DNA from: Candidatus Latescibacterota bacterium
Lineage (GTDB): Bacteria > Latescibacterota > UBA2968 > GCA-2709665
DNA: 64,000 nucleotides
Reading direction: 5' to 3'
Assembly (NCBI GenBank): GCA_965237675.1
Contig: OZ250150.1
Span: 5,472,001 to 5,536,000, forward strand
Part shown: positions 1 to 64,000 of the stretch, piece by piece
Numbering within the stretch: position 1 is the first letter of the stretch
Layout: every line of letters starts with the position of its first letter
Program-made: the position numbers and the translations under genes
The notes under the pieces: model-generated
Databases searched by the model: none
Told to the model about the DNA's origin: nothing
Seen by the model: the letters and a program-made list of their open reading frames with translations, nothing else

Positions 1-118
1 AGGGAACCAGTGTGAAACGTGAGATATCCGTCTTGTATTTTTCCAGCAGATGGCGCGCCAAACTGACGGCCTGGTCTTCATACCCTCACATCGAGCAGTA
101 AATGAGTTCGATGTCCAT
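1..118 (-). CDS. Rdx/SelW-family selenoprotein, N-terminal part (runs off the window)
   Basis: Manual translation MDIELIYCSM(TGA)GYEDQAVSLARHLLEKYKTDISRFTLVP: CxxU motif, in-frame TGA at 88-86, AGGAG RBS upstream. Confidence 0.75.
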
Positions 119-181
119 TGTCGATCTCCTTATGGTTTCTGTCATTGCCTATAAATCGTAGACGCATGAATCACGATGCCT

Positions 182-218
182 GTTTCAATCTGTCGGTCCA
201 GATGGGGAATTTCGTGCC
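182..218 (-). repeat. strongly degenerate solitary CRISPR-like repeat (family B)
   Basis: + strand gtttcaatctgtcggtccagatggggaatttc resembles consensus gtttcaatccttgttctgatggaagattc; about 60 nt upstream of the selenoprotein gene. Confidence 0.4.
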
Positions 219-864
219 ATAATCGACATGGGAACGAATAGATTCTCCCCCACCCCTAACGTCCCCTATTCCCTTGCCCTTTTTCTTGCTTCGCCCAAGA
301 AAAAGGGCGAAAAAGAAGGGCGCCACTCAAACGCCGCGGGGCTGCTTTTCCGCGAATCACGTCTGTGGAAGAAACGCGAAGTCGTTGGCCTGCGTCCTCC
401 GCTGGTATTCCTGGACCACGTTGCTGAACGGATTGGCGCGGAAAAGCCCCCACCTCACTACCGTCCGCCTGATAGCTCCTCAAGAGATACGGTTAGGTAG
501 TGCGGCACGTTTAAGGCCGCGAACAAAAACCCCCAACACCACCCAACGTGCGTGAGGTAGGCCGGCGATGACTACCGCGTGGATGTGCGGTTCTGCCGCG
601 CGTCGAAGGGGGCGGTTCGCGAACCGTCCCTACAAAGAGCAGCCATACGTGATATTGATGTCACCCGGTCCAGCTGACGGCTCTGTCTGAGGGGCCGAGG
701 GGAGAGGTCCCGGGATCGAGGGCATCCTGCCCTCGCCGCGACCCTCCTGTTGCGACCACGTCCCTGCGCAGACGTCGATTGATGTCGGTTCTGGCTGATA
801 GCTCTGTCTGCTGACAGCTGATCGTTGGCGGCCGGGTGGGGCGTGGCCTTCTTACGTCTCCCGT

Positions 865-1500
865 CTACCGTCTCACCTCTTTCAGAAAGTTCCTGCCGAG
901 GCGATGCGCTGTTGCCAGATTGCTGGCTCTCACCTCCGGCGCAGTCTGCACATCTGCCGCGCCTGACAGAATGACCACCTCGCAATGGGCAACGCCGGTT
1001 CCCGGCTGCAGGCGGTCGTTCTTGTAGATGCGCTTCATACTCTCGGCCAGGCCCGACTGTTCCAGAGCCTCTCCCGTGTTTCCGGCGGTGCAGAGGACAA
1101 GAGCCCTCGCGATCGACAGTCTCGGAAACGGATAGGTCTCGTCCGGAATTCCGTAATCATAGGCGTACCCGCAAACCCAGACGCGATCAAACCACCCCTT
1201 CAAATTGGCCGGGCAGTCGCTCCACCAGACGGGAAACACGAATCCCAGACCGTCGGCACGACAGATTTTTTCATGTTCCTCCCTGACATCAGCCGGAAGC
1301 GGACTGTGCGCCCGGTTGCCATGCACGTTTGTTTCGCGCCCATATTCGGCGAGCGACATGTCGGATCTGAACTCCATAGCGTACAAATCCCCAACCTCGC
1401 AGGTATGTCCTCCCTCTTCCAGACCCCGACATAGCTCCGCCAGTACAGCTCCCGTAAATGACTTCCTGGTCGGGTGCGCAAAGACGATATATGCGTGCAT
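865..1500 (-). CDS. NAD(P)H dehydrogenase (quinone), flavodoxin-like fold
   Basis: MHAYIVFAHP..SF, DLY, FPVWW..PANLKGWFDRV motifs; GGAGG RBS. Confidence 0.9.
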   Translation of the reverse strand: MHAYIVFAHPTRKSFTGAVLAELCRGLEEGGHTCEVGDLYAMEFRSDMSLAEYGRETNVHGNRAHSPLPADVREEHEKICRADGLGFVFPVWWSDCPANLKGWFDRVWVCGYAYDYGIPDETYPFPRLSIARALVLCTAGNTGEALEQSGLAESMKRIYKNDRLQPGTGVAHCEVVILSGAADVQTAPEVRASNLATAHRLGRNFLKEVRR

Positions 1501-1764
1501 GGGCGCCTCCAGGTTTATCTTCGACCAGCAATGGGGGCGGCTGACAGGGGTATTCCGCCATCCGACCGTGAGAACCCGGTCCGTCTCCAACTGTGGACCA
1601 TCGAGGGCCCGACTGCGGGGCAGTTTTGCCTCAATCGTGACTCTATATCCTCTGGACTCTCCAGTGTCATGCGATCAGTGCGGAAGACCATCTGTATTGT
1701 GTACCTCAACGGTGTACTAATGATGCGTTTCGATGCCATAATGAGTCATGTTCATTCTGTTTCA

Positions 1765-2139
1765 TCACGCCCGCAAATTATGAACCCAAACGAAGAGGCA
1801 CAGCACAATTGCGCCAATGGATATTCCATCTCGACTACCCTGCGAACAACGGATCCAGGCGTTTTCAAACCACGATGGAAACAATGCCATCCATATAGCC
1901 GATCCGACAATCAAAAAAGAGAATGGGTGGTACCGCCACGCGTCTTCGATATGTCCATGCGTCAGGCTAAGGCACGCTCGCGTCATCCCACACCCGGGAC
2001 ACGGAACATCTGTCGCAATAAAAAACACGCAAGGAATCGAAACAACCTCTGCCAGGGACACACCAGACACTGCGACGAAGATGCCCGCCGCACCCAACCC
2101 AATTAGAAAAAGACGCGCGATAGCCGCGTGGTTAAGCAT
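1765..2139 (-). CDS. DUF2752-family membrane protein
   Basis: PCPGCGMTRA motif, YHPFS, hydrophobic segments. Confidence 0.8.
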   Translation of the reverse strand: MLNHAAIARLFLIGLGAAGIFVAVSGVSLAEVVSIPCVFFIATDVPCPGCGMTRACLSLTHGHIEDAWRYHPFSFLIVGSAIWMALFPSWFENAWIRCSQGSRDGISIGAIVLCLFVWVHNLRA

Positions 2140-2146
2140 TGGACGT

Positions 2147-2518
2147 TTATCCGTAAAGTCTGTTAATCTGATACTGTTGAACGGCAAGGGAAGCGATACC
2201 AAGACCGAAGATCGCCAGCAGAACACAGATAACCGGTAGATCCGAATTGGATTCCAGATCATTGCCAGCCTGAACTTCATTGATACCGACTGCCATCTTA
2301 TACTCATAATAAATGCCGAAGATGCCGCAGGTGATAATGGATAGAAATAACCAGAGCCAGAAGGAATACTCATTTCTCCCAAGCCAGGCATTGAGCGTCA
2401 CCATCTGCTTATATTGCCAATAAAGCCCATAGATACCGAAGGTTACAAGAGACAGCAGGATTCCCGCCACTAAACTCCGCCTGGCCTGAAACTCTGGATA
2501 GGGATATCCATTAGGCAT
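2147..2518 (-). CDS. DUF4234-family membrane protein
   Basis: Repeated LSLVTFGIYGLYW / LSIITCGIFGIYY motifs, QYQIN C-terminus. Confidence 0.75.
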   Translation of the reverse strand: MPNGYPYPEFQARRSLVAGILLSLVTFGIYGLYWQYKQMVTLNAWLGRNEYSFWLWLFLSIITCGIFGIYYEYKMAVGINEVQAGNDLESNSDLPVICVLLAIFGLGIASLAVQQYQINRLYG

Positions 2519-2655
2519 GTAGACCTCCGTTTTGTTTTGACGGTACGAACCTGACCTGCAAGGAAATATCGACTTTAAACCCCACTGTTTTCACTGCAAG
2601 ATGCCGTCACGACGAGGCGGGACCTGTCCCGGTCGCCACGGCCTACTGTCACTAA

Positions 2656-2758
2656 CAGCCCGTTGAAAAAGTCCATCCGGGCTGCGGCCGGCTCTTGTGG
2701 CCGAATCATTGCGCTGCGCTCCCTCCCCGAATCCCCCGATTCGACTCGGTCGCGCGCC
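2656..2758. mobile_element. truncated MITE (family of 7573-7732)
   Basis: Starts CAGCCCGTTGAAAAAGTC, homologous to the 160-bp copies, ends just before the repeat at 2764. Confidence 0.75.
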
Positions 2759-2763
2759 GTGAG

Positions 2764-2799
2764 GTTTCAATCCACGTCTGATGGTTGATTCCTAACGGT
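2764..2799 (-). repeat. solitary CRISPR-like repeat (family B)
   Basis: gtttcaatccacgtctgatggttgattcctaacggt vs gtttcaatccttgttctgatggaagattcccgacggt (21544). Confidence 0.7.
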
Positions 2800-2990
2800 C
2801 ACGTCGTTGACGAGACTGAGGACGCCCCCCCGACGGCGCGGCGCGCCGACCGCGGTTCATGCCGACCCCGCCGAGCAGCTGATCGACGAGTCCGCGCAAG
2901 CGCCACATCCAGTCGCCGTAGTACCAGCCATTGGCGACGCCAATTCGCCCTATGGGGGCAAACGCGGTGTCGGGGGCGCCCACGAGGATT
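2800..2990 (-). pseudogene. fragment of a DUF2867/SDR-associated protein
   Basis: AFAPIGRIGVANGWYYGDWMWRLRGLVDQLLGGVGMNRGRR is an internal segment only. Confidence 0.6.
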
Positions 2991-3312
2991 GCGCCTACTA
3001 ACCCAACGGCGGCGCGGGCAGGGCTTAGACCTCAAGATGTAAACGTTGGCTTCTGAAAACCGCTATTTGGTGAGTCGACACGAACTCCCGTACCGATATG
3101 AATATACGAAAGGGGGGCGCGAGATTCAAACCGTCACGCCCCTTCATTCGGAAGTCAGGGAGAAGCGATCAGGACATCATCAGGGTCGTTATGTACATGG
3201 GCTTACCACACCGCCGGCTTTGCCCCAATCCGTCTCGATTAACAATCCAAAAACCCAAGGCATGCCGCACGGAAAACTTCACTGATTCTTGGGGATATTT
3301 ATCTCATTTAGT

Positions 3313-3341
3313 TTGACATATTCCGCCGAATGTCATATAAT
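3313..3341 (+). promoter_or_regulatory. consensus sigma70 promoter
   Basis: TTGACA-17 nt-TATAAT. Confidence 0.8.
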
Positions 3342-3621
3342 CGCGGAAATTGCGCATGCCGCACCCTGGCAACTGACGCAGCAAACGATCAGGCCTGTCG
3401 AAATAGGGGTTGTCCGGGAACTCGCTGAAAATGTCCGGGTTGATCTTGCGCTAATGGAACAGACGGATCTCAAGCGTAGTTTTGAATCCGAATACATCCG
3501 GAAGTACGGCGGACACCTCGTTACGGACCGCAAGCGTATGTTGGATAGCCCTTTCCGGCGTCCCGGTCCATTGTGGACTGTGGCTGGCTGTGATGTGAAC
3601 TAAACATATTGGAGGGATATA

Positions 3622-4287
3622 ATGCGTTTTTTTGTGGGTTTCTTGTCTATACTTGTTGCCTTTATTCAAACCGTACCGGCACAGACGGCAGATGTTGCAA
3701 GTCATGTTGCGGCGCTTAAAGGCAAGACGTTCTGGATCAAAATCGCTTTTGTAGAGGTAAATGACGGGATTCGAGGCATTGATGCTGCGAACGTCCTGGA
3801 GAATGGAGAGGTCTCATACCGCGCTACAATAGGCGGTTTTCGTCAGTCTCAATCTCAGTCGGCTGAGGATTTCGCCGAAGAGGTCCGGAATATCATTACG
3901 AGAGATGCGCTCTCGGGGTGGAGCGTGCGGGTTATTCAAAGGGGCGCGAAAGTCGTAATCCGAAAAGCCGAGGCAAGGGAAAAAGACGTATATATTGAAC
4001 TCGACAAACTGTCAGGTGCTCGCCATGCCGTTCGCCTTAAAGTCAATAGAGATAAGTACACAATCCCCGAAGTTGAACGCCTTTTCAATGTCGCCTTTGC
4101 AGCAAGCGAAGCGGAATTAGCAGGTCCCGAGGAAACCGTTTTGCTTAAATTGAACATGTCCATTGAAGAAGTGATCGCCCGGAAAGGCAAACCCAGGACG
4201 CGCGTTGAACTCGGCGACAAGACCATTCTCGCTTATGAAGACTTGAAGTTGATATTCAAGGACGGGAGGTTGGCGGATGCCGAGTAA
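3622..4287 (+). CDS. exported hypothetical protein
   Basis: 221-aa ORF, signal-peptide-like N-terminus, GGAGG RBS. Confidence 0.75.
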   Translation: MRFFVGFLSILVAFIQTVPAQTADVASHVAALKGKTFWIKIAFVEVNDGIRGIDAANVLENGEVSYRATIGGFRQSQSQSAEDFAEEVRNIITRDALSGWSVRVIQRGAKVVIRKAEAREKDVYIELDKLSGARHAVRLKVNRDKYTIPEVERLFNVAFAASEAELAGPEETVLLKLNMSIEEVIARKGKPRTRVELGDKTILAYEDLKLIFKDGRLADAE

Positions 4288-4596
4288 TTGAACACCTGTG
4301 ATCCCTGCACATTTTCCAGTACATACGTCATTACTCCACCCTCTTCGCGGAACCATTGCATCAAAACGCCCACATCGGTTCCCACACAAAGGAATTCCAC
4401 TCCCATATCCAAATATCGCTTCGCGCCTTTGGCTTCCCCGAATTCCGCTCGAGTCGGTATTTCAATCGCATATTTTCCCGCTACTCGGACGTTATCCCTG
4501 CCATAGCCGGCCTTGATAGGCCGGTAATTAAAGAATAATCCGACGGGTCGATTTGTATCAATCGGTTCCCCCCTTCATCCGCCAGTCCATCTTTTT

Positions 4597-4624
4597 GTAA
4601 GGGCGACCGGCCGGTCGCCCCTAC
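4597..4624. repeat. GTAG-family REP palindrome (relatives near 607, 5366, 5435, 36190, 38286, 39127, 39225, 42424, 43949)
   Basis: GTA(A/G)GGGCGACCGGCCGGTCGCCCCTAC and GTAGGGGCAACCCTTGTGGTTGCCC variants. Confidence 0.75.
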
Positions 4625-4639
4625 AGATCCCGTGCGTAG

Positions 4640-5230
4640 GTAGGAAGTCAGCGTTTCATCGGAAGATCCGCGCCACGATTTCGCTGCCGGGTGCGCGCTG
4701 TATCTCCTCCGGTGTCCCGCACTGTACGATACGGCCGCCTTGCAGCACCGCGATCCGGTCTGCGACCGCCAGGGCATCTGAGACGTCTCGCGTGGCATAA
4801 ATCACCGTGCGGTGCCGTCGGGGGAATGAATGGTCAGGGAGGGGTTGTCCGCGTGCTCGGATAAATCGCCGGGAGGTTCGCGGTGGGATCCGTCCAGCGC
4901 CATGTTCGGAAACGCATAGCGCCGGATCCACACCCCCCGCCATCTTTCCGACCGCCACTCGGGCGGGAAAGCGTCGACACCCCCGGAGAAACGCCAACCG
5001 CGGATTATGCCGGGACTGGTCTCGTCTTCGTACCCATCCGAACCGATATGCACGCCGCCCTGCCGGTCCGAGCGTTTGCCGACGTATCGCAGCAGCGTCG
5101 TCTTGCCGGCGCCAGCCTCCCCGACGATCGCGACAATCTCCCCCGACCGTACAAAAAGCGTCAGCCCGTCGAGGACGGGCGTCTTTGTGCCTTTGTATCG
5201 AAAGGTGATATTGTCGAGGAAAACGAACAT
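4640..5230 (-). pseudogene. degraded ABC transporter ATP-binding protein
   Basis: Walker A GEAGAGKTTLLR and ALAVADRIAVLQGGRIVQCGTPEEI lie in different frames; middle missing. Confidence 0.75.
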
Positions 5231-5266
5231 TTCGGATAATCCATCAGGGTGGATATAACTTTCAGT

Positions 5267-5285
5267 TGTGGCAATTACTGCGAAA
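5267..5285. promoter_or_regulatory. putative WYL operator (degenerate)
   Basis: TGTGGCAATTACTGCGAAA, variant of TGTCGCA-N5-TGCGACA. Confidence 0.5.
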
Positions 5286-5693
5286 AAGAATGCAGCGATC
5301 AGTCGACAGCGGTCAGCCAAAAAACGCAAAGGCGATCTATTCACGTCAGCGCATCTAGAGAATCTGTAGGGGCAACCCTTGTGGTTGGCCAGGTCGCGGG
5401 TGACTGCATGCAGCGGGCAGCGACATCGGGTCTTGTAGGGGCGACCGGCCGGTCGCCCTCGTTACGATCGAGCAGCGGTAAACAGTCAGCGTAACGCAAT
5501 CAGTCAAACAATCGAGGTCCGCGGGCCGCAACGCGAATCACTTCGATTTCTTCCAGGCGGAACAAGCGTTCACAGCAGGCCAAAATATGTAACACCATGA
5601 CGTTGAGGGAACGCATGGCGAGAGAATCAGTTGACAACGCGCATCAAATCTCGTAGTAATATTGCAGGTAATCAACCGAAACGGAGGCTTCCG

Positions 5694-5948
5694 GTGAAAA
5701 CCGCTCTCGTTCAAATCGGGAATTCGCGCGGCATCCGTATCCCCACGGAGTTCCTGGAACAGTGCCAACTTCGAGACGTCGTGGAACTCGAACTTCGCGG
5801 GGGTCACTTAATCATCCGTCCGACTACCCAAACCCGAAGCGGTTGGGAAGACGCCTTTCGCAACATGCGCATACACCAGGACGATACGCTTCCTGATGAA
5901 ACATATCGGTCTGCTACAGAATGGGACACTACGCAGTGGGAATGGTAG
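5694..5948 (+). CDS. mazE: AbrB/MazE-family antitoxin
   Basis: VQIGNSRGIRIP motif; overlaps toxin start. Confidence 0.9.
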   Translation: MKTALVQIGNSRGIRIPTEFLEQCQLRDVVELELRGGHLIIRPTTQTRSGWEDAFRNMRIHQDDTLPDETYRSATEWDTTQWEW

Positions 5949-6265
5949 TTGCGCGTTTCGACGTCTGCCAGGTGGGGCTCGATCTTGCACAAGGGCGGGA
6001 GATTCAGAAAACGCGCCCTTGTGTTGTAATATCTCCCGATGAGATGAACAGGCATATCGGAACCGTCATCGTTGCCCCGCTGACTACAAAAGGTCGCGCC
6101 TATCCCACCCGTATCCCTCTCCGTTTTCAGAGAAAAAGCGGACAGATCGTGCTCGATCAGGTACGCACGGTTGACAAAACCCGCCTGGTACGTCGTCTGG
6201 AAAAATCAGCGACAAGGCTGCCCTCGAAGTCCTGGCCGTGCTGAGGGAGATGTTCGCGCGAGTAG
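5942..6265 (+). pseudogene. mazF: PemK/MazF toxin, frameshifted near the C-terminus
   Basis: GREIQKTRPCVVISPDEMN..LDQVRTVDK; tail KISDKAALEVLAVLREMFA is in another frame after about 6200. Confidence 0.85.
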
Positions 6266-6406
6266 GTTTTGCGCGTTCGAGGACCTTAACCAGCATATTT
6301 GCGACGCGGCGCGGCACGGGTATCCCCAGGGCGTTCCTGGAACCGTGCCAACTTCTTACAGTAAGCGGAAGTTGAACAGTCACTCAAACCGGAAGGGAGA
6401 ACCTGA

Positions 6407-6628
6407 ATGAACGCAGCAAGCGAATTGTCCGAACGGCAGGCCCGGCTTGAAGGCATCATTGAGCAAATGGACCGCCGCTTTGAGTCCATTGATCGCCGCC
6501 TGGATTCCATCGACCGCCGCCTTACGGGCATCGAGTCCAGCATGCGTCAGGGCTTTTTCTGGATCGTCGGCATTCAGATTACCACCCTCTTGACGCTTGG
6601 CGCGTTGATTCTCATCAAGCTCGGATAG
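6407..6628 (+). CDS. small coiled-coil, membrane-anchored protein
   Basis: Heptad SIDRR repeats plus C-terminal TM helix; GGAG RBS. Confidence 0.7.
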   Translation: MNAASELSERQARLEGIIEQMDRRFESIDRRLDSIDRRLTGIESSMRQGFFWIVGIQITTLLTLGALILIKLG

Positions 6629-6714
6629 CCACCCGCCTCCCGAAAGAACACCCAAGTGAACGCCATCGCCCACACAAACGCCGACATCACCAACCTGTCT
6701 AGCAGACAGCCAGA

Positions 6715-6734
6715 CCACCGAAGTGAGGGGAGAT
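6715..6734 (-). CRISPR. orphan half copy of the type I-C array repeat
   Basis: CCACCGAAGTGAGGGGAGAT, 20/20 identical to positions 18-37 of the array repeat. Confidence 0.85.
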
Positions 6735-6771
6735 GGGGACGGCTTTGCCGCGGTCCTTCACGACGCGGTAT

Positions 6772-6808
6772 GAGTCGGTCCTTGTTCTGATGGAAGATTC
6801 TCGACGTG
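6772..6808 (-). repeat. solitary CRISPR-like repeat (family B)
   Basis: gagtcggtccttgttctgatggaagattctcgacgtg. Confidence 0.85.
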
Positions 6809-6836
6809 TCCGCCTTCGATTGTTCATTTAAGCCTC

Positions 6837-7160
6837 TCATGGGATGCCTGCCGCTGCTCCAAACGCCTCTTGTGCTTCCCGTATCTTGACGTCCAACAAC
6901 GCCTCTTGTATCTCCTCTTGTATGTCCTGCTCCGCTTGCGTAAAGACATCGGCGGACCGCCGCCGGTAAACTTCCGTTCGGAATTCTTGGTTGTCCTCCC
7001 TGATCTTGTCTTGAAAAGCTTCCCGTACCGCCACTTCCATATCCGTCGCTATCGACGGGTTTTCTAGCACGGCATTCTTTACCGCCTGCTTCAGTATTTC
7101 TCGCGGTTCCCCTTTTTGTGCCCCAGCGTCCCACAACACCCGTACCGCCTGCTTCAGCAT
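6837..7160 (-). CDS. small helical hypothetical protein (cassette cargo)
   Basis: 107-aa ORF between two family-B repeats. Confidence 0.55.
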   Translation of the reverse strand: MLKQAVRVLWDAGAQKGEPREILKQAVKNAVLENPSIATDMEVAVREAFQDKIREDNQEFRTEVYRRRSADVFTQAEQDIQEEIQEALLDVKIREAQEAFGAAAGIP

Positions 7161-7198
7161 TTCTCACCTTGGATTGCTCATTTAAGCCCTCCCAGATG

Positions 7199-7235
7199 GT
7201 TTAAATCCTTGTTCTGATAGAAGATCTTCACCGGG
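7199..7235 (-). repeat. solitary CRISPR-like repeat (family B)
   Basis: gtttaaatccttgttctgatagaagatcttcaccggg. Confidence 0.85.
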
Positions 7236-7236
7236 A

Positions 7237-7424
7237 TTAGCGGCGGCACCTGGCGGTGCGTTTTTCAGCCGCTCGTTCGGCGTCGGCTTTGGCCCACAGG
7301 GCCAACTGGGACAAGGTAGGAACCGGCAGGCCGCCTTGTAGTCGGCAGGAGCAAACGGCGTCCCGTCGGGATGCCAGCCGCGGCCGAATATCTTCGTGTA
7401 CTTTTCTTTAGGTAGGGTAGGCAT
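7237..7424 (-). pseudogene. small WHxDGTPF-motif protein, probably frameshifted (paralog of 15018-15227)
   Basis: WHPDGTPFAPADYKAA; homologous tail LPVPTLSQLALWAKADAERAAE is in another frame ending TAA at 7239-7237. Confidence 0.6.
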
Positions 7425-7427
7425 AGA

Positions 7428-7464
7428 GATTCAATCCTTGTACTGATGGAAAATTCTCGCCGGG
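7428..7464 (-). repeat. solitary CRISPR-like repeat (family B)
   Basis: gattcaatccttgtactgatggaaaattctcgccggg. Confidence 0.85.
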
Positions 7465-7470
7465 TCTATC

Positions 7471-7560
7471 TCAATCGAACCAATCCCGGGGCGTAAAGTA
7501 TTTGATTCCAATAACCACCACAAGAATGACAGCAAGCAAGAGTATAAATCCCAAAATCAT
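7471..7560 (-). CDS. 29-aa single-TM microprotein (cassette cargo)
   Basis: MILGFILLLAVILVVVIGIKYFTPRDWFD; stop 6 nt before a repeat. Confidence 0.45.
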   Translation of the reverse strand: MILGFILLLAVILVVVIGIKYFTPRDWFD

Positions 7561-7572
7561 AGCGGCCCGTAT

Positions 7573-7732
7573 CAGCCCGTTGATAAAGTCCATCCGGGCT
7601 GCGTCCGGTCCTTGTGGCCGAAATACTGCGTTGCACTCCCTCTCCGAATCCCCGGATTCGACGCGGTCGCGCGCCTTGTCTTCGGCCACAATGACTCGGC
7701 CTCGCCTGCAGAGCGACTTTTTCAACGGACTG
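7573..7732. mobile_element. 160-bp MITE
   Basis: Terminal inverted repeats CAGCCCGTTGATAAAGTC / GACTTTTTCAACGGACTG; four copies in the window. Confidence 0.85.
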
Positions 7733-7749
7733 CTATATACTTGTTTTCC

Positions 7750-7785
7750 GTTTCAGTCCTTGTTCTGGGGAAGATTCCGAGCGGG
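7750..7785 (-). repeat. solitary CRISPR-like repeat (family B)
   Basis: gtttcagtccttgttctggggaagattccgagcggg. Confidence 0.8.
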
Positions 7786-7810
7786 ACTGTGGGTTGGGCC
7801 ACGGCCGCTT

Positions 7811-8362
7811 TTATTCATCTCCGCGGATCCTGGCCAGCGCCTCGCTCGCAGCATCTGCCATGAAATCCAGAGAGTCCTTAAGATTCTCGCGTATCCATTC
7901 GAGATACCTGACCGCCCGTTGCTCTCGAAACTCACCGAGTTGCCGGATGATCGTCTCCCCCAGACCGGTGCCCAAAGGGTATCGGTCTCTGGCCATGTGC
8001 TCGAAAACGCTCTCGAGCAGATTCAGCAGGTGTTGGCGAATTTCCTCCGAATCCGGTGAGGGTCTCCAGACGTAACGCGGGTTTTCCCAGGACACCCACT
8101 CGTCGGGTCGACCGGCTTGCACGCGCCGTTCCTGTTCCCAGCCGCCATGGCGCATCACCGGCCCGATCGGGATGCGATCGCGATCGGGCCGGCGATGTGG
8201 ATGGTTCGCACAATAGGTGTAGAAGGGATTCTCTATCGCGATGTCCCTGATCTCGCAATAGGGCGGTATGCTCTTGTCAGCGTGCCGCGACCAGTCGCGC
8301 TCGCCCTGGTTCGTTCGATTGAACCAACAGGTTCCGCAACAGTCGGATCCTCCGTTGGGCAT
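7811..8362 (-). CDS. hypothetical protein with Cys-rich N-terminus
   Basis: 183-aa ORF, CCGTCWFN..YCEIR..YCANH, GGAGG RBS. Confidence 0.75.
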   Translation of the reverse strand: MPNGGSDCCGTCWFNRTNQGERDWSRHADKSIPPYCEIRDIAIENPFYTYCANHPHRRPDRDRIPIGPVMRHGGWEQERRVQAGRPDEWVSWENPRYVWRPSPDSEEIRQHLLNLLESVFEHMARDRYPLGTGLGETIIRQLGEFREQRAVRYLEWIRENLKDSLDFMADAASEALARIRGDE

Positions 8363-8424
8363 CGCTCAGCCCTCCTCCCGGTTGAAACTCCGCAACATCT
8401 CCCACAACCCGTCATGTAGTAGCG

Positions 8425-8506
8425 CTCGCACCGTCACATCGTTCGGTCCAATTGGAATCCTCCGCCAGGCATAACATAAAGTCCATTTGTCGCAAGTATT
8501 GCGACA
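8425..8506 (-). promoter_or_regulatory. WYL-gene promoter remnant with operator TGTCGCAAGTATTGCGACA (8488-8506)
   Basis: Homologous to 37320-37396: operator, GGAGGATTCCAA RBS, decayed first codons. Confidence 0.7.
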
Positions 8507-8699
8507 ACATTAAAAAAGCTATCGGCTGTTAGCGTGCAGCCGTCAGCCAGAAACAGTGAGAAAAGGAACCGGTGTGAAGGTGGGGCGGACATTCCTGTCT
8601 GCCCTTATCATTGTCCTTCTGTCGCGATACAGACAGAAGCAAGGCTTGCGCCGTCCTCTTTCCAGTGGGGGAGACGGCGGCGAGTCGCGGCGTGCCCAG

Positions 8700-9260
8700 A
8701 CACAGGATTCTATCGGTCTGTGACGGGATCTCCGACCACGGTGATTACTACCGGGTCGGTACGTGGGAAGTGCTGGACTTCGCAGGCCGAGCACTGGCGT
8801 ACCTGACCGCCGCGCCTGGCAACCGTGGGCTGTCCGCATGCGGAGCAGAAGCCGTTGCGCACATGCCAATGAACGAGCGACCGCGCCTGGGCCAGGATGC
8901 CGGTTTCCCGACCCGCAAGCACGGTCCCGGCGTTGCGGCAATCCTCGAAACGCCAGTCCTGAGCGTCTGCTACCCGGCTGGCTGCCTCGGGGAAGGGAGA
9001 CAGGTCTACGGCGAAGTGCGCGACGCGTCCAATAGGCCGAGGAATATCGGCGCCGCGTCAGGCGTCAGGGTCCGGATACGCTGCGTGTTCAGCCAACCAA
9101 GCCGCGGAGGAAGGCGGTCGTGGATAAACTCCTCCAGGTTTCGGAAGGCCAGAAACCTGCTACCGGCGGCGCGTCCGGCGCGCTCAATCCAGGTTTCATC
9201 CCGACGTTCCCGTTCGCCACGGTCGAGGCGATTGCCGGAGAATGGATATGGAACTCTCAT
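8700..9260 (-). pseudogene. nudC: NAD(+) diphosphatase NudC remnant
   Basis: FSGNRLDR N-terminus; ARSLVHWH..FCSACG..RQCSAC..HFPRTDPVVIT; broken frames, Nudix box missing. Confidence 0.8.
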
Positions 9261-9359
9261 CGTTTGGGGTTACCGAAGGAGGAAAGCGGAAGGGAGGCGA
9301 GGGTCTATCCAGCCCATAGACGGCGCGAGTTCACGTCCAACTCCCGCGGCGCGACCGCT

Positions 9360-9995
9360 CGAGAACAGCGATGATGCGGCCTATTGTGCCGACGGCTTTT
9401 TCAGGCAACCCAGTGTGCACATCTTTCGGAAATTATGCAAATCCGCACGCAACGCCAACGTGGAACCCGCGGTGGAAGCATGGGCGCGCTATTTCCTGGA
9501 AACTGGACACTTTCCATGAACAAAGGGCAGAAAGCGACGAGGGGAACCCAATGACAAGCGGCCATTGCAGGCAACCGGATTCCATGGAGAGATTCGCCCT
9601 TTAGAGGGTCCGCCAACGGACACGTTGATCGAAATAGCCATTGCAGGATAATTTACAGACATTGTTTTGAAATGGTAGGATCAGGAAACGACCCGCGCAG
9701 ACTATAGATGGGACCAGACCCCCGTCTTGTCACTTGAAATCGCCGAAATGTCTAAGGAAGAAGATCCGTATCGCGCCATAGAGATCTGAGAAATGATGGC
9801 CGAGTCTGCGAGCAGCCGCGTTGAAGATATCGGATACCGGGAAGCCGTCGATTAACTCCGCAAAGTCCGAGACACCTTTAGACATCTCAACGTCGAGGAC
9901 GATTTGAGCGCATCGAGAGTCGGAAACAAAATAAAATCGCGTTGTGTGGAAGTACCCGATGTTCTGGCAGGCAAGCGTTTTATCGATAGTGCATC
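9360..9995 (+). pseudogene. decayed C-terminus of a helical protein resembling SWIM zinc-finger family proteins
   Basis: FFRQPS..YFLETGHFP and EDPYRAIEI*..YREAVD*LRKVR with internal stops; family recognised from memory. Confidence 0.45.
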
Positions 9996-10262
9996 GGTTA
10001 TGCATGAACGATAGTCGGAATTTTCATTTTGTCCGGGTACCTATCCAATCCGACATGCACGTCACCCTGTCGATCCGAACGTCTGTCAACGAAACGCGGC
10101 AGCAAATGGTTGTGACCGCCAAACCCATTGCCGATGCTGACTTTACTCCAGGTCGGCAATGCCGCGTGCCGGGGCGTAGCAGGATTGCGCCGAGCGCCGT
10201 GTATCTGACTAAGATGGGGGCGAAGTTCCTGTGAGCCCCGGCCATGGCGTACCACTACCTGC

Positions 10263-13100
10263 TCACCTGAACAGCCCCGAGTACTTAAAGGTCATAATGT
10301 AGTCCTGCGAACCCTGCTTCCTGGCCAAGGGTCGATTGTCGTAAATGTCCCATCCCAAACCGAAGAGAAACTGATCCTTGAAAAAAGAAACGGCCACGCC
10401 CAGAGAAATGGCCAGCGATTTTTTGGTTGAAAGGGCTTCGAGGACGTTGCCGATAACGGTCAGATGGATGCCGGAAATCGACGGGTTATCCACGTTGTGC
10501 CAGCCGGCAAAAGCGAGTCCGGGCAGGCCAAGCAGGCGCTCAGTTCTGCCTTGGACCGCTTTGCCATCGGCGTCTGTATAATCGCGCCCAGGGCGAATCG
10601 TCAAAAAGGAAATCAGCGGCTTGGCCTCAAACTCCCACTTCCAGCCCCCGGCTTCCAGAATCTGCGATACGCTCTGAGACTCCGCACCCGGGTGACTTCG
10701 GGTTGTGATTCTGAGTCGCACTCGGCGATTGTCGTCTTCTGACAGCTGCAAATTGAGATCCTCGGCTAAGACCCGCCCGCCGCTCGATTCGTTGATTCTA
10801 ACCTTCAGCTTTCGGTTACTGCTATTGCCTTTGGGGGCGTAGTTTTCGTCAAGCCGCGTCCACTCGACGACCATCTCGCGACCGATTAGCGCCCGCCGCA
10901 GCGAGTCGGGAATCGCAAAGGACACATCCACTTTGGTGCCGTCTTTTTGCACGACGGGGACATTGTTCCAACTAACGGCCAAGGGTTGGGTCTTCTCGCC
11001 GCGGGTGACCCGGACCTCGACAATCTGCGCCAAGTCGATGTCTGCGAGTACCCCGTGCCCCTTGTATTCGAGCGGACGGGCGCGATCCTTGACGTTGTTG
11101 CTGACCAATAAAACGCGCCCTCGGCGATCGCCTAAAGCATCGGGCGCAAAAAAGAGCGTGACGTCCGCTGACTTGCCCGCGGCCAGCGCGAATTGCGCCG
11201 GTGCAACATGGGCTTCGTTGTTTAGGGGATGCGCCTCAACTCGCAGCACGGTATCGCCGACGTTGGTGACCACGAAGGTCCTTTCCGCCTGCTCTCCCAA
11301 GACCGCATAGCCAAAATCAATGATGCCCTCCGGATTCAACTCGATTTCCGCGGCCACGCCGTGGCCCTTGAGCAAGATGTCGAGCGCCAATTTCTCATTC
11401 GCGCCCCAGCCGTCCAAGCGCAAGGTCCCCGAAATCGCTCCACGGGTCGACGGGCTGAAGGTTACGTCTAGCGGCAAGGTGTGCTGGCTGTGGGCCGGCA
11501 GCAAGAACCTACTGTCGGCGTCGATTGAGGTGTGGGCTGTAAACTGGGCGCTCGTCGAGCGAAGCTGGTAAATCTCAAAATCGGCGTTGCCCACATTGGC
11601 TATTTCGACGACTCGGCTGCTGCTTTCGCCGACGGCAACGCGGCCGAAGTCTACGGTTGCCGGGCTGAGGGCAAAAAATCGGCCTACACCCTGCAAGTGC
11701 ACGGTCTGACGCTCGGCTTCGGCCTCGACATGGAGAATGGCTTTGTGAGTACCGGATTCCTTGGGCGAGAAACTCAGCGCCACCTGCGCGCTGGCTCCGG
11801 GCTGAATGAGGACGGAGTGCTGCGCGAGATCAAATTCAACGCCCTCGTCCGCGACTACAGAGACCTGCACCACGCCCGGCCGGCCACCCTTGTTCCACAA
11901 TAGCAAATGGCTGCGCGCGCTCCCGCCGATAGGCACGCTGCCGAAGTCAATGTCGCCATTAATGATCTCGATGCGCGGTGGTCTGATTTGGCCCCGACCC
12001 GCGAGGGGGATGGCGACGTTAGCAGCTTGCGGATCGTTGGTGTACAGGCGCAGGATGCCGCTTTGGTCGCCTTCGCTCTGCGGCACAAACGCTGCGCTCA
12101 GATCAAGTCGTCCCTCGGGAGCAATGGTCGCCGACGAGTCTCCTATTCCAAGGGTAAATGCTGCACCCTCGATGGCGACGTTTTCAACATGCAACTCGGC
12201 TTGGCCCTGATTGAGAACGGTCACGTGGCGCGTTAGGCGCTGACCCATTTCGACGGAGCCAAAATCGAGGCCCACTTGCGGGAGGGGAGAAAAAGCCGCT
12301 TGCGGTACCAAACCGCTCCCCTGCATGGGAATGGACCAATCCCCAAAGTCGGGTGCGGTGACGACGAATTCAGTCGCGACTAGCCCCGCGCCCGTCGGTG
12401 CAAACGCAACGTCTATCCGCGTTTCACCGCCGGGAGCGGGCCAAGGGCCGACATCGCCCTCAACGCTAAAGGGGCCTTGTAGGTCGGCTACTTCCATCTG
12501 CCCAACCGCCACGGGCACGGTTCCAGTATTTCTGAAGATAACAACCGCCATCGCCACTTGCCCGACGGGAACCGCGCCAAAATCCAGCCCCTCGGCTGGC
12601 AAAAGCACCAAGGTCGGAACGACGGCTGCCGCTTGGAGCGGCACGACTAAGCGCTGGTCTATGAACAAGGCGGCTACCTGCAACGTCAGTTCGCCCGAAT
12701 ACTCCCCAGCCGCAGTTGCGCTGAATCTCACTTCGACGCTACTGACGCCCTTGCCGTCCAAGCGCAGCGTATCTGAGAACGCGCGAAAGCCGTCGCCGCT
12801 AATACCGACGATCATCTCAAGCGCGTCGTCTTGCAGATTTTCTATGGAAACGGACGCCCGCGTCTCCACGCCGACGCCGACTACACCCAAGTCAAGCGCA
12901 TCTGGGTCAATGGCGAGGGGTTGCGCGCGCAGAAACACTGGCAGGCACAGGAGGGCGAGCAGAAGAACAAAAGAAAAGCAGACAACCCACCAGAATTTCG
13001 AACTCCATGGTTGTCGGAGATTCACGTCGCAGAGGTGCCGAAGATGACGCCTGACGTATTCTTTGCGCCGATTCATGTGACCCTCGTTTCGTCCATACAT
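10263..13100 (-). CDS. surface protein with tandem Ig-like (choice-of-anchor D / ASPM-SPD2-Hydin-like) domains
   Basis: About six LDFGxVxVG...N.G...F.P...G...G.L repeats; signal peptide. Confidence 0.8.
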   Translation of the reverse strand: MYGRNEGHMNRRKEYVRRHLRHLCDVNLRQPWSSKFWWVVCFSFVLLLALLCLPVFLRAQPLAIDPDALDLGVVGVGVETRASVSIENLQDDALEMIVGISGDGFRAFSDTLRLDGKGVSSVEVRFSATAAGEYSGELTLQVAALFIDQRLVVPLQAAAVVPTLVLLPAEGLDFGAVPVGQVAMAVVIFRNTGTVPVAVGQMEVADLQGPFSVEGDVGPWPAPGGETRIDVAFAPTGAGLVATEFVVTAPDFGDWSIPMQGSGLVPQAAFSPLPQVGLDFGSVEMGQRLTRHVTVLNQGQAELHVENVAIEGAAFTLGIGDSSATIAPEGRLDLSAAFVPQSEGDQSGILRLYTNDPQAANVAIPLAGRGQIRPPRIEIINGDIDFGSVPIGGSARSHLLLWNKGGRPGVVQVSVVADEGVEFDLAQHSVLIQPGASAQVALSFSPKESGTHKAILHVEAEAERQTVHLQGVGRFFALSPATVDFGRVAVGESSSRVVEIANVGNADFEIYQLRSTSAQFTAHTSIDADSRFLLPAHSQHTLPLDVTFSPSTRGAISGTLRLDGWGANEKLALDILLKGHGVAAEIELNPEGIIDFGYAVLGEQAERTFVVTNVGDTVLRVEAHPLNNEAHVAPAQFALAAGKSADVTLFFAPDALGDRRGRVLLVSNNVKDRARPLEYKGHGVLADIDLAQIVEVRVTRGEKTQPLAVSWNNVPVVQKDGTKVDVSFAIPDSLRRALIGREMVVEWTRLDENYAPKGNSSNRKLKVRINESSGGRVLAEDLNLQLSEDDNRRVRLRITTRSHPGAESQSVSQILEAGGWKWEFEAKPLISFLTIRPGRDYTDADGKAVQGRTERLLGLPGLAFAGWHNVDNPSISGIHLTVIGNVLEALSTKKSLAISLGVAVSFFKDQFLFGLGWDIYDNRPLARKQGSQDYIMTFKYSGLFR

Positions 13101-13339
13101 ACGTTCAAATTACCCACCGTGTATTGTGTAGAAGATCAGTTACAAGGCCCAGACGAGCCGAGGATAGCGGTTCGAACTATGACCAGCCGGTACGTGTTGG
13201 CCAACGAGGACGTCGGCAAACAGCTATTCGGCACGTCGACACACGCCTCCGCGTCGATAAGAATATACAGAGGAAAACGCGGGATTCAATCCCGACCTGG
13301 AATATTCACTGTTGTTGAACCGAATAATAGTTGAATCTA

Positions 13340-14975
13340 GGAGTCTGCGCCGCAGGAAAATTCATTTCAATGGACAGGTAAAGGTAGGTATAATGGGTCG
13401 TGTAGTTCGGAAATGTCAAGCAGTAAAGAGGTTGTGAGTTGTGTCAACGGAGGGAGCTATCGATGCCGACGACCTTTCGTGCGTATCACCCGGACCAGAT
13501 ATTGCTGTTGGCGCCTGATCTTCGGGAGTGGGTGCCTGAAGGGCATCTGTCGCACCAGGTGAGCGATCTGGTGGATTCACTGGATCTGGGGTCGTTCTAC
13601 GCGCCGTATGAAGGCGATGGGCGTCGCAACGCGCCTTATGAGCCATCGATGATGTTGAAGGTATTGATATATGGGTACGCGACGGGTGTGTATTCGTCTC
13701 GTGGGATCGCGCGGAAGCTGGAGGAGGACGTGGCGTTTCGTATGTTGGCGGCAGGCAATTTTCCACAACACCGGACGATCTGCGAGTTTCGTCGTCGTCA
13801 CCTAAAAGATTTCGGGCGTTTGTTCGTGGAGGTGGTTCGTGTGGCGCGGGAGATGGGTCTGGTACGTTTCGGGACGCTATCTTTGGACGGCACGAAGGTA
13901 CGAGCGAAGGCGAGCAAGCGCAAGGCCATGAGTTACGGGCGGATGTTGAAGGAACAGGCTCGTCTGGAGAAAGAGATCGGGGCGTTGCTGGCGGGGGCTG
14001 TGTCGATTGATGCCGAGGAGGACGCGCGTTACGGCGCGGATGTTCGTGGCGACGAGTTACCGGTCGAGTTGCAGCGCAGGCAGGTTCGTCTGGCGGCGAT
14101 CAGGGCGGCTCGGGAGCGTCTAAAAGCATCGCAACGAGCCGTCGACGATGCGCGCGGTCGCAAGCCCGGTCAGAAGTGCAACCCGAAGGGCGGGCGGCCA
14201 TACAAAAGGGCCTATGGCGAGCCCGACCCGAAGGCGCAGAGCAACTTCACGGACCCCCAGTCTCGGATCATGAAGACGAGCGCGGAGGGGTTCCAGCAGT
14301 GCTACAACGCCCAGACGGTGGTGGACGCCGAGCGTCAGATCATCGTGGCTGCGCATCTGGGGTCAGCGGCCACCGATCAGGGCTTTATGCTCCCTTTGCT
14401 GGATGGGGTGCAAGAGACATTCGGGGTCAAGCCGGCGGTGGTTCTGGCGGACGCGGGATACTGCAACGAGGAGGACCTGGCCACGCTTGAGGAACGTGGC
14501 ATCGACGGTCACGTGGCGCTGGGGCGGGAGGGCAGGGAAGGGGTGGACGTCGATTCGGAGACGCTTCCAGCGACGCATCGCATGGGCGAAAAACTGGCGA
14601 GCCCGGAAGGTCGGGGCCTGTATGCGATGCGCAAGTGGCTCTCCGAGGCGCCGAACGGATGGATCAAGGAGATACTGGGCTTCCGGCGCTTCAGCTTCCG
14701 GGGTCTGGAAAAGGTGCGGGGCGAGTGGGACCTGGTCTGCCTGGCGTTGAACGCCAAGCGGATGGCAGCGTTGACGATGTGTTGAGGCATGAGTTCGGGC
14801 GTCCTGTGCTTGTGGACTCGACATACGGGAAGCCACGATCCCTAATATCTCGTCCTCAACACGCCTGACTGCCACGATGCCCCCGCCCGAAACTCATCAT
14901 CCCACTCCCAACATAACACCGAACCCAACACAGACACATCTCGCCCTTTGCAAAAACTCCTGCGGCGCAGACTCC
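13340..14975 (+). mobile_element. IS1182-family insertion sequence
   Basis: 18-bp perfect TIR GGAGTCTGCGCCGCAGGA (13340-13357 / 14958-14975). Confidence 0.9.
13463..14785 (+). CDS. IS1182-family transposase
   Basis: G..PYEPSMMLKVLIYGYATGVYSSR, LDGTK, NFTDPQSRIMK, LADAGY, GFRRFSFRGL. Confidence 0.95.
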   Translation: MPTTFRAYHPDQILLLAPDLREWVPEGHLSHQVSDLVDSLDLGSFYAPYEGDGRRNAPYEPSMMLKVLIYGYATGVYSSRGIARKLEEDVAFRMLAAGNFPQHRTICEFRRRHLKDFGRLFVEVVRVAREMGLVRFGTLSLDGTKVRAKASKRKAMSYGRMLKEQARLEKEIGALLAGAVSIDAEEDARYGADVRGDELPVELQRRQVRLAAIRAARERLKASQRAVDDARGRKPGQKCNPKGGRPYKRAYGEPDPKAQSNFTDPQSRIMKTSAEGFQQCYNAQTVVDAERQIIVAAHLGSAATDQGFMLPLLDGVQETFGVKPAVVLADAGYCNEEDLATLEERGIDGHVALGREGREGVDVDSETLPATHRMGEKLASPEGRGLYAMRKWLSEAPNGWIKEILGFRRFSFRGLEKVRGEWDLVCLALNAKRMAALTMC

Positions 14976-15014
14976 CAGGGCAATATGAGCATTCACTGGG
15001 AACCCTACTTAAGC

Positions 15015-15051
15015 GTTTCAATCCTTGTTCTGGTGGAAGACGTTCGACGAT
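15015..15051 (-). repeat. solitary CRISPR-like repeat (family B)
   Basis: gtttcaatccttgttctggtggaagacgttcgacgat. Confidence 0.85.
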
Positions 15052-15227
15052 TCGGCCGCACGCTCAGCGTCGGCACGGGCCCACAGGGCCAATTTGGACA
15101 GGGTGGGGACAGGCAGGCAGGCCGCCTTGTAGTCAGCAGGTGAGAACGGCGTGCCGTCCTCGTGCCAGGCGGGGCCGTTAAAAGTGTCTGCCATCTTGTT
15201 GGGTTTGTTGGGCGTGTCGATAGTCAT
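15018..15227 (-). CDS. small WHxDGTPF-motif protein whose 3' end reads into the repeat
   Basis: WHEDGTPFSPADYKAACLPVPTLSKLALWARADAERAAE; GGAG RBS. Confidence 0.6.
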   Translation of the reverse strand: MTIDTPNKPNKMADTFNGPAWHEDGTPFSPADYKAACLPVPTLSKLALWARADAERAAESSNVFHQNKD

Positions 15228-15338
15228 CGTTCAGGTCTCCCATATAGTCCCACCGGATATCCCCAACGTGGTCCCCCGGCAGGTTTTCGCGAAAAGCCTC
15301 AATGGACCGCTCGCCACCCGGCAACTTCTGGGCGTCGG

Positions 15339-15375
15339 GTTTCGATCCTTGTTCTGGTGGATCTACATTTGCGGG
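15339..15375 (-). repeat. solitary CRISPR-like repeat (family B)
   Basis: gtttcgatccttgttctggtggatctacatttgcggg. Confidence 0.75.
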
Positions 15376-15548
15376 CGCTCAGGACCGCCACCACTGTCCC
15401 GATCTGGACAATAACCGCCTTGCAGCACCGCGACCCGGTCCGCGACCGCCAGGGCGTCGCAGACGTCTCGCGCGGCCCAAATCATCGTGCGGCACCGCAG
15501 TTTTGTACGTCGTGCGAAGAGATCGCGCGGATAAATATAGATTCGTGG

Positions 15549-15567
15549 TGTCGCAATTACTGCGACA
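15549..15567. promoter_or_regulatory. putative WYL operator
   Basis: TGTCGCAATTACTGCGACA palindrome. Confidence 0.65.
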
Positions 15568-15899
15568 AAAAGCAGCTTTCAGCAATCAGCCGACAGCAGT
15601 CAGCCAATAACGAAAAGGCGATCTATTCACGTCAGCGCATTTGGAGTATCTCCAGGGGCATCCCTTTCGGTTGCCCAAGTCGCGTCGAGTAACAGGCCAC
15701 AGGAGGCAATTGGGGGTTCCGTCGGGAGACCCCGCGGGGCGTCATCGTTTTTGTCGATCAGAGGGCATCAGTCGAGATAAGGAAGCGTCGTGTAACCGTA
15801 CGCCCAAATCGCCAACCGGCGGCGCTCGATGATTTTGGCTCTCTTCTCTCGAACCTCCTCATCGAGTAAATAAACGCAGGCAGACACGGGAACTCTATA

Positions 15900-15936
15900 G
15901 AGTAAATCGTTGTTCTGATGGAAGTTCTCATTGGGC
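15900..15936 (-). repeat. solitary CRISPR-like repeat (family B, degenerate)
   Basis: gagtaaatcgttgttctgatggaagttctc. Confidence 0.7.
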
Positions 15937-16174
15937 GAAGAGCCCTTTTGGGACTCGCGCCAGCGTCGGAACTCGTACTGCTTGGTGAAGACCAGCACTT
16001 CGGTTGCCGCCAGCAGGCCGTGCAGGGTCGCATAGAGGCACTCGGAAAAGCGGATCCGAAGGACGCTATGCTACTGATTTTGGCGACTATGTTAAAAACA
16101 ACGCGATCGAATTTCACCCGAGGCAAAAATGTCCAGAGGCAGTACCGGAATTTTTCGCAAACCCCTTGCTGCGT

Positions 16175-17929
16175 CTACGATGTTCCCCGGTCGCTCCGAT
16201 TCGTACTAAGCAGCCCTCGCAGCCTGTGATGCAGACGGTCGCGACGGGCTTCGTAGAACGCGTTGAACCCTGTGATTTCCGTTGGGATCTCACCCAAGTC
16301 ATTTCGAGAGACGAAATCGCTCGCCGCTTCGGAATCATAGGTATTAGCGATCCACTCGTGCGGCAACCTATCGCGCTTGCTTTCGTTGGCCTCCCCGGTG
16401 AGCAACTGCAGATTGGGGAGGCGGTTGACACGGTCGAGGTACTCCGGGATGTGGTCTTCAGCCACTCCGACCTGGCGTAGACGCCCACGCGTGAACCGGC
16501 TCTTCGGAAACACGTGATCGATATGGAACCTGTTGCTTTGCACATCCACGAAGGGGTATAAGACGGACAGTAGCGCGAACGTACGGTCCTTCGACTCCAC
16601 GAGATCCTCTATTTCTTCTTCCTCGAATGCCAGGCTCTTGCCGCGCACCCGCATCCCAGCTTCCAGTTTCGCCGACGGGAATGCCTCTGCGCCATGTGTA
16701 TCGATCAGGCTCCTGAGCGAGGTGAGCAGGGTGTCCAGACCGCTGCCCCAAATCCCTCGCTTGAGCAGTGATCGCAATAGCCAATCTCGGATATCATCTC
16801 GATCCTGGCGGTACAACGATTGAGACAAGAATCCCGTGGGTGTATCCTTGCAATACAGGTAGTGAGCAATGGGCAGAACTGCGTAGTTTGCGCTTAGACT
16901 GGCCTGGGAAAAACCAAACCTTGCCACCAATTCCACGGCTGTGCGTACTGCGCGCGTTATCGGGTCCCAGTTCTCTTCAAGGAGCTTCATGTTGTTCCGA
17001 TTGAAATTGGTCGCCCTGAAACGAACGTTCGCGACCCCTGCAAGCATAAGGCCTGCTTTGAGCAGGAAGTCCTGAGTGAACGCGAAGCCCGTCCCGATGC
17101 GGTTTATTTCGTCCACCGTGCCGTGTATTGCCTCGCGGGCATCCAGTTTCTCCCACTGTGCGGTGGCCATACTCATCAGCATGTCTGAATAGCTCAGCGT
17201 CGTACCACCACTGTTGGTACGGATAAAGATGTCAAGAACCTTGTCTATATTTTGGTCAGGTTCCTCGTAGTGCGCGATAACCGGATCCGTGTGCACAACC
17301 TTTTGTAGCTTCCCTAGGACGTTGCCTGGGCGGCGTTCATTGCCAAGTTGTCTGTTCACGAGAATTTCGTTGAGATCCTGCCACTCCTCAACCTGTAGGA
17401 TCTCGCCAACGGGGTACCAGCAGTGCGTTTCGTCCCGCCGTTCGGCCTCTTCGCTGGTCAGAAATCGAAAATCGTACTGCATGTTTTGCTCGTTCTCCTC
17501 CGCGTCCGCGAGAAGATTCAGGTATAGTTTCCGCTTTGGAAATGCGTCTGGGTTGTTCCACCATAGACGCGGCAGTTTGTAGGCGTAGGTACCCCGTAGC
17601 CCGATGTTCAAACCCGTTAGTCGTTGCTGGCCGTCGAGCACTGCGGTAACTTCATCTCGGGTGAGGGCTCCTATTGGATCGCAATGGGGGTTATCTCTCT
17701 CGTGATAGTTAAGCATTAAGTCGTAGAACTTGTACTTAGCGATGCTCTCTCGTTCGACGATCCAGAACAGGAACGACCCAATCGGGTACCCGCGCATCAG
17801 GCTGTCGAAGAGACATTGGATCTGTTCAGGCCGCCACACGAATTCCCGCTGAATCGCAGGAAGCACATACTGCCTACCTTCAATAGCCCCGAGGGCCTTG
17901 CTGATCGTGATAGGAGTCTGGAATCCCAT
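16175..17929 (-). CDS. GmrSD-like DUF262 + C-terminal HNH (DUF1524-like) restriction endonuclease
   Basis: LPAIQREFVW, LFDSLMRGYPIG, LDGQQRLT, FIRTNSGG, HIDHVFPK..NLQLL..N..K. Confidence 0.9.
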   Translation of the reverse strand: MGFQTPITISKALGAIEGRQYVLPAIQREFVWRPEQIQCLFDSLMRGYPIGSFLFWIVERESIAKYKFYDLMLNYHERDNPHCDPIGALTRDEVTAVLDGQQRLTGLNIGLRGTYAYKLPRLWWNNPDAFPKRKLYLNLLADAEENEQNMQYDFRFLTSEEAERRDETHCWYPVGEILQVEEWQDLNEILVNRQLGNERRPGNVLGKLQKVVHTDPVIAHYEEPDQNIDKVLDIFIRTNSGGTTLSYSDMLMSMATAQWEKLDAREAIHGTVDEINRIGTGFAFTQDFLLKAGLMLAGVANVRFRATNFNRNNMKLLEENWDPITRAVRTAVELVARFGFSQASLSANYAVLPIAHYLYCKDTPTGFLSQSLYRQDRDDIRDWLLRSLLKRGIWGSGLDTLLTSLRSLIDTHGAEAFPSAKLEAGMRVRGKSLAFEEEEIEDLVESKDRTFALLSVLYPFVDVQSNRFHIDHVFPKSRFTRGRLRQVGVAEDHIPEYLDRVNRLPNLQLLTGEANESKRDRLPHEWIANTYDSEAASDFVSRNDLGEIPTEITGFNAFYEARRDRLHHRLRGLLSTNRSDRGTS

Positions 17930-18641
17930 CAGTGAAAACCTCCTTCGAATCGGGTTTACAGCGGCGACAACGGAAAGTGCTAATACACGCACCACCGGTG
18001 GGTACGGGTGCGCCGTCTGGATTCTATGCCATGGACTTTGCGGCTAGGGCCAAAAGCCGGTACCGTGAGCGTTAATCTCCTTCTGGGCCTTGGCGGAGAC
18101 TCTGCGTCGCTTGTACGCGTTTCCTGGTAGCCTCGTAGACCTTCATTCGAAGAAAGCAAGGGGTGCCGAGATTGCTATGGTGCCCGATGTGCCACTGCCT
18201 GCGCCTATGCAGGAACCACATGAATGGATTGACTGTGACCGCCGAGCATTTCTGGGGGTATTCGCACACTCAGGGTTCGCGGTCCAAGTGTATGTTGCCG
18301 CGCAACAGGTGTGGGCTCAACATGCCGATGGACGCGTACGCAGTCGCTTGCACGGTACTGGGTACAGCGGTTGGTGGTACTTGTGGTCCGTCAATTCAGG
18401 GTCAAGATTGATGTTCCAGCGTGCCAGTCCAAAGATGCGCCCGAATAGGCTTTTGAGCCACCGGGTACAGAACGTGGTGCGATGCGAGAGTTGGTGCACC
18501 GCATCTATTGCACAAGTACCTCTCGGTAGATCCGCGACCGTTTCCGGTCCAACTTGACCGAGGTATAGGAGACAAATTCATTCGACTCGACAATATGACA
18601 ACGTGCAGAGCAAACGTCGCCTGATCGTCGGGTTCGTTCAC

Positions 18642-18670
18642 GTTTCGATTCCGGTTCCTGTGGAAAATGC
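18642..18670 (-). repeat. degenerate solitary CRISPR-like repeat (family B)
   Basis: gtttcgattccggttcctgtggaaaatgc, 20/29 matches to the consensus by eye. Confidence 0.45.
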
Positions 18671-18727
18671 ACTGCGGATTGTCGTGCGTACACAACGCAC
18701 CTCGGCCATTCGGTCTCTTGGCGCTGC

Positions 18728-19642
18728 TTAAGCAACCTCGAACAGGTAGCGCACCCACTTGTTTGCGACGTCGGAGATGCCATCCACGTCAATTACGAAT
18801 TCCTGCCCTGGGCCTTCCGAGGTGACATGGATCCACGGCGCGGCGCGCCGCCGCATTTTGACTTTACGCTTAAGGCGCCTGCAACCGTCGGCTGGCCAGA
18901 ACCATTCAGGCAGTCTCCAGTGTGAGCATCGGGATGATGCTCCCTTTTCAACTTCCTCCGGCTCGGTCAAGATGATACGGCAGTCTTCGTTCTGAAATAC
19001 GCCGCCTCCGGGTGCGTCGGTTCCAGCGATACTGAGCTTCGGAGTCGAAACGTAGACCGTGTTGTTCATCGGCCTCCGAGGATTGTCGCCCGGTTCCCGG
19101 AATGATCCGTTCAGATGTGGGTGGTCCGATAGCCACGGATACTTGCCCAGAGCGCGGTCGTAGTCCGCAACTGTATGAAGTGCCAAAACTTCATGTACCT
19201 GAAGCCAACCGAAAATCAGATGGACTCTCGGTGCGGTTCTGACGAAACACCAACCGCCGCTGCCATCTTCCTCGACCCGCCGGAACGTTCCGAAGAACAG
19301 GAAAAGGTCACCCTGACAGACGCCCTGATTGGCCAGGTGGGTTTGAGATTCATCTACCAGTCCGAATGCTGGCCGCCATCCGGATTGCCGTGGGATCGCT
19401 TCGTCTCGAAGGTCTGGATCCAGGTGGCACCAACAGTCTTGCCTAACTTTACTCAGGCACTCCACAATCGGCGCGAGCGAGCGACCAACCCACAGAACAT
19501 CGCTAAACCGTTTCGAAGATTGAGGATAACGCTGGGGCGTCGGAATAGGGAGGGAGAGGATTCTCCCGTCTGGGAAAATCGGGCTATGGCTCTTTCCAGT
19601 TTTCGAGTCGAATCCCTTGCGGCTGAGCACGATTCTCTTCAT
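18728..19642 (-). CDS. Nucleotide modification associated domain 3 (Nmad3) protein
   Basis: MKRIVLSRKGFDS..SPIFPDG..SLPIP, CHLDPDL, GDLFLFFG, GPGQEFV. Confidence 0.8.
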   Translation of the reverse strand: MKRIVLSRKGFDSKTGKSHSPIFPDGRILSLPIPTPQRYPQSSKRFSDVLWVGRSLAPIVECLSKVRQDCWCHLDPDLRDEAIPRQSGWRPAFGLVDESQTHLANQGVCQGDLFLFFGTFRRVEEDGSGGWCFVRTAPRVHLIFGWLQVHEVLALHTVADYDRALGKYPWLSDHPHLNGSFREPGDNPRRPMNNTVYVSTPKLSIAGTDAPGGGVFQNEDCRIILTEPEEVEKGASSRCSHWRLPEWFWPADGCRRLKRKVKMRRRAAPWIHVTSEGPGQEFVIDVDGISDVANKWVRYLFEVA

Positions 19643-19645
19643 CGG

Positions 19646-19682
19646 TAAAGTCCTCGTTGTTCTGATGGAAAATTCCCTGTCT
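19646..19682 (-). repeat. solitary CRISPR-like repeat (family B), 3' end remodelled into the Nmad3 RBS
   Basis: Core ttgttctgatggaaaattc (19657-19675); minus strand reads TTCCATCAGAACAACGAGGACTTTACCG-ATG. Confidence 0.7.
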
Positions 19683-19785
19683 ACAATCTCCTCAAGTCCG
19701 GCGCCTAATGGGCCGGCCGGCACGATTCGACTCGAACCCACAACGTGCATCCGGACAAAGCGGCGGCTTGTCGCGTGAGGTGGAT

Positions 19786-20424
19786 CTAACGCATCTCCAA
19801 CCGTTCGCCGCGCCGAAGCAGCCCGAGGCTCTCGGCGATGCGCCGCTCCCGAGTTGCCTCGCGTTTGGCCGTCCCTATCCACGTGATGAACTGGCGCTGG
19901 TACGAAGGCGCCAGGGTGTTCCAAAAGGCTTGAGCATTGGGATCGGCTTCCAAGGCGGCTGAGAACGCGTGCGCCATCTCGAACCGAGCCGCCTCAGGCT
20001 TCCAACCCCAGGTTCCGCTACGCTTCGCTTCGTCGATCAGGCGCTGGCCGGCGGCCGTCATCTTGCCGGACGCGCGCAGCCGGTCGACGCGCTTACGGTT
20101 CGTTTCCGACCACCGGCTCCCCGGCCTTCTCGGCGTGAAGCGGTGCATGTAGCGCTCGTCGTCGATCCGCTGCTTCGTCCCGTCGATCCAGCCAAAACAC
20201 AGCGCTTCCTCGACCGCGTCGTTGTACGTCGCTGTCGGTTTGTCCACGTGTTTCTTGTAGAACACCACCCAGACCGCGTCGACGCGATCGTGGTTCGCGC
20301 ACAGCCAGCGTCGCCAACAGGACCGGCTTCTCGGGGTGAAGCGCCGCTCCGGCGTGGACCTCGCCGCCTGCCTCGACCTGCCGGGAAGGGAAACATCGAC
20401 TGCTTTCTTGTCCGAATCAGGCAT
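19786..20424 (-). CDS. YdeI/OmpD-associated family protein
   Basis: AVEEALCFGWIDG, FTPRRPGSRWSETN, AKREATRERRI. Confidence 0.9.
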   Translation of the reverse strand: MPDSDKKAVDVSLPGRSRQAARSTPERRFTPRSRSCWRRWLCANHDRVDAVWVVFYKKHVDKPTATYNDAVEEALCFGWIDGTKQRIDDERYMHRFTPRRPGSRWSETNRKRVDRLRASGKMTAAGQRLIDEAKRSGTWGWKPEAARFEMAHAFSAALEADPNAQAFWNTLAPSYQRQFITWIGTAKREATRERRIAESLGLLRRGERLEMR

Positions 20425-20941
20425 GAGGATCTCCGTTATTCCCATTTGGAAGCGCAACGCTACAGGCACGCGAAGGCCAGCGCGGTAAAGCCACGACCGA
20501 TCGACAGCTGTATGGCGCCGGGATGCCCCACGTATCTGGGCGTCGCTTCAACTCGCTCAGCAACCCCACTGGGCACCAATTCCACCTCTTTGAACTCGAA
20601 CAGTTACACATTGCTGTTGAAGCGTACCGCCATGTCCGGACGACCCGGGTGGCGCAGAAACCCTTTTCACGTCAGCTTACGGAGCCCGTGGACGACATTG
20701 AACGCCGACGGTATATCCGGTAACTGGTCTACCCGCTCCCCAGGGCGTGCCCGGGGAAAATCGCCCGAACCTGCGAGAATCGGTTCAGTAGTGGCACCGC
20801 TGATCGGCGCTGCCCATATCGGTATTAACTATTGGGGCTTGAAACAGATGGACAAAGCTGCAAACATCCGTAGCCTCCACGTCGATGCGTCTCGAAAAAA
20901 CGTAAGCCCCTGCTCACTGGTGAAGACATGGCCTGCCGTGG

Positions 20942-21190
20942 TTAGAAAATGCCTCCGCCGAGCGCAAGGCGTATGATGCCAAAAAACAGCGCCACAATGC
21001 AGCATACTAAGCCCGCGATACCGCAGCTCTTGGAGTTGCTGCCCGCCGTAACCAGCGCGATGCCGCAGACGATGACGCCCAAGCCTGCAAAAGGGATATT
21101 GAGCCAGTTTAGCGAGCCGAGACAAGGAAAAAAGCCCACCACCATTCCAACAATAGCCAGAATTCCCCAAAGCAAACTAAGCACCCGCAT
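20942..21190 (-). CDS. small membrane protein
   Basis: 82 aa, three hydrophobic segments, GGAGG RBS. Confidence 0.75.
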   Translation of the reverse strand: MRVLSLLWGILAIVGMVVGFFPCLGSLNWLNIPFAGLGVIVCGIALVTAGSNSKSCGIAGLVCCIVALFFGIIRLALGGGIF

Positions 21191-21194
21191 GATG

Positions 21195-21512
21195 TTACCT
21201 CCTTTTGTGCATCCGGCGCATCATGAAAACGGCGACCACTAGCTGATTGGCGAGCAAAGCTCCAAGAATGGCGACCGACCCTCGATTGTAGATAAGAGCT
21301 GCCGAGAAGTCGCCACGTGCAGTGGCCGCGAATGCGCGCGTCATGCCGCACAAAGCGCAGGTTTCCCCGTTGCGATGCGGCACCTTAAGAGCCTCGCTCG
21401 TGGAAAAAAGCGTTTCCTCCGGCACAAGGTAGGGCAAGATCAATATGAAAAGCAGCACAGTTGACGCCACCAACCACGCCGCCAAAAGGGTCCTCCTGGC
21501 ATAGCGGTCCAT
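21195..21512 (-). CDS. DUF2752-like membrane protein
   Basis: CALCGMTRAF motif. Confidence 0.7.
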   Translation of the reverse strand: MDRYARRTLLAAWLVASTVLLFILILPYLVPEETLFSTSEALKVPHRNGETCALCGMTRAFAATARGDFSAALIYNRGSVAILGALLANQLVVAVFMMRRMHKRR

Positions 21513-21543
21513 TGCGTCGGCTCCGTCGTGAAATACGAGGATT

Positions 21544-21580
21544 GTTTCAATCCTTGTTCTGATGGAAGATTCCCGACGGT
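21544..21580 (-). repeat. solitary CRISPR-like repeat (family B, best-conserved copy)
   Basis: Minus strand ACCGTCGGGAATCTTCCATCAGAACAAGGATTGAAAC, 37 nt, ATTGAAAC end. Confidence 0.9.
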
Positions 21581-21661
21581 GTGTGGAGCGCACGCGAGGC
21601 ACTGCTGTTCTGTGGGGTGCGTCTCATGTACGGTTAAGGCGCGGGGACGCACTATCCGCGG

Positions 21662-22744
21662 TCATGCCAGGTTGGCGACGCGGCGTTCGGCGGCGGCGAT
21701 GTCGGCGGCGCCGTCGAGCACGGTGATCTCCAGGTGGAACTCGCGTGTGGCGCCGGGTTCCAGGTACTCCAGGAAGTCGTGCCTGCGGTTCCAGGCGCGC
21801 CCGAGGGGCGAGCAGTTGCCCGGCTCCACGCCGGTCACGTAGCCGGCGGCGGCGAAGTGCTGCCACTGGGTGACCAGCGGCAGCTCGGCAGCCGGCATGC
21901 GCCACTGCAGGCCGTACGCAAGCCGGTCGTTGATCAACGCAACGGTCACGTTGCCGTTGGCGTCCGGTACCGGCCGGTGCACGTAGACGTCGTCGCCGGC
22001 GCCCGGCTCCGGGGCGCGCGCCCGCTCGTACTCCGCGGCATCGACCGGGCGGTCCTGCAGCCACTCGGTGCTGAACTGGCTGTTGACCACGAACCGGGTA
22101 CCCTCGTCGAGCAGCGGGAAGCCGGGATTGGTGTGGTACAGCAGCATCAACGGCGAGCGCAACCCGCCTAGGTTCTCCACTCGGTCGTGGATGCTGATGC
22201 GGCGCTCGCCCAGCGTAGTGGTGATTTCGCGGCGTAGCTCGAGGGTGGTGCCAAGTGCCACCGCTTCGCGCATGGTGCCGGCGATGCGCAGGCGGTATTG
22301 GTCTCCCTGCCAGCTTCCGCCGGCGCTCACGTCGCGCGCCGGGATGGCGGACAGCCGCCCGTGCAGGCCCAGCTCCTCGCCTTCCTCCTCCGGGTCGGTT
22401 TCGGGATGGCCGACGAAGGTCAGGCCGCAACTGATGAGCAGGCCGCCGAAGAAACTGCGCATCCAGCCGTAACCGCCGGGCTCGAAGAATGCCGGGCCGA
22501 CGTCACCGGTGGCGCTGCGGAAACACAGCGACCGCCCCCGGTAGGTGGCGGCAGCGATGTCGAGCGCCCGTCCGGGCAGCACCGAGAAGCTCAGTCCGGA
22601 GGCGTTGCTCACCTCGATCAATCCGGCGCCGCGCTCGTTGCCCTCGGTCAGCTCGGCGCGGCGAACGGCGGCGAGCTGGCTCATATCGCCGACCAACCGC
22701 AGCAGCTCCGCCTTCGTGTAGTCACGTCCAAACAGATGCGCCAT
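21662..22744 (-). CDS. DUF4432 / aldose 1-epimerase-like protein
   Basis: PGRALDI, GLLISCGL, GLHGR, MLLYHTNPGFPLL, YVTGVEP. Confidence 0.9.
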   Translation of the reverse strand: MAHLFGRDYTKAELLRLVGDMSQLAAVRRAELTEGNERGAGLIEVSNASGLSFSVLPGRALDIAAATYRGRSLCFRSATGDVGPAFFEPGGYGWMRSFFGGLLISCGLTFVGHPETDPEEEGEELGLHGRLSAIPARDVSAGGSWQGDQYRLRIAGTMREAVALGTTLELRREITTTLGERRISIHDRVENLGGLRSPLMLLYHTNPGFPLLDEGTRFVVNSQFSTEWLQDRPVDAAEYERARAPEPGAGDDVYVHRPVPDANGNVTVALINDRLAYGLQWRMPAAELPLVTQWQHFAAAGYVTGVEPGNCSPLGRAWNRRHDFLEYLEPGATREFHLEITVLDGAADIAAAERRVANLA

Positions 22745-22856
22745 GCTCGCTCTCTCCTCTCGTGGACGGGCGGCGCCCGGTCAGCGGTCGTGCCAGCGGG
22801 TGTTGCTGCCGGTGCCGCCGGTGAGGCCGATCACCCGCCCCATGATCGCCGCGCCG

Positions 22857-23002
22857 TTACGCCGGGTGCCTCGCCGGGGCAACGTGAGCGCGGCCGATCT
22901 GTCCTACCGAGGTACAGCCGATGAGCGCCATGGTGCGGCTCATCTCCTCGGCCAGCAGGCTTACCGCGTAGTCGACCCCCGCTTCGCCGCCGTTGCCAGA
23001 CT
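22857..23002 (-). pseudogene. C-terminal fragment of an FMN-dependent alpha-hydroxy acid dehydrogenase
   Basis: GGEAGVDYAVSLLAEEMSRTMALIGCTSVGQI begins immediately after the last CRISPR repeat. Confidence 0.8.
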
Positions 23003-25672
23003 GTTTCAATCCGCTCCCCCCACCGAAGTGAGGGGAGATGTCATCTCGGGCGCGTGCGCGAAGTCCTTCCACGAGTTTCAATCCGCTCCCCCCACCGAAG
23101 TGAGGGGAGATATTCAGGATGTTTCCGCGTCTATCGTTCCGTCTCCGGTTTCAATCCGCTCCCCCCACCGAAGTGAGGGGAGATATGGACGAAGAAGTCA
23201 TACACTACGACTCCCGGATAGGTTTCAATCCGCTCCCCCCACCGAAGTGAGGGGAGATTTTTATGATGGACTGGATAGACGCCGAAAGAAACAGTTTCAA
23301 TCCGCTCCCCCCACCGAAGTGAGGGGAGATCTGTATCCGTGCGCCTCATCGCCCTCGACCTCTCACAAGTTTCAATCCGCTCCCCCCACCGAAGTGAGGG
23401 GAGATCAGCGCGGGTATGCCTTCCTCGCGCACGACATCCAAAGTTTCAATCCGCTCCCCCCACCGAAGTGAGGGGAGATGAATCTGACGGGTATCGTACC
23501 CGCCGTCCCACTCGAGTTTCAATCCGCTCCCCCCACCGAAGTGAGGGGAGATCCTTCGCGTATGACGAGGGCCTTGATCCTTTCATGAGACAGTTTCAAT
23601 CCGCTCCCCCCACCGAAGTGAGGGGAGATCGCTTGCTCGGTGGCTGAGAGTTGCGATACTTACGTGTTTCAATCCGCTCCCCCCACCGAAGTGAGGGGAG
23701 ATCTCCCAGGCGGCACAATGGCGGTTAGTGGGAACCAGGTTTCAATCCGCTCCCCCCACCGAAGTGAGGGGAGATCGCCGGGCGGCGACCTGTGGGAAGC
23801 GTCGGGGATGGTCGTTTCAATCCGCTCCCCCCACCGAAGTGAGGGGAGATGCCGTGGGCGTTTTCATTCCGGGAAAGGCTGACATGTTTCAATCCGCTCC
23901 CCCCACCGAAGTGAGGGGAGATCAGGGGCCGCTTGCCGGGGTTACCATCAAGGATCCGCGTTTCAATCCGCTCCCCCCACCGAAGTGAGGGGAGATCTCT
24001 GTCGGGCATGGCGAAAAGAACCAACAAAAGCAAGTTTCAATCCGCTCCCCCCACCGAAGTGAGGGGAGATATCCTTATCTCGCGCCGGCACTGTTGGGTA
24101 CGACGAGTTTCAATCCGCTCCCCCCACCGAAGTGAGGGGAGATTTAAACCGGGGCCACAATACAGGAGGGTAAATAATGGTTTCAATCCGCTCCCCCCAC
24201 CGAAGTGAGGGGAGATGTCGGCCGGAATTCTTGCCGAACACGATAGCGCAGTTTCAATCCGCTCCCCCCACCGAAGTGAGGGGAGATTAATGCCTGATTT
24301 TACTGGCGAACAAAAGAAAAAGTTTCAATCCGCTCCCCCCACCGAAGTGAGGGGAGATGGGCGCACAGATCGCCTCTGAGCGTTCCTTTTGTGGTTTCAA
24401 TCCGCTCCCCCCACCGAAGTGAGGGGAGATTCCTGTCTTCATCCGTGAATACATATCCTTCAGGCATGTTTCAATCCGCTCCCCCCACCGAAGTGAGGGG
24501 AGATCTACGATGCGGTATCGGATGTCGGTGCCTGCAATGTTTCAATCCGCTCCCCCCACCGAAGTGAGGGGAGATAGACAGCGGGTGGGCATTGACGACT
24601 GACGCGATAGGTTTCAATCCGCTCCCCCCACCGAAGTGAGGGGAGATTTGTCTGCCGGACGCGGCGCAATGCCGTCGCCATAAGTTTCAATCCGCTCCCC
24701 CCACCGAAGTGAGGGGAGATCCCGAAATGCAAGGGTGGTGGGACAAGTGCACTCAGGACGTTTCAATCCGCTCCCCCCACCGAAGTGAGGGGAGATGCGC
24801 GATGACGCCAAGACAAAAGTCATTCACAATGTTTCAATCCGCTCCCCCCACCGAAGTGAGGGGAGATTCGTAACCGTGCACGAACTGCTCAAAAGCGTCG
24901 ATGGTTTCAATCCGCTCCCCCCACCGAAGTGAGGGGAGATCCACGCCCCGCGCGGGTTCGCGCAACTCGTAGGAATGTTTCAATCCGCTCCCCCCACCGA
25001 AGTGAGGGGAGATTGCCTGTCTCCTCTTGAATCAGTGACGCGCTCAGGTTTCAATCCGCTCCCCCCACCGAAGTGAGGGGAGATTCATTTTCGTGCCTAC
25101 CTGCACAGCGAAAGACACGGTGTTTCAATCCGCTCCCCCCACCGAAGTGAGGGGAGATTCCCCGACCCCTCCCCTCCCACGGCCGTTCCTCCACGTTTCA
25201 ATCCGCTCCCCCCACCGAAGTGAGGGGAGATCAGGTTGCTCGACAAGGCCGTCCCAGGGGCTACGTGTTTCAATCCGCTCCCCCCACCGAAGTGAGGGGA
25301 GATGTGTCGCCTGTGGCCCTGGGGGTTTTGACCCGTACAGGTTTCAATCCGCTCCCCCCACCGAAGTGAGGGGAGATCCGTGGTGTCCTGGGCCTTGCCC
25401 TGGGTCTATACTGGTTTCAATCCGCTCCCCCCACCGAAGTGAGGGGAGATGTGCCGTCGCGGGCGTACGTCACCTCGGAACCAAAGGTTTCAATCCGCTC
25501 CCCCCACCGAAGTGAGGGGAGATCCAGGGGCGTCCGTGGGAGAGGCGGGTGGTGGGTCCGGGTTTCAATCCGCTCCCCCCACCGAAGTGAGGGGAGATGT
25601 ACGTGGTCGCGGCGGCTTACGCCGCGCTGGGTACGGTTTCAATCCGCTCCCCCCACCGAAGTGAGGGGAGAT
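23003..25672 (-). CRISPR. type I-C CRISPR array, 37 repeats / 36 spacers
   Basis: 37-nt repeat ATCTCCCCTCACTTCGGTGGGGGGAGCGGATTGAAAC (minus strand), period about 73 nt, counted by eye. Confidence 0.98.
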
Positions 25673-25852
25673 GCTGGTTGCTACAACCAGCAGAATACCA
25701 AAGGTTTACACAGGCGGATGCGCGATTCCATCGAATCGGTAACAAACAATCCTGAATTCAACATCGATGAGCCCTCCAACCTGTTATTAAACAAAAGGTT
25801 TCGCAACCCGCGAAACCCCAGGCAAAATTCCGTCACTCTACGTTCGCGCAAC
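25673..25852 (-). promoter_or_regulatory. CRISPR leader
   Basis: Between cas2 and the first repeat; GCGCGAAC...GGGTTTCGCG motifs, AT-richer. Confidence 0.8.
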
Positions 25853-26140
25853 CTATAAAACCAGCGGACCCGATAGGTCCACGGGTTTACTGATACCGTG
25901 ATGCTCTGTCTCCTTTCCGGTGTCTTCGTCCAGGTGATAGATTCGAAGGGAGTCTTGCTCATGATCGATTTCCTTTAACAAACGATTTCGGAGCACGGCC
26001 CATTCCGTTTTTCCGACCTTACATTCAAACAGCGACTTTTGTACTCGTACGCCGAAATCCTCACAGGCTCTTGCGACGCGCCGCAGTCGCTTTTGTCCAG
26101 CCCGGTCAATCGTCGAGACGTCGTACGCGATCAGTTTCAA
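25853..26140 (-). CDS. cas2: CRISPR-associated endonuclease Cas2
   Basis: IAYDVST..RLRRVARACEDFGVRVQKSLFEC..DSLRIY; probable TTG start. Confidence 0.95.
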   Translation of the reverse strand: MKLIAYDVSTIDRAGQKRLRRVARACEDFGVRVQKSLFECKVGKTEWAVLRNRLLKEIDHEQDSLRIYHLDEDTGKETEHHGISKPVDLSGPLVL

Positions 26141-26170
26141 TCCGCTCTCCTGCAATAGAACAGGTGAAAT
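26134..26170 (-). repeat. 37-nt array-repeat mimic over the cas2 RBS/start
   Basis: ATTTCACCTGTTCTATTGCAGGAGAGCGGATTGAAAC; 16/17 match at the 3' end, 7/9 at the 5' end. Confidence 0.75.
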
Positions 26171-26176
26171 CCTACT

Positions 26177-27238
26177 TCATTTGGGTATGTACGGGATATA
26201 GTCGGGAATATCGCCACGGAGCTTTCGCGCCAGCAACCTGGCTTGAATGCTGAACACCTGCCCTAAACGGATATTTTCCTTGAACAGCGCGTGCTTTACC
26301 TCGGTTTGCTTCCGGCGTTGCCAGGCCTGGATAACCTCTTTCCTGCCCCGGTCGGTAAACTCCACTGCGCCGCCTTCGCGCTCGAGGAAGTGTCCAGGTT
26401 CAATCTGGCGACGATTGATCAGGGTCAATGCCAGCCGCTCAGCCAAACAGGGTCGGAACTCTTCCATCAGATCCAGCGCACAAGCCGGCCTACCAGCCCT
26501 TGTGGCATGGAGCCAGCCGACGTACGGGTCCAGCCCAGCGGTCGTCAACGCGGCCAAACAGTCGTGCCGCACCAGTGCGTAGATGAAGGAAAGCAGGCAG
26601 TTTACCCGGTCACGGGGCGGACGCCGCGAGCGCGTAATAAATCTGAAGTCTTCCCGCTGTTGTTTAAGCATGTACTGGAAGGCCGAGAAATATTTCCTGG
26701 CGCCCAGACCTTCCATACCCCTGATCGGATCGAGTGCCTCCCGAAGCCCGCAATTCGTTGCAACGGGTGGAGCATTGCCGAGTTGATCGATCAGCCGGGC
26801 TAATTCATCTGCGGCACCCACCAACTCCCTGCGGTCCGAATCCGTCTCGGCTTCGCGGCCGGACCGCAATAGATTGGAACGCGAATTCTGCAGCTTTCCG
26901 GCGACGAACTGCCGGGCAATGCGAGCAGCAACCTCCGGGCTGTCCGCCGCCGCGTATTGAGCCCGGCGGAGCAGATACCGGGTGTCTCCGCTTCCCAGAA
27001 CCTGCGCCAGCAGATGTCCGTTCTCGGTATGGTAATGGACGGCAACCTGATGCTGCCAGCACAGGGACATTGCAGGTGGCGTAACCACGACCCGACCGAA
27101 CGCGCAGATACTTTCCAGGTGATGAATCGGCACGGTCAATCGTGTTTGTTTTTCGATTTCGACCCGGAGCGTCAAATGATCCCTGTGGACAACAGTGCCC
27201 GGAGTCGTCAGATACAGGGTGTTCTGGATGATAGCCAT
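26177..27238 (-). CDS. cas1: type I-C Cas1
   Basis: NTLYLTT, RGMEG..A..YF, RSRRPPRDRVNCLLSF, ALDLMEEFR. Confidence 0.97.
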   Translation of the reverse strand: MAIIQNTLYLTTPGTVVHRDHLTLRVEIEKQTRLTVPIHHLESICAFGRVVVTPPAMSLCWQHQVAVHYHTENGHLLAQVLGSGDTRYLLRRAQYAAADSPEVAARIARQFVAGKLQNSRSNLLRSGREAETDSDRRELVGAADELARLIDQLGNAPPVATNCGLREALDPIRGMEGLGARKYFSAFQYMLKQQREDFRFITRSRRPPRDRVNCLLSFIYALVRHDCLAALTTAGLDPYVGWLHATRAGRPACALDLMEEFRPCLAERLALTLINRRQIEPGHFLEREGGAVEFTDRGRKEVIQAWQRRKQTEVKHALFKENIRLGQVFSIQARLLARKLRGDIPDYIPYIPK

Positions 27239-27281
27239 AACAGGTCCGTAAGCCAGGTTTGGCCTGTGGAACCAGGCAAAT

Positions 27282-27983
27282 TTAGTCTGAGGTGTCGAAC
27301 ACCTCCCGGCCGGCTTGAAGAAGGATGGGCGGAGCGCTGGTTATTTCGGGAAGGCAGTAATGAAAAAGCGAGCACTCCGAACATTGTGGCTTATGGACGG
27401 CTTGGGGGACCACTTCCTCTTCGATAAGCCGATGCACGGCTTCGATGGCGTGTTCTGTGAGTCGGCGCAGATCGCCGTCAAACTCAACTTCTCGCCGGCG
27501 CCTGCTCGTGGCGTGGTAGATAGCCCCTCGGGGAATCTCCAATTCGAACATTTCTTCGAGGCACAACGCTTGTGCGCAAAGCTGGGCGTCATCGTTGTCG
27601 AACTTGCGGCGTTTGCCCTTCTTATATTCAACTGGATAGACGCTTTCGACATTATCCGGCAAATATCGGGTTTTTTTTCGCTTAGAAGAACGTTTGAGTT
27701 TCACCTCAACAATATCGCATTTTCCAGAGAGCCCCAGCCTTTGGGACCATACCGGCAATGCCCGAAGCACTTCTGTATGTGCCGCCTTCTCGTACCCTGG
27801 TACATCGGCCTGCTCGTGAAATTGACTGCCGATTAGCGTGTGCTCGTTTTCGGTGAAAGTACCCTCGACATGGATCAAGCCCGCCCGCCGAGGGCAATAG
27901 AGGTACTGGTTGATAGCGGAGAGCGGAATGATCCGCTCTCCGCTATCGTACGGGTGGATCGGCTGGAAAACGGATTCATTCAT
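27282..27983 (-). CDS. cas4: Cas4
   Basis: YCPRR, GKCDIVE, PVEYKKG, QLCAQALCLEEM, CSECSL..C. Confidence 0.95.
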   Translation of the reverse strand: MNESVFQPIHPYDSGERIIPLSAINQYLYCPRRAGLIHVEGTFTENEHTLIGSQFHEQADVPGYEKAAHTEVLRALPVWSQRLGLSGKCDIVEVKLKRSSKRKKTRYLPDNVESVYPVEYKKGKRRKFDNDDAQLCAQALCLEEMFELEIPRGAIYHATSRRRREVEFDGDLRRLTEHAIEAVHRLIEEEVVPQAVHKPQCSECSLFHYCLPEITSAPPILLQAGREVFDTSD

Positions 27984-28929
27984 GACGCCTATTTAAGCAA
28001 ATGCCGGCGGGCAGATCGACACTGTCCCATCCGCAGCCAACCTCATAATCGGCGAAGGATTGCGGGAATTCCACGCTGTCCTTCAGTTTTACCTCTATTC
28101 CCTCAAAAAGCTTGTGGGCATGGGCACAGCCGAGGCGGGCTTCGCGTTTTTTTTGTTCGGCATTATTTTCATGTTGGGTGCCAACGTGCTCAAAGTCGTA
28201 AATCCCTCGCACCACCATTTCACCGCGAGCAGCGGAGCGGTCATGCTCGAACATCTGGTTGAGCGCATCGAAGAGGACATCGAGGTCGGCGTTAGTGAAC
28301 CCGGTGCGTTCGGCAAAAGCAGGCGAGACGTAAACCTTGGCGGCGAAGAGGGCATAGGGTACGATGTGCTTATTGCCCATGGTGCGTTCCTTGTCTGCGT
28401 CCTCCTCTTTTGTGACGGCACCGCGAGTAATGGAGATCTCCAGTGGCGTGATAGGATGGTACGACTGGCCAAAGGTGAACTGCACCGGACCGCGCACCTG
28501 ACCCCAAGCGGAGCCTTTCATGATGCTTTCCCCTACGCCGAGTACACCGCCGAACGCACGCACATCAAAGAACTCACGGCACAGCCATTTCATGGCAGCT
28601 TCTTGCTTCTCGTTCTTGGAAGCACCCGAGTCCAAACTCTCGGCACTTTTCTCAACGCCATTGTCGATCTCGTTATTGATTATGGCACCCTGCCTTATCA
28701 ACAGATTATAGCCGTTGGCATCATCTTCAGCCCGTTCGGGCGAGAACATTTCAACGAAGTTGCGCACCTTACGCTTGAGGCACACGTCGGAGACGAGACC
28801 CCGATTGGTGTTGTGATCTTGACGCGGCATGTTACCAGCATCGGGATCGCCATTGGGATTTCCGTTGGTGACCTCGAAGAGCAGCAAAACGTCGTGCCGA
28901 TTGGTGAGAATATCGTTGTTTCGATTCAT
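27976..28929 (-). CDS. cas7: Cas7/Csd2
   Basis: NGNPNGDPDAGNMPR, SDVCLKRKVRN, FDVRAFG, GQVRGPVQ, FEHDRSAARG. Confidence 0.97.
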   Translation of the reverse strand: MNRNNDILTNRHDVLLLFEVTNGNPNGDPDAGNMPRQDHNTNRGLVSDVCLKRKVRNFVEMFSPERAEDDANGYNLLIRQGAIINNEIDNGVEKSAESLDSGASKNEKQEAAMKWLCREFFDVRAFGGVLGVGESIMKGSAWGQVRGPVQFTFGQSYHPITPLEISITRGAVTKEEDADKERTMGNKHIVPYALFAAKVYVSPAFAERTGFTNADLDVLFDALNQMFEHDRSAARGEMVVRGIYDFEHVGTQHENNAEQKKREARLGCAHAHKLFEGIEVKLKDSVEFPQSFADYEVGCGWDSVDLPAGICLNRRHE

Positions 28930-28954
28930 TGATGAATTCCTTTCTGTGAAAGAT

Positions 28955-30802
28955 TTATTGGTTGCTTTCCTTTTTTTCTTGTGCTGCCTCGCGGGCGACG
29001 CGGTCGGCGGCTTTTTGCTGGTAAAAACCGAGGGCGAAACGCCCCTGCGCGTGCAAATCCAACGTACGGGGGAATGGGTAGATTTTGGTTGACACTTCTT
29101 GAATAGCCTCGTCCAAGAAGCGGTCATGTCCTTTGTACTTATCGGACTTGCGGATATTGTTGAGATGGTGGCGGTTGAGCTTGAGGAGGACCGGAAACAC
29201 CGAGGCTGGCGAGGCCATGGCAGTACCAAAATAACGCTCGGCGACTCCGGCTCCTTCGAGCTGATAATCATGTGCCTTGGCTTGGGCCTCGGTGAGCACA
29301 GCGAGCAACCGTCCGCATTGATAGGCGGCATCTTCCGCCTTTGCGTCCTGTTGTTCAGTAATTTCCATGGTGTTTCCCTTTCGGTTTCGATTGAGAACGA
29401 GCTTTGCCAAGGCTAACCGGGAATGGTTCAACAATGCCGTGCTTCCATCGCGTGCCATATCAACGCGCAGGCGGTTCAACAGGGGATGCAAAAGAGCAAG
29501 TGAGGGCGCGGTCCCTTCCAGCGCGGCGCGAAATAACTGAGCGGTCACTTCCGTCTGCAAATCTTTTGCGTCGCGTACTGTAGTGCAAGCCAGTCGGAAC
29601 AGGGCTAATGGCGGCATCTTTTCTTTGCCAGTGGGCAGGCGCACCGGCTCCAGATCGAGATCGCGGAACCAGCGCCGCAGATTTTCCGTGGCGGTTTCCA
29701 GCGTCGTTTGCATCCAGTGGCGCACAACGATGCGGCCACTATTGCCCGCGAGAGTGACGGCATGGAACTGCTCCTGCCGCATTGCATCGCGTTCCTGTCC
29801 GACCCACGGGGACTTCAAAAAATGCGCCACTGCCATGGGATCGGCTTGGTTGAGTAAAACACCCCAATCGCTGGTGGCGTCCGTTTCATTCCGAGTCCAA
29901 AAACAGCATGATGCCTGCCCTAAGCGGATGGAATGATCTTTGCGGCCAAGCATCGCGTTGAGCGCGGTGCAATAGGCGGTGGCCGCCCGGGTGGAGGTGG
30001 AAGCATTTAGACTTTGCTCAAAACCGTAGGAGGCGAAGGCATCCTTATCAAACGAGACAATCGACGCGCCGAAGGCTTGGGTGTTGGGCACGCCTTGGAC
30101 TTTGGGGTTGTGGGTCATCGCAATAGGCTGATCGCTCTCCCCGGTGACCAAACAGAGTCCGTGGGGCGCATCCGCCTCGTGGTCTTCATTTTCCTTCTCG
30201 AATTGATTCCGCCAAAAGGGCCGGATGTGAATTTCATCCTCCAGAAGCAATTGCTCCTCCACGCGGAATGAAAAGTTGTCCGGCCCTAGTTTAACCTCTC
30301 CGCCATCGGCTTTGGTGATCCACCAAGCAGGTTTCTCCTTGGGCTTGGCGTCAGAACTGATACCCCAGCGCATAAAGGACAGCATCTGTCCCGGTTCGGG
30401 CTTGAACGCCAACAGGGTCTTGAGCGTCAGACTGAGTGTGTGCTCCTGCGCCTTTTCAATCTGCGCCCAAAAGTCATTGTACTTACGCAAATTGTTCTCA
30501 TTACGGTCCTTCCGCTTCTTTTCGGACATAGGTTGTTCCGGGTTCGCGTCAAATCCGAACACGGCCGTAATGCCATCCGCCATGAACTCGGCCACCCCGC
30601 CAGCCACCTTGGGCCGAGTTGTCTTTGGACAATCGAACTCCTTGCCTCGGTTCCTTTCCCCCTCGGTTTCCACCGGCCCTTGGCCCACGAGATTGCCCAT
30701 CGTGTCCAAAGTAACGATCCATCGCACTGCCTTTGGTTTGAAAGCTAGGTTATTCAGCAGTTTTCGAGATTTCGCGAAATCGTTCAAATGTTGCAGCAGC
30801 AT
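28955..30802 (-). CDS. cas8c: Cas8c/Csd1
   Basis: CLVTG, IVSFDKDAFASYG, NSGRIVVR, AYQCGRLLA, QGRFALGFYQQ. Confidence 0.95.
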   Translation of the reverse strand: MLLQHLNDFAKSRKLLNNLAFKPKAVRWIVTLDTMGNLVGQGPVETEGERNRGKEFDCPKTTRPKVAGGVAEFMADGITAVFGFDANPEQPMSEKKRKDRNENNLRKYNDFWAQIEKAQEHTLSLTLKTLLAFKPEPGQMLSFMRWGISSDAKPKEKPAWWITKADGGEVKLGPDNFSFRVEEQLLLEDEIHIRPFWRNQFEKENEDHEADAPHGLCLVTGESDQPIAMTHNPKVQGVPNTQAFGASIVSFDKDAFASYGFEQSLNASTSTRAATAYCTALNAMLGRKDHSIRLGQASCCFWTRNETDATSDWGVLLNQADPMAVAHFLKSPWVGQERDAMRQEQFHAVTLAGNSGRIVVRHWMQTTLETATENLRRWFRDLDLEPVRLPTGKEKMPPLALFRLACTTVRDAKDLQTEVTAQLFRAALEGTAPSLALLHPLLNRLRVDMARDGSTALLNHSRLALAKLVLNRNRKGNTMEITEQQDAKAEDAAYQCGRLLAVLTEAQAKAHDYQLEGAGVAERYFGTAMASPASVFPVLLKLNRHHLNNIRKSDKYKGHDRFLDEAIQEVSTKIYPFPRTLDLHAQGRFALGFYQQKAADRVAREAAQEKKESNQ

Positions 30803-30804
30803 TA

Positions 30805-31602
30805 TCAAATCCCTTTTGGTTCGAGAATTTCAACTTCGTCGGGATGACAAACCAAGGTGGAATCCTTCATCTTGGCGCGGAAGAAACAGGCTTCGGGTCG
30901 AGCCAATTCGCCGACAAAACGTGCGGTATTCTTCTTGGGTCCCAGTTCATCGGGGCGTTTCCAGCGAAAGCCCTGAGCACGTGCCGTGGGCGGAAAAACA
31001 TCATAGAGCATCAAGCCCAAGTCCTCCACGGGCTGTCGCCAACTGATGCCCAGCTCAGTAGCTCGCCCTTCCAGCGCGGCCTGGGGATCATCAACCCACT
31101 CGAAATCCGCCGCGAATTCACGCATACCCAAGGCGGGCCGGTGGAAGCACTTGCCCTGCTGAGCGCGGCGCTTGAACTCGACGAAATACTTCACCGGTGT
31201 GTCGTTCGGGCGATTCGCCAACGGTGTGGTACGCAGTTCGGCACTGATGATGTATTCCACCTCTTGGAGAGCCAACATATTGCGCTGAGTGCCGTCAGGT
31301 GCGCCGCCCCCAGCCTCAATGGGCGATACCTTCTCCGGCTGAGCCATCCATTGGCCGACATTGCGCAGGCTGATGACTGACTGCACTTCATTGCGCCGAA
31401 TCGAGGCCCAGCGTCCTCGCCGAACCACCCGGACGACAGCGACGCAATAACAAACTTGAGGTTCCCAAAACACGGCTTCCAAAATGCCACGTGCGGCAGA
31501 GGGCGTCATCACCGAATAGCTGACGCGCTCCACTTTCATTTCGGGGCGAGTGAAACAAGCCCAATCGCCCCATACTCTGAGATGTACATGATTGTTTTTC
31601 AT
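30805..31602 (-). CDS. cas5: Cas5c (Cas5d)
   Basis: VWGDWACFTRPEMKVERVSYSVMTPSAARGILEA. Confidence 0.97.
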   Translation of the reverse strand: MKNNHVHLRVWGDWACFTRPEMKVERVSYSVMTPSAARGILEAVFWEPQVCYCVAVVRVVRRGRWASIRRNEVQSVISLRNVGQWMAQPEKVSPIEAGGGAPDGTQRNMLALQEVEYIISAELRTTPLANRPNDTPVKYFVEFKRRAQQGKCFHRPALGMREFAADFEWVDDPQAALEGRATELGISWRQPVEDLGLMLYDVFPPTARAQGFRWKRPDELGPKKNTARFVGELARPEACFFRAKMKDSTLVCHPDEVEILEPKGI

Positions 31603-31640
31603 GTTTCAATCCATTCCTCATACTGATGGAAAGGGGAAAC
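31603..31640 (-). repeat. repeat mimic directly abutting the cas5 ATG
   Basis: GTTTCCCCTTTCCATCAGTATGAGGAATGGATTGAAAC-ATG. Confidence 0.7.
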
Positions 31641-31682
31641 CTTCCTGCGGTGTGCGGATGCTAAACACAATTCGACCTCGCT

Positions 31683-31866
31683 TCATAACAAGAAATCCTC
31701 GGTCGGACGTTGGTCGATAACTACGCCGAGATGTTCGTGATAGGCTGCTTCATCCAGTACGCTCAACTCCATACCGGGCAACACCGGACGAAGCAGTCCC
31801 ATTTTATCAGCTTTCTGAAAGTCGCGCAAATGAAGATTCACCATAAAACGTTGGAGGTCGCGCAAA
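31683..31866 (-). pseudogene. cas3: Cas3 C-terminal fragment separated by IS256
   Basis: LRDLQRFMVNL... rejoins in frame with ...RKDLR when the IS and one TSD are removed. Confidence 0.85.
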
Positions 31867-33291
31867 GGGCAAGTACTATTATTAGTTGAAATAGCAGAGG
31901 CGTTCAATCAGCGGCGAAAGCGTTTTGCGTGTCATGATCGAGCGCGAGATGATTGCGTAGGGCAAGTCTGAGTACGGGAAGAAAGCGGTATCCTTTGATC
32001 CTCCGCAATCGGGGCTCGATATCCAACAGCGCGGCTGCCAACCACCGATATCGCTGATCGGAGTTGTTCCATCGTTTCACATTACGGGTGCGCTGTGCGA
32101 TCATGGCGTTGAGGGATTCGATGCAGTTGGTGGTGCGAAACGATTGCTTGAGTTGTGGCATCAGTCCCAGGCGATGGAGGGTGAGGGTTTCTTCGAGCCC
32201 TTCCTCCAGGCTGTTGAGGGCCGATGCATTCATCAGGGTCAGGGAGGGCTTGAGGGCATACAGCGCGGCTTTGGCTTCTTTGTAGGTGTCCATGTCGTAG
32301 GCACTTTGAAGCGCTTTCTTGACCTCACTCTGCTGTGTCTTGGGCAAATAGGCGATCACGTTCTCCCGTTTGTGCCACTGACAGCGTTGAATGGCGACAT
32401 AACCGGAAAGGGCTTTTGTGAGGGCACTATACAAGCCCTTTGAGCCGTCGATGAGGCAAAGCAGCCCTTGGTGATACTGCAATCCGCGATCGATGAGCGA
32501 ATCGACAAACTGGCGGCACACGCGCTCATTTTCGCTGGCGGCCTGCACGAACCCCAGCGGGATCTTGTGCCCGTCGATGGTCACGCCAAGGGCGATGATC
32601 ATTTCCTGATCGGCAAAGGTCTTGCCATCCATAAACAGCCCCACCAGGTCATAGCCCGAAAGAAACCGTTCTTGAAACTGTCTCAGCTTGGCCGCCGATG
32701 CCCTGATGAACCGCCTCGAGACACTCGATGAAGACAAGCCAAACGCCTCGGGTATCGCCTCTGCGCAACTGGCGTAAGAACGCGTCGCAATGCCGCTGAC
32801 CACGCGCAGCAGCAACCCTCCGTCCATGTTTCTGGGTCGCTGCAAGTGGTGATATACCTCCAGAGGAACTTCCTCATTGGCTTCCACGTCACGCACCCTG
32901 GGCACCGTAATGGGCACTTTTTGATCCGACAGATACACCGATCCCGGTTGAGCGCCCCACCGACGATTCGGGGTCTTGCCCGCTTTACGACTGTGTTTCT
33001 TGCCCGTCAACCCGGCAACCTCTTGCTGCAAGATTTCTGCCACAGCGTCCAGACCAAGCGGGATCAGCGCTTGGATCAATGCCACACGGACGTCAACATC
33101 CTCCAGGGCTTCTCCCAGGAAGGCGCCAGACGTCACCCCGGCATCCCTATTCGACTTGACTTCACGGAGGTTCGACGGTACTTTTTTCATCACAGGCTCC
33201 TTTGGTTGAGGATACGGTCTTCTTCGTCGAGACTGCCGTATCCAATTTACATCGGAGCCTCTTCTATTTCAACTAAGATAGGCACAATCCC
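31867..33291 (-). mobile_element. IS256-family insertion sequence
   Basis: 8-bp TSD CGCGCAAA (31859-31866, 33292-33299); about 34-bp imperfect TIR GGG...TTAGTTGAAATAG.AGAGG. Confidence 0.93.
31904..33193 (-). CDS. IS256-family transposase
   Basis: FMDG, LIDGSKGL, QRCQWHKRENV, RTTNCIES. Confidence 0.95.
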   Translation of the reverse strand: MMKKVPSNLREVKSNRDAGVTSGAFLGEALEDVDVRVALIQALIPLGLDAVAEILQQEVAGLTGKKHSRKAGKTPNRRWGAQPGSVYLSDQKVPITVPRVRDVEANEEVPLEVYHHLQRPRNMDGGLLLRVVSGIATRSYASCAEAIPEAFGLSSSSVSRRFIRASAAKLRQFQERFLSGYDLVGLFMDGKTFADQEMIIALGVTIDGHKIPLGFVQAASENERVCRQFVDSLIDRGLQYHQGLLCLIDGSKGLYSALTKALSGYVAIQRCQWHKRENVIAYLPKTQQSEVKKALQSAYDMDTYKEAKAALYALKPSLTLMNASALNSLEEGLEETLTLHRLGLMPQLKQSFRTTNCIESLNAMIAQRTRNVKRWNNSDQRYRWLAAALLDIEPRLRRIKGYRFLPVLRLALRNHLALDHDTQNAFAAD

Positions 33292-35368
33292 CGCGCAAAT
33301 CCTTGCGAGTAAAGCGCAGACCCTCTATTTGAGGGCGGCTTCGGATAGCGGCTACCTTTTCCAAGGCTTTCTCCCTTGGCGCAATTACGGCCTGGGTGTC
33401 GTCAGAAATTACCTTTGCCTTGCGGGCTACTTCACGGAAACGCAATGCCTCCCGATCCTCCTGAATGGAGCATTCCCGTTGGCGATGATGATCCGTGGGC
33501 ACGTATTGAAAAAGCTCGCCAAAGTAACGACTGAACAGATCCGGCTCGTTGGTCAAGTCATCCGCAGACAACTGATCCAGCAACCGCACCGCAATGTCCG
33601 TGGCTACCCGATACACGCCGCCGGGCAGCTTGGCGTCCGTTGGCCGGAAAACCACCACGCGCCCCTTGCCCGGTAGGCGGCCTTCCCGATTGCACCGTCC
33701 AGCTGCCTGCACAATCGAATCCAGCGGCCCCAATGCGCGGTAAACCAACGGGAAATCAATATCCACCCCGGCCTCTACCACCTGAGTAGATACCAACCAG
33801 CAGAACCTGCCTTCCCTCAAACGCCGATGGACTTTTTTTAACACCTGGGTTCGATGTTCTGCACACATTGAGGAAGAAAGATGGAATACGCTTCTCAGTT
33901 TCGCTACCAACGCTTCTCTGCTCAATTCCCCCTCGTTTAGAGAAACCCGCAGCCGTTCCCACCATTCGGTAGCCTGTCTGCGCGTATTCACGACGCCCAA
34001 GGCTTGAGGCTCGCTCGCCCATTCCGCAGCCAATTCTGACCAATCGCTCTCCGTGGTTCGCACCTCGTACACTACCCGGCCCAACTTCTGAAACAACTCG
34101 CCATGCTGTGACGCGACTTCCTTCATTTCATCCGCATCAAACCCATTCGACAACGACGTGCTGCGCCTAAAGGCCGGTTGGGTAGCGGTAGAGAAAACGA
34201 AACTCGTGCGATAGTGTTTCTCAAGATCGCGTAGCACGTGCAGGAGCGGATTGAGCAGATACGAAGGCAGGGTCTGCACCTCATCCAGCAATACCACGGC
34301 ATTCGCGATGTTGTGCAGTTTCCGGCACTTGGAGGTACGGTTGGCGAAGAGTGACTCGATGAACTGCACCGAGGTAGTGACGACAATTGGCGCATCCCAG
34401 TTCTCCGCCGCCAGTTCCCCTGGGGATCGGACTTGCTCCTCATCGTCATCCTTTGCGACCACGGCCGAATGGTGTTCAATCACGATGCCTTCGTCTTGGG
34501 GATCGAGTATGTTGCGGTATTCGGCGGCGTTCTGCTCAATAATTGACAGGTAAGGTATCACCACTATAACCCGCTGCATTCCATGCGCCCGCGCATGTTC
34601 CAAGGCAAAGGCCATGCTCGATAGTGTTTTGCCCCCACCCGTCGGCACGGTCAAAGAAAAGAAGCCTGCTGGCTCCGCCGCCTTCGCCAAGCAGTCTTCA
34701 AACACTCTGTTGCGCAACTTATTGAGTTCGCCGGACGCATCAAACTTGCTCCGGTGCGCTTGCAGTCGCTCCAGCAACAACGCGGCATCCATCTTAACTG
34801 GATGTCGTTGCCGACGGATGTTGAATTGTTCCGTATCCAGAAAATCCGCATCAACCAGGCAGGAAAACAACATCCGCACGTATAATTCCGTGGTGGCCTT
34901 GTCTTTCGCGGGATTGGCAAATTCCGGATCGACTATCTCGTCCCGAATTTCCCCCAGTTCTGCTTCAAATCGCTTTACCAGAGTATCGAGCCGACTGATG
35001 GCATCGTACTTCTTTCCGCAAACCAATGCCTGCAAATCACTCACGTCATGTAGTCCCGCGTGATGCCCCGCGATGGCAAAGGCTGGGCCGAGCCAGTTCT
35101 GCCGAAAAGCCAGCGCGGCACCATACATCGCATGATGAGTTTCAACTGATCCCGGGCGCTCGCCTGCCAGATATTCCTGGAATGGATCCCGATACTTACC
35201 TAAGTCGTGGAGCAGCCCGGTCCATTTCGCAGCCAGACCGAACGGTTCGCCGAATTCACGAGCCTTGTCCGCCACGTTGCGCAGATGCTCGGATAACGGT
35301 TGCCAGCGCGATCTGTCGGAATCGCGTTCCCTCATAGCTGTTTCGGCTGTGTGGGCGTAATAGTTCAT
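33292..35368 (-). pseudogene. cas3: Cas3 HD nuclease-helicase, truncated by IS256
   Basis: YYAH, LLHDLGK, HHAGL, LVDADFLDT, PTGGGKT, DEVQ, QAAGRCNREG. Confidence 0.95.
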
Positions 35369-35489
35369 GGTTGACCATCCAAGAGTATGCCAAATTCACG
35401 ATGCCAATGAGGGCGTCAGACACTTTTTCTTTTCTTCACATCTACCAGCCTGCCTTCAACAGAACGGCCGGCAGCCGCTTCATTTCTTC

Positions 35490-35614
35490 GTTGCGCGGCT
35501 CGCCCGTGGCACGAGCGAATCGAACGCGCCGGTATCGACCAGGAATTTCCCGGTCCGGCTTCACCTCGGATCCGCGGGGTTGCGGATGGTTACGTCAACG
35601 TACGTCGCACCCAT
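35490..35614 (-). pseudogene. clan AA aspartic protease remnant
   Basis: MGATYVDVTIRNPADPR*SRTGKFLVDTGAFDSLVP; second remnant at about 39400-39494. Confidence 0.7.
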
Positions 35615-35658
35615 TTTGCTTTTCCTTAGGGGTTTGGGTCCGTCCCTACGGTACGCAT

Positions 35659-35687
35659 ATTATAGTGAAATTTTGTGCACTACGCAA
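35659..35687 (-). promoter_or_regulatory. sigma70 promoter upstream of cas3
   Basis: TTGCGT-17-TATAAT; related copy at 39538-39565 with 16-nt spacing. Confidence 0.7.
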
Positions 35688-36372
35688 GGTACTGTCGCGC
35701 TGCGCCTGATTTTCCAAACCATTTTTCAAAGGCGATTGGGCGTTCGGGCCCATTGCCCGTGCCGTTTGAAACGACATCCGCCCAATATACCACAGAGGGC
35801 ACATACGATGTCTCGAACCAGGTCAAGCGCAACGCCGCCCAGACCGAGCAGGAACAGAATCACCAGCGCCGCGACGTTGCGGGCAAGATGCCCGCGCTCC
35901 CAGGAGTCGCAAGCAGCTTACAGCTATCAGCGGTCAGCGTACAGCCAGAAGCAAAAAGCCCATCAGACCACCCAACCAAACCCCATCCACCGGCAAGTAG
36001 TGAGACCTCAGAAGCAATAGGCCATTCAGTTGATGTCAGCGCCGTGACGTTGCGGGCAAGATGCCCGCGCTCCCAGGTGTTGCAAAATGCGACAGCGGCG
36101 TGGGAAAACAGCTGGCAGCGGATAGCAATCAGCCGTAAGGCATAAAGCAAACAGCGGCGATTTCATTTGAACCCCGTCGGCGCCAAATAGAGGGCAACCA
36201 CAAGGGTTGCCCCTACAAACGCAACGACAGCGCTTTCGGGTGTTGCAAAATGCAACAGCAGTGGAAGATGCAAGAGCACCACTCACTATCCGTCTCGTTT
36301 CTCACGATTCCATGTGATTCGACCGCCAGAGTAAATATTTCGGATGCGGAAGATTTTGGGGAGCTCCCTGAT

Positions 36373-37341
36373 TCACATCCTCTCCTCATACATCTCCCCG
36401 GCCGCAATCATGTCCGCCGCGATCTCACGTCTCAGGTCCACTGGCGCCAGCACCTCGCACTCCGGCCCCCATCCTCGAATCCACGGTTTCATCTCCAGCG
36501 TGTGCTTCACCCTGAGCCGCAGCCGACACCCGCCGTCAGGCTCATCCGCCACCTCTACGACGCCAGGCCAGTCCGATTCCCGCACGCGGTACGCCACCCT
36601 CGCTGAAAACCGCAGTGCCACCTCCACAACTTCCTCCCCACCCATAATGCCCCAAGAGTGCTGCAGAAAGTCATACGGATCGAATCCATTCCGCGCACCA
36701 AACGCCGTCTCCAGCAGCGTTGCCCGTTTGATGCGCTCCACCTTGAACTCCCGAATATCCCTCCGCAGATGGTCATATCCGATGACATAGCAGGCGTATC
36801 CCACGGGTGACGGCTCGATGAAGTAGGGATCAATGGTGCGCTCCGTGGTTTCGCCGGTCTGCGGGTTGTGATAGATCAGACGCACCTGCCTGCGTTCGGA
36901 CCAGGCGCTCGTGAGGGTTTCCAGAACGCGCATATGATCGGGATCGGGTCTGCGTTTGTCGGCAACCTCAGCGGTTCGATTGATGTGTTCGCCAATGGAC
37001 TCCGGCATAGCGCTTGCAAGTTTCTCGAGGGCAGACACTACGTGCGGATTGTGTTCGTCGCTGTGCGCGGAGAGCAGGCGCGCGGCCAGATACAGTGCCA
37101 GGGCCTCGTGCAAATTGACCCGGACGGTGGTCAGATAACGGTCTTTCAGCACACCGAACCGGCCGTCATCCTCCCATATCGGTGATCCCGCCTCCTCCAG
37201 CGACCGAAGATCCCGATACACCGTACTCCGATGCACGCCGAATCGGGTGGCGATATCCGTCGCTTTCCTCCCACCCGCGGATCGATACAGAAACGTCTCG
37301 ATCGCCTTGAGGCGTTCGGCGCGGGTCATCGTTCGTTCCAT
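36373..37341 (-). CDS. HTH-WYL-WCX transcriptional regulator (copy 1)
   Basis: HTH (VHRSTVYRDLRSL), RTIDPY..YVIGYDH..REFKVERI, WIRGWG..CEVLAP. Confidence 0.95.
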   Translation of the reverse strand: MERTMTRAERLKAIETFLYRSAGGRKATDIATRFGVHRSTVYRDLRSLEEAGSPIWEDDGRFGVLKDRYLTTVRVNLHEALALYLAARLLSAHSDEHNPHVVSALEKLASAMPESIGEHINRTAEVADKRRPDPDHMRVLETLTSAWSERRQVRLIYHNPQTGETTERTIDPYFIEPSPVGYACYVIGYDHLRRDIREFKVERIKRATLLETAFGARNGFDPYDFLQHSWGIMGGEEVVEVALRFSARVAYRVRESDWPGVVEVADEPDGGCRLRLRVKHTLEMKPWIRGWGPECEVLAPVDLRREIAADMIAAGEMYEERM

Positions 37342-37377
37342 TTGGAATCCTCCACCTGCGATAAAATAAACATCAGT

Positions 37378-37396
37378 TGTCGCAACTATTGCGACA
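37378..37396. promoter_or_regulatory. putative WYL autoregulatory operator
   Basis: TGTCGCAACTATTGCGACA palindrome 36 nt upstream of the WYL ATG; same at 41362-41380. Confidence 0.7.
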
Positions 37397-37528
37397 GTCC
37401 GCAAAAAAAAATCGCGGACAGCAATCAGTTCACAGCAGTCAGCCAGAAGAAAACAGCGAGAAGCCAACCAGGCGAACGTCACCGCCGTGACGTGGCGATT
37501 GGCTAACCAGGTACTTAAAGGGGATTAA

Positions 37529-37688
37529 CAGTCCGTTGATAAAGTCGCTCTGCAGGCGAGGCCGAGTCATTGTGGCCGAAGATAAGGCGCGCGACCGCGT
37601 CGAATCGGGGGATTCGGGGAGGGAGTGCAACGCAGTAATTCGGCCACAAGGGCCGGCCGCAGCCCGGATGGACTTTTTCAACGGGCTG
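37529..37688. mobile_element. 160-bp MITE (also 41666-41825)
   Basis: Reverse-oriented homolog of 7573-7732. Confidence 0.85.
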
Positions 37689-37768
37689 TTAAGGGCGCAC
37701 CAGAACAAAGCCTGCCAATAGGTAATACTGGCAGGCGAGTTGTTGACGGGATTGTCGGGCGGATGTTT

Positions 37769-38017
37769 TTACTCTTTGGCGTTTATTTTTGCTTCGTTCG
37801 CGGCAACGCGCTCCCCGAAGGAATCCAAACGTAAATCAATTGCATCAAACTTGGTTTCCATTTTATTTTCTAATTCGCCTATTCTTTGAGTCAGTCGATC
37901 TTCCAATCTATCTATTCTTTGATTGATTCCAGATGAGAAACTCCATAGAGATCCCCATAAGGCCAGTAGAAAAATGGCGAATCGAAGATTGTCTTCATTG
38001 AAGATTTTACCGTTCAT
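37769..38017 (-). CDS. small TM + coiled-coil protein (copy 1)
   Basis: 82-aa ORF, identical to 41906-42154. Confidence 0.65.
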   Translation of the reverse strand: MNGKIFNEDNLRFAIFLLALWGSLWSFSSGINQRIDRLEDRLTQRIGELENKMETKFDAIDLRLDSFGERVAANEAKINAKE

Positions 38018-38416
38018 GTTACACCCCGGAGGATGGATTTGCCGTGTGCTCCGTTACAGTAGAAATCTAACATATCCGGGGGTCTTGTCAAGCCGAAATG
38101 TTTCACGGGAGATTGCTATGAGTTCTACGGATGAAGGTCGGGAAAAGCCGGTTGTGGAGGTTGCGGACAGTCCGTATCAACCGACGAAGGCGGAGATGGA
38201 AGAGGATTCATTAAATCATAGAGAATTTCTGCAACCTATGCAAGACGTTGACGTAGCGGGACGGTATTTCCAGACCACGGACTGGTGGCGACCGGCCGGT
38301 CGCCCCTACGGATACCGCGTAGCGATCAGCCGTTTGCTAACAACGTAAGGCAGACTGCGCGGGAGCCCGGGATTCTGGTTGCCAGATTGTTTGTTATAAC
38401 GTACAATACATCTCTG

Positions 38417-38739
38417 ATGGGATTCACCGTTGAAATCTACGTCGCTCAAAACGGCAGAAAACCGGTCGCTGAATGGTTCGGCGCTCTCCGCGATATCCGG
38501 ACACAGGCTCGCATAGAAGCCCGTCTCCGCCGATTGAGTCTGGGCCTTTTCGGCGATCACCGGCCGCTTGGTAGAGGTGTCTTGAGATGCGACTCGATTT
38601 CGGTCCGGGTTTTCAAATCTATTTCACACGTTTCACTGCAGACTATTTACTCCTGCTCTGTGGCGGAGACAAGAGCACGCAGCAGAGAGATATCCAGCGG
38701 GCAATATCGTACCTGACTGACTACAAGGAGCGCTCCTGA
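38417..38739 (+). pseudogene. RelE/ParE (HigB-like) toxin with a 1-nt frameshift
   Basis: ARIEARLRRLSLGLFGD then EMRLDFGPGFQIYF..LLLCGGDKSTQQRDI in another frame after about 38582. Confidence 0.85.
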
Positions 38740-39050
38740 TGAAGCCTTCCGTCCCGTTTAAAAAACACCATTTCGAATTCCTGAGTGATCCGGAACGCGC
38801 TCGCGCCTACCTCGAGGTCGCCCTGGAGGATTACGCCAGAGACAAGGACAGATCGATCCTTCTGCTTGCGCTCAAGGACGTAGCCACGGTACAGGGCGGG
38901 ATGGGACGATTGGCCCGGCAGGCGAACCTGAACCGAGCCCACGTATACAAGGCGCTTTCCGAAAAGGGCAATCCTCGTCTGGACACAATGGAGAAAATAC
39001 TCAACAGCCTCGGCTTCAGGCTATCTATCGAACCGCTGGCGAAGCAGTAA
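38739..39050 (+). CDS. addiction-module antidote (HTH) protein
   Basis: AYLEVALE..GGM..LA..YKALSEKGNPRLDT. Confidence 0.9.
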   Translation: MKPSVPFKKHHFEFLSDPERARAYLEVALEDYARDKDRSILLLALKDVATVQGGMGRLARQANLNRAHVYKALSEKGNPRLDTMEKILNSLGFRLSIEPLAKQ

Positions 39051-39850
39051 CAAGCAACGGACAGCGAATAGCGGTCAGCGTACAGCCAAAAGCCAAAACG
39101 TCAACGTCCGCGCACATTGTGTATTCGTAGGGGCAACCCTTGTGGTTGCCCACCTCGCGACGAGCAGCCAACAACGGTTAGCGGTACGGCCTGGCGATGT
39201 CAATTCGCGGATGCCTGGTTTGTCGTAGGGGCGACCGGCCGGTCGCCCCTACGGAAACGGCGCATCGATAGGCGGACCGTTATTAAGAAAAATCAGTCGT
39301 TGGACCTCACCGCCGTGACGCGACAGGACAATAAAGGGCGCGACGATGCGGGCGAGACGCCCGCGTTCCCAGGTGTCGCAAAATGTGACAACGGTCCGAG
39401 AACAGCCGCGGGAATCGACCGGGAATTTGCCGGTCCAACTGCGTTCCGTATCCGCGGGGTTGAGGATGGTTGCGTCAACACAGGGGGTGCCCATTGTGCT
39501 TCTCCGCTCGGATCGGTTCCAACGCTTCCATACGCACATTATAGTCAAATTTGTGCACTACGCAAGACATCGCCATGCCCGCGTGCGAAATCTCGACCGT
39601 AGACTTAATCGTCTCAAAACAGTTGCTTTTCGCTGGGAAGTTGGCTATCTCTTGCTCAGCGCCCCAAACGCGCCGCCGCCAACCTGACGACACCGTAATG
39701 CGTCTGTGTCGGCTGCCCGCGCATAGCGTTTCGGTGGAGCATTTCGACCGATTGAAAACAACCCCGAACATCCACCGCAACCACCACAACATCGAAAACA
39801 CGTTGGAATTCGAATGCCGCTAGCACGTGAAAAATTCAAAAGGGGTTTTC

Positions 39851-40051
39851 ATGCTCAGCACGACTCTGGGGATAGTGAAAGACGGCAAAATCGAAACTCT
39901 AGAACGCATCCCGTTGCCCGAAGGAAAGAGGGTATTGGTAACGATCTTACCCGATGATGATATGTTCTGGCAGGAAGCCAGCCGGGAAACCCTGAAGCAG
40001 ATTTGGGACAATAATGAGGACGACGTTTATGTCCGTTTACTTGACGAATGA
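39851..40051 (+). CDS. putative antitoxin
   Basis: IPLPEGKRVLVTIL..IWDNNEDDVY; overlaps the toxin. Confidence 0.7.
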   Translation: MLSTTLGIVKDGKIETLERIPLPEGKRVLVTILPDDDMFWQEASRETLKQIWDNNEDDVYVRLLDE

Positions 40052-40361
40052 TATCGTGCTCGTCCGATATCCGTTTTCTGACTTGCAGGTATCCAAAGTG
40101 CGTCCGGCCATTATTGTGAGTGCGCTCCATATTTCTCAGGATGTCTTTATTGTCCCACTAACCAGCAGAATAACAAATCTCCTGTCGGGCGAGTTCGTGT
40201 TAGAGAATTGGAAGGAATCGGGACTCAATGTTGCGTCTACCGTTAAACGAGGCATATATACGATTCATCAGAGCTTGATTTTCAAGAAACTTGGATGCCT
40301 CGCACAAAACGATCAAACGACCTTGATTGCATCTTTGCGACGTTGGCTGAACCTCAAATAG
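40029..40361 (+). CDS. PemK/MazF-family toxin
   Basis: DIVLVRYPFSD..KVRPAIIV..PLTS..SGL..S. Confidence 0.9.
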   Translation: MSVYLTNDIVLVRYPFSDLQVSKVRPAIIVSALHISQDVFIVPLTSRITNLLSGEFVLENWKESGLNVASTVKRGIYTIHQSLIFKKLGCLAQNDQTTLIASLRRWLNLK

Positions 40362-41325
40362 ATTTCGATTCATACACCTCCCCAGCCGCGATCATGTCCG
40401 CCGCGATGTCACGCCTCAGGTCCTCCGGGGCCAGCACCTCGCAGTCCGGGCCCCACCCTCGAATCCACGGTTTCATCTCCAGCGTGTGCTTCACCCTGAG
40501 CCGCAGCCGACACCCGCCGTCAGGCTCATCCGCCACCTCTACGACGCCAGGCCAGTCCGATTCCCGCACGCGGTACGCCACCCTCGCTGAAAACCGCAGT
40601 GCCACCTCCACAACTTCCTCCCCACCCATAATGCCCCAAGAGTGCTGCAGAAAGTCATACGGATCGAATCCATTCCGCGCACCAAACGCCGTCTCCAGCA
40701 GCGTTGCCCGTTTGATGCGCTCCACCTTGAACTCCCGAATATCCCTCCGCAGATGGTCATATCCGATGACATAGCAGGCGTATCCCACGGGTGACGGCTC
40801 GATGAAGTAGGGATCAATGGTGCGCTCCGTGGTTTCGCCGGTCTGCGGGTTGTGATAGATCAGACGCACCTGCCTGCGTTCGGACCAGGCGCTCGTGAGG
40901 GTTTCCAGAACGCGCATATGATCGGGATCGGGTCTGCGTTTGTCGGCAACCTCAGCGGTTCGATTGATGTGTTCGCCAATGGACTCCGGCATAGCGCTTG
41001 CAAGTTTCTCGAGGGCAGACACTACGTGCGGATTGTGTTCGTCGCTGTGCGCGGAGAGCAGGCGCGCGGCCAGATACAGTGCCAGGGCCTCGTGCAAATT
41101 GACCCGGACGGTGGTCAGATAACGGTCTTTCAGCACACCGAACCGGCCGTCATCCTCCCATATCGGTGATCCCGCCTCCTCCAGCGACCGAAGATCCCGA
41201 TACACCGTACTCCGATGCACGCCGAATCGGGTGGCGATATCCGTCGCTTTCCTCCCACCCGCGGATCGATACAGAAACGTCTCGATCGCCTTGAGGCGTT
41301 CGGCGCGGGTCATCGTTCGTTCCAT
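40354..41325 (-). CDS. HTH-WYL-WCX regulator (copy 2)
   Basis: Identical to copy 1 except the last ~30 codons. Confidence 0.95.
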   Translation of the reverse strand: MERTMTRAERLKAIETFLYRSAGGRKATDIATRFGVHRSTVYRDLRSLEEAGSPIWEDDGRFGVLKDRYLTTVRVNLHEALALYLAARLLSAHSDEHNPHVVSALEKLASAMPESIGEHINRTAEVADKRRPDPDHMRVLETLTSAWSERRQVRLIYHNPQTGETTERTIDPYFIEPSPVGYACYVIGYDHLRRDIREFKVERIKRATLLETAFGARNGFDPYDFLQHSWGIMGGEEVVEVALRFSARVAYRVRESDWPGVVEVADEPDGGCRLRLRVKHTLEMKPWIRGWGPDCEVLAPEDLRRDIAADMIAAGEVYESKSI

Positions 41326-41905
41326 TTGGAATCCTCCACCTGCGATAAAATAAACATCAGTTGTCGCAACTATTGCGACAGTCCGCAAAAAAAAATCGCG
41401 GACAGCAATCAGTTCACAGCAGTCAGCCAGAAGAAAACAGCCAAAAGCAGATAGCGAAAAGCCAATTAATCGATGTGAGCGCCGCGACGTGGCCGGATCG
41501 GAAAAGACGCTGCGAGGGCAGGATGCCCTCGATCCCAGGAGTCAAAAGCATCGGTCAGCAATCAGTTCACAGCAGTCAGCCAGAAGCAAACAGCGAGAAG
41601 CCAACCAGGCGAACGTCACCGCCGTGACGTGGCGATTGGCTAACCAGGTACTTAAAGGGGATTAACAGTCCGTTGATAAAGTCGCTCTGCAGGCGAGGCC
41701 GAGTCATTGTGGCCGAAGATAAGGCGCGCGACCGCGTCGAATCGGGGGATTCGGGGAGGGAGTGCAACGCAGTAATTCGGCCACAAGGGCCGGCCGCAGC
41801 CCGGATGGACTTTTTCAACGGGCTGTTAAGGGCGCACCAGAACAAAGCCTGCCAATAGGTAATACTGGCAGGCGAGTTGTTGACGGGATTGTCGGGCGGA
41901 TGTTT

Positions 41906-42154
41906 TTACTCTTTGGCGTTTATTTTTGCTTCGTTCGCGGCAACGCGCTCCCCGAAGGAATCCAAACGTAAATCAATTGCATCAAACTTGGTTTCCATTT
42001 TATTTTCTAATTCGCCTATTCTTTGAGTCAGTCGATCTTCCAATCTATCTATTCTTTGATTGATTCCAGATGAGAAACTCCATAGAGATCCCCATAAGGC
42101 CAGTAGAAAAATGGCGAATCGAAGATTGTCTTCATTGAAGATTTTACCGTTCAT
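41906..42154 (-). CDS. small TM + coiled-coil protein (copy 2)
   Basis: Duplicate of 37769-38017. Confidence 0.65.
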   Translation of the reverse strand: MNGKIFNEDNLRFAIFLLALWGSLWSFSSGINQRIDRLEDRLTQRIGELENKMETKFDAIDLRLDSFGERVAANEAKINAKE

Positions 42155-42484
42155 GTTACACCCCGGAGGATGGATTTGCCGTGTGCTCCGTTACAGTAGA
42201 AATCTAACATATCCGGGGGTCTTGTCAAGCCGAAATGTTTCACGGGAGATTGCTATGAGTTCTACGGATGAAGGTCGGGAAAAGCCGGTTGTGGAGGTTG
42301 CGGACAGTCCGTATCAACCGACGAAGGCGGAGATGGAAGAGGATTCATTAAATCATAGAGAATTTCTGCAACCTATGCAAGACGTTGACGTAGCGGGACG
42401 GTATTTCCAGACCACGGACTGGTGGCGACCGGCCGGTCGCCCCTACGGTCATCGATAGGCGGACAGCGGACGGCGCGATGCGCG

Positions 42485-42802
42485 TCAGTCGATCAATACC
42501 GCCGTGCCGCTTACCGAGACCATCAGCATGCTGCCGCCTCCGACGACTTCGTAGTCCAGGTCGATGCCCACGACGGCGTTGGCGCCCGCCAGACGTGCAA
42601 CTTCCTCCATTTCCCCGAACGCGATCTCGCGGGCTCGCTTCAGTTCCTTTTCATAAGCGGCCGAACGCCCGCCCACGATGTCCCGGATTCCTGCGAAAAA
42701 GTCCTTGAAAATGTTCGCGCCGAGAATCGCCTCCCCGGTCACGATGCCCCTGTAGTCGCGGATGGGTTTGCCTTCGATACCGGGTGTGGTGGTCATTATC
42801 AT
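42485..42802 (-). CDS. ybjQ: YbjQ/UPF0145 family protein
   Basis: [42 protein letters not shown]. Confidence 0.95.
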
Positions 42803-42880
42803 GGGTGTGCCTCCTCAGATTGGTTGGACGTTTGACGGCATGTGAGCCTTCCGCCGGTGCACGGCGCCGGTCTGCCATCA

Positions 42881-43042
42881 GAAGCTGTTTTAAAACCCCC
42901 GGCGGTCTCCGCGCGGCTGCAAAAGCGTCGGTCTGCGTTGGTCAAATCCACCCGTATCTATAGATACGGGCGCCTTCGCCCGCCTGGACCGACACCTTTT
43001 CGCTCGCGCTCGGGAACGCACCAGGAATTTTGAAACAGCTTC
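42881..43042. mobile_element. second MITE family (shorter copy 51597-51681)
   Basis: TIR GAAGCTGTTTTAAAA / TTTTGAAACAGCTTC and shared internal sequence. Confidence 0.7.
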
Positions 43043-43051
43043 TCGCGCAGC

Positions 43052-43915
43052 CTATTTGTAGCTGTTGCAGACGATGGCGAGCCAGCGGTCCGTACTCATC
43101 CAGCCCTGGCCCCAGGACTGCCATTTCTCCGGCACCCCGGCGGCCTGGATTTCCTCGAGTGTCTTGCCGGCCGCGATGGCTTTCTGAACGAGGTCCGCGC
43201 TCATTTCCAGCATGTCCAGCGCCGTCTTCAGGTCTTCCCGACCGGCAAGCGGGCCGTGCCCCGGGATGATTTGCGCGTCGGCCGGAATTCGCTTCAGGAG
43301 GGACCTCGTGGCCTCAATATAGCCCTGAACGCTCCCCCCGCCGCCGAGGTCCACGTACGGAAATCTGCCGTTGAAAAAAAGGTCCCCGGTGTGAACGACG
43401 TTGGATTCAGTAAAGAAAACGACGCCGTCGCCGTCGGTGTGGGCGTTCGGAAAGTGGACGACGCCCAATTCTTCGCCGTTGAAGTGAATCGACAGTCCTT
43501 CGTTGAACGTGATTTCCGGGAGGGCGGCTTCAGGCAGGGGTTTGTCGTCGACACGCCTGGCCGCAAGGCGGGTTCGGACGTTCCGGTGCGCGACAATGAC
43601 GCCTTTCCCGCCGAAATGCGCGTTTCCACCGGTGTGGTCGCCGTGGTAGTGCGTATTCAGGATAAAGGTCGGATCGCCACCCCCCAACTCACCGATGGCG
43701 GCCCTGATCTTCTCCGCCAGCGGCGCGAACTGGTCGTCGATGATCAGCACGCCGTCCGCGCCAACGGACACGCCGATGTTTCCGCCGCTCCCCTCAAGCA
43801 TATAGACGCGGTCCGTAAGTTGGGTGGCGTTGATCTCGACCGCGGAAAAATCCCTCTGCGCGAATGCCGTGCCGGAAACGGCCAGCAACACGGCCAACGG
43901 TATCCATCTGGACAT
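43052..43915 (-). CDS. MBL-fold metallo-hydrolase
   Basis: THYHGDHTGGN, AHTDGD, HTGD, IPGHG. Confidence 0.95.
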   Translation of the reverse strand: MSRWIPLAVLLAVSGTAFAQRDFSAVEINATQLTDRVYMLEGSGGNIGVSVGADGVLIIDDQFAPLAEKIRAAIGELGGGDPTFILNTHYHGDHTGGNAHFGGKGVIVAHRNVRTRLAARRVDDKPLPEAALPEITFNEGLSIHFNGEELGVVHFPNAHTDGDGVVFFTESNVVHTGDLFFNGRFPYVDLGGGGSVQGYIEATRSLLKRIPADAQIIPGHGPLAGREDLKTALDMLEMSADLVQKAIAAGKTLEEIQAAGVPEKWQSWGQGWMSTDRWLAIVCNSYK

Positions 43916-44249
43916 GGCAAAGATCCTCCAAAAACACGTATGCGGTTTGTAGGGGCAACCCTTGTGGTTGCCCGCGTCGCGGCGAGCAGCAAAAAACCGT
44001 CAGCGTACGGCAACTGGCATACAGCATAAAGCCTATCAATCGACGTCTGCGCCGTGACGTGGCAGGGGCAACAAGGGCGCGCAGCGGGGGGGCCCTCTTA
44101 CTTCTAACGTCTTGCTTCTCACCGGCGTATGGGCTTCTCGCGGAATCAAAAAGGCCCCGGAGCCGAGCTCCCGGACCTTCTGATACCATTCTCGCCAGCA
44201 ACTCAGCGCAGGGCTCGAATTGACCGCCGTTTAGCGCTCAAAAATTCTC

Positions 44250-44978
44250 CTATGCCGTCTGTCCGTCGATGGTCCCCACCTTGATCTTCAACTCATCCCG
44301 ATTCACAACGCGGTCGATGCGCCCGTCGCGCACCCACACCACCCGATCGGATACGTTCAGCATCTTATGATCGTGGGTTGCCGACACCACCGTGACGCCG
44401 GAGTCCTTGTTCATCTGACGCAGCAGTTCGATAATTTCCGTACCGGTGCGCAAGTCCAGGTTTCCGGTGGGTTCGTCGGCCAGAATCAGCGCCGGATCGT
44501 TTGCGAACGCCCGGGCTACGGCCACGCGCTGTTGCTGTCCGCCCGAAAGCTCGAACGGCTTATGCGACACCCGGTCACCCAAGCCCACCTTCTCCAATAG
44601 ACCCACCCCTTTATCCCGTGCCTCGTCGCTGGTCAACCCCGCAAAAACCATGGGCAACGTCACGTTCTCCAATGCCGTCATCACCGGAATCAGATTGAAC
44701 GTCTGGAAAATATACCCGATTTTCCGGCAGCGCAACCATGCCAGTTCATAAGCGTCGAGTTGCGCAACGTCCACGTCGTCAATGTACACCTTGCCGCCGC
44801 TAGGTTTGTCAAGCCCGCCGACCATATTGAACAAGGTGGTTTTTCCCGAGCCCGAAGGTCCCATAATAGAGATGTACTCGCCCTGTTCAATTTCGATATC
44901 CACCCCTTTGAGCGCGGCGACCTCCACGTCACCCATCTTATAGATCTTTTTCACACCCTGCGTCCGTACGACGGCCAT
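44250..44978 (-). CDS. ABC transporter ATP-binding protein (LolD/MacB-like)
   Basis: [30 protein letters not shown]. Confidence 0.95.
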
Positions 44979-45052
44979 CGTCGCCCTCCAGGAAAGTTGT
45001 CGCGTTACAGAGGGGTCACTACCCCCGGATGGATGGTCTCACGACTTAAAGG

Positions 45053-45742
45053 CTACACTTCCAACCGCATGGCGTCGACGGGCTCCATTTTGGCGGCGCG
45101 ATAGGCGGGCAGAATTCCGCCCATCAGAGAAAGGAACGAACCCAGCACAATCGCCCACACCCCGCGTTCCAGAATGCTGGGCCACGGTACGTAATCGATG
45201 ACGGGGTTGCCATAGCCGATCCACGACGTCAGAATGGAAAGCAGAAAACCCACAACCACGCCCAGAACGGTTCCGGCCATGCCCATAAACGAGGACTCCA
45301 GAATAAATAGCTTGATAATAAATCCATCCAGCGCTCCCATGCACTTCATGGTGCCGATCTCCCGGAAGCGCTCGGTGACGGACATCAGCATCGCGTTCGT
45401 GATCCCCACGAGGCAAACCAGCAGGGACAGCACAACAAGCCAGGTGTTCTTGGCCTCCTCCTGTCGGTTGGCCTCGCTCTCCTGGCTGATGTCAATCCCT
45501 TTCTGCTGGAGAATCAGGTTCATCTTTGGATCGTTGGCGTCCCGCAGGCTGTTTACGATAGAGCTGGTTGTCCAGATGGACATCAGGAAGGCGATGGCCA
45601 GAACAATGCTGCTCACGGTAATCAAGGACCGCCCGAACCGGATCTTCACGCTGTTGAAACTGATCTCGACGGCCTTTCTGATTGGCAGTTTGACCTGCGT
45701 GCCGATTTCCCGGCGGACAGGCGAAGTAGAACTTTGCGCCAT
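45053..45742 (-). CDS. FtsX-like ABC permease
   Basis: GITNAMLMSVTERFREIGTMKCMGA, PAYRAAKMEPVDAMR. Confidence 0.92.
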   Translation of the reverse strand: MAQSSTSPVRREIGTQVKLPIRKAVEISFNSVKIRFGRSLITVSSIVLAIAFLMSIWTTSSIVNSLRDANDPKMNLILQQKGIDISQESEANRQEEAKNTWLVVLSLLVCLVGITNAMLMSVTERFREIGTMKCMGALDGFIIKLFILESSFMGMAGTVLGVVVGFLLSILTSWIGYGNPVIDYVPWPSILERGVWAIVLGSFLSLMGGILPAYRAAKMEPVDAMRLEV

Positions 45743-45814
45743 AAACTCCTCCAACAACAAACTGAACAAACGCCGGGACGCGGACCCCGGTTGCCGCCGA
45801 TGCGGCGGCCAGCT

Positions 45815-47491
45815 CTATCTGACTTCCGTGTCGGGCATCGCCGGGACGGACGTGCGCCCCTGGCGTTTCGAATAATACGCCCGGTCCGCCAACAGCTTTC
45901 TTGCCCGGTTGAACAATGCCGTCGTCTGAACGATTTCCGGATCCTGACTCACCGCGACCCGGCCCGCCTCCCGGTCTCCCCAGCGGAATTTCGCGAAATA
46001 TCTTTTAACCTGCCGTTTTATCAGATCGACGCCCGATTCGAAATCTCCATCTGTAAACGTCAGATCGTTATCCCACGCCTTCAGGAAAGCCTTGAATTCG
46101 GATATCTCGCGTGCGCCCGGTGTATAATGTTGAAGATAGACCCCAAAATCCGAATACCCGCGGGTGAAGTCCGACCCGTGCCGGCTGGCAAATTCGAAAA
46201 AGTGCCGCGGGGTCAACCGCTGTTCAAAATCGCCCGGCCGCACCGATTCCAATTCCACGTCGGGTGTGATTCCGCCGCTGCCGTACACCTTCCGGTGCAA
46301 TATCTGCGTAAAATAGACCGGTCGTGAGCGCACGCTGTCCGGATCGGCATTCGGATCGTAACCGTCGTGCGCCTCAAACAGATATGCCCGCCTGTCGTTG
46401 GAATACGGCCGCTGGATCGGGCGCTCGCTGGGCGTGAAATAACGCGCAACGGTGAGCAGAACCGCGCCGCCGTTTTTGAGCGAATACTGCTTTTGGACCA
46501 GCCCTTTACCAAACGTGGTTCGCCCTACGATAAGTCCGCGATCGTAGTCCTGAACAGCGCCCGCCACAATTTCCGAAGCGCTGGCGCTGTAGTTGTCGAC
46601 GAGCACCATCAGCGGCATGTCGAGGGGAACAACGGGGTCACGGTCCGTAAAATGATCTTCACGGGAACCCTTTCTGCGGCCCTCTGTATACACCAGGAGT
46701 TGGTCCTTTTCGAGGAACTGATCCGCCACTGCCACGGCCTGTTCCAGGTACCCGCCACTGTTGCCGCGCAAATCGAGAATCAGCTTTTGCATGCCCTGCG
46801 CGATCAGGCCGTCGAGAGCGACCCGCAACTCTCGGGACGTACGACTCGCGAACCGGTCGATCTTCACATAACCCACGTCGGAATTCAGTTTGAACACATA
46901 CGGCACGCTGGGCACTTCAATTTTGTCTCGAATGATTTCAAACGCGAGGGGGTCGGCCACGCCCGGCCGGTGAACCAGAACATTCACCCGGCTGCCCTTC
47001 GGGCCCTTGAGCCGCTTTTTCACCTCATCGGTCTTCCGCACGCCAACCACCGACACCCCATCGATTTTCACAATACGGTCGCCCGCCTGAAGGCCGGCCT
47101 TATAGGCCGGCGCTCCGACAATTGGAGACAGGACCGTCAGCTGGCTCCCGATAATATCGAAATAAATCCCGATCCCCTCAAAGGAGCCCTGCATCCGTTC
47201 CTGAGTATCCTGGAGTTCCTCCGGCGAAATATAGGTTGAATGGGGGTCCAGCCGGGAGAGATAGCCTTCGATTGCGCCGTGATACAGCTCGACCGGATCG
47301 GTCGTTTCATAGTACTGCCGCCGTACCAGGGCGGCCAGCTGATCCAGTGTATGCGCCTGCATCGCCGTATTCACGCGCGGCGCGGGGTCCGCGACGGCCA
47401 TGCCTGGACGACCCGCTGTCCACACCAGGATCAGGAGGAGAATAACCCGACGTATGACCGACATACAACCCTTTCGGAAGTCTCGCGACAT
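45815..47491 (-). CDS. S41 carboxyl-terminal processing protease
   Basis: LDPHSTY, PDZ domain, LDLRGNSGG, SASASEIVAG, TFGKG. Confidence 0.95.
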   Translation of the reverse strand: MSRDFRKGCMSVIRRVILLLILVWTAGRPGMAVADPAPRVNTAMQAHTLDQLAALVRRQYYETTDPVELYHGAIEGYLSRLDPHSTYISPEELQDTQERMQGSFEGIGIYFDIIGSQLTVLSPIVGAPAYKAGLQAGDRIVKIDGVSVVGVRKTDEVKKRLKGPKGSRVNVLVHRPGVADPLAFEIIRDKIEVPSVPYVFKLNSDVGYVKIDRFASRTSRELRVALDGLIAQGMQKLILDLRGNSGGYLEQAVAVADQFLEKDQLLVYTEGRRKGSREDHFTDRDPVVPLDMPLMVLVDNYSASASEIVAGAVQDYDRGLIVGRTTFGKGLVQKQYSLKNGGAVLLTVARYFTPSERPIQRPYSNDRRAYLFEAHDGYDPNADPDSVRSRPVYFTQILHRKVYGSGGITPDVELESVRPGDFEQRLTPRHFFEFASRHGSDFTRGYSDFGVYLQHYTPGAREISEFKAFLKAWDNDLTFTDGDFESGVDLIKRQVKRYFAKFRWGDREAGRVAVSQDPEIVQTTALFNRARKLLADRAYYSKRQGRTSVPAMPDTEVR

Positions 47492-47599
47492 CTGGTTCTA
47501 ATCGCCAAAAAACGCGATTCAACATAATGACGGCGACCGGAGATGTCAAGGAGAAACCGCATCCACCGGGGGTTGACGGGACCGGATCGGCGGTCGTTT

Positions 47600-48304
47600 C
47601 TATTTTTTCAGCTTATACATCGAAAACACCAGAAGCTGCTTGGAGAAAAGGTAGTATTCTTTGAAATTCAGCTTGCTGGTGCTGTACTGCCGGTTGCGGA
47701 ACACATAGGGCACCTCGGCAAATGTCGAATAGGTTCCCTTGACCAGAATCTCCAGCAAAATCTTGTACCCCGGCGAAGTCAGCGTCACACCCTGCAGCAC
47801 CCGGCGATGAAGGAAAAAATATCCGCTGAGCGGATCCTGCACACCGGTCAGCTGCCGCGCGGCGAGGACGCCGACCTGCGAGATCATCTTTCGATACCAC
47901 GGCCACCTTTCCACGCGGCTGCCGGGATTGTAGCGGCTGCCCAGCGCAAGATCGTATTTCCGCAGCTCGAGAATCAACCGCGGCAGTACCATCGGATCGT
48001 GGCTCAGGTCCGCGTCGATTACACCCAGATAGTCGCGGCTTGACTTCTGAAACCCCTCCATCACGGCGCTGCCCAGACCAAGCTTGCCGGCTCTGTGTAC
48101 CACCTTAACGGGATATCGGTCACGGAGCGCTTCCGCTTCCTCGCCGGTGCCATCCGGTGAATCATCGTCCACCACAATCAACTCCAGGTCGATTTCCGGG
48201 TGCTGCCCGACCGCCGAAAAGACCTCGTCCGCCAGAAGTGAAATGTTCGCCCGCTCGTTGTAGGTCGGCGTAATCAGAGACACGCGCAACGGGGTTTCAC
48301 CCAT
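47600..48304 (-). CDS. polyprenol monophosphomannose synthase (GT2)
   Basis: PTYNE, VDDDSPDGT, DADLSHDP, DPLSG. Confidence 0.92.
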   Translation of the reverse strand: MGETPLRVSLITPTYNERANISLLADEVFSAVGQHPEIDLELIVVDDDSPDGTGEEAEALRDRYPVKVVHRAGKLGLGSAVMEGFQKSSRDYLGVIDADLSHDPMVLPRLILELRKYDLALGSRYNPGSRVERWPWYRKMISQVGVLAARQLTGVQDPLSGYFFLHRRVLQGVTLTSPGYKILLEILVKGTYSTFAEVPYVFRNRQYSTSKLNFKEYYLFSKQLLVFSMYKLKK

Positions 48305-48402
48305 ACCAATCACCTCACGAGATGAGGCCAAGTGGGTTGACAACGTCGATGGCGTCACAGGCGGGGATTGGAAACAACCGAATCCTGTGCGAGAGGTGTC
48401 GA

Positions 48403-49314
48403 TTACCGGCCGTCGACTCCCATTTCCCTGCCAAGCCGCTCCAGATTATCGGAAAAAGATCGGAACACCGGATTGAAAAGCCTGCGGGCGCGATCCAGCT
48501 TAAGGCCCGCCCCGGGGGGTCTGAGAGCGATTTGCCCCAATTCCCCGGAAGTTACCGGAACAACCAGATCTGCGTCCAGATCGAAACAGCGGCAAATTCG
48601 TTCCACCATTTCATACCTGCTCAGAAATTCAGGCCCCGCAAAGTGGACCACACCACGGAATTCCTGGTTGCACAGTCCAAGGAGGAACACCGCAAGTTCA
48701 TCCACACAGGTCGGGTTTGACCATTCGTCGGTAACAACCCGGATGGTTTCGCCCCCAAGCAGGGACTCCAGCGCCCACGTCACGAAATTGGGCCGGCAAC
48801 CCGAACGGTACCCATATAGTACTGCCGTCCGGACCACAAGTCCCTGACACGAGGACGCCAGCACGCCCGCCTCGGCTTCCAACTTGGTCCGGCCGTAAAC
48901 GTTTACCGGATTGGTGGGGTCGGTCTCGGCGTAAGGACCGGCCAGACCGTCGAATACATAGTTCGTCGAAACGGTCACCAGACCGCTGCCGGCGTGTTCG
49001 CACGCCCGGATCAGGTTCCCGGTGCCGCACACGTTGACGCGGTACGCCAGGTCCGGATCACGCTCGCACCGGTCCACGCCGGCCTCGGCAGCCGCATTGA
49101 TGACCCAATCGGGGTGCGCGCGTGCAATCGCCTCCTCCACCGCCTCCGCATCCGTGACGTCCATCCGCAGACAATCCGACCCCGAAAACGTCGGTCCAGG
49201 CGCGCGGGCGGCCGGCACCCGGCGTACCCCCTCAAACGGTACGTCACAAAGCGCCCGGCCCAGAAAACCTGAAGCGCCCACAATCAAAACGGTCTGTAAA
49301 GACCCATCGTTCAT
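48403..49314 (-). CDS. dTDP-4-dehydrorhamnose reductase-like SDR
   Basis: GASGFLG, STNYVFDG, YGRTK. Confidence 0.9.
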   Translation of the reverse strand: MNDGSLQTVLIVGASGFLGRALCDVPFEGVRRVPAARAPGPTFSGSDCLRMDVTDAEAVEEAIARAHPDWVINAAAEAGVDRCERDPDLAYRVNVCGTGNLIRACEHAGSGLVTVSTNYVFDGLAGPYAETDPTNPVNVYGRTKLEAEAGVLASSCQGLVVRTAVLYGYRSGCRPNFVTWALESLLGGETIRVVTDEWSNPTCVDELAVFLLGLCNQEFRGVVHFAGPEFLSRYEMVERICRCFDLDADLVVPVTSGELGQIALRPPGAGLKLDRARRLFNPVFRSFSDNLERLGREMGVDGR

Positions 49315-49332
49315 TGGTACCACCCGGCTACG

Positions 49333-50940
49333 TTAGGGACGCCCCGGTTCCTTTTCTCGTTTTCTCAGTGTGGACGGCGCCACCTGCCCCTTACCCAGGC
49401 GCAGGTACATTTCCATCCCCCTGTATAGCGCGCCCGCACTGGCCGCACGATCGAGATGGGGGCTCGCCAGCGCCGTGAGAATACCACCGGCCGCTTCCCT
49501 ATAGGGCGAATGCCCTGTCTGTGCGAACAACCTTGAAAGCACCTGAACGGCCACACCGTTTCCAGATGGAACCAGACGGTCCACCGCCGGGGTAACAGCC
49601 GCGCCCCGCTCCGGCCAACGGTCGCAAAGCGCACCCGAGGTATCTCGAAATCGCTCCAGTATCACATCCGCGAGTTCCGTGGCAAACTCCAGTAAACCGG
49701 GGTTTCCCCCCGCGTTGTAGAGATCCAGTGCGGCCCGCGCGACCAGGGCCTGGTCAGACAGCAGGAAGAGCGGCCCTTCAGGCGGTTCCAGTACGTGCCG
49801 CATACCGCCGTCCGGATGGGTAAGTCGAGTGCGGAGGGTCGCCATAACCCGGCGTCCAAGATCCAGATAGGCGGCTCTTCCTGAAGCCTGATGAAGCGCG
49901 ACAAACCCGGTAACGGCCAGGGCGTTCCACGACGTGTATACAGCGGGGTCTCTGGCGGGCGGGCGCCCCGCCTCCAGCAGGACCTCGCTTCCGGATTGCC
50001 CGGAAAACCCCGCGAGGCCGGCAACAAACACGTCCTTCCGCGACTCAAATAAGCCCGCCAGAAGCGCATCGCCCAAACGTACCGCCGCCGCGGTGTCCAC
50101 CCGCGCCAGAACCGCCAGCCATCCCGCATTCGAGGCAAGCGTCTTCTCACGATCGAGCACGGCCCCGTCCGGTGTGAGCAGGCGCTGGAAGAAAGTCCCG
50201 TCGGAATCGCGCAACGGGCTTGAGACCATCAATTTCAGCCGCTCCAGCGCAAGCGTCCGCGCCGCAACGTCAGCGGTATCCAGAAGCGTGAGAAAAGCCT
50301 CCGCACCCAGTTCCTCGCCTCGTTCCATCGCAGCCACGGTGCTGTCCGTAAACTGGTGAAACAGGCCCGGCGAAGGCGTCGCGGGCGGGCGACGGGGCGC
50401 TTCTGCTGCCGACCAACGCGCCAGGTTCCGCCGTGCACGGTCAAAATCCGCCCATCGCTTCGGGTTATTGAAATAGACTCGTACCCGGCGCAACAGTTCC
50501 CGCAAATCTTCCGGATCCGGATACGTGGACCCGGTCATCCAGTCACCATCGGGGGTCAGGATCGCCGTTGAAGGCCAGCCGCCCAGGCCGAATCGCTCCG
50601 CCAGATCGGGCCGCCGGTCCACGTCCACCCGTACCGGCCACGTGCCCTGCCCGATCGCCCGTACCAGTTCCGGGTCTTCGAAACAGCGTCTGACCATTTC
50701 CCGGCACCAGTAGGACCGGGTGGAATAAAGGTAAAGAAACAGAGGCCGATTGAGAACACGCGCGGAATCCCTCGCTGACCACGCGCGCCAGTTTACCCCG
50801 CCGGGCGGCGGCGCGGACAGGCCGGATATCGCGGCCGTTTCCGGGACCCGTTCGCATGCGGCGAACCCGGAACCCAGAGTCGCGCAAAGGCACGCGGGAA
50901 GCAACCGCCGGAACGCGGTTTTTCTGCTTATGCATTCCAT
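49333..50940 (-). CDS. DUF255/YyaL-like thioredoxin-domain protein
   Basis: VNWRAW, RVDVDRRPDL, GGWPST, PSGN. Confidence 0.85.
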   Translation of the reverse strand: MECISRKTAFRRLLPACLCATLGSGFAACERVPETAAISGLSAPPPGGVNWRAWSARDSARVLNRPLFLYLYSTRSYWCREMVRRCFEDPELVRAIGQGTWPVRVDVDRRPDLAERFGLGGWPSTAILTPDGDWMTGSTYPDPEDLRELLRRVRVYFNNPKRWADFDRARRNLARWSAAEAPRRPPATPSPGLFHQFTDSTVAAMERGEELGAEAFLTLLDTADVAARTLALERLKLMVSSPLRDSDGTFFQRLLTPDGAVLDREKTLASNAGWLAVLARVDTAAAVRLGDALLAGLFESRKDVFVAGLAGFSGQSGSEVLLEAGRPPARDPAVYTSWNALAVTGFVALHQASGRAAYLDLGRRVMATLRTRLTHPDGGMRHVLEPPEGPLFLLSDQALVARAALDLYNAGGNPGLLEFATELADVILERFRDTSGALCDRWPERGAAVTPAVDRLVPSGNGVAVQVLSRLFAQTGHSPYREAAGGILTALASPHLDRAASAGALYRGMEMYLRLGKGQVAPSTLRKREKEPGRP

Positions 50941-51162
50941 GTCCGCTCAGCAAAAACCCCCGCGCCGCGCGCCGGTCCATGAGCCAGCAGCAATGAGCCA
51001 ATGGGAACGGCCGTCTATCTTCCCTGTACCGCAGCACCGGCCGGGAAAATTGTGACGGCCGAACGGAAAAGTCGGGAACCACCCTGCGCCAGATGCGTCT
51101 ATATCTTGAAATCGACAAAAAGACTTGACATGTTTACGGCGATTATCGTAATTTTCCCGCTT

Positions 51163-51284
51163 GGCGAGATCGGAGGACGTCCGATCCCCGGAAGCCCGAG
51201 GGAATGGTCTCCGGCGTCCGAGACTCCGGTTCCGCAAAGGCTCTAACGTCCCGCACCAATGGAGGACGCCTTCGAATCCTCACC
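51163..51284 (+). ncRNA. candidate structured small RNA (rod-like, possibly 6S-like)
   Basis: TTGACA at 51125; complementary ends and nested stems AGCCC/GGGCT, GGAA/TTCC, GTCTC/GAGAC. Confidence 0.35.
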
Positions 51285-51537
51285 GGATCTTCGCAAGCGG
51301 TATCGCCTCTTCGATCAGCATAATGGGGATGTTGTCTTCAATCGGATACAGATATGCGCCGTCCTCCCGAACGAGGCCTCCGTCAACCGGGTTCTCGACA
51401 GGGGTTCCCCCCCGATTGCACACCTCGCCCTTTTCAATTAGCCCGTTGATTCTTTCAATCAGTTCCCGACCTGCCAGACTGACGGGTGTTTTGTTCTCCG
51501 GGCAGGCCAGAATATCGAGCAGTTCCTTGTCGATCAC
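51280..51537 (-). CDS. Trm112-family protein
   Basis: LLDILACPE..YPIEDNIPIMLIEEA. Confidence 0.9.
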   Translation of the reverse strand: MIDKELLDILACPENKTPVSLAGRELIERINGLIEKGEVCNRGGTPVENPVDGGLVREDGAYLYPIEDNIPIMLIEEAIPLAKIR

Positions 51538-52069
51538 CCCGAGCCCCTTTCAAATACAGACATTCAAATCACGGATTTCGTCCTCGTCAACGCACGGAAG
51601 CTGTCTTAAAACCCCCGGCGGTCTTCGCGCGGCTGCAAAAGCGTCGGGCGGGGACTCACTCAGGAATCTTAAAGCAGCTTCTCATGTTGAGAGAAAATAT
51701 ACAACAAGGGGTTGTCGAACAAGCATTTTTCCGGCAGGAGCGCCTATTCTGAACATTCGCTGACGAGTTTTGCCCGTTGTTCCGCTGTGCCGTTCCACAA
51801 TCGACCTCGCCGCCAAGGCGGGGATTCCGCTGACGATCACCGCCCCCTCATCCGGGGCGTACGGCGCTTTGTGGACGTGTTGTCAAAACCCCTGGCGAGT
51901 GGAGTGCCTGTGCCGTTACAGAGATTACCCGGGTCGCCGGACAAGAAAAGGGGCGCACACCGTTCAACCCCTCTCCGCACCCGGTTTTTTGTGTCCTATC
52001 GCCCACGGAATTTACGTCCGGAGCAATCGCATGATTAAGACACCGCCACACCTCAAGGAGCCGAACCCA

Positions 52070-53116
52070 ATGAAAAACAACCCGTTGTGCGTGTGCCTGA
52101 TCGGCATCTTTCTCTCCGTCGCGTTCGTATCTCCGGGCCCGTCGTGGGCGACGCCTGAGAGCCAGGCCGCCGCGCCGTTTCTTCTGTTCCAGCCCAGCGC
52201 GCGTTCCGCGGGGATGGGTGAAGCCTATATTGCGATTGCCGACGGCGCCAACGCGACCTATTACAATCCTGCCGCCCTTGCCGACGACATTAGCAGGCAC
52301 ATGAGCACCACGATGTACAAACCCGTTCCATCCCTGGCCAGCGATATATTCACCTCTTTCGGCGCCTACACGCAGCCGGTCGACGGCGTGGGCAACCTGG
52401 GCTTCAGCCTGATCTACACGTCCCTGGGATCCCAGCACCGTACCGACTCCCAGGGGCAGGACCTGGGCAAATTTACGAGCTTCGGCCTGGCCGTGGCGGT
52501 TTCGTACGGCACGTTTGTCGTGAGAGACGTCTCAGTGGGCGCTACCATGAAATTTATACACGAGAAACTGGCCAGTCAGGGCGCGGGCATTGAAAAGGGC
52601 AAAGGTGCCGGCACGTCTTTCGCGGGCGACCTGGGATTCATGTGGAAAGCCACCGATCGGTTCACCCTGGCATGGGTGCTGCGCAACGTGGGGCCGAACA
52701 TTACGTTTATCGATGCGGATCAGGCCGACCCGCTTCCACAGAATTTCACCATTGGCATTGCCAATACGGTGCTCCAGCGCGGGAACTCAACGCTCGTGTT
52801 CGCCGCGGATATCTATAAGCCCTTGGCCGACAAAGGCGTTTTTTCCTTTGTCACCGGCTGGAACGACCGCAACGTCAGCGAGGAACTCCAGGATATCGAC
52901 TACCATACCGGCATCGAATGGAAATACAACCTGTCCGAAGAATCCGCCTTCGCCCTGCGGACGGGATATTTCCACGATCAGGATGGCGACAGGAAAAGCC
53001 CCACCTTCGGTCTGGGCCTCAAATACAACTGGGCGTCGTTCGATCTCTCCTACTTCGCCAGGAGCAACTCCGCCCTCCGGAACGTCTTTCGCTTTACGGG
53101 CGGATTCTCTTTCTAG
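52070..53116 (+). CDS. PorV/PorQ-family outer-membrane barrel
   Basis: FLLFQPSARSAGMGEA, YYNPA, ADPLP, C-terminal Phe. Confidence 0.88.
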   Translation: MKNNPLCVCLIGIFLSVAFVSPGPSWATPESQAAAPFLLFQPSARSAGMGEAYIAIADGANATYYNPAALADDISRHMSTTMYKPVPSLASDIFTSFGAYTQPVDGVGNLGFSLIYTSLGSQHRTDSQGQDLGKFTSFGLAVAVSYGTFVVRDVSVGATMKFIHEKLASQGAGIEKGKGAGTSFAGDLGFMWKATDRFTLAWVLRNVGPNITFIDADQADPLPQNFTIGIANTVLQRGNSTLVFAADIYKPLADKGVFSFVTGWNDRNVSEELQDIDYHTGIEWKYNLSEESAFALRTGYFHDQDGDRKSPTFGLGLKYNWASFDLSYFARSNSALRNVFRFTGGFSF

Positions 53117-53188
53117 AACGATGGAACGGCAGGACGGCTTTCCCGTCTGCCGTTTTTCGTTTGACTTCTCAAAGGGTCGAAAACCATC

Positions 53189-56100
53189 GTGTGGTTGCGG
53201 CGGGTTGAACCCATTCGCAGATTGCAAATAGCGCAGAGGAAAACGACATCGACGTTCCTTCTCGCCGTTTGCTTTTTTTGTCTCGTTCTTCCTCCGTTTG
53301 TCGTTCAGGGCGCAGAGGAAACCTGGCGCATCCTTGCGGTTCGGGTCTCCTTTTCCGTGGAAGACCCCGACGACGGGACCACCAGCGGAGACGGCGCCTT
53401 CGATCTCCGGACTTTCGATACGGTCCGCGATGGTTATATCTTCCCGTTCGACGCCCCCCCGCACGACAAATCCTATTTTGAAGCGCACCTTCAGGCCCTG
53501 CGCAACTATTACCGGGAAGTCTCCGGGGGGCGGCTTGAAATCGAATTCGAGGTCTTTCCGGAGGATCCGAACGGCAGCTACGTCATAGACGGACCCCTGA
53601 AGGAATACGGCAACGGGCGCACGCGGACCGAAATCGCCCAGCGCATCACGCAGCTGTTTCGGGACGGCATCGCGGCTGCGGACACGGCCGAGGGTGAGGG
53701 CTTGGACTTTTCCGGTTTCCAGGCCTTCGTCGTCTTTCATGCCGGGCTGGGAGCGGAAGCCGGCGGGCAGGCCATCAACGATATCCCGTCCGCTTTTGTC
53801 TCCGGTAACGACCTCGACCGGTTTGCGAACGGACCCATCGTTGTGGACGACGGCGGGGCGGTCGTCCGTAACGGCATGTTACTTCCCGAAGCCGTCAGTA
53901 CGGATGGACGGGGCGGTCTGAATGGCACCGTCGTTCGTTTCTTCGCGCATCAACTCGGCCTCCCGGGGCTGTCCAATTTTGAAGATGAACTCCCCGCCGT
54001 GGGAGACTGGAGCCCGTTGGATACGGGGGGTCCCGGCGCCTTGGCCTCCGCCGCCCGCCTGAACCTGCAGCCGCTTACCGGAGACCCGGCGGACAGCCTG
54101 CTCATCGGCTTCGTCCCGAGCCGCCTCCTCGCGTGGTCCCGTATCCGCCTCGGATGGCTGGAGCCGAGGGTCGTCACGCATAACGCCACGCTGCGGCTGG
54201 TTGCGCCGCACGTTGTCGGTTCCGACCTGCCCCAGGCCCTGAAAGTCCCACTCAGCGCCACCGAGTACTTTCTCCTGGAAAACCGCATCTCCCGCCTGGG
54301 CGTATACGGGCGGAAGCCGAGGATTGAATTTTCACCAGGGGACCGCGTGTGGCTCTCCGTGGACGATTACGACGCCTTTATTCCAGGTTCCGGCATTCTG
54401 ATCTGGCACGTGGACGACGCCGTCATCCAGGCCAGCGGCGAGGGCGTTGCCATCAACAGCAATCCGCAGTACCTCATCGCCCGGGGGCAATATCGGCGCG
54501 GTATCTCGCTGGAGGAGGCGGACGGCCTGGAAGACATCGGCAACAACGCCGCGGATCGCATCGTGCAGGCCGGCATCATCAGCCTGCAGACGATTGAAGG
54601 CGGACCCCGGGATCCGTTCTACGCGGGCAACGCCACACGCTTCGGGCCGGATACCGTGCCCGGCACAAACAGCAACCTGAACTATCCCACCGGCATCACG
54701 GTCCGGATCCTCAGCCCTCCTGCCGATACCATGGTCGTGTCCATCACGTTCGACTACCACCAGGACGCGTGGCCGGCAACCGGGCTGGCGCACGTCGGTC
54801 TGCAGGCCCCCCGGGCCATCGACCTGAACGGCGACGGCGTCAAGGAAATCCTCCGCAGCGGGGGCGACATCGGCTCCGTCCCGGTCGATCCCCCTCCCGC
54901 GGGTCCGAACGGCCTGCCGCTGTCCCTATCCGGACACCCTGCCGTGCTGGAGCCGGGCGCCGCGTTTCCGTTCCACACCGCTTATACCCCCGCCGTGGGG
55001 GATGTCGATGGAGATGGCGAAGACGATTTCATCTACGCACGCGGCGGAACGCCAGTCCTCTGGCGGCACACGAACGCCGGCGCCCCGCCCGCAGACCCCA
55101 CGCCGGGGCCCGAGGCCGAGATCTCCTGCCCTCCGCTCATCGCACCGTTTCCGGACGACCCCGTGGATATCTGGGGCTGGGCGAACGGCGCCGTCACCTG
55201 GGGAAACCTGCAGGGGGCGAATGAGGGGCTCGCGGACACGGGCGACGGGCCCGTCGTGGGCCTGGCATCCGGTAACGTAGACGGCGACCCTGCCAACGAG
55301 CTGGTTGCCCTCGACGGCACCGGCGGTCTCTTCATCGTGGAAGCAAACGGACAGGTACAACAGTTGGCCGTCCTTTCCAAACCTGTTCTTGGCGGACCCG
55401 TGCTGGGCGACCTGGACCGGGACGGACGGGATGAGATCGTAACGCTGGATGCGGACGGTGTGGTATCCATTTTTTCCAACGGAGAAATGACGGCGCAAAG
55501 TGTGCCTGTCCCGGGGGGCGCCGGATCGGCGCCGGTGCTGGGCGACCTGGACGAAGACGGTTACATCGAGGTGCTCTTCGGCGGCGAGGGGCGCCTGTGG
55601 GTGGTACGCTTCAACGGGGTGCATCAGACGGATACCCCGCTTGCCTTTCCGCTCAAGGACGAAACCGGCCCGATATCCGCGCCGCCCGTCCTGGCCGACA
55701 TCAACCTGGACGGCGACCTGGACATCTTCGCGGCCACACAGGGCGGCCTGGTGTACGGGCTTGGCGCCGATGGCTCCAGCCTTCCGTCGTTTCCTCTTCC
55801 CGTTTCGGGCCCGGTTCACGCCTCGCCCCTGGTTGACGACCTGGACGGCGACGGGACCCTCGAACTGGCCGTCTTTACGGCGGACGGCGCGGCGTATCTC
55901 TGGCACCTGGAAACCTTCGATGCCCACTTTACGGGCAATCGTCTGGTCTGGAGCCAGGCCGGGGGCGGGCCGGGCAACGCGAATCGGCTTCTCCGGCTGC
56001 CCGGCGACCCGCCGTTGGAAACCACCTCGCTGCTTCTGCCCCCGGACCAGATCTACTGCTATCCCAACCCCATACGAGGGACGTCGGCCACGCTTCGGTT

Positions 56101-56317
56101 TTTCCTCGGGAAAAGCGCCCGCATCCAGGTGGCCGTGCTCAACGCGCTGGGAGAAATCGTGGACCGGATGACCATGGAGAATCCGACGCCCCGTACGGAC
56201 AACGAACTCCGCTGGAACACCGGCGACTATGCCAGCGGTTTCTACGTGTGCCGGGTGGAAGCCATCTCGGAAGACCGATCCGAAGTCCGATTCGTCAAAA
56301 CCGCCGTCATCAAATAA
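53189..56317 (+). CDS. M6-like domain + FG-GAP repeats + T9SS-like C-terminal domain protein
   Basis: HAG, EYFLLENR, GILIWHVD, many GDLDxDG repeats, YPNP. Confidence 0.85.
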   Translation: MWLRRVEPIRRLQIAQRKTTSTFLLAVCFFCLVLPPFVVQGAEETWRILAVRVSFSVEDPDDGTTSGDGAFDLRTFDTVRDGYIFPFDAPPHDKSYFEAHLQALRNYYREVSGGRLEIEFEVFPEDPNGSYVIDGPLKEYGNGRTRTEIAQRITQLFRDGIAAADTAEGEGLDFSGFQAFVVFHAGLGAEAGGQAINDIPSAFVSGNDLDRFANGPIVVDDGGAVVRNGMLLPEAVSTDGRGGLNGTVVRFFAHQLGLPGLSNFEDELPAVGDWSPLDTGGPGALASAARLNLQPLTGDPADSLLIGFVPSRLLAWSRIRLGWLEPRVVTHNATLRLVAPHVVGSDLPQALKVPLSATEYFLLENRISRLGVYGRKPRIEFSPGDRVWLSVDDYDAFIPGSGILIWHVDDAVIQASGEGVAINSNPQYLIARGQYRRGISLEEADGLEDIGNNAADRIVQAGIISLQTIEGGPRDPFYAGNATRFGPDTVPGTNSNLNYPTGITVRILSPPADTMVVSITFDYHQDAWPATGLAHVGLQAPRAIDLNGDGVKEILRSGGDIGSVPVDPPPAGPNGLPLSLSGHPAVLEPGAAFPFHTAYTPAVGDVDGDGEDDFIYARGGTPVLWRHTNAGAPPADPTPGPEAEISCPPLIAPFPDDPVDIWGWANGAVTWGNLQGANEGLADTGDGPVVGLASGNVDGDPANELVALDGTGGLFIVEANGQVQQLAVLSKPVLGGPVLGDLDRDGRDEIVTLDADGVVSIFSNGEMTAQSVPVPGGAGSAPVLGDLDEDGYIEVLFGGEGRLWVVRFNGVHQTDTPLAFPLKDETGPISAPPVLADINLDGDLDIFAATQGGLVYGLGADGSSLPSFPLPVSGPVHASPLVDDLDGDGTLELAVFTADGAAYLWHLETFDAHFTGNRLVWSQAGGGPGNANRLLRLPGDPPLETTSLLLPPDQIYCYPNPIRGTSATLRFFLGKSARIQVAVLNALGEIVDRMTMENPTPRTDNELRWNTGDYASGFYVCRVEAISEDRSEVRFVKTAVIK

Positions 56318-56324
56318 CCGTCCG

Positions 56325-59300
56325 ATGCTTACGATGGATATCCCGGAAATACTTTGCAGACGGCAGACCTACAAGAACGGCCATGCGCGTGGTTCATCGG
56401 GCATGATCCTCACGATCTGCCTTGCCCTCGCGTTGTCAGCGACGCCGCCCGCCGGCGCCCAGTTCGACGCCAACCATCCCGAACTGCGCTGGGAGGTCCT
56501 GGAGACCGCGCACTTTAAAATTTACTTCCATCAGGGTCTCGGCGACTATGCCAGGCGCGCCGCGGCGGCCGCTGAAACCGTGTACGGCCCCGTCACGGAG
56601 TTCTACAAGTTCACACCGGACGAAAAGATTCGCCTGATTGTCAAGGACACCGACGACTACGCCAACGGCGCGGCCCTCTATTACCACAACACCATGGAAA
56701 TCTGGGCATCCAACCTGGACTTCGAACTGCGCGGCGACACCGACTGGCTCCGGAATGTGATCGCCCACGAATTCACCCACATCATCGCCCTGCAGACCGC
56801 CCGCAAGGGTCCACGGCGTCTACCGGCCGTCTACTTCCACTATCTGGGCTACCAGAACGAAGAGCGGCGGGATGATATTCTTACGGGGTATCCGGACGTC
56901 TTTGCATCTTACGCCATCCCCCTCACCATTGTGCCGCCATGGTTCGCCGAGGGTACCGCCCAGTACATGGCGCCGGGCGTGCGTTTCGACCGCTGGGACT
57001 CCCACCGCGACATGATCCTGCGCATGGCCACGTTGAACAACCGACTGCTCACTTACGATGAAATGGGGGTGTTCGGCTCCAAGACCGGCCTGGGGCTTGA
57101 AAAAGTGTACGACCACGGCTACGCCCTGACCCTGTTTATCGTCAACACCTTCGGCGAGGACAAACTGCCGAGGATCTATCGCAATATGACCACGCTCTGG
57201 CGGACCGACTTTGAATCCGCCATCCACGGCGCGATCGGCATTTCCGGCCGCGAACTCCACCGTCGGTGGGTCACCGCCCTGGAAGAGCGGTACGAAGTCC
57301 GGAAGGCCGAACTTGAAGGACGCCTTGCCGAGGGCGAAATCCTGCACGACAAGGGTTATTTCAACCTCCACCCCCGCTGGTCGCCGGATGGGAAACATCT
57401 GGCTTATCTGTCCAATCAGGGGAACGACTTCGGCCGTACCGCGCTGGTTGTGCAGACCCTTTCCGACAGTACGTCCGAGACACTCGCCGGCGGCGCCAAC
57501 ACGGCGCCGGACTGGTCGCCGAACGGCCCCCGCCTGATTTTTGCGCGCCGAAGCCCACCAGACAGACACGGTTCCCGGTTCTGGGATCTCTACACCGTTG
57601 ACCCGACCGCGCCGCGGGCCGGCGGCCTGTTTCAAAAGACCAGAGCGACGCTCGGTCTGTCTCTGGAATTGCCACCCAACCAGAATCGTCTGACTCGCGG
57701 CCTCCGGGCCAGCCATCCGGCCTATTCGCCCGATGGAAGACAGATCGCATTCGTCGTTAACGGCAGCGGCTCCACCAACCTGGCCGTGATGGACCTCGCC
57801 GGTGGCAACGTTCGCCGGCTCACGTCGTTCGACGATGGCTCACAGGTTTACACGCCGCGCTGGTCGCCCGACGGTTCGCAGATCGCCTGCTCGGTCTTCC
57901 GTCCAACGGATACCAGGCATATCGCCGTTATTCCCGTGGATGGCGGCCGGTTGGCCCCCGTCATCTCCTCCGCCGGCACGGACCGTGATCCGTGCTGGAC
58001 TCCCGATGGGGCGGGTCTGGTTTTTTCCTCGGATCAGGACGGTATCTTCAATCTCTACCATTTAAACCTGATCGACGGGTCCGTGCACCGCATCACCCGC
58101 GTTCTGGGCGGCGCCCTGCAGCCTCACGTCAATCCGAAAGACCATCGTATCGCCTTCTCCCATTACGGCGCGCCTGGTTACGAGATCCGGGTCATTTCCG
58201 GCAAAGGCGCCTGGGAGCCGATGACTTCCGGTATCTTCGAGCCCGACGCCAGGCCCTCTCCCGCCGCCGTGGCGGGCGATGAGGCCGGTCCGAAGGCCCG
58301 GTCCTACGGCAACGAATTCTCAACATGCTCGATCTATCCCCGCATCGCCGTGGACGCGGGAAAGATCAAACTGGGTATCTTCGCCGGTTCCAACGACATT
58401 CTCAACAAGCAGTCCCTCCTTGTGGGAGCCATGGTCGCCCGTGACAGGGACCTGGATCTCTTCGCCATCTACGAATATCGGCGGTGGCGTCCCACGGTCT
58501 TCCTGGAAGCCTATCGAGCCGTCCGTCATGAAGAAGGCGACGTACTCAACCGGGACGAAAACTTCCGCATCTTCAGCCAGACATTCACACTTTCAGGCGC
58601 TGAACTTGGCGCCAGGCGCAGGTTCGGCACCGGCAGCCGCCTGGACGCCCGTTTCATCTACAACCTGTCGTCCACAGGCCAGGACGTGGCCCGTTTCAAC
58701 GGCATGGATCAAGTCAGCGTGGGCGCCACCACCCTTCATGGCTTCAATTTTGCATTCACGTATTCTCTGCGCAACATCAGCCGGACAAGAGACAGGGAGA
58801 TCAATCCGCGGGCCGGCCGGGAGATGATGTTCCGCTACGACCGGCAATTCAACTTCTTCATCAGCGGGTTTAAAGAGAACACGTCCCTCCTGATCGAAAC
58901 GTTCGACCGCTACTTTTACAACCGGTTTACGCTGAGCTGGAACGAATACCTGCCGGTGGGTCCCGGTCGCGGCACGCTGGGGCTGCGCTTCTACGGCGGG
59001 CTGATCGACAGAGAAGTGGACGACTACTTCGATTACTTCCTCGGCGGCTTGCCGTATATGAAGGGTTATACGTTTTATAGCCTGGAAGGGCGCAGGGCCG
59101 CCATGTTCCGAGCCGCGTACCGCTTCCCGATCCGGACCGGGATGGATCGTCAGACCGGCCCCATCTACTCCGACCAGCTCTTCGGATCCATCTTCGCCGG
59201 CATCGGTCGCGCCTGGGACGGCGACGGCATGGACAACGCCCTCAACCGCGGCTGGAAGCGGGATGTCGGTGTCCAGATCCGCTACGACGCCACTTCCTTT

Positions 59301-59450
59301 TACACGTTTCCTACACGCGCCAGCCTCGACTTCGCATACGGCATTGATACGTTACCAAGGGTTGTCCCAGGCGAGCAATTGGAAAGAAGCGGTCTCAAAA
59401 TCTACTTCGCCCTGCTCTTCGGCTACCTTCAAAGCGTCGGAGGAAGATAG
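56325..59450 (+). CDS. zinc-peptidase-like + TolB/PD40 propeller + outer-membrane barrel protein
   Basis: HEFTH, WFAEG, WSPDG repeats, aromatic-rich barrel-like C-terminus. Confidence 0.85.
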   Translation: MLTMDIPEILCRRQTYKNGHARGSSGMILTICLALALSATPPAGAQFDANHPELRWEVLETAHFKIYFHQGLGDYARRAAAAAETVYGPVTEFYKFTPDEKIRLIVKDTDDYANGAALYYHNTMEIWASNLDFELRGDTDWLRNVIAHEFTHIIALQTARKGPRRLPAVYFHYLGYQNEERRDDILTGYPDVFASYAIPLTIVPPWFAEGTAQYMAPGVRFDRWDSHRDMILRMATLNNRLLTYDEMGVFGSKTGLGLEKVYDHGYALTLFIVNTFGEDKLPRIYRNMTTLWRTDFESAIHGAIGISGRELHRRWVTALEERYEVRKAELEGRLAEGEILHDKGYFNLHPRWSPDGKHLAYLSNQGNDFGRTALVVQTLSDSTSETLAGGANTAPDWSPNGPRLIFARRSPPDRHGSRFWDLYTVDPTAPRAGGLFQKTRATLGLSLELPPNQNRLTRGLRASHPAYSPDGRQIAFVVNGSGSTNLAVMDLAGGNVRRLTSFDDGSQVYTPRWSPDGSQIACSVFRPTDTRHIAVIPVDGGRLAPVISSAGTDRDPCWTPDGAGLVFSSDQDGIFNLYHLNLIDGSVHRITRVLGGALQPHVNPKDHRIAFSHYGAPGYEIRVISGKGAWEPMTSGIFEPDARPSPAAVAGDEAGPKARSYGNEFSTCSIYPRIAVDAGKIKLGIFAGSNDILNKQSLLVGAMVARDRDLDLFAIYEYRRWRPTVFLEAYRAVRHEEGDVLNRDENFRIFSQTFTLSGAELGARRRFGTGSRLDARFIYNLSSTGQDVARFNGMDQVSVGATTLHGFNFAFTYSLRNISRTRDREINPRAGREMMFRYDRQFNFFISGFKENTSLLIETFDRYFYNRFTLSWNEYLPVGPGRGTLGLRFYGGLIDREVDDYFDYFLGGLPYMKGYTFYSLEGRRAAMFRAAYRFPIRTGMDRQTGPIYSDQLFGSIFAGIGRAWDGDGMDNALNRGWKRDVGVQIRYDATSFYTFPTRASLDFAYGIDTLPRVVPGEQLERSGLKIYFALLFGYLQSVGGR

Positions 59451-59460
59451 ACGAAAAGCG

Positions 59461-59759
59461 GGGAGACGGGAGAGGGAAGACGTGAGAAGACGTCCGTGCC
59501 CGATTGGTTCTTCCTTTATGCCCTTGGCAAGAAATGAAACCGCACGGGGCAGACAATCTCTCCCCTCTAACGTCTACGTCTAACTTCGGTAAGACGTGAG
59601 TCGGGAGACGGGAGAGGGAAGACGTGAGAAGACGTCCGTGCCCGATTGGTTCTTCCTTTATGCCCTTGGCAAGAAATGAAACCGCACGGGGCAGACAATC
59701 TCTCCCCTCTAACGTCTACGTCTAACTTCGGTAAGACGTGAGTCGGGAGACGGGAGAGG
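59461..59759. repeat. 142-bp tandem direct repeat (two copies plus a partial)
   Basis: 59461-59602 equals 59603-59744. Confidence 0.85.
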
Positions 59760-60098
59760 AATACCTTAACGCCTGATGCGGCGCCACGTCAAAAAGGGAT
59801 AGATCCAATACACAATGATGAATCTTGCCGACCATATCCCTGATATTGACAAAACGCGTACCCACATAAACCGTGCCAGTTTCTTTGCCGCTATCGTAAC
59901 GATCAGAAAAACCATACGGCACTCATATCTTCTCCCGTCTAACGTCTAACGTCTTACCTCGGAATGAGATTGACATAACAGCGTTTCCACGTAATCCGTG
60001 CCGATTCTTCAGGCATTGGTTACGGCAAATCCAGGCACTCATATCCTCTCCCCTCTTCCGTCTCACGTCTTCCCGTTTCTTTCAAACAGGAGTTCGCC

Positions 60099-60830
60099 GT
60101 GCGCCGCCTCTTTCCCATGCTGATCCTTTTGGCCGCCCTCCCGGTCCATGCCGCGGACATGCGCGACCCCGGTCCCTCTCGTGCGAATCGATGGCTTCAG
60201 GATGACGAACCGCTCCGACCCAGCGGCAAATCGCCCAAACTGGCCTTCGCGATGTCTCTCGTGATTCCCGGGCTGGGTGAACTCTACGCGGGCGAGCCGA
60301 AACGGGCGGCAGTTTTCCTGGGCATCGAAGCGTTCACGTGGTTAAACTACTTCCGATGGCGGAGCAAGGGCAACGACCTCAAGGCGGAATTTCGCGCCTT
60401 TGCGGACCGGAATTGGGACGAGATCCGATATCGCGCGTGGCACGAATACAACAGGTCCAAGGGCTCGCCTTATATTGAAACCGAAACCCTGCCCTGCAAA
60501 CAGAACCGGGCCGAATGCGCAACCGTGGACGCCCAGCAATACTACGAGATGATCGGTAAGTACGACCAGTTTGTGTTCGGCTGGAGCGACGTCCGCGACG
60601 AGGGCTTTGAAACCGGAAACGGCGATGTGACCTCCAACCTGCGAATCGATTACGAGAACCAGCGCAACGAAAGCAACAAACTGCTCAAACGCGCCTCGGT
60701 CATTGTTGGCCTGACGGTCGTCAACCGCATTGCGAGTTCCATCCATGCCGCGTCACGGGCACGGTCCGTGCGAATCTCCGTATCGCCCGGCCCCGAACGG
60801 ACCGACGTGGCGATCCACCTCCCGTTCTGA
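60099..60830 (+). CDS. DUF5683-like protein
   Basis: KSPKLAFAMSLVIPGLGELYAG, YYEMIGKYDQF. Confidence 0.8.
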   Translation: MRRLFPMLILLAALPVHAADMRDPGPSRANRWLQDDEPLRPSGKSPKLAFAMSLVIPGLGELYAGEPKRAAVFLGIEAFTWLNYFRWRSKGNDLKAEFRAFADRNWDEIRYRAWHEYNRSKGSPYIETETLPCKQNRAECATVDAQQYYEMIGKYDQFVFGWSDVRDEGFETGNGDVTSNLRIDYENQRNESNKLLKRASVIVGLTVVNRIASSIHAASRARSVRISVSPGPERTDVAIHLPF

Positions 60831-60864
60831 TCGCCAGGTCAACGCGTTTTCCAAGAAAACTTGC

Positions 60865-61512
60865 ATGGCAAACCCATTCTCAAGATCCTTTGTCTTTCGC
60901 GCGGTCATTTCGTTCGTCCTGATCGGCGGGCCGTCCGCCGGATACGCGAAGGGTAAGTCCCCCGCCAAAGCCGCGGTGCTATCGCTCGTTCTTCCCGGTC
61001 TGGGCGAGTTCTACGCCGGCGGCCACCGATCCGCCCGCTTCTTTGTGGTCACGGAAGGGGTCTTCTGGACCGGCATGGCCACCTTCCGGGTCCTGGAATC
61101 CTACCGCGTCGACGCGTATCGCGCCCACGCTTCCGCCCATGCCGGCATTCGTCTGGAGATCCTGCCCGAGTCCTTCATCAAGGAAGTGGGAACCTACGAC
61201 AGCATTTACGAGCGAAACCTCCGCGAACGTTTCCTTGCCGGCGAACACGCGAATTTGCGGCCCCAGACCCGGGATCGGATCTGGGAGTGGGATGCCGAAA
61301 CCTCCCGCATCAAGTTTCAGGAACTGCGCAGCAAGGCCACTTCCGCGGAGCAGAAAGCCTTCCTCTTTGTCGGCGGCCTGATATTCAACCGCTTCGCCAG
61401 TGCGCTCAACGCCGCGTCCATTGCGCGCAAGACCCGCCCGCGGGCAAGCGGCGTGAAGCTTCGCGTGGATCCCCGTGGCGGCCTATATGCAAGTCTCAGA
61501 CACGGCTTCTGA
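60865..61512 (+). CDS. DUF5683-like protein (paralog)
   Basis: KSPAKAAVLSLVLPGLGEFYAG. Confidence 0.8.
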   Translation: MANPFSRSFVFRAVISFVLIGGPSAGYAKGKSPAKAAVLSLVLPGLGEFYAGGHRSARFFVVTEGVFWTGMATFRVLESYRVDAYRAHASAHAGIRLEILPESFIKEVGTYDSIYERNLRERFLAGEHANLRPQTRDRIWEWDAETSRIKFQELRSKATSAEQKAFLFVGGLIFNRFASALNAASIARKTRPRASGVKLRVDPRGGLYASLRHGF

Positions 61513-61573
61513 TTCCCATCCCTCGCAGAGTGCCCGCGCAATCCGGCCGCAGCCGTGAAAGGGCAGAAACGAC

Positions 61574-63175
61574 TTGACTGACTTGACTTCCCCGCTATCT
61601 AATCCGGCGGCTTACGCCTGGCGTCCTGTGTCAGCAGGGGTGATGCTTTGCCTGCTTCTCAAGACCGCAGCGTTCGCCGATCCCGAAGGGCGCTGCGGGA
61701 CGCCCTTCCTTTCCGGACGTGCACATCCCGGTGTCGCGGAAAAAAAATCGGCCGCCGATTCCTTTAGCGTCGGCGACCCCCTGACCGTTCGTGCGTTCAA
61801 TTTCGGCGCGGTTGCGGGTTCCGATCATTACTATCTGACCACAACCACCTGCCGTTTGAGAGGCGAACACTGCTACATTTTCGTCGAGGACGATATCTGG
61901 AACGGCCCGGACGTCACGCCCGGCGCCGTCGCATCCCTCGCCCGGGCGTTCGACCGGTCCACCCCCCGGTATCGCGAACGCGGCATTTACTCCATCGATA
62001 CCGAAATCTTCGGCCCCCCGCCCGACGCGGACGGCGATCCCCGGGTCCTGATCGTTGTACTGGATATTATGGACAACATCCGGAGCGGCACCTTCGTGGG
62101 GTACTACGATACCGGGAACCAGGCGGCGCCGGTCGGCCGGGAAATCCTCTACATCGACAGCAATCCCCTGGACCTCGACAGCAACCTGGCGCGCGCCACC
62201 CTTGCCCACGAATTCCAGCACCTGCTGCACTGGAACGCCGATCCCGACGAACACAGATGGGTGGACGAGGGCTGTTCAGAATACGCCGAACTGGCCTGTG
62301 GTTACAAGAACACCACCGGCGCGGCAGCACAGAACTTCCTCGGTGTTCCCAACCTCCTCAAATCGCCGGACCCCGCACTTTTTGTACCACCCAATACCGG
62401 CCTGACAGATGGCGCCAGCTGGTCCGACGGCGACTTCCTGCCTTTCCTCTTCGACCAGGCCTTTCTTCTCACGACCTATTTCGCCCAGCGTTACGGCAAT
62501 ACGGCCGTCGCCCGCCTGGTCGCCGAGCCGGCAAACGGCCTTGACGGGTTCAACCTTACGCTGGAAGCGCTCGACGTGGCCGAGCGCTTCGGACAATTCT
62601 GGGCCAACTGGGCGGCAGCCCTGTACGTGAACGCAGAGGGCGGCCCGGGATATCGCGGAATCACCCTCAACCCGGTCCGGCGGGATACGGTCGAGGTTCC
62701 GGCCGACGACCTCGGCGGCGGCCTCCAGCTCTGGGGCATCGACTATTTCGTGCCTCGAATATCGGGTTTCCCGGGCCTCTCGCTGGATGTCAGAAGCGAC
62801 AGCGACCTGCTGGTGACGCTGGTTTCCAATCGAGACGACACACACGACGTCGCCGCCGTCGCCGTCCCGCGCGGCGCCCCACGCCGCCTTGGCCTCTACG
62901 GGGGCTCGCCATCCGTATTGGCCGTCACACGCACGTCCGCAGGCCCCCCGTCCTACACCCTCTCCCTCACGTTGCGCGAAGGCCACGCCCCGGGTGCCGC
63001 GGACTTCAACGCCAGCGGAACGGTCGATTTTCCTGATTTCGTCGCCTTTGCCGCCGGCTTCGGTAAATCCGCAGGCAGTCGGGGATTCGATCCCTCCTTC
63101 GATCTCGACGGGGACCGCTCCGTCTCATTTGCGGACTTCATCATCTTCGCGCGGAACTTCGGCAACTCACCGTGA
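61574..63175 (+). CDS. secreted zinc metallopeptidase (M30-like) with EF-hand/dockerin-like tail
   Basis: TLAHEFQH, WVDEG; DFNASGTVDFPDF..DLDGDRSVSFADF. Confidence 0.85.
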   Translation: MTDLTSPLSNPAAYAWRPVSAGVMLCLLLKTAAFADPEGRCGTPFLSGRAHPGVAEKKSAADSFSVGDPLTVRAFNFGAVAGSDHYYLTTTTCRLRGEHCYIFVEDDIWNGPDVTPGAVASLARAFDRSTPRYRERGIYSIDTEIFGPPPDADGDPRVLIVVLDIMDNIRSGTFVGYYDTGNQAAPVGREILYIDSNPLDLDSNLARATLAHEFQHLLHWNADPDEHRWVDEGCSEYAELACGYKNTTGAAAQNFLGVPNLLKSPDPALFVPPNTGLTDGASWSDGDFLPFLFDQAFLLTTYFAQRYGNTAVARLVAEPANGLDGFNLTLEALDVAERFGQFWANWAAALYVNAEGGPGYRGITLNPVRRDTVEVPADDLGGGLQLWGIDYFVPRISGFPGLSLDVRSDSDLLVTLVSNRDDTHDVAAVAVPRGAPRRLGLYGGSPSVLAVTRTSAGPPSYTLSLTLREGHAPGAADFNASGTVDFPDFVAFAAGFGKSAGSRGFDPSFDLDGDRSVSFADFIIFARNFGNSP

Positions 63176-63232
63176 ATCATGACCGGGGTTTTTCCCTTCC
63201 TGCTATTGAGCCCCTCCGAGAGAACCGCCACT

Positions 63233-63967
63233 CTACTCCGCAAGCGCCGCACGACGCCAGTACCCGGCAAAGTGACCCTTCAGCCACGTTAGCGGCACCC
63301 TCAGCAACGCGTTGTATCCACCCCACGTCCAGCGTGTAACACGCTTCAGCCCGGACGCCGACGCCAGCACGGCCGCGCGCGCGTCGTCCAGCGGCGGCGC
63401 CTCGAGACCCAGCGTCAGCAACTCCCTTTCGTAGGTGAATCGAACCCTATTCTGAGCGTGGGCGGCCAGCTTTTCAGGAGCCGGAATCCGGGTATGGGGG
63501 CAGACCGTTTGGCGCTCCGTAAACAGAAAAGACGAAATCCACTGCGAAGAGACCTTACCACGGGCGCCGCTTGCCGTCTCTTCCACCGTTTCCCGGCTCA
63601 ATACCCCATAGGTACGGCAGACCAACGGCCGGACGGGATAGATTGAACATGCCCCCGCGCCGGTCAGAAACGGACATCGCACCGGCCGTTCCTCCGTCAT
63701 GCCCAGTACCGCGTCGCGTGTTTCGGCCTCGAAGTGATCCTGCACATAGTCCACGATGTTGAAATACTCAATTGAATATAGCGGATACATGGTGGCGAAA
63801 TCCGCTTCCATCTCCTCCTTTGTGAGCTCACAACACTGCCCCAACCGGTCACAGTGGCACGAAACGGCCGGCACCTGGTCGTAAACCGCCTGAAGGCGCC
63901 GGCGGTCGTTTTCCGAAAGCCGACGCCGCTCCTCGGAGGGCGCGATCTGCAGCAGATTTGTGGTCAC
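63233..63967 (-). CDS. YkgJ-family cysteine-cluster protein
   Basis: C..CC, CPFL..CSIYPVRPLVCRTYG. Confidence 0.85.
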   Translation of the reverse strand: MTTNLLQIAPSEERRRLSENDRRRLQAVYDQVPAVSCHCDRLGQCCELTKEEMEADFATMYPLYSIEYFNIVDYVQDHFEAETRDAVLGMTEERPVRCPFLTGAGACSIYPVRPLVCRTYGVLSRETVEETASGARGKVSSQWISSFLFTERQTVCPHTRIPAPEKLAAHAQNRVRFTYERELLTLGLEAPPLDDARAAVLASASGLKRVTRWTWGGYNALLRVPLTWLKGHFAGYWRRAALAE

Positions 63968-64000
63968 AGTGTAGCTGCCTATGCAGGGTGCAGGTCAATA

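What the first reader, a model, noticed from the sequence alone, without database searches (positions are those of the whole stretch)
182..21580. CRISPR-repeat-punctuated gene-cassette array (gene-sized 'spacers') trailing a type I-C array
Seen: at least 10 solitary copies of one 36-37-nt motif (2764, 6772, 7199, 7428, 7750, 15015, 15339, 15900, ~19646, 21544; weaker at 182 and 18642). All point the same way as the array and cas genes. Minus-strand consensus approx. MCCGKCGAGAATCTTCCATCAGAACAAGGATTGAAAC. They lie 0.2 to several kb apart, at boundaries of short unrelated co-oriented genes or fragments (Nmad3, DUF2752, YdeI, microproteins, DUF2867 fragment). Established: 37-nt length and an AACAAGGATTGAAAC end are typical of Cas6-processed I-B/III-type repeats, not of the local I-C repeat. 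Inference: an integron-like cassette platform using CRISPR repeats as junctions, through capture of gene-sized DNA or repeat-repeat recombination, and/or Cas6 cutting a polycistron into single-gene mRNAs. No integron integrase or cas6 is in the window.
Basis: partly seen in the sequence, partly recalled or inferred. Interest (0 to 1): 0.92.

Follow-up and report, generated by a model that had tools for sequence, protein, structure and literature searches.

The report
Stray CRISPR repeats punctuating a gene island
Worn copies of a CRISPR repeat from a system this bacterium no longer has are scattered, all pointing the same way, among the genes beside its present CRISPR array, and they mark places where related strains have gained, lost or reshuffled genes.

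Summary
The motif is real. Nine copies (E<=0.01) lie at window 6772-21580, all on one strand and nowhere else in the 5.6-Mb genome. It is the repeat of a type I-B system: congeners carry regular arrays of it beside cas6b-cas8b-cas7-cas5-cas3 at this same locus. This genome has a I-C system there and no cas6.

Solitary copies also trail arrays in at least seven congeners. Many of them flank a genus-specific 58-70-aa gene family, here called F0. Its start codon sits 2-7 nt after a repeat, and the next repeat follows the stop.

Where tested, in four relatives without cas6b, the repeat upstream of F0 is 2-5 times better conserved than F0 synonymous sites.

Some strain and species differences end in or at a repeat. 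A global edge test is not significant.

Other intervals hold a MITE, an IS, gene fragments and defence or accessory genes.

Best reading: this is a decaying remnant of a I-B array zone whose repeats act as recombination junctions, some of them reused as leaders of F0 genes. Capture by Cas1-Cas2 and Cas6 cutting remain untested, and Cas6 cutting cannot occur in this genome.

The parts
6715..6734 (-). Half of a I-C repeat (20 nt). It lies 37 nt, one spacer length, before the I-B copy at 6772.
   Evidence: (family D5). The 37-nt piece between them has no other match in the genome beyond 15 nt.
6772..6808 (-). Solitary I-B-type repeat copy with a degenerate 3' end.
   Evidence: E 2.7e-07
7199..7235 (-). 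Solitary I-B-type repeat copy.
   Evidence: E 3.2e-07
7182..7424 (-). Frameshifted F0 paralogue. Its ATG lies 3 nt after repeat 7428, and the reading frame runs into repeat 7199.
7428..7464 (-). Solitary I-B-type repeat copy. It is one end of the strain deletion joint 7447->7769.
   Evidence: (E 3.9e-08)
7567..7735 (.). MITE-like repeat of 166-170 nt. It fills most of the interval 7467-7749, so the 84-aa ORF there is probably spurious.
   Evidence: 54 blastn rows genome-wide, 93-96% identity for those printed; high depth
7750..7785 (-). Solitary I-B-type repeat copy with a 1-nt deletion. It is the other end of the joint 7447->7769.
   Evidence: (E 9.9e-05)
7811..8362 (-). 183-aa Cys-rich protein of no known family (cluster F11). 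A repeat lies within about 60 nt downstream in 4 of the 6 genomes that hold it.
13337..14978 (+). IS element with a DDE_Tnp_1 transposase (13439-14785) and 21-nt terminal inverted repeats.
   Evidence: multi-copy depth
15015..15051 (-). Solitary I-B-type repeat copy. It holds the TGA stop of the F0 gene. The homology block with G008 ends 1 nt outside it.
   Evidence: (E 3.3e-07)
15018..15227 (-). Intact F0 family gene (69 aa).
   Evidence: E 2.3e-28
15339..15375 (-). Solitary I-B-type repeat copy; the half that comes first in the RNA has diverged.
   Evidence: E 2.1e-04
15900..15934 (-). Solitary I-B-type repeat copy, degenerate.
   Evidence: E 7e-05
16175..17995 (-). GmrSD-like nuclease (606 aa), matching the defence candidate HEC-05.
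   Evidence: E 1.4e-223
18642..18678 (-). Possible very degenerate repeat copy about 50 nt after the Nmad3 stop.
   Evidence: 74% identity, family D6; no hit
18728..19642 (-). Nmad3-domain protein. Its ATG lies 2 nt after the degenerate repeat at 19646-19680.
19646..19680 (-). Solitary I-B-type repeat copy with a degenerate 3' end (profile hit 19654-19677).
   Evidence: E 0.01
19786..20469 (-). YdeI/OmdA-domain protein.
21195..21512 (-). DUF2752 protein. The first ATG lies 31 nt after repeat 21544.
21544..21580 (-). Best-preserved solitary I-B-type repeat. Strain and species homology blocks end 1 nt outside it.
   Evidence: (E 9.9e-09)
21662..22744 (-). DUF4432 protein. In G008 it occurs twice, once with this repeat type on both sides.
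23003..25672 (-). Resident I-C CRISPR array: 37 hairpin-forming 37-nt repeats.
25853..35368 (-). I-C cas operon: cas2, cas1, cas4, cas7 (27976-28932), cas8c, cas5d, a Mutator-family IS (31904-33193) and cas3.
2764..2798 (-). Probable degenerate repeat copy with a 1-nt deletion, abutting a partial MITE copy (2652-2761).
   Evidence: E 28 only; family D10

Best explanation
The 36-37-nt motif is the repeat of a type I-B CRISPR-Cas system. In sister species that system occupies this same chromosomal locus. In this genome it has been replaced by a type I-C system. What remains downstream of the present array is the old trailer zone: a hypervariable island holding solitary, co-oriented and mostly decaying I-B repeats, plus half of a I-C repeat. 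The repeats separate three kinds of content: (a) members of a genus-specific small gene family (F0), (b) unrelated defence or accessory genes, and (c) a MITE, an IS and gene fragments.

Shown: the identity of the repeat, the restriction of its copies to this island, their single orientation, the recurrence of the same layout across the genus, and several strain or species rearrangement junctions that fall inside or exactly at a repeat.

Inferred: the dispersed direct repeats act as short homology patches. Ordinary recombination between them deletes, duplicates and moves blocks, which gives an integron-like modular look without an integrase. Also inferred: the copies directly upstream of F0 genes have been reused as the genes' 5' leader, because they are conserved well above the synonymous rate even in genomes without cas6b. 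In this genome no Cas6 exists, so the repeats are not processed as crRNA repeats now.
For: Copies: 9 at E<=0.01, all in window 6772-21580 on one strand, none elsewhere in the genome.

Origin: regular arrays of the same repeat occur in G003, G006, G010, G012, G024 and G030. In G010 and G003 the array lies next to Cas6b (Pfam Cas6b_N and Cas6b_C above cut-off), Cas7 (DevR), Cas5 and Cas3. The flanking genes on the right (WYL regulator, YbjQ, metallo-beta-lactamase) are the same as in the window.

Loss here: the window carries I-C genes (Cas8c, Cas5d, Cas7, Cas3, Cas4, Cas1, Cas2). No Cas6b or Cas6 was found in a genome that is 99.93% complete.

Recurrence: solitary copies, always in one orientation per locus, trail arrays or former array sites in G001, G003, G008, G009, G010, G011 and G014. 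G003 shows arrays split by IS and gene insertions.

Junctions: a strain variant in runs X3 and X6 skips 7447->7769, 19 nt into each of two repeats. A contig joins 13329 to 21543 through 116 other letters, so it lacks the whole block 13330-21542. Blocks shared with G008 end 1 nt from repeats at 15014 and 21543.

F0 units: in the alignment of 11 units, all but the window's own 15018 copy and its G008 counterpart have a repeat a few nt before the start codon, and all but G010's have a recognisable one after the stop. In one search, 24 of 70 solitary or array-end copies have a start codon within 0-7 nt that opens an ORF of at least 40 codons (my count from its table; many are paralogues).

Selection: F0 has dN/dS of 0.07-0.22 between species. 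The upstream repeat differs at 0.11-0.34 of sites between species, against F0 synonymous differences of 0.42-0.80 and about 0.41-0.51 for the unrelated 40 nt further upstream.

Distribution: F0 is present in 13 of the 15 genomes of the genus, G000 included, while Cas6b was found in only 3 of 14 congeners.
Against: The overall test of block edges against repeats is not significant: 3 of 39 distinct edges lie within 25 nt of a repeat, 1.38 expected, P=0.157. The exact coincidences were noticed after the fact. Many block edges lie far from any repeat.

Homologous exchange on 37-nt, partly diverged repeats is inefficient, and I did not observe recombination itself. A junction at the outer edge of a shared repeat is expected from any mechanism that uses repeats.

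The strain data are de Bruijn contigs from metagenomes, which break or mis-join at repeats.

The repeat constraint was measured on five F0 units from four relatives that are not independent. The window's own copies look decayed, and one orthologous copy differs more between the window and G008 than its surrounding block does (by eye).

The leader role is inferred from position and conservation only. The AAGGA lies about 11 nt from the ATG, which is long for a Shine-Dalgarno spacing (my knowledge).
Confidence: 0.58

Rival explanations
1. The repeats are live RNA signals. The island is transcribed with, or like, the array, and Cas6b cuts at each solitary repeat. That would release single-gene mRNAs with an 8-nt AUUGAAAC tag a few nt before the start codon. 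Alternatively the cut would remove the AAGGA ribosome-binding site, so that F0 is translated only when Cas6b is missing, as in a CreTA-type safeguard.
For: The start codon lies 2-7 nt after the repeat end in F0 units of many genomes. The genes of the island share the orientation of the repeats. The repeat is unstructured, as expected of a Cas6b substrate. The repeat is constrained above the synonymous rate. Cas6b is present in G003, G006 and G010, which also carry F0 units.
Against: F0 and its repeats are kept, under purifying selection, in genomes where no Cas6b was found, including this one: 3 of 14 congeners have Cas6b, 12 of 14 have F0. Solitary copies in cas6b-carrying G010 are no better preserved than those in genomes without it (profile scores). 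No RNA run was available, so nothing about processing could be observed.
Confidence: 0.2
2. The units of repeat plus small gene are anti-CRISPR modules: an RNA anti-CRISPR (solitary repeat unit) beside a protein anti-CRISPR. They would have been left behind by mobile elements that entered the array by recombination at the repeat.
For: Solitary repeat units that mimic host repeats sit next to acr genes in phages, in one case 11 nt downstream in one transcript (Camara-Wilpert et al. 2023, PMC10651486, passages read). The same paper records the suggestion that such units enable viral integration into arrays. F0 is small, acidic, of no known family and has no PDB fold match.
Against: The five F0 matches in IMG/VR are short motif matches inside large unrelated proteins. 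The units are chromosomal, at the same locus across a genus, in tandem, and under purifying selection in hosts. No integrase or phage gene is nearby. They persist in hosts that lack the I-B system they would inhibit.
Confidence: 0.07
3. Cas1-Cas2 (with Cas4) inserted gene-sized DNA as giant spacers, duplicating the repeat each time.
For: Each block is bounded by direct repeats in array orientation. Junctions of I-B and I-C repeats at spacer-like distances (8-37 nt) recur in the window, G001, G008 and G011.
Against: The spacer-length ruler of Cas1-Cas2 is well established (my knowledge). F0 units are paralogues that spread by duplication, not independent captures. Intervals hold a MITE and an IS, which insert on their own. 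The bounding repeats are not identical pairs.
Confidence: 0.04
4. This is plain debris. An old array decayed, unrelated insertions accumulated in it, and the repeats have no present role in either recombination or expression.
For: Most copies in the window are degenerate. The global edge test is not significant. G003 shows arrays being broken up by IS elements. Gene fragments are common: ABC ATPase pieces at 4481-5344 and 15376-15700, and F46 in G008.
Against: The repeat upstream of F0 is conserved 2-5 times better than synonymous sites. The placement of the start codon is conserved across species. There is an exact repeat-to-repeat strain deletion.
Confidence: 0.1

Closest known systems
Standalone CRISPR repeat-like elements and mini-arrays with cargo genes in CRISPR-cas loci (Shmakov et al. 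2023, PMC10120712; abstract and sections 20, 21 and 24 read)
   Same: Partly degraded repeat copies lie outside arrays but inside CRISPR-cas neighbourhoods. The zones between them are described as hotspots of gene shuffling and are rich in toxin-antitoxin and defence genes.
   Different: Those elements are mostly pairs of repeats around a spacer of normal length that targets a promoter, and they lie between cas genes. Here the copies are 0.2-7 kb apart on the trailer side and belong to a CRISPR subtype the genome no longer encodes. Many are fused to the start of a protein-coding small gene.
Solitary repeat units / RNA anti-CRISPRs next to acr genes (Camara-Wilpert et al. 2023, PMC10651486; passages read)
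   Same: A single CRISPR-like repeat lies within a few nt of a small protein gene.
   Different: Those are on phages and plasmids. Here the units are chromosomal, tandem, conserved across a genus, and not found in viral contigs.
Integron cassette arrays
   Same: A row of co-oriented, mostly unrelated genes is separated by a recurring short site, and content varies between strains.
   Different: There is no integrase in the window. The site is unstructured rather than an attC-type imperfect palindrome. Many intervals hold fragments or mobile elements, and the site-specific chemistry is unknown.
Type I toxin-antitoxin modules beside I-B arrays in Clostridioides difficile (Maikova et al. 2018, PMC5961336; passages read)
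   Same: Genes for proteins of about 50 aa are regularly found next to type I-B arrays.
   Different: Those encode small membrane toxins with antisense RNAs and are not flanked by repeats. F0 is hydrophilic (sequences), tandem and repeat-flanked.

Membership tests
CRISPR array (canonical) | Same repeat as a bona fide array served by cas genes | tested here: met
   Regular arrays of this repeat occur in congeners. In G010 and G003 they lie next to Cas6b, Cas7, Cas5 and Cas3.
CRISPR array (canonical) | Regular spacing with unique spacers of about 30-40 nt | tested here: not met
   Start-to-start spacings in the window are 229 to 7265 nt. Only the pair 6715/6772 is one spacer length apart.
CRISPR array (canonical) | Cognate processing and effector genes in the genome | tested here: not met
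   No Cas6b, Cas6, Cas8b, Cas7b or Cas5b was found in G000.
Integron | IntI-type tyrosine recombinase beside the cassette row | tested here: not met
   PF00589 matches five places in the genome and none in the window. The nearest is about 103 kb away.
Integron | attC-type imperfect palindromic recombination site | tested here: not met
   The repeat folds no better than shuffles: -3.2 kcal/mol, z=+1.15.
Integron | Cassettes gained or lost exactly at the sites | tested here: inconclusive
   Exact cases are seen. The global edge test gives 3 of 39 against 1.38 expected, P=0.157.
Solitary repeat unit / Racr with acr | Located on a phage, prophage or plasmid | tested here: not met
   The island sits at the same chromosomal locus across the genus. 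PHROGs matched only the GmrSD-like gene. F0 matches in IMG/VR are spurious.
Solitary repeat unit / Racr with acr | Inhibits the matching CRISPR-Cas system | not testable with these tools
   This needs an interference assay.
Regulatory mini-array (CreTA-like / cr-like RNA) | Two repeat-like sequences around a spacer-length piece that is partly complementary to a promoter | tested here: inconclusive
   The geometry is met only at 6715/6772. The 37-nt piece has no match longer than 15 nt elsewhere in the genome.

The most novel reading that the evidence does not exclude
In this genus a CRISPR repeat has been taken over for a second job. Tandem 'repeat-minigene' arrays, made of a 37-nt I-B repeat plus a gene of about 180 nt for a 58-aa protein, are built like CRISPR arrays but encode proteins. 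In them the repeat would serve as processing site and/or translation leader, and as the junction at which genes are swapped between strains. That would make a CRISPR-derived, integrase-free gene-cassette platform.
Probability: 0.22. Interest if true: 0.85.

Novelty: new variant of a known kind. Interest (0 to 1): 0.6.

Why it matters
Stray CRISPR repeats outside arrays are known mainly as regulatory mini-arrays or as phage decoys. Three features here stand out.

First, the repeats of a lost CRISPR subtype outlive their system.

Second, some copies are held under selection as the immediate upstream neighbour of a conserved small gene, even where no Cas6b was found.

Third, some strain-level gene gain and loss ends in them.

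If confirmed, this would show CRISPR arrays seeding both new cis-elements for genes and recombination hotspots that shape defence islands. It also offers a concrete case, in an uncultured lineage, for testing whether CRISPR-associated RNases or the array transcript are reused for gene expression.

Tried and rejected
RNA evidence: the look-up of sequencing runs listed no RNA holder, so nothing can be said about expression or processing.

Promoter and terminator scan of 6500-26300: 10 promoter-like sites (6.4 +/- 2.6 in shuffles) and 23 terminator-like sites (20.5 +/- 5.2), which is no signal.

F0 annotation: there were no hits in Pfam, NCBIfam, PHROGs or PADLOC. The word-based protein search gave 2 hits. 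The exhaustive profile search gave 45 representatives at E<=0.001, mostly 55-95 aa. A few are giant proteins matched only on a short repeated motif, which I regard as spurious. The ESM Atlas had no usable hit. Foldseek against the PDB gave nothing at E<=0.001 for an AlphaFold2 model with pLDDT 83.4.

Motif as a protein C-terminus: the frame reading ...IFHQNKD* recurs, but the upstream ORFs in that frame are mostly 26-41 codons, so I rejected this as the general explanation.

Gene finding: my home-made codon-score finder called the wrong strand at cas7. Its small-ORF calls, and the gene clusters, are therefore only guides.

Pseudo-spacer 6735-6771: no target was found.

Unresolved joints: the joint 15038->21538 (side 24 nt) and the minor X1 joint 23240->6707 (23 other letters between) could not be resolved from contigs, and I draw nothing from them.

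Supplementary files were not opened, so the repeat tables of Shmakov et al. and Camara-Wilpert et al. might list this repeat family without my seeing it. I ran four literature searches. In the titles and abstract openings they listed, none described protein-coding genes regularly flanked by CRISPR repeats. This is not proof that none exists.

Full report
OBSERVATION. The motif exists and is far above chance. A 15-nt core with up to 2 mismatches occurs 6 times in the window, against 0.13 expected. The repeat finder grouped 9 copies (family D6). A profile built from 8 copies and run over the whole genome (5,614,256 bases, 3 contigs) returned 89 rows at E<=100. Only 9 had E<=0.01, and all 9 lie in the window on the + strand, at 6772, 7199, 7428, 7750, 15015, 15339, 15900, 19654 and 21544. 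The best hit elsewhere had E=0.49. The copies at 182 and 18642 did not score; 18642 is 74% identical to the reference copy. Read on the minus strand, every copy has the orientation of the neighbouring array (37 repeats, 23003-25672) and of the cas operon.

WHAT THE MOTIF IS. The resident system is type I-C: Cas2, Cas1, Cas4, Cas7 (PF05107), Cas8c (TIGR01863), Cas5d, a Mutator-family IS, and Cas3. Its repeat forms a strong hairpin (-19.1 kcal/mol, z=-3.7), whereas the motif is unstructured (-3.2 kcal/mol, z=+1.15). The two share only the last 10 nt, GGATTGAAAC.

A pattern search of 41 genomes (the window's own plus 40 relatives) found the motif in 16. In G003, G006, G010, G012, G024 and G030 it forms regular arrays with a period of about 74 nt (38, 37, 69, 83, 63 and 14 matches). 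In G010 the array lies beside Cas4, Cas2, Cas3, Cas5 (TIGR02593 above its cut-off; TIGR01895, the I-B Cas5 model, below its cut-off), Cas7 (DevR), a large subunit with a weak CXXC_CXXC match, and a 224-aa protein that matches Cas6b_N and Cas6b_C above their cut-offs. G003 has the same Cas6b. The genes beyond the cas operon (WYL regulator, YbjQ, metallo-beta-lactamase) and the 945-aa Ig-like protein on the other side match those of the window, so this is the same locus.

The motif is therefore a type I-B repeat, and this genome has exchanged I-B for I-C. It has no Cas6b, Cas6, Cas8b, Cas7b or Cas5b (tblastn; PF17262 and PF01881; completeness 99.93%). The I-B and I-C Cas1 proteins are only about 28% identical. 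Record titles of relatives' contigs call them Candidatus Latescibacterota, and two call them Gemmatimonadota.

THE SAME LAYOUT IN RELATIVES. Solitary copies 0.2 to several kb apart, always in one orientation per locus, occur in G001 (7), G008 (9), G009 (5), G010 (7, trailing its regular array), G011 (9 and 4), G014 (6) and G003 (4, trailing three array fragments separated by IS pieces and genes). Solitary or short runs of the I-C repeat are interspersed with them. I-B and I-C repeats abut at 8-37 nt in G001, G008 and G011, and in the window at 6715/6772.

THE F0 UNITS. The largest gene cluster in these regions is a small protein, here called F0: 58-70 aa with the invariant pattern W-H-x-D-G-x-P...A-D-Y...P-V-P. 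An alignment of 11 units with their flanks shows one structure in most of them: a repeat ending ...GGATTGAAAC, then a few nt, then the start codon, the gene, the stop, 0-45 nt, and the next repeat. The exceptions are the window's own 15018 copy and its G008 counterpart, which have no recognisable repeat directly upstream, and G010's unit, which has none directly downstream. Even G002, where the profile found nothing, has recognisable degenerate repeats on both sides.

tblastn finds 5 F0 copies or fragments in the G011 locus L011, each inside one repeat-to-repeat interval of 217-246 nt. It also finds 3 in G010, 3 in G001 (L013, plus one in L014) and 3 in the first G014 locus, L009. In the window, 15018-15227 is intact and its TGA stop lies inside repeat 15015. 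The copy at 7182-7424 has its ATG 3 nt after repeat 7428 but is frameshifted. From the table I count 24 of 70 solitary or array-end copies with a start codon 0-7 nt downstream that opens an ORF of at least 40 codons. Many of these are paralogues, so they are not independent. The window's Nmad3 gene also starts 2 nt after a degenerate repeat.

F0 is a real gene. dN/dS between species is 0.07-0.22, with synonymous sites near saturation. AlphaFold2 gives a hairpin plus a long helix at pLDDT 83.4. An exhaustive profile search found 45 representatives at E<=0.001, and three of the thirteen sequences that I fetched run on into a translated repeat (...SSNVFHQNKD...ESSIRTR...). F0 has no family, fold or viral match. 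It occurs in 13 of the 15 genomes of the genus, G000 included, in 1 genome of another genus of the family, and in 0 of 19 of the sister family. Cas6b was found in only 3 of 14 congeners.

ARE THE REPEATS CONSTRAINED? For five F0 units from four relatives in which no Cas6b was found, the 37-nt upstream repeat differs between species at 0.11-0.34 of sites. F0 synonymous sites differ at 0.42-0.80, and the 40 nt further upstream are unrelated (0.41-0.51). Copying between repeats within a genome could not keep the sequence the same between species, so this points to selection on the repeat that does not depend on Cas6b. Across 59 solitary copies the middle of the repeat is the best-kept part (86-96%).

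Against this, most copies in the window are visibly decayed. Solitary copies in cas6b-carrying G010 are no better kept than those in genomes without it.

ARE THE REPEATS JUNCTIONS? The closest relative fetched is G008 (blocks 86-97% identical). Blocks shared with it end 1 nt outside repeats at 15014 and 21543, and 11 nt from repeat 7750. DUF4432 is present twice in G008, once with repeats on both sides. Gene order differs widely among genomes.

Metagenome contigs add strain-level data. Runs X3 and X6 carry a form that skips 7447->7769, with both ends 19 nt into a repeat, so that exactly one unit is lost. One contig joins 13329 to 21543 through 116 other letters and so lacks the IS and the whole block 15015-21542.

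The evidence has limits. A permutation test over all distinct block edges is not significant (3 of 39 within 25 nt, 1.38 expected, P=0.157), and the exact coincidences were noticed after the fact. Contigs are also unreliable at repeats.

WHAT LIES BETWEEN THE REPEATS. The content is mixed:
- F0 genes.
- A MITE-like element of 166-170 nt (54 blastn rows genome-wide).
- An IS with 21-nt inverted ends.
- Fragments of an ABC ATPase gene in several copies.
- A GmrSD-like nuclease that matches the defence candidate HEC-05.
- Nmad3, YdeI, DUF2752 and DUF4432 proteins, and a 183-aa Cys-rich protein.

There is no tyrosine recombinase in the window.

INTERPRETATION. The simplest account is that the trailer side of a I-B array became a variable island. 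Insertions and duplications spread the repeats apart, the I-B cas genes were later replaced by I-C, and the surviving repeats still offer short direct homologies at which blocks are lost, duplicated and moved. The F0 units add something beyond debris, because their upstream repeat is under selection and fixed in position relative to the start codon. I infer that it now serves F0 expression, either as a leader carrying the AAGGA or as a site for some RNA-binding factor. Whether Cas6b cuts there in species that have it is open. It cannot do so here.

Capture of long DNA by Cas1-Cas2 has no support. The anti-CRISPR (acr-racr) reading is weakened by the chromosomal, genus-wide, selected status of the units and by the lack of viral relatives.

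COMPARISON AND NOVELTY. Standalone repeat-like elements, mini-arrays with cargo genes and gene-shuffling hotspots in CRISPR loci are described by Shmakov et al. 2023. Solitary repeats beside acr genes are described in phages by Camara-Wilpert et al. 2023. Small-protein toxin genes beside I-B arrays are described by Maikova et al. 2018. In the titles and abstract openings listed by four literature searches I saw no description of tandem protein-coding minigenes each led by a CRISPR repeat, nor of repeats of a lost subtype kept as such. I could not see supplementary tables. I rate this a new variant of a known kind.

VERDICT. In this genome the feature is mainly a decaying remnant. At genus level the repeat-F0 units and the repeat-bounded variation deserve an experiment.

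Noticed in passing
window 31904-33193: A Mutator-family transposase gene sits between cas5d and cas3 of the I-C operon and may split the operon's transcription.
   Followed up: no
window 36230-38129 and 40372-42266: Both stretches match the same single G008 stretch at 85-93% identity, which points to a tandem duplication about 4 kb apart. It includes two WYL/WCX/HTH regulators (36373-37482 and 40354-41388).
   Followed up: partly
window 7567-7735, 2652-2761, 37526-37696, 41663-41833: A MITE-like element of 166-170 nt gives 54 blastn rows across the genome, 93-96% identical for the rows printed. In strain contigs its internal palindrome varies.
   Followed up: partly
window 5253-5287, 8474-8508, 15535-15569: A recurring palindromic, operator-like motif (core TGTCGCAAT-TA-TTGCGACA type) lies upstream of copies or fragments of an ABC ATPase gene (families D15 and D18).
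   Followed up: no
window 23240 -> 6707 (run X1, depth 8.9): A minor contig runs from the middle of a I-C array repeat back to just before the half I-C repeat at 6715, with 23 other letters between. It could be a circle or duplication junction, or an assembly artefact.
   Followed up: no
L016:9782-10339 (G010) and homologues in G001, G003, G009 and G011; G000:C1:744794-745204: A conserved protein of 180-230 aa with no known family (cluster F14) lies just beyond cas6b in I-B loci. It remains beside the WYL regulator in loci that have lost all cas genes. G000 has a 56%-identical relative elsewhere in its genome.
   Followed up: partly
G011 locus L011:11080-12766: Two perfect I-C repeats enclose 1.6 kb that holds a 380-aa ORF. 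This looks like a recent 'gene-sized spacer' for the other repeat type. I did not annotate the ORF.
   Followed up: no
window 22781-22953: Strain contigs in X3 and X6 lack 171 nt between DUF4432 and the first I-C repeat. In G008 a I-B repeat lies at the matching place.
   Followed up: no

What the first reader, a model, noticed from the sequence alone, without database searches (positions are those of the whole stretch)
6715..6808. Hybrid mini-array: family-B repeat, 37-nt spacer, then half an I-C repeat, 16 kb from the array
Seen: a perfect 20-nt half of the I-C repeat (6715-6734) is separated from a family-B repeat by 37 nt (crRNA sense ATACCGCGTCGTGAAGGACCGCGGCAAAGCCGTCCCC), the spacer length of the main array. 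Inference: either the whole 6735-23002 block lies inside the original array, with this as the displaced trailer, or this is a regulatory crRNA mimic like CreA/crlRNA. It physically links the two repeat families.
Basis: partly seen in the sequence, partly recalled or inferred. Interest (0 to 1): 0.8.

Follow-up and report, generated by a model that had tools for sequence, protein, structure and literature searches.

The report
Decayed junction of two CRISPR arrays
The "hybrid mini-array" is real, but it is most likely a dead leftover from where arrays of two CRISPR types (I-C and I-B) were once joined at this locus, not a working guide or regulatory RNA.

Summary
Positions 6715-6734 are a perfect 20-nt half of the type I-C repeat. 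They are followed by 37 nt and then by a 37-nt "family-B" repeat (6772-6808). Independent assemblies carry the same unit, so it is not a misassembly.

Family B is the repeat of a type I-B (Cas6b) system. Congeners hold B arrays of 37-84 copies, and in the three genomes with cas6b these lie beside a cas6b operon. This genome has no I-B genes and no B array, only about a dozen scattered B relics on one strand.

A/B junctions recur in the genus: 10 in 5 of the 8 genomes (9 fetched stretches) examined. One near relative carries this unit plus a second one with a full I-C repeat. The two families share GTTTCAATCC, and the I-C array's trailer flank abuts a B repeat in that relative.

The CreA/crlRNA reading fails its tests:
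- There is no seed or PAM target above the shuffled null.
- The 5' handle is mutated (6 of 11).
- The I-C hairpin is cut in half.
- The fold is not special (z = 0).
- One strain variant lacks the unit.

Best reading: an inert recombination and erosion relic (about 0.75).

More interesting is the context. B repeats sit 2-5 nt upstream of a conserved family of small genes that is under purifying selection.

The parts
6715..6734 (-). Truncated type I-C ('A') repeat: the 5' 20 nt in crRNA sense. It holds the 5' arm, the UUCG loop and 4 nt of the 3' arm of the hairpin.
   Evidence: perfect, unique outside the array; sequence.
6735..6771 (-). 37-nt spacer-length sequence (S37).
   Evidence: unique. 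(no target above the null). (outside this genome, only G012's copy of the same unit).
6772..6808 (-). Family-B (type I-B) repeat relic B1. The core is intact; the last 10 nt in crRNA sense (the handle region) match at 6 of 10.
6809..6842 (-). X2: a second copy of the ribosome-binding site, ATG and first codons of the ORF107-type gene, fused to B1. From its ATG (6826) a 41-codon frame runs through the hybrid to the TAG at 6699-6701.
   Evidence: two X copies here and in G012; frame read.
6837..7160 (-). ORF107: 107 aa, no Pfam family, flanked by the direct repeats X1 and X2.
7161..7198 (-). X1: direct-repeat partner of X2.
7199..7235 (-). Family-B relic B2.
   Evidence: E = 9.6e-10.
7182..7424 (-). 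ORF80: a member of the small 'WHPDGTP' protein family whose C-terminal half is out of register with the family. It starts 3 nt after B3.
7428..7464 (-). Family-B relic B3.
   Evidence: E = 1.5e-11.
7750..7785 (-). Family-B relic B4 (has one deletion).
   Evidence: E = 3e-6.
15015..15051 (-). Family-B relic. An intact small WHPDGTP gene (15018-15227) ends in it.
15339..15375 (-). Family-B relic (degenerate).
   Evidence: (CRISPR-DR7, E = 0.021).
21544..21580 (-). Best-preserved family-B repeat, between the DUF4432 gene and the DUF2752 gene. Identical copies sit in G012 and G008 at the same place.
23003..25672 (-). Type I-C array of 37 identical repeats; the leader end is at 25672.
25853..35368 (-). 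Type I-C operon: cas3, an inserted IS256-type transposase, cas5d, cas8c, cas7, cas4, cas1, cas2.

Best explanation
The unit is an inert fossil: the eroded junction between a type I-C array fragment and a type I-B array fragment.

The locus has hosted both CRISPR types in this genus. Their repeats share the 10-nt end GTTTCAATCC and lie in the same orientation. Recombination or deletion between an A repeat and a B repeat therefore gives 'A - normal spacer - B' junctions (inferred).

Later events cut the I-C repeat in the middle of its hairpin, mutated the handle end of the B repeat, and placed genes and mobile elements among the B relics.

This genome has lost the I-B genes. Its I-C Cas5d has neither a proper hairpin nor a proper handle to work on here. 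No functional crRNA is therefore expected from the unit (inferred, not measured).
For: 1. B is a genuine type I-B repeat.
- Congeners hold arrays with 37-84 matches and a period of about 74 nt.
- Cas6b was found in 3 of 15 genus genomes (G010, G006, G003), each on the contig that holds its B array.
- The G010 operon reads cas6b-cas8b-cas7-cas5-cas3.

2. This genome has no I-B effector genes and no B array.

3. G012 is 98% identical around the unit and carries the same unit. It also has a second one with a full A repeat (2 mismatches), a 36-nt spacer and a B repeat, and B and A arrays that lie adjacent.

4. I counted 10 A/B junctions within 45 nt in 5 of the 8 genomes (9 fetched stretches) examined. 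Both orders occur.

5. The flank that abuts the last A repeat here (up to 22992) abuts B repeats at two places in G012. This fits A/B recombination at the shared 10-mer.

6. A small A fragment beside the B repeat of the DUF4432 gene shows graded erosion: about 3.5 repeats in G008, 1 in G012 and 0 here.

7. Nothing points to function.
- The best genome-wide match of the spacer is 26 of 37, against a shuffled maximum of 25-26.
- The first 16 nt match at 14, against 14-15 for shuffles.
- In crRNA sense no TTC-flanked site in the window matches 9 or more of the first 12 nt.
- The fold z-score is 0.00, and there is no promoter-like site or Rfam hit at the unit.

8. A 916-nt contig of run X16 joins 6728 directly to 6980. 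Some strains therefore lack the spacer and B1.

9. Runs X3 and X5 show substitutions inside the spacer, at 6751 and 6752.
Against: The half repeat is perfect (20 of 20) while B1 differs from the best B copy at 7 of 37 positions. For an old relic one would expect some decay in the A half too. B1 may simply belong to a 'GAGTC' sub-family also seen in G011.

The unit is kept in G012 and in several metagenome strains. These are too close (about 98%) to show constraint.

A contig from an RNA library (X15) covers the unit. Transcription is therefore not excluded, although the tool warns that DNA can be present in such libraries.

B relics elsewhere in the locus are conserved beyond the neutral expectation, so 'relic' does not mean that every B copy is functionless.

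The recombination event itself is inferred, not observed.
Confidence: 0.75

Rival explanations
1. A regulatory crRNA-like RNA (CreA / CreR / crlRNA type). The hybrid is transcribed and loaded into the I-C Cascade, and it represses a promoter through partial complementarity.
For: It has two repeat-like elements around a spacer-length sequence, in crRNA orientation. It is kept in G012. An RNA-library contig covers it. Passages of Shmakov et al. report mini-arrays in 7% of I-C loci and 18% of I-B loci, and more in composite loci.
Against: No target was found. No genome-wide or local match exceeds the shuffled controls, and in crRNA sense no TTC-flanked site in the window matches 9 or more of the first 12 nt.

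The would-be 5' handle matches the I-C handle at 6 of 11. The upstream repeat has no I-C hairpin. The downstream half lacks the 3' arm of the hairpin and the Cas5d cut site (sequence; the processing rules are my recollection of type I-C biochemistry).

The unit lies 19 kb from the cas operon, not inside or beside it. The fold z-score is 0. A strain variant lacks it.
Confidence: 0.06
2. The present I-C array once ran on to 6715, and a single 16-kb block (6735-23002) was inserted into it, so the unit is that array's displaced trailer.
For: The orientation is the same. The half repeat is the ancestral variant ('GAAG') that G012 keeps only in the two repeats at the trailer end of its array. The spacer length is within the array's range.
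Against: The repeat on the array side of the spacer is B, not A. The interval is a mosaic of B relics and cargo that differs from G012. The trailer flank of the present array is conserved, and in G012 it is bounded by B repeats. No matching left half of an A repeat lies at 23002 or elsewhere; the only other half is at the cas2 start.
Confidence: 0.1
3. Part of a coding or cis-regulatory unit. Either the 41-codon frame from the ATG at 6826 (with a strong ribosome-binding site in X2) is translated through the hybrid, or the unit is the 3' untranslated tail of ORF107.
For: X2 copies the ribosome-binding site and start of the ORF107-type gene. The frame stays open to 6699. B repeats elsewhere sit 2-5 nt before start codons.
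Against: The frame looks like a chance fusion of a 5' gene fragment with array relics. I did not search for homologues. No start codon follows B1 at the usual distance. The X16 variant deletes it.
Confidence: 0.05
4. Chance similarity or an assembly artefact.
For: None.
Against: No shuffle out of 100 gave a match. The same unit is present in an independent genome and in contigs of three sequencing runs.
Confidence: 0.01

Closest known systems
[quoted passage not shown] 2023 preprint, PMC10120712; I saw the abstract and passages)
   Same: Repeat-like elements outside the array, near a CRISPR-cas locus, often partly degraded and kept in closely related loci. [quoted passage not shown]
   Different: Here the two repeats belong to two different subtypes, and one of those subtypes is no longer encoded in the genome. 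The regulatory hallmark, a spacer seed that matches a PAM-flanked promoter, was sought and not found.
CreA antitoxin RNA of CreTA (haloarchaeal type I-B; as summarised in PMC10120712)
   Same: Two degenerate repeats around a spacer-length sequence.
   Different: As summarised in those passages, CreA lies between cas genes beside its toxin gene, and its spacer matches that promoter. Neither holds here. My recollection, not checked in any call, is that CreA also keeps the nucleotides needed for processing and Cascade loading; here the handle and the hairpin are damaged.
Array recombination and erosion, and over-long 'spacers' caused by insertions (Kupczok, Landan and Dagan 2015, PMC4524480; I saw the abstract and passages)
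   Same: Arrays evolve by deletion and by recombination between arrays. Long 'spacers' of 100 nt or more are mostly mobile-element insertions.
   Different: That work treats homologous arrays of a single type. Here the partners are arrays of two subtypes that share only a 10-nt repeat end.
RNA anti-CRISPRs / solitary repeat units of phages (Nature 2023, PMC10651486; I saw the search listing and the start of the abstract only)
   Same: Solitary CRISPR repeats outside arrays.
   Different: Those lie in viral genomes and mimic the host's active repeat. These lie in the chromosome, and most mimic a system that this genome lacks.

Membership tests
Regulatory crRNA-like mini-array (CreA / CreR / crlRNA) | Two repeat-like sequences separated by a spacer-length sequence | tested here: met
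   B relic (30 of 37 against the best B copy), 37 nt, then 20 of 37 of the I-C repeat.
Regulatory crRNA-like mini-array (CreA / CreR / crlRNA) | Spacer seed complementary to a PAM-flanked site in a cas or cargo promoter | tested here: not met
   Genome-wide best is 26 of 37 and 14 of the first 16, equal to shuffled spacers. In crRNA sense no TTC-flanked site in the window matches 9 or more of the first 12 nt.
Regulatory crRNA-like mini-array (CreA / CreR / crlRNA) | Repeats keep the handle and the processing hairpin of the resident effector | tested here: not met
   The handle is 6 of 11 identical to the I-C handle. The upstream repeat has no I-C hairpin. The downstream repeat is cut inside the stem (sequence). 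Which nucleotides Cas5d needs is recalled, not tested.
Regulatory crRNA-like mini-array (CreA / CreR / crlRNA) | Location inside or beside the cas operon | tested here: not met
   The unit lies 16.2 kb from the array and 19 kb from cas2.
Regulatory crRNA-like mini-array (CreA / CreR / crlRNA) | Conservation in related loci beyond that of the flanks | tested here: inconclusive
   It was found only in G012 and in strains about 98% identical. One variant lacks it.
Regulatory crRNA-like mini-array (CreA / CreR / crlRNA) | A discrete processed RNA | not testable with these tools
   Only assembled contigs of RNA libraries were available. They give no strand, ends or level.
Functional type I-C repeat-spacer unit | Spacer flanked by two full I-C repeats | tested here: not met
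   One flank is a half repeat and the other belongs to another family.
Type I-B (Cas6b) repeat family, for 'family B' | Forms regular arrays next to a cas6b-cas8b-cas7-cas5-cas3 operon | tested here: met
   All 3 Cas6b-positive genus genomes carry B arrays on the same contig. G012 has a 76-repeat B array, but no Cas6b was found there with this query.
Orphan / relic array fragment | Same orientation as the arrays, no cognate cas genes, truncated or degenerate repeats, presence varying between strains | tested here: met

The most novel reading that the evidence does not exclude
In this genus the type I-B repeat may have been co-opted as the 5' module of protein-coding cassettes that lie downstream of arrays.

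Each of 11 small 'WHPDGTP' genes (about 57-67 aa, mostly 57-64) starts 2-5 nt after a B repeat, and most are followed by another. The genes are under purifying selection. The repeats stay about 81% identical while synonymous sites are near saturation. The cassettes persist in genomes without Cas6b.

Array territory would then double as a cassette array whose messages are bounded, and perhaps switched, by CRISPR repeats. Cas6b cleavage would remove the AAGGA ribosome-binding site that lies inside the repeat. The hybrid unit would be a decayed cassette boundary.

A bolder variant: the repeat-flanked genes, and the X-flanked ORF107, are over-long 'spacers' captured by Cas1-Cas2.
Probability: 0.15. 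Interest if true: 0.75.

Novelty: new member of a known kind. Interest (0 to 1): 0.35.

Why it matters
The unit itself matters little. It adds a clear case of arrays of two CRISPR subtypes fusing and eroding at one hot spot. It also warns that a mini-array with a spacer of the right length need not be regulatory.

The surroundings may matter more. A chromosomal region of about 29 kb carries about a dozen same-strand relics of a repeat whose Cas proteins are gone. In the relatives, 11 of 11 small cassette genes begin within a few bases of such a repeat; in this window ORF80 and cas5d do so too.

If those repeats act as processing or translation signals, this would be a use of CRISPR repeats outside immunity. 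It could be tested directly in any Cas6b-positive relative.

Tried and rejected
Self-target search for the 37-mer: nothing above shuffled controls. Two exact 15-nt matches elsewhere in the genome (E = 0.1) lie in the PAM-distal middle of the spacer, and I take them as chance.

Protospacer and array searches:
- Exact 37-mer in genome contigs: only G012's copy of the same unit.
- Exact 37-mer in viral contigs: 0.
- 25-mer in metagenome contigs: 0.
- Phage blastn: best E = 6.
- Pattern 'half-A, gap, B core' in metagenome contigs: 0.
These scans need exact matches, so diverged copies would be missed.

Rfam found no hit at the unit. The array repeats give only sub-threshold CRISPR-DR9 hits and two B relics give CRISPR-DR7 hits, all on the minus strand. 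There is no sigma-70-like promoter in 6200-7800. The fold is not special.

Search for the missing left half of the I-C repeat: only the 17-mer at the cas2 start, plus two hits with 2 mismatches at chance level. A local insertion splitting the repeat is therefore not supported.

Small-protein function: Pfam found nothing. The database search found 16 unnamed relatives. The ESM Atlas gave no usable hit. The AlphaFold model has pLDDT 74.5. Foldseek against the PDB gave nothing at E <= 0.001.

Literature searches for genes inside arrays or Cas6 cleavage of messages found nothing on repeat-flanked genes. This is not proof that it is unpublished. Supplements were not seen and may list such loci.

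I draw no habitat from them.

Full report
WHAT IS THERE

The window is G000:C1:5472001-5536000.

On the minus strand lies a complete type I-C operon (Pfam):
- cas3, 33269-35368
- an IS256/Mutator-type transposase inserted at 31904-33193
- cas5d, 30805-31602
- cas8c/csd1, 28955-30808
- cas7
- cas4
- cas1, 26177-27238
- cas2, 25853-26155

A leader of about 180 nt follows, then an array of 37 identical 37-nt repeats running from 25672 down to 23003. This is the only such array in the genome. The crRNA sense is the minus strand: the repeat ends in ATTGAAAC, and the weak Rfam hits are all on the minus strand.

THE OBSERVATION

It is confirmed.
- 6715-6734 is a perfect copy of 20 nt of the I-C repeat. 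It is 1 of 38 matches in the window, the other 37 being the array, and no match appeared in 100 shuffles. It is unique outside the array genome-wide.
- In crRNA sense it is the 5' half: the 5' arm, the UUCG loop and 4 nt of the 3' arm of the hairpin. The following 17 nt match the repeat at only 4 positions, so the break is sharp.
- 6735-6771 is 37 nt. The array's spacers are 34-40 nt, and 8 of 36 are 37 nt.
- 6772-6808 is a copy of a second repeat family, B.

WHAT FAMILY B IS

In this genome B exists only as scattered single copies, all in the orientation of the array.
- Clear copies: 6772, 7199, 7428, 7750, 15015, 15339 and 21544.
- Weaker copies: 2764, 15905, 19654 and 31603.
- Very weak: 18642.

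Among 61 related genomes, 23 match the B core. Regular arrays with a period of about 74 nt are seen in G003 (39 matches), G006 (37) and G010 (69). G012 (84 matches) holds a 76-repeat array. G024 (64 matches) was counted but I did not inspect its spacing.

Cas6b was found in 3 of the 15 genus genomes: G010, G006 and G003. In each it lies on the contig that holds the B array. G010's operon reads cas6b, cas8b (CXXC), cas7 (DevR/Csa2), cas5, cas3. B is therefore a type I-B repeat.

G000 has no I-B effector genes. tblastn with G010's proteins found only weak Cas1 and Cas3 matches to the I-C genes, and the Cas6b search found nothing.

THE UNIT IN RELATIVES

G012 is 98% identical over window 6320-7104. 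It carries the same unit with one substitution in B. One search lists its contig under the record title 'MAG: Candidatus Latescibacterota bacterium'.

G012 also has:
- a second junction with a full I-C repeat (2 mismatches), a 36-nt spacer and a perfect B repeat;
- a 76-repeat B-variant array directly beside a 20-repeat I-C array;
- a cas2 gene split by about 1.7 kb.

Across 9 fetched stretches from 8 genomes I counted A/B pairs no more than 45 nt apart:
- this window, 1
- G012, 2
- G008, 1
- G011 contig 12, 3
- G001, 3
- none in G009, G015, G010 or G011 contig 34

Both orders occur. Some of these 'spacers' are themselves conserved between G011 and G001.

The sequence that abuts the last I-C repeat here (up to 22992) abuts B repeats at two places in G012. 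This is the result expected from recombination between an A and a B repeat at their shared GTTTCAATCC.

Beside the B repeat next to the DUF4432 gene, G008 keeps about 3.5 I-C repeats, G012 keeps one and this genome keeps none. That is erosion caught at three stages.

IS IT FUNCTIONAL?

I tested the CreA/crlRNA idea against the criteria in the passages of Shmakov et al. that I read.

- Target. The spacer's best match in the genome is 26 of 37, against a maximum of 25-26 for ten shuffled spacers. The first 16 nt match at 14, against 14-15. No top hit has a TTC PAM. In the window, in crRNA sense, no TTC-flanked site matches 9 or more of the first 12 nt.
- Handle and hairpin. The would-be handle is 6 of 11 identical to the I-C handle. 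The upstream repeat has no I-C hairpin. The downstream half lacks the cut site (sequence; the Cas5d requirements are recalled from the literature, not tested here).
- Structure and signals. The fold z-score is 0.00. No promoter-like site was found, and Rfam has no hit at the unit.
- Location. The unit lies 19 kb from the operon.
- Variation between strains. A 916-nt contig of run X16 joins 6728 to 6980, so that strain lacks the spacer and B1. Runs X3 and X5 carry substitutions at 6751 and 6752 inside the spacer. The tool shows only part of the differences, so I make no rate estimate.
- Transcription. A 589-nt contig of an RNA library (X15) covers 6320-6881. Transcription is therefore not excluded, but the tool states that such contigs do not show it.

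BEST READING

The unit is an inert junction relic (0.75). The recombination step is inferred. Shown here are:
- the two families;
- the loss of I-B;
- the recurrence of A/B junctions;
- the shared flank;
- the graded erosion;
- the lack of a target.

Against this reading, the half repeat is undecayed (20 of 20) while B1 differs from the best B copy at 7 of 37 positions. Four of the differences lie in its first 10 nt. A 'GAGTC' variant of B also occurs in G011, so B1 may belong to a sub-family rather than being decayed.

The unit is not the outermost relic either. A B-like remnant lies at 2764.

THE CONTEXT

This is the more unusual part.

Small-gene cassettes. Between B repeats lie copies of a small protein family with the motif WHPDGTP(Y/F)xPxDY...PVPTPEQ.
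- The 12 aligned copies are 57-67 aa. One search lists 20 frames with the motif, some truncated, fused or out of register.
- Only 16 database relatives were found, none carrying more than a 'hypothetical protein' label.
- In 11 of 11 cassettes checked, the upstream B repeat ends 2-5 nt before the start codon. The repeats are on average 81% identical.
- The genes show dN/dS mostly 0.06-0.31, with one pair of near-identical copies at 0.52. dS is often 0.6 or above, or saturated.
- The cassettes occur both with Cas6b (G010) and without it (G011, G001, G009).

In this window:
- ORF80 (7182-7424) is a member whose C-terminal half is out of register with the family.
- 15018-15227 is an intact copy.
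- ORF107 is flanked by a direct repeat of about 34 nt, X. X is the ribosome-binding site, ATG and first codons of that gene.
- The second copy, X2, is fused to B1. This gives a 41-codon frame that runs through the hybrid.
- A B-like remnant directly abuts the cas5d start codon.

No function was found for the small protein.

COMPARISON WITH WHAT IS KNOWN

Standalone repeat-like sequences are common. Passages of PMC10120712 give them in 34% of I-C loci and 51% of I-B loci.

Array recombination, deletion and over-long 'spacers' caused by insertions are described in passages of PMC4524480.

The unit is a new example of that kind. Its unusual points are that it joins two subtypes and that one of them is gone from the genome. 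It fails the membership tests for a regulatory mini-array.

My literature searches found nothing on repeat-flanked protein-gene cassettes. That is not proof of absence, and supplements were closed.

VERDICT

- Observation: confirmed.
- Reading (a): partly right.
- Reading (b): not supported.
- Interest in the unit itself: low to moderate (0.35).
- The cassette pattern deserves its own follow-up.

Noticed in passing
window 7182-7424 and 15018-15227; L022 (G010) 9351-9527, 9656-9841, 9911-10084; L024 (G011) 4548-6014: A family of small proteins (the 12 aligned copies are 57-67 aa) with the motif WHPDGTP(Y/F)xPxDY..PVPTPEQ. In 11 of 11 cassettes checked in the relatives, each gene starts 2-5 nt after a type I-B repeat, and most are followed by another repeat. 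dN/dS is mostly 0.06-0.31. There are only 16 database relatives, none with more than a 'hypothetical protein' label, and no fold match.
   Followed up: partly
window 26134-26150: GTTTCAATCCGCTCTCC is the other half (positions 1-17, 1 mismatch) of the I-C repeat. It lies on the ribosome-binding site and probable TTG start of cas2. The same 17-mer is at the cas2 start in G012 and G008, and beside a B repeat plus spacer in G001. About 4e-4 such matches are expected by chance in the window (my estimate).
   Followed up: partly
window 31603-31631: A B-like (type I-B) repeat remnant, TTCCATCAGTATGAGGAATGGATTGAAAC in minus sense, directly abuts the ATG of the type I-C cas5d gene. It is absent upstream of cas5 in G012 and of cas6b in G010.
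   Followed up: partly
window 7573-7735 (also about 2653-2758, 37526 and 41663): A MITE-like element of about 163 nt. It gives 54 BLAST hits in the genome. It is absent at this site in G012 and in some strains, and its depth in metagenome runs is very high. Two of the window's copies lie right after B relics.
   Followed up: partly
L030 (G015) about 8538 and 12836; L028/L029 (G001), about 25367 in reversed coordinates; L025/L026 (G008), about 20137 in reversed coordinates: Some solitary I-C repeats carry a palindromic insert of 16-31 nt (TGCCTGC...GCAGGCAGG) inside the run of C's. This is the same position at which the half repeat at 6715 begins. The 20 nt to the left of 6715 (CTGTCTAGCAGACAGCCAGA) loosely resemble such an insert.
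   Followed up: no
window 6809-6842 and 7161-7198: ORF107 is flanked by a direct repeat of about 34 nt (X) that is its own ribosome-binding site, ATG and first codons. In G012 the upstream copy is in frame with the gene. This suggests a tandem duplication whose second copy was cut off by B1.
   Followed up: partly
window 31904-33193: An IS256/Mutator-family transposase gene is inserted between cas3 and cas5d of the I-C operon. In G012, cas2 is split by about 1.7 kb.
   Followed up: no
window 9282-21543: The cargo between B relics differs from G012 (12.3 kb against 4.5 kb). It includes a 945-aa protein with Ig-like/DUF1573 repeats, a DDE transposase, a GmrSD-type restriction enzyme (16175-17995) and an Nmad3-domain protein (its start is near 19643, right after a B-like motif).
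   Followed up: partly
window 36373-37482 and 40354-41388: Two paralogous HTH-WYL-WCX regulators lie within a duplication of about 4 kb (repeats D7 and D8, 96-99% identical) just beyond cas3.
   Followed up: no
window 5726-5772 and 6309-6355: A 47-nt direct repeat (87% identical) lies upstream of two small plus-strand genes. G012 lacks the segment between the copies.
   Followed up: no
window 59461-59815: A tandem repeat with a 142-nt unit, 2.5 copies, the first two identical.
   Followed up: no

Follow-up and report, generated by a model that had tools for sequence, protein, structure and literature searches.

Worn type I-B CRISPR repeats between the small genes of a Latescibacterota genome, and a microprotein family that starts at the repeat

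Degenerate and orphan CRISPR arrays are usually written off as junk, and standalone repeats are, to our knowledge, known solely as sources of small regulatory RNAs. Among the closest described systems are the orphan and degenerate arrays and standalone repeat units (SRUs) outlined by Shmakov et al. 2023 (PMC10120712), in which, as at the locus described here, repeats lie outside a regular array, are partly degraded, sit near a CRISPR-cas locus and are kept among relatives. In others, crlRNA mini-arrays repress the promoter of a toxin or a defence system (bioRxiv 2024.12.27.630466; for CreTA, PMC10120712). As outlined in these sources, CreTA and related CRISPR-supervised systems resemble our locus in having degenerate repeats beside type I-B and I-C loci that are interleaved with defence genes (here GmrSD/HEC-05 and Nmad3, and ZacA in relatives), and the idea of CRISPR machinery controlling neighbouring genes is common to both.

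At the present locus, a CRISPR repeat has long been retained in evolution directly ahead of the start codons in one conserved family of microproteins, and it also stands at the borders of defence genes, even where the matching cas genes have been lost. Unlike in the SRUs of that account (PMC10120712), whole genes (0.2-7.6 kb) rather than spacer-sized pseudo-spacers lie between the copies, the cas genes that belong to the repeat are missing, members of one protein family have their start 2-5 nt past it, and no partial promoter target was found in the searches given below. CreTA and crlRNAs are described as acting through a match of about 16 nt between a pseudo-spacer and a promoter with a PAM, of which the same searches found none; the repeat here instead abuts a start codon, implying control, if any, at the level of RNA or translation.

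The window analysed is a stretch of 64,000 nucleotides from a Candidatus Latescibacterota bacterium (GCA_965237675.1, contig OZ250150.1; genome G000 below). A sequence-only reading had reported four repeats in it, at 6772, 7199, 7428 and 7750, with small genes filling the gaps between them. All four are present at these positions, and they are real and beyond chance. A 20-mer of the repeat, searched with up to three mismatches, gave seven matches in the window against 0.00 expected from 100 shuffles, and these seven are all that the 5.6-Mb genome holds. With an nhmmer profile of the repeat, exactly 10 copies were found genome-wide at E<0.002, all of them at 6772-21580 and read in a single orientation on the minus strand, the next-best match in the whole genome having an E value of 0.2. 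In minus-strand reading the repeat ends in ...CTTCCATCAGAACAAGGATTGAAAC. Its copies are spaced, start to start, by 427, 229, 322, 7265, 324, 561, 2742, 1005 and 1897 nt, intervals that are not spacer-sized (about 30-40 nt), with the one exception of the 37 nt that separate R6772 from a truncated type I-C repeat. The 3' end, ATTGAAAC, which corresponds to the 8-nt crRNA 5' tag, is exact in two of the 10 copies (R15015 and R21544), off by one base in R7428, R7750, R15339 and R18642 and by two in R7199, and more degenerate in R6772, R15900 and R19647.

Table 1. Coordinates of the repeat copies, genes and other elements in the window
Feature	Positions	Strand	Description
I-B/I-C repeat junction	6715-6771	-	37-nt spacer-sized stretch (6735-6771), then first 20 nt of the type I-C repeat (6715-6734)
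R6772	6772-6808	-	type I-B repeat copy, 3' end degenerate
107-aa acidic ORF (candidate)	6837-7160	-	63-nt tandem duplication at 5' end (7080-7165)
Window WH microgene	7182-7424	-	N-terminal frame from 7424 (ATG 7424-7422); C-terminal part in other frame (7237-7314), TAA 7237-7239
R7199	7199-7235	-	type I-B repeat copy
R7428	7428-7464	-	type I-B repeat copy; its AAGGA 10 nt before the WH ATG
29-aa hydrophobic ORF (candidate)	7471-7560	-	MILGFILLLAVILVVVIGIKYFTPRDWFD, MILGF...
Dispersed-repeat insertion, MITE-like	7569-7732		164 nt, genome-wide, strongly structured
R7750	7750-7786	-	degenerate type I-B CRISPR repeat, 1 base below canonical length
183-aa gene	7811-8362	-	first gene of the unit; large unnamed family
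WYL-type promoter/operator copy	8422-8506	-	palindrome TTGTCGCAA-N4-TTGCGACA at 8474-8508, plus regulator RBS/start remnant, dead (ATG to TTG)
Terminator-like hairpin and T-run	8523-8542	-	just upstream of promoter; from consensus scan only
R15015	15015-15051	-	type I-B repeat copy; codes last 11 codons and stop of second WH gene
Second WH paralogue, intact	15018-15227	-	69 aa, MTIDTPNKPNKMADTF..WHEDGTPF..
R15339	15339-15375	-	type I-B repeat copy
R15900	15900-15936	-	type I-B repeat copy, degenerate
R18642	18642-18678	-	degenerate type I-B copy between Nmad3 and GmrSD (HEC-05) genes
R19647	19647-19683	-	degenerate repeat, 10 nt before Nmad3 ATG; same junction in G001
R21544	21544-21580	-	best-preserved copy, 34/37 identical to G010 array repeat; after DUF4432 gene

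The identity of the repeat is given by its relatives. The 22-mer CCATCAGAACAAGGATTGAAAC occurs, with at most three mismatches, in 29 of the 53 genomes of the order, and it forms arrays with a period of about 74 nt in G008, G010, G014, G019, G021 and many genomes of genus g11, perfect copies being spaced 72-77 nt apart in the arrays of G008, G010 and G014; locus L010 holds 30 repeats. The array of G010, a relative and not this genome, adjoins genes recognised through Pfam as cas4-cas2-cas1-cas3-cas5-cas7-cas8b-cas6b, and cas6b-cas8b-cas7-cas5-cas3-cas1-cas2-cas4 is given as the canonical type I-B gene order (PMC5965381). All four repeats in the cluster are degraded copies of a type I-B CRISPR repeat. 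Cas6b_C was matched in 14 of the 53 genomes and is absent from this one, which is 99.9% complete, and Cas6_C had no match in five genomes searched, this genome among them. The single Cas1 of the genome belongs to a type I-C locus, which is its only CRISPR system and adjoins the repeat zone. The cognate I-B cas genes are gone from this genome.

Traces of both systems meet at the end of the cluster, where the truncated type I-C repeat sits exactly one spacer length (37 nt) past R6772. The spacer-like stretch between them has no other genome match longer than 15 nt, and this is a relic repeat-spacer-repeat junction joining two repeat types. A fused I-C/I-B repeat was also found in G011, ahead of Nmad3. 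The 3' 25 nt of 77 dispersed copies, including those of genomes without cas6b, are 82-93% identical to the array repeat.

The gene between R7428 and R7199 is assigned to a microprotein family (WHxDGTPF, here WH) of 58-63 aa that is confined to this genus and carries the motif W-H-x-D-G-T-P-[FY]..D-Y..A-G.P-V-P-T..Q-L-A-x-W-A. The family is under purifying selection (median dN/dS 0.18 in 62 pairs), with synonymous sites saturated between paralogues (median dS 1.38), and its structure model is confident (pLDDT 84); as this dN/dS and this model show, WH is a real gene. The repeat ends 2-5 nt before an in-frame ATG in 23 of 35 WH copies (11 of 14 genomes), and it lies directly at the start or at the stop in 30 of the 35 (14 genomes), so that the expectation of repeat-flanked homologues elsewhere is borne out for this family. 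The remaining 12 copies have no repeat before the start, the intact copy of the window among them, which has its own GGGAGA instead. Where WH units stand in tandem, their period is 217-229 nt.

In the window, the WH ATG lies 3 nt past R7428, whose AAGGA ends 10 nt ahead of the ATG, and the TAA of the homology-supported frame is 1 nt before R7199, all as first described. Where the repeat ends 2-5 nt before the ATG, as in those 23 copies, a ribosome-binding site has room only in the AAGGA of the repeat. The earlier proposal that the repeat holds the only Shine-Dalgarno-like sequence before WH fits the geometry, and the 3' end of the 16S rRNA (anti-SD) is canonical (...CACCUCCUUUC). From this arrangement we infer that the ribosome may use the AAGGA of the repeat as a Shine-Dalgarno sequence. 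The earlier picture of precise gene-sized units stands as to distances and modularity, but the WH copy of the window is frameshifted: it has the N-terminal motif of the family, but a profile search splits it into two frames, comparison with the intact paralogue places its C-terminal part in another frame, and G019 shares the break. We regard it as a probable pseudogene.

The 3' 25 nt of the repeat are well kept while the synonymous sites of WH are saturated, which points to ongoing selection or gene conversion, and being a relic does not by itself explain the conservation of the repeat. A rival and quite unlikely reading of the cluster is that, in cells with the I-B system, Cas6b cuts each repeat 8 nt from its 3' end, between AAGG and ATTGAAAC, severing WH from its sole Shine-Dalgarno sequence, or that Cascade sits on the 5' tag, so that WH synthesis would require Cas6b or Cascade to be missing or blocked. 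WH would then be a sensor or back-up tied to CRISPR failure, akin in idea to CreTA and the CRISPR-supervised systems, and the switch of this genome would be permanently "on" and partly decayed. Such gating would agree with the fixed gap between repeat and ATG, with the preservation of the full 3' 25 nt beyond the AAGGA, and with the layout of G010 and G014, which both have cas6b and in which the WH units lie downstream of the array and share its strand; toxins and defence systems repressed by CRISPR beside I-B and I-C loci are also described (PMC10120712; bioRxiv 2024.12.27.630466).

Three observations speak against this gating. Many genomes that lack cas6b (G009, G011, G013, G015, G016 and G018 among them) have an intact WH that is under purifying selection, and WH is thus no toxin that cells tolerate only with Cas6b. 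Genus g11 shares the repeat and has cas6b, and WH is missing there (0 of 31 genomes of family f2). Finally, no promoter-like partial target of the crlRNA type was found, as the 36 nt after each of 10 dispersed repeats of this genome and five of G010 gave no hit within 30-40 kb that matched 12 or more of 14 seed positions, and the 37-nt stretch after R6772 had no seed match in the window. A layout that might be that of a crlRNA/CreA mini-array, with two repeat-like sequences around a spacer-sized pseudo-spacer, occurs only in R6772 with its 37 nt and the 20-nt I-C fragment, and the handle of R6772 is degenerate.

In a wider form of this idea, which we also hold to be unlikely, CRISPR repeats would have been reused twice in this genus, both as the joints of a recombinase-free gene-shuffling platform, which would build a defence island as gene-and-repeat units in the array tail are duplicated, lost and swapped through recombination between repeats, and as a hard-wired WH translation start across the Cas6b cleavage site, with WH synthesis reporting Cas6b/Cascade activity. 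If Cas6b cleavage does gate the translation of WH, CRISPR status and gene expression would be linked in a way that is new, and WH, if this is true, would be a protein-coding, translation-level counterpart of the CreTA/crlRNA circuits.

Differences between relatives occur by whole units. In G019, which is 95-98% identical here, a WH gene with an I-B repeat stands right after the last I-C repeat, where this genome has nothing; the sequence just past the repeat differs between the two genomes at this indel, and the excision was thus either not perfectly clean or old. The stretch 8712-21542 of the window is swapped for a different 5.5 kb in G019 and is missing in G010 between DUF4432 and the 183-aa gene. 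Coupling to the repeat extends to defence genes, as Nmad3 starts 10 nt after it in both G000 and G001 and ZacA/DUF6361 starts 6-10 nt after it in G009, G016 and G015. In total, 25 of the 77 dispersed repeats have an ATG-initiated ORF of at least 50 aa that starts 0-10 nt past their end, compared to 5.7% of random positions.

[quoted passage not shown] The cluster would be the far (trailer) end of a type I-B array, downstream of the live type I-C locus, in which the normal 37-nt spacers were replaced by genes over time. The likeliest route would be recombination between repeats, with unequal crossing-over and with the loss or gain of units of one gene plus one repeat, and some recombination would have taken place between I-B and I-C repeats, which have GGATTGAAAC in common. 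The product would be a row of same-strand small genes spaced by repeat copies. Repeats in this row would no longer guide immunity, and their conserved 3' part would serve as intergenic sequence or, in the WH family, as a 5' untranslated region with the AAGGA as Shine-Dalgarno sequence 9-12 nt before the ATG. Recombination is read here from end states, no intermediate or circular unit having been seen. If the repeat acts only as ribosome-binding region and recombination joint, the locus shows how defence islands and small genes can be seeded by array tails.

The sequence-only reading had likened the units to integron cassettes (attC, IntI, Pc), and the likeness extends to compact, same-orientation, promoterless-looking units, a recurring short site, one upstream promoter and unit-level gain and loss. 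The modularity was upheld, with units gained and lost whole between close relatives, but the mechanism was not: the sites are CRISPR repeats rather than attC, there is no tyrosine recombinase in the window, and recombination was probably homologous between the 37-nt repeats. An integron-like platform, in which a dedicated recombinase inserts and excises promoterless cassettes at the repeats and an upstream promoter expresses them, is therefore very unlikely, even though genes and repeats share one strand with tight boundaries and a single strong promoter lies upstream. The five Phage_integrase matches of the genome all lie outside the window, the nearest at C1:5369057, about 103 kb away; the one transposase in this stretch belongs to an ordinary DDE IS and lies on the opposite strand; no copy of this bona fide CRISPR repeat contains an inverted-repeat pair, and hence none has attC-like internal symmetry; and neither the 29-aa "cassette" (loci examined) nor the 107-aa one (two of 53 genomes) recurs elsewhere. 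An integron is ruled against by the lack of an adjoining IntI-type tyrosine recombinase and of attC-like structure.

Kilobase-sized inserts between intact repeats are described for mobile DNA in CRISPR arrays, namely IS elements and a Streptococcus pyogenes prophage in CRISPR repeats (bioRxiv 2020.10.09.333658), and are also found in the live array of G010, which is broken by IS-bearing inserts of 1.6 kb and 5.5 kb. The WH, Nmad3 and ZacA units differ from the mobile DNA of that account in having neither transposase nor integrase, and their repeat junctions are kept across species. It is scarcely credible that each gene is an oversized spacer, put as long DNA at the leader-repeat junction by the Cas1-Cas2 integrase with duplication of the repeat. 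The exact repeat-to-insert junctions would agree with this, as would the WH unit period of about 219 nt, which equals three normal units of 73 nt. However, no trace of an internal repeat was found at the expected offsets in the WH units (the profile peaks at 0.38, at the repeat of the next unit only), and the long interruptions inside the homogeneous arrays examined are IS elements only. Integrases are, moreover, known to measure spacer length.

It is likewise highly improbable that the locus is an anti-CRISPR island of an integrated mobile element, with the solitary repeats as Racr-like RNA decoys for Cas6b/Cascade and WH and the 29-aa and 107-aa products as protein anti-CRISPRs. Small proteins of unknown family, each beside a repeat mimic, would suit this idea, and Racrs are described as solitary repeat units that are often near acr genes (PMC10651486). 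Against it, IMG/VR viral contigs hold neither a WH relative nor an exact 22-mer repeat, WH is unmatched in 50,697 phage and 72,556 plasmid records, and none of 224 spacers from the arrays of six genomes targets WH or the other units. The repeat/WH locus is chromosomal and syntenic across the genus, beside the array itself.

Under the decayed-tail explanation, the cluster would be one transcription unit in the order promoter, 183-aa gene, R7750, 29-aa ORF, R7428, WH, R7199, 107-aa ORF and R6772, read as a single transcript. The start of this unit had been described as a WYL-type promoter, and indeed the promoter and leader at 8422-8506 are 78% identical to 37312-37396 and 41296-41380, the leaders of two HTH-WYL-WCX regulator genes (36373-37341 and 40354-41325). 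The operon thus appears to use a captured copy of a WYL-regulator promoter, and the predicted hairpin upstream would insulate it from upstream transcription. The 183-aa gene, whose stop is 24 nt before R7750, has 1402 homologues, none with a Pfam family, which all have MPNGGSDCCGTCWFN as an invariant motif at the N terminus, together with other conserved Cys/His residues. Its model (pLDDT 69) is HEAT-like only in the C-terminal half. The order 183-aa gene, repeat, WH is found in G008, G010, G006 and G015, and this Cys-rich, widespread protein and WHxDGTP are flagged here as two uncharacterised families.

Repeat-flanked homologues in many genomes, as found for WH, were not found for the two other small ORFs. 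The 107-aa ORF is present in two of 53 genomes, here and in one relative that is 95-98% identical, and accounts for five proteins among 5.8 billion; the 29-aa ORF is found, among the loci examined, in this window and G019 only. Outside one close relative, support for the two comes from four metagenome contigs, and they may or may not be genes. Between R7199 and the start of the 107-aa ORF there are 38 nt, and 28 nt separate its stop from R6772; copies of a 22-nt direct repeat bound it on either side (7167-7188 and 6813-6834). The stop codon of the 29-aa ORF comes 6 nt short of R7428, a distance given correctly at first reading. As a tiny hydrophobic peptide gene beside I-B repeats in a defence island, the 29-aa ORF recalls the type I toxin-antitoxin genes reported beside type I-B arrays of Clostridioides difficile (Maikova et al. 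2018, PMC5961336), but it has no sequence relationship to those described there; its hydrophobicity was read from the sequence. RNA-library contigs cover 7380-7553 (29-aa ORF region) and 6781-7000 (107-aa ORF region); they are short, of low depth and possibly DNA-containing, and the 183-aa gene is barely covered. Between R7750 and the 29-aa ORF lies the MITE-like insertion, which belongs to a dispersed repeat with 54 blastn hits, 35 of them of at least 120 nt, and a minimum free energy of -87 kcal/mol; it is a recent insertion, missing at the orthologous site of G019.

The four repeats that punctuate the cluster are real, with a 20-mer allowing up to three mismatches giving seven matches in the window against none expected, and on balance we consider it likely that the cluster, with its conserved coupling of repeat to start codon, is what is left of a type I-B CRISPR array, now filled with genes. 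Orphan arrays and standalone repeats are the known kinds of which the cluster would be a variant. Read on the minus strand, the repeat consensus ends ...CTTCCATCAGAACAAGGATTGAAAC, and a profile identified exactly 10 copies in the 5.6-Mb genome (G000), all on one strand and all within window positions 6772-21580; individual copies are named by their window start. The repeat of the regular I-C array in the window is different, and the only part that it has in common with the I-B repeat is GGATTGAAAC. The sequence-only reading had placed two genes within a few nucleotides of these repeats, and every one of its distances was correct when the sequence was re-read. The cluster of this window is partly decayed.

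Features of the cluster and of the surrounding window, in window positions
Feature	Position	Strand	Remarks
MazF/PemK-type toxin gene	5921-6244	+	just past R6772, on the opposite strand
73-aa coiled-coil ORF	6407-6628	+	beyond R6772; three 21-nt tandem repeats, hydrophobic tail
First 20 nt of the adjacent I-C array's repeat	6734-6715		beyond R6772, after 37 nt
107-aa ORF	7160-6837	minus	followed by R6772
WHxDGTPF gene	from 7424	minus	followed by R7199
29-aa hydrophobic ORF	7560-7471	minus	followed by R7428
164-nt insert	7732-7569		after R7750
183-aa gene	8362-7811	minus	next element R7750
Promoter region with palindrome	8506-8422	minus
Terminator-like hairpin	8542-8523	minus
Truncated nudC-like gene	8710-8922	minus	70-aa fragment, NADH pyrophosphatase zinc-ribbon domain only; just upstream of the cluster promoter
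Intact WH paralogue	15018-15227		69 aa, own GGGAGA; R15015 encodes the last 11 codons and the stop
Regular I-C CRISPR array	23000-25700		~38 repeats
I-C cas2	25919-26134		adjoins the array, with cas1, cas4, cas7/csd2 and csd1
I-C repeat fragment	26117-26150		between cas1 and cas2
HTH-WYL-WCX genes	36373-37341, 40354-41325
Operator-like palindrome	8474-8508, 5253-5287, 15535-15569		five copies in the window, including these
~163-nt dispersed element	7569-7732, 37529-37691, 41666-41828, 2653-2761
Short GC-rich palindromic repeats	4592-4644, 5430-5482, 38277-38329, 39220-39272, others		several more families
142-nt tandem duplication	59461-59744		perfect

The 22-mer of the I-B repeat was present in 29 of the 53 genomes of the order, and long arrays of it with a 72-77 nt period were found in G008, G010, G014, G021 and the closest relative, G019, as well as in many second-family genomes. 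In G010, the array adjoins cas4, cas2, cas1, cas3, cas5, cas7, cas8b and cas6b, a gene order that is canonical for type I-B (PMC5965381). Matches to Cas6b_C were obtained in 14 of the 53 genomes, which are those with long arrays, G019 excepted. There was no such match in G000 (99.9% complete), no other Cas6 was found there, and its single Cas1 belongs to the I-C locus. Because relatives have I-B arrays with cas genes while G000 has no Cas6 and only the I-C Cas1, the four cluster repeats, which are identical to the G010 repeat at 22-30 of 37 positions, are worn copies of the type I-B repeat of a system that G000 has lost. In the window, Rfam returned no family that reached gathering score.

In the closest relative, 76 repeats of a variant I-B type (5' part CCGGTCGAAACA) form a perfectly homogeneous array that runs from locus L020 16456 to L021 2055 (G019:C5 ~3031456-3037055) and is flanked by full and truncated DUF4432 gene copies, as duplicated DUF4432 segments. 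No cas6b was found in this assembly (95% complete), and the array is apparently orphan yet uniform. The I-C arrays of G000, G019 (L021 3047-4487) and another relative, G009 (L012 15540-17790), have zero spacers in common and flanks that are 72-98% identical, and suggest fast spacer turnover. In addition, cas2 has a 17-nt copy of the I-C repeat's 3' part (GGAGAGCGGATTGAAAC) right at its start and likely initiates at a TTG inside GGATTGAAAC, as in G019 (L021 6631-6659); this fragment may be either another instance of translation starting at the 3' end of a repeat or a regulatory repeat standing alone within the cas operon.

The coupling of repeat to start codon is seen in the WHxDGTP microproteins (WH, 58-63 aa), which tblastn and profile searches detected in 12 of 14 further genus members and in one of two genomes from a sister genus. 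The two genus members without WH are also without the repeat, and none of the 31 second-family genomes has WH, though many have the same repeat and cas6b. Only 44 WH proteins exist among 5.8 billion, none of them named and none with a Pfam family; Pfam and PADLOC gave nothing for the products of the 183-aa, WH, 29/84-aa and 107-aa genes. WH is a real gene, as indicated by a median dN/dS of 0.18 (62 pairs) and a confident AlphaFold model (pLDDT 84) made up of a hairpin around WHPDGTP and a helix, both short, plus a long C-terminal helix. This model had no match in the PDB (best Foldseek E 4.2, best VIA Z 3.7) and no fold was assigned. A profile search of 1.84 billion representatives returned 58 WH matches; long multi-stretch matches are probably unrelated repeat proteins, and the motif stands before an HTH-like end in two proteins (451 and 464 aa) whose Pfam matches there were below cut-off. 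A metagenome scan yielded one true WH relative, followed by a degenerate repeat.

In the WH copy that starts at 7424, a frameshift in a short GCC/TGCC run puts the C-terminal part in another frame, where it stops 1 nt short of R7199. The same frameshift is shared by G019, 95-98% identical in this region, and so was inherited rather than introduced by sequencing; this copy is probably a pseudogene. Across the family, 23 of 35 WH copies (11 of 14 genomes) have an in-frame ATG 2-5 nt past the end of the repeat core, and tandem WH units have a period of 217-229 nt. A repeat is found before the ATG or at the stop in 30 of the 35 copies, and at both in 12, so that repeat flanking extends to WH homologues in other genomes. 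A gap of 2-5 nt leaves the AAGGA of the repeat, 9-12 nt upstream of the ATG, as the only room for a Shine-Dalgarno sequence; the 16S 3' end of G000 is canonical. The earlier proposal that a repeat supplies the ribosome binding site thus holds as geometry, taken for the whole family, and ribosomes would presumably make use of this AAGGA.

ORFs of at least 50 aa with an ATG start begin 0-10 nt after 25 of 77 dispersed repeats, compared to 5.7% of random positions, and are mostly WH paralogues that are not independent of one another. This stricter criterion was adopted in place of a test that accepted any start codon within 35 nt (at least 50 aa), which gave 45 of 77 repeats versus 43% of random positions and does not discriminate in GC-rich DNA. 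In their 3' 25 nt, the 77 dispersed repeats match the array repeat at 82-93% identity, cas6b-negative genomes included, whereas synonymous sites of the WH paralogues are saturated. A pure relic does not fit this upkeep, and something keeps the repeats, which could be use as translation starts, gene conversion, or a Cas6b-tied function in lineages still having Cas6b. Since Cas6b cleaves 8 nt from the repeat 3' end (PMC5965381), a cut inside the AAGGA, between AAGG and AUUGAAAC, would part WH from its Shine-Dalgarno sequence in I-B-positive cells; such a switch is unlikely, however, as WH is intact in many genomes without cas6b. The literature searched contained no account of protein genes starting at CRISPR repeats, nor of gene cassettes between CRISPR repeats.

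The 10 repeat copies of G000 are spaced 0.2-7.6 kb apart, with intervening genes mostly on the same strand. Between copies lie genes for a DUF2752 protein, an OmdA-domain protein, Nmad3, a GmrSD-type enzyme (PADLOC match HEC-05) and the second WH; an IS (opposite strand), a 945-aa Ig-repeat protein and the NudC fragment follow further toward the cluster. Downstream of their arrays, relatives have a comparable zone in which different genes separate the repeats, including ZacA/DUF6361 and EEP-family nucleases. Close relatives differ by whole repeat-bounded units: window 8712-21542 is swapped for a different 5.5 kb in G019 and, in G010, is missing from the stretch that joins DUF4432 to the 183-aa gene. 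In G019, the last I-C repeat is followed directly by 19 nt, a WH gene and then an I-B repeat, and at the same point in G000 the I-C repeat leads straight into the DUF4432 upstream region. I-C/I-B junctions exist at two places, namely R6772 with the truncated I-C repeat beyond it in the window and a fused I-C/I-B repeat before Nmad3 in G011. Given these unit-level differences, the tandem WH units and the hybrid repeats, the engine behind the remnant array would be homologous recombination between repeats, a process reconstructed from its end states. The likening of the units to integron cassettes is only partly supported: whole repeat-bounded units are gained and lost, but there is no integrase in the window and the repeats are those of an I-B CRISPR. 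In the live arrays examined, the only interruptions were IS elements.

An origin of the units from phages or plasmids, or as anti-CRISPRs, was rejected, as nothing was found in viral contigs, phage records or plasmid records. A search of 224 spacers against the units gave no target, only locus-to-locus overlap and 17-nt chance matches, and regulatory pseudo-spacers were dismissed with no seed-type partial matches detected. Also rejected was the idea that WH arose de novo out of three array units (219 nt = 3 x 73), for which there was no peak at the expected offsets 49 and 123; when the conserved 25-nt repeat core was slid along 13 WH units, the mean was 0.25 and the 0.38 maximum was reached only where the repeat of the next unit lies.

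The 85 nt at 8422-8506 share 78% identity with the sequences before the two HTH-WYL-WCX genes and include the palindrome, GGAGGA and the regulator's initial codons, with its ATG changed to TTG. Because of this homology, transcription of the cluster most likely comes from a captured promoter under WYL control. PADLOC has CRISPR-associated WYL models that such regulators match. The two regulator genes are near-identical, and the segments that hold them are duplicates, with 300-nt blocks at 96-99% identity. The recurrence of the palindrome, TTGTCGCAA-N4-TTGCGACA, suggests a single WYL regulon across the defence island.

The 183-aa family has 1402 homologues, unnamed and with no Pfam family, from many phyla and largely from metagenome-assembled genomes (Chloroflexota, Acidobacteriota, Gammaproteobacteria, Rhodothermales and others). 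Its members, including those at loci L037-L106, have an invariant MPNGGSDCCGTCWFN, additional conserved Cys/His and a HEAT-like C-terminal half; in the model, the Cys-rich N-terminal half has a pLDDT <50 and the C-terminal half gave only alpha-repeat (HEAT-like) matches, at E of at least 0.17. The order 183-aa gene, repeat, WH recurs inside the genus. Outside it, none of 70 loci had WH, the repeat, the palindrome or a WYL gene near the 183-aa gene, and no function could be inferred from the neighbours. The 29-aa ORF was found in G000 and G019 only, among the loci examined, and the 107-aa ORF is confined to the same two among the 53 genomes, with five proteins, down to 69% identity, in the set of 5.8 billion.

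G000 differs from G019 by the 164-nt insertion of a structured dispersed repeat and by a tandem duplication of 63 nt where the 107-aa ORF begins. The inserted element (~163 nt) had 54 blastn matches in the genome, 35 of them spanning 120 nt or more, with identity reaching 96% and both strands represented. It is MITE-like and folds as one long hairpin (MFE -87 kcal/mol), its insertion in the cluster is recent relative to G019, and its cover by RNA-library contigs is very deep. The RNA data consisted of four metatranscriptome runs as contigs, for which uncovered parts are uninformative. Contigs with few differences lie over 6781-7000 and 7380-7553 and prove neither transcription, strand nor ends; contig breaks near 6815-6825 may be assembly effects. 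Contigs also lie over 6400-6728, in the area of the coiled-coil ORF. Finally, several more families of short GC-rich palindromic dispersed repeats (e.g., GGGGCGACCGGCCGGTCGCCCC) recur in the window, and CAGC-rich tracts recur throughout it.
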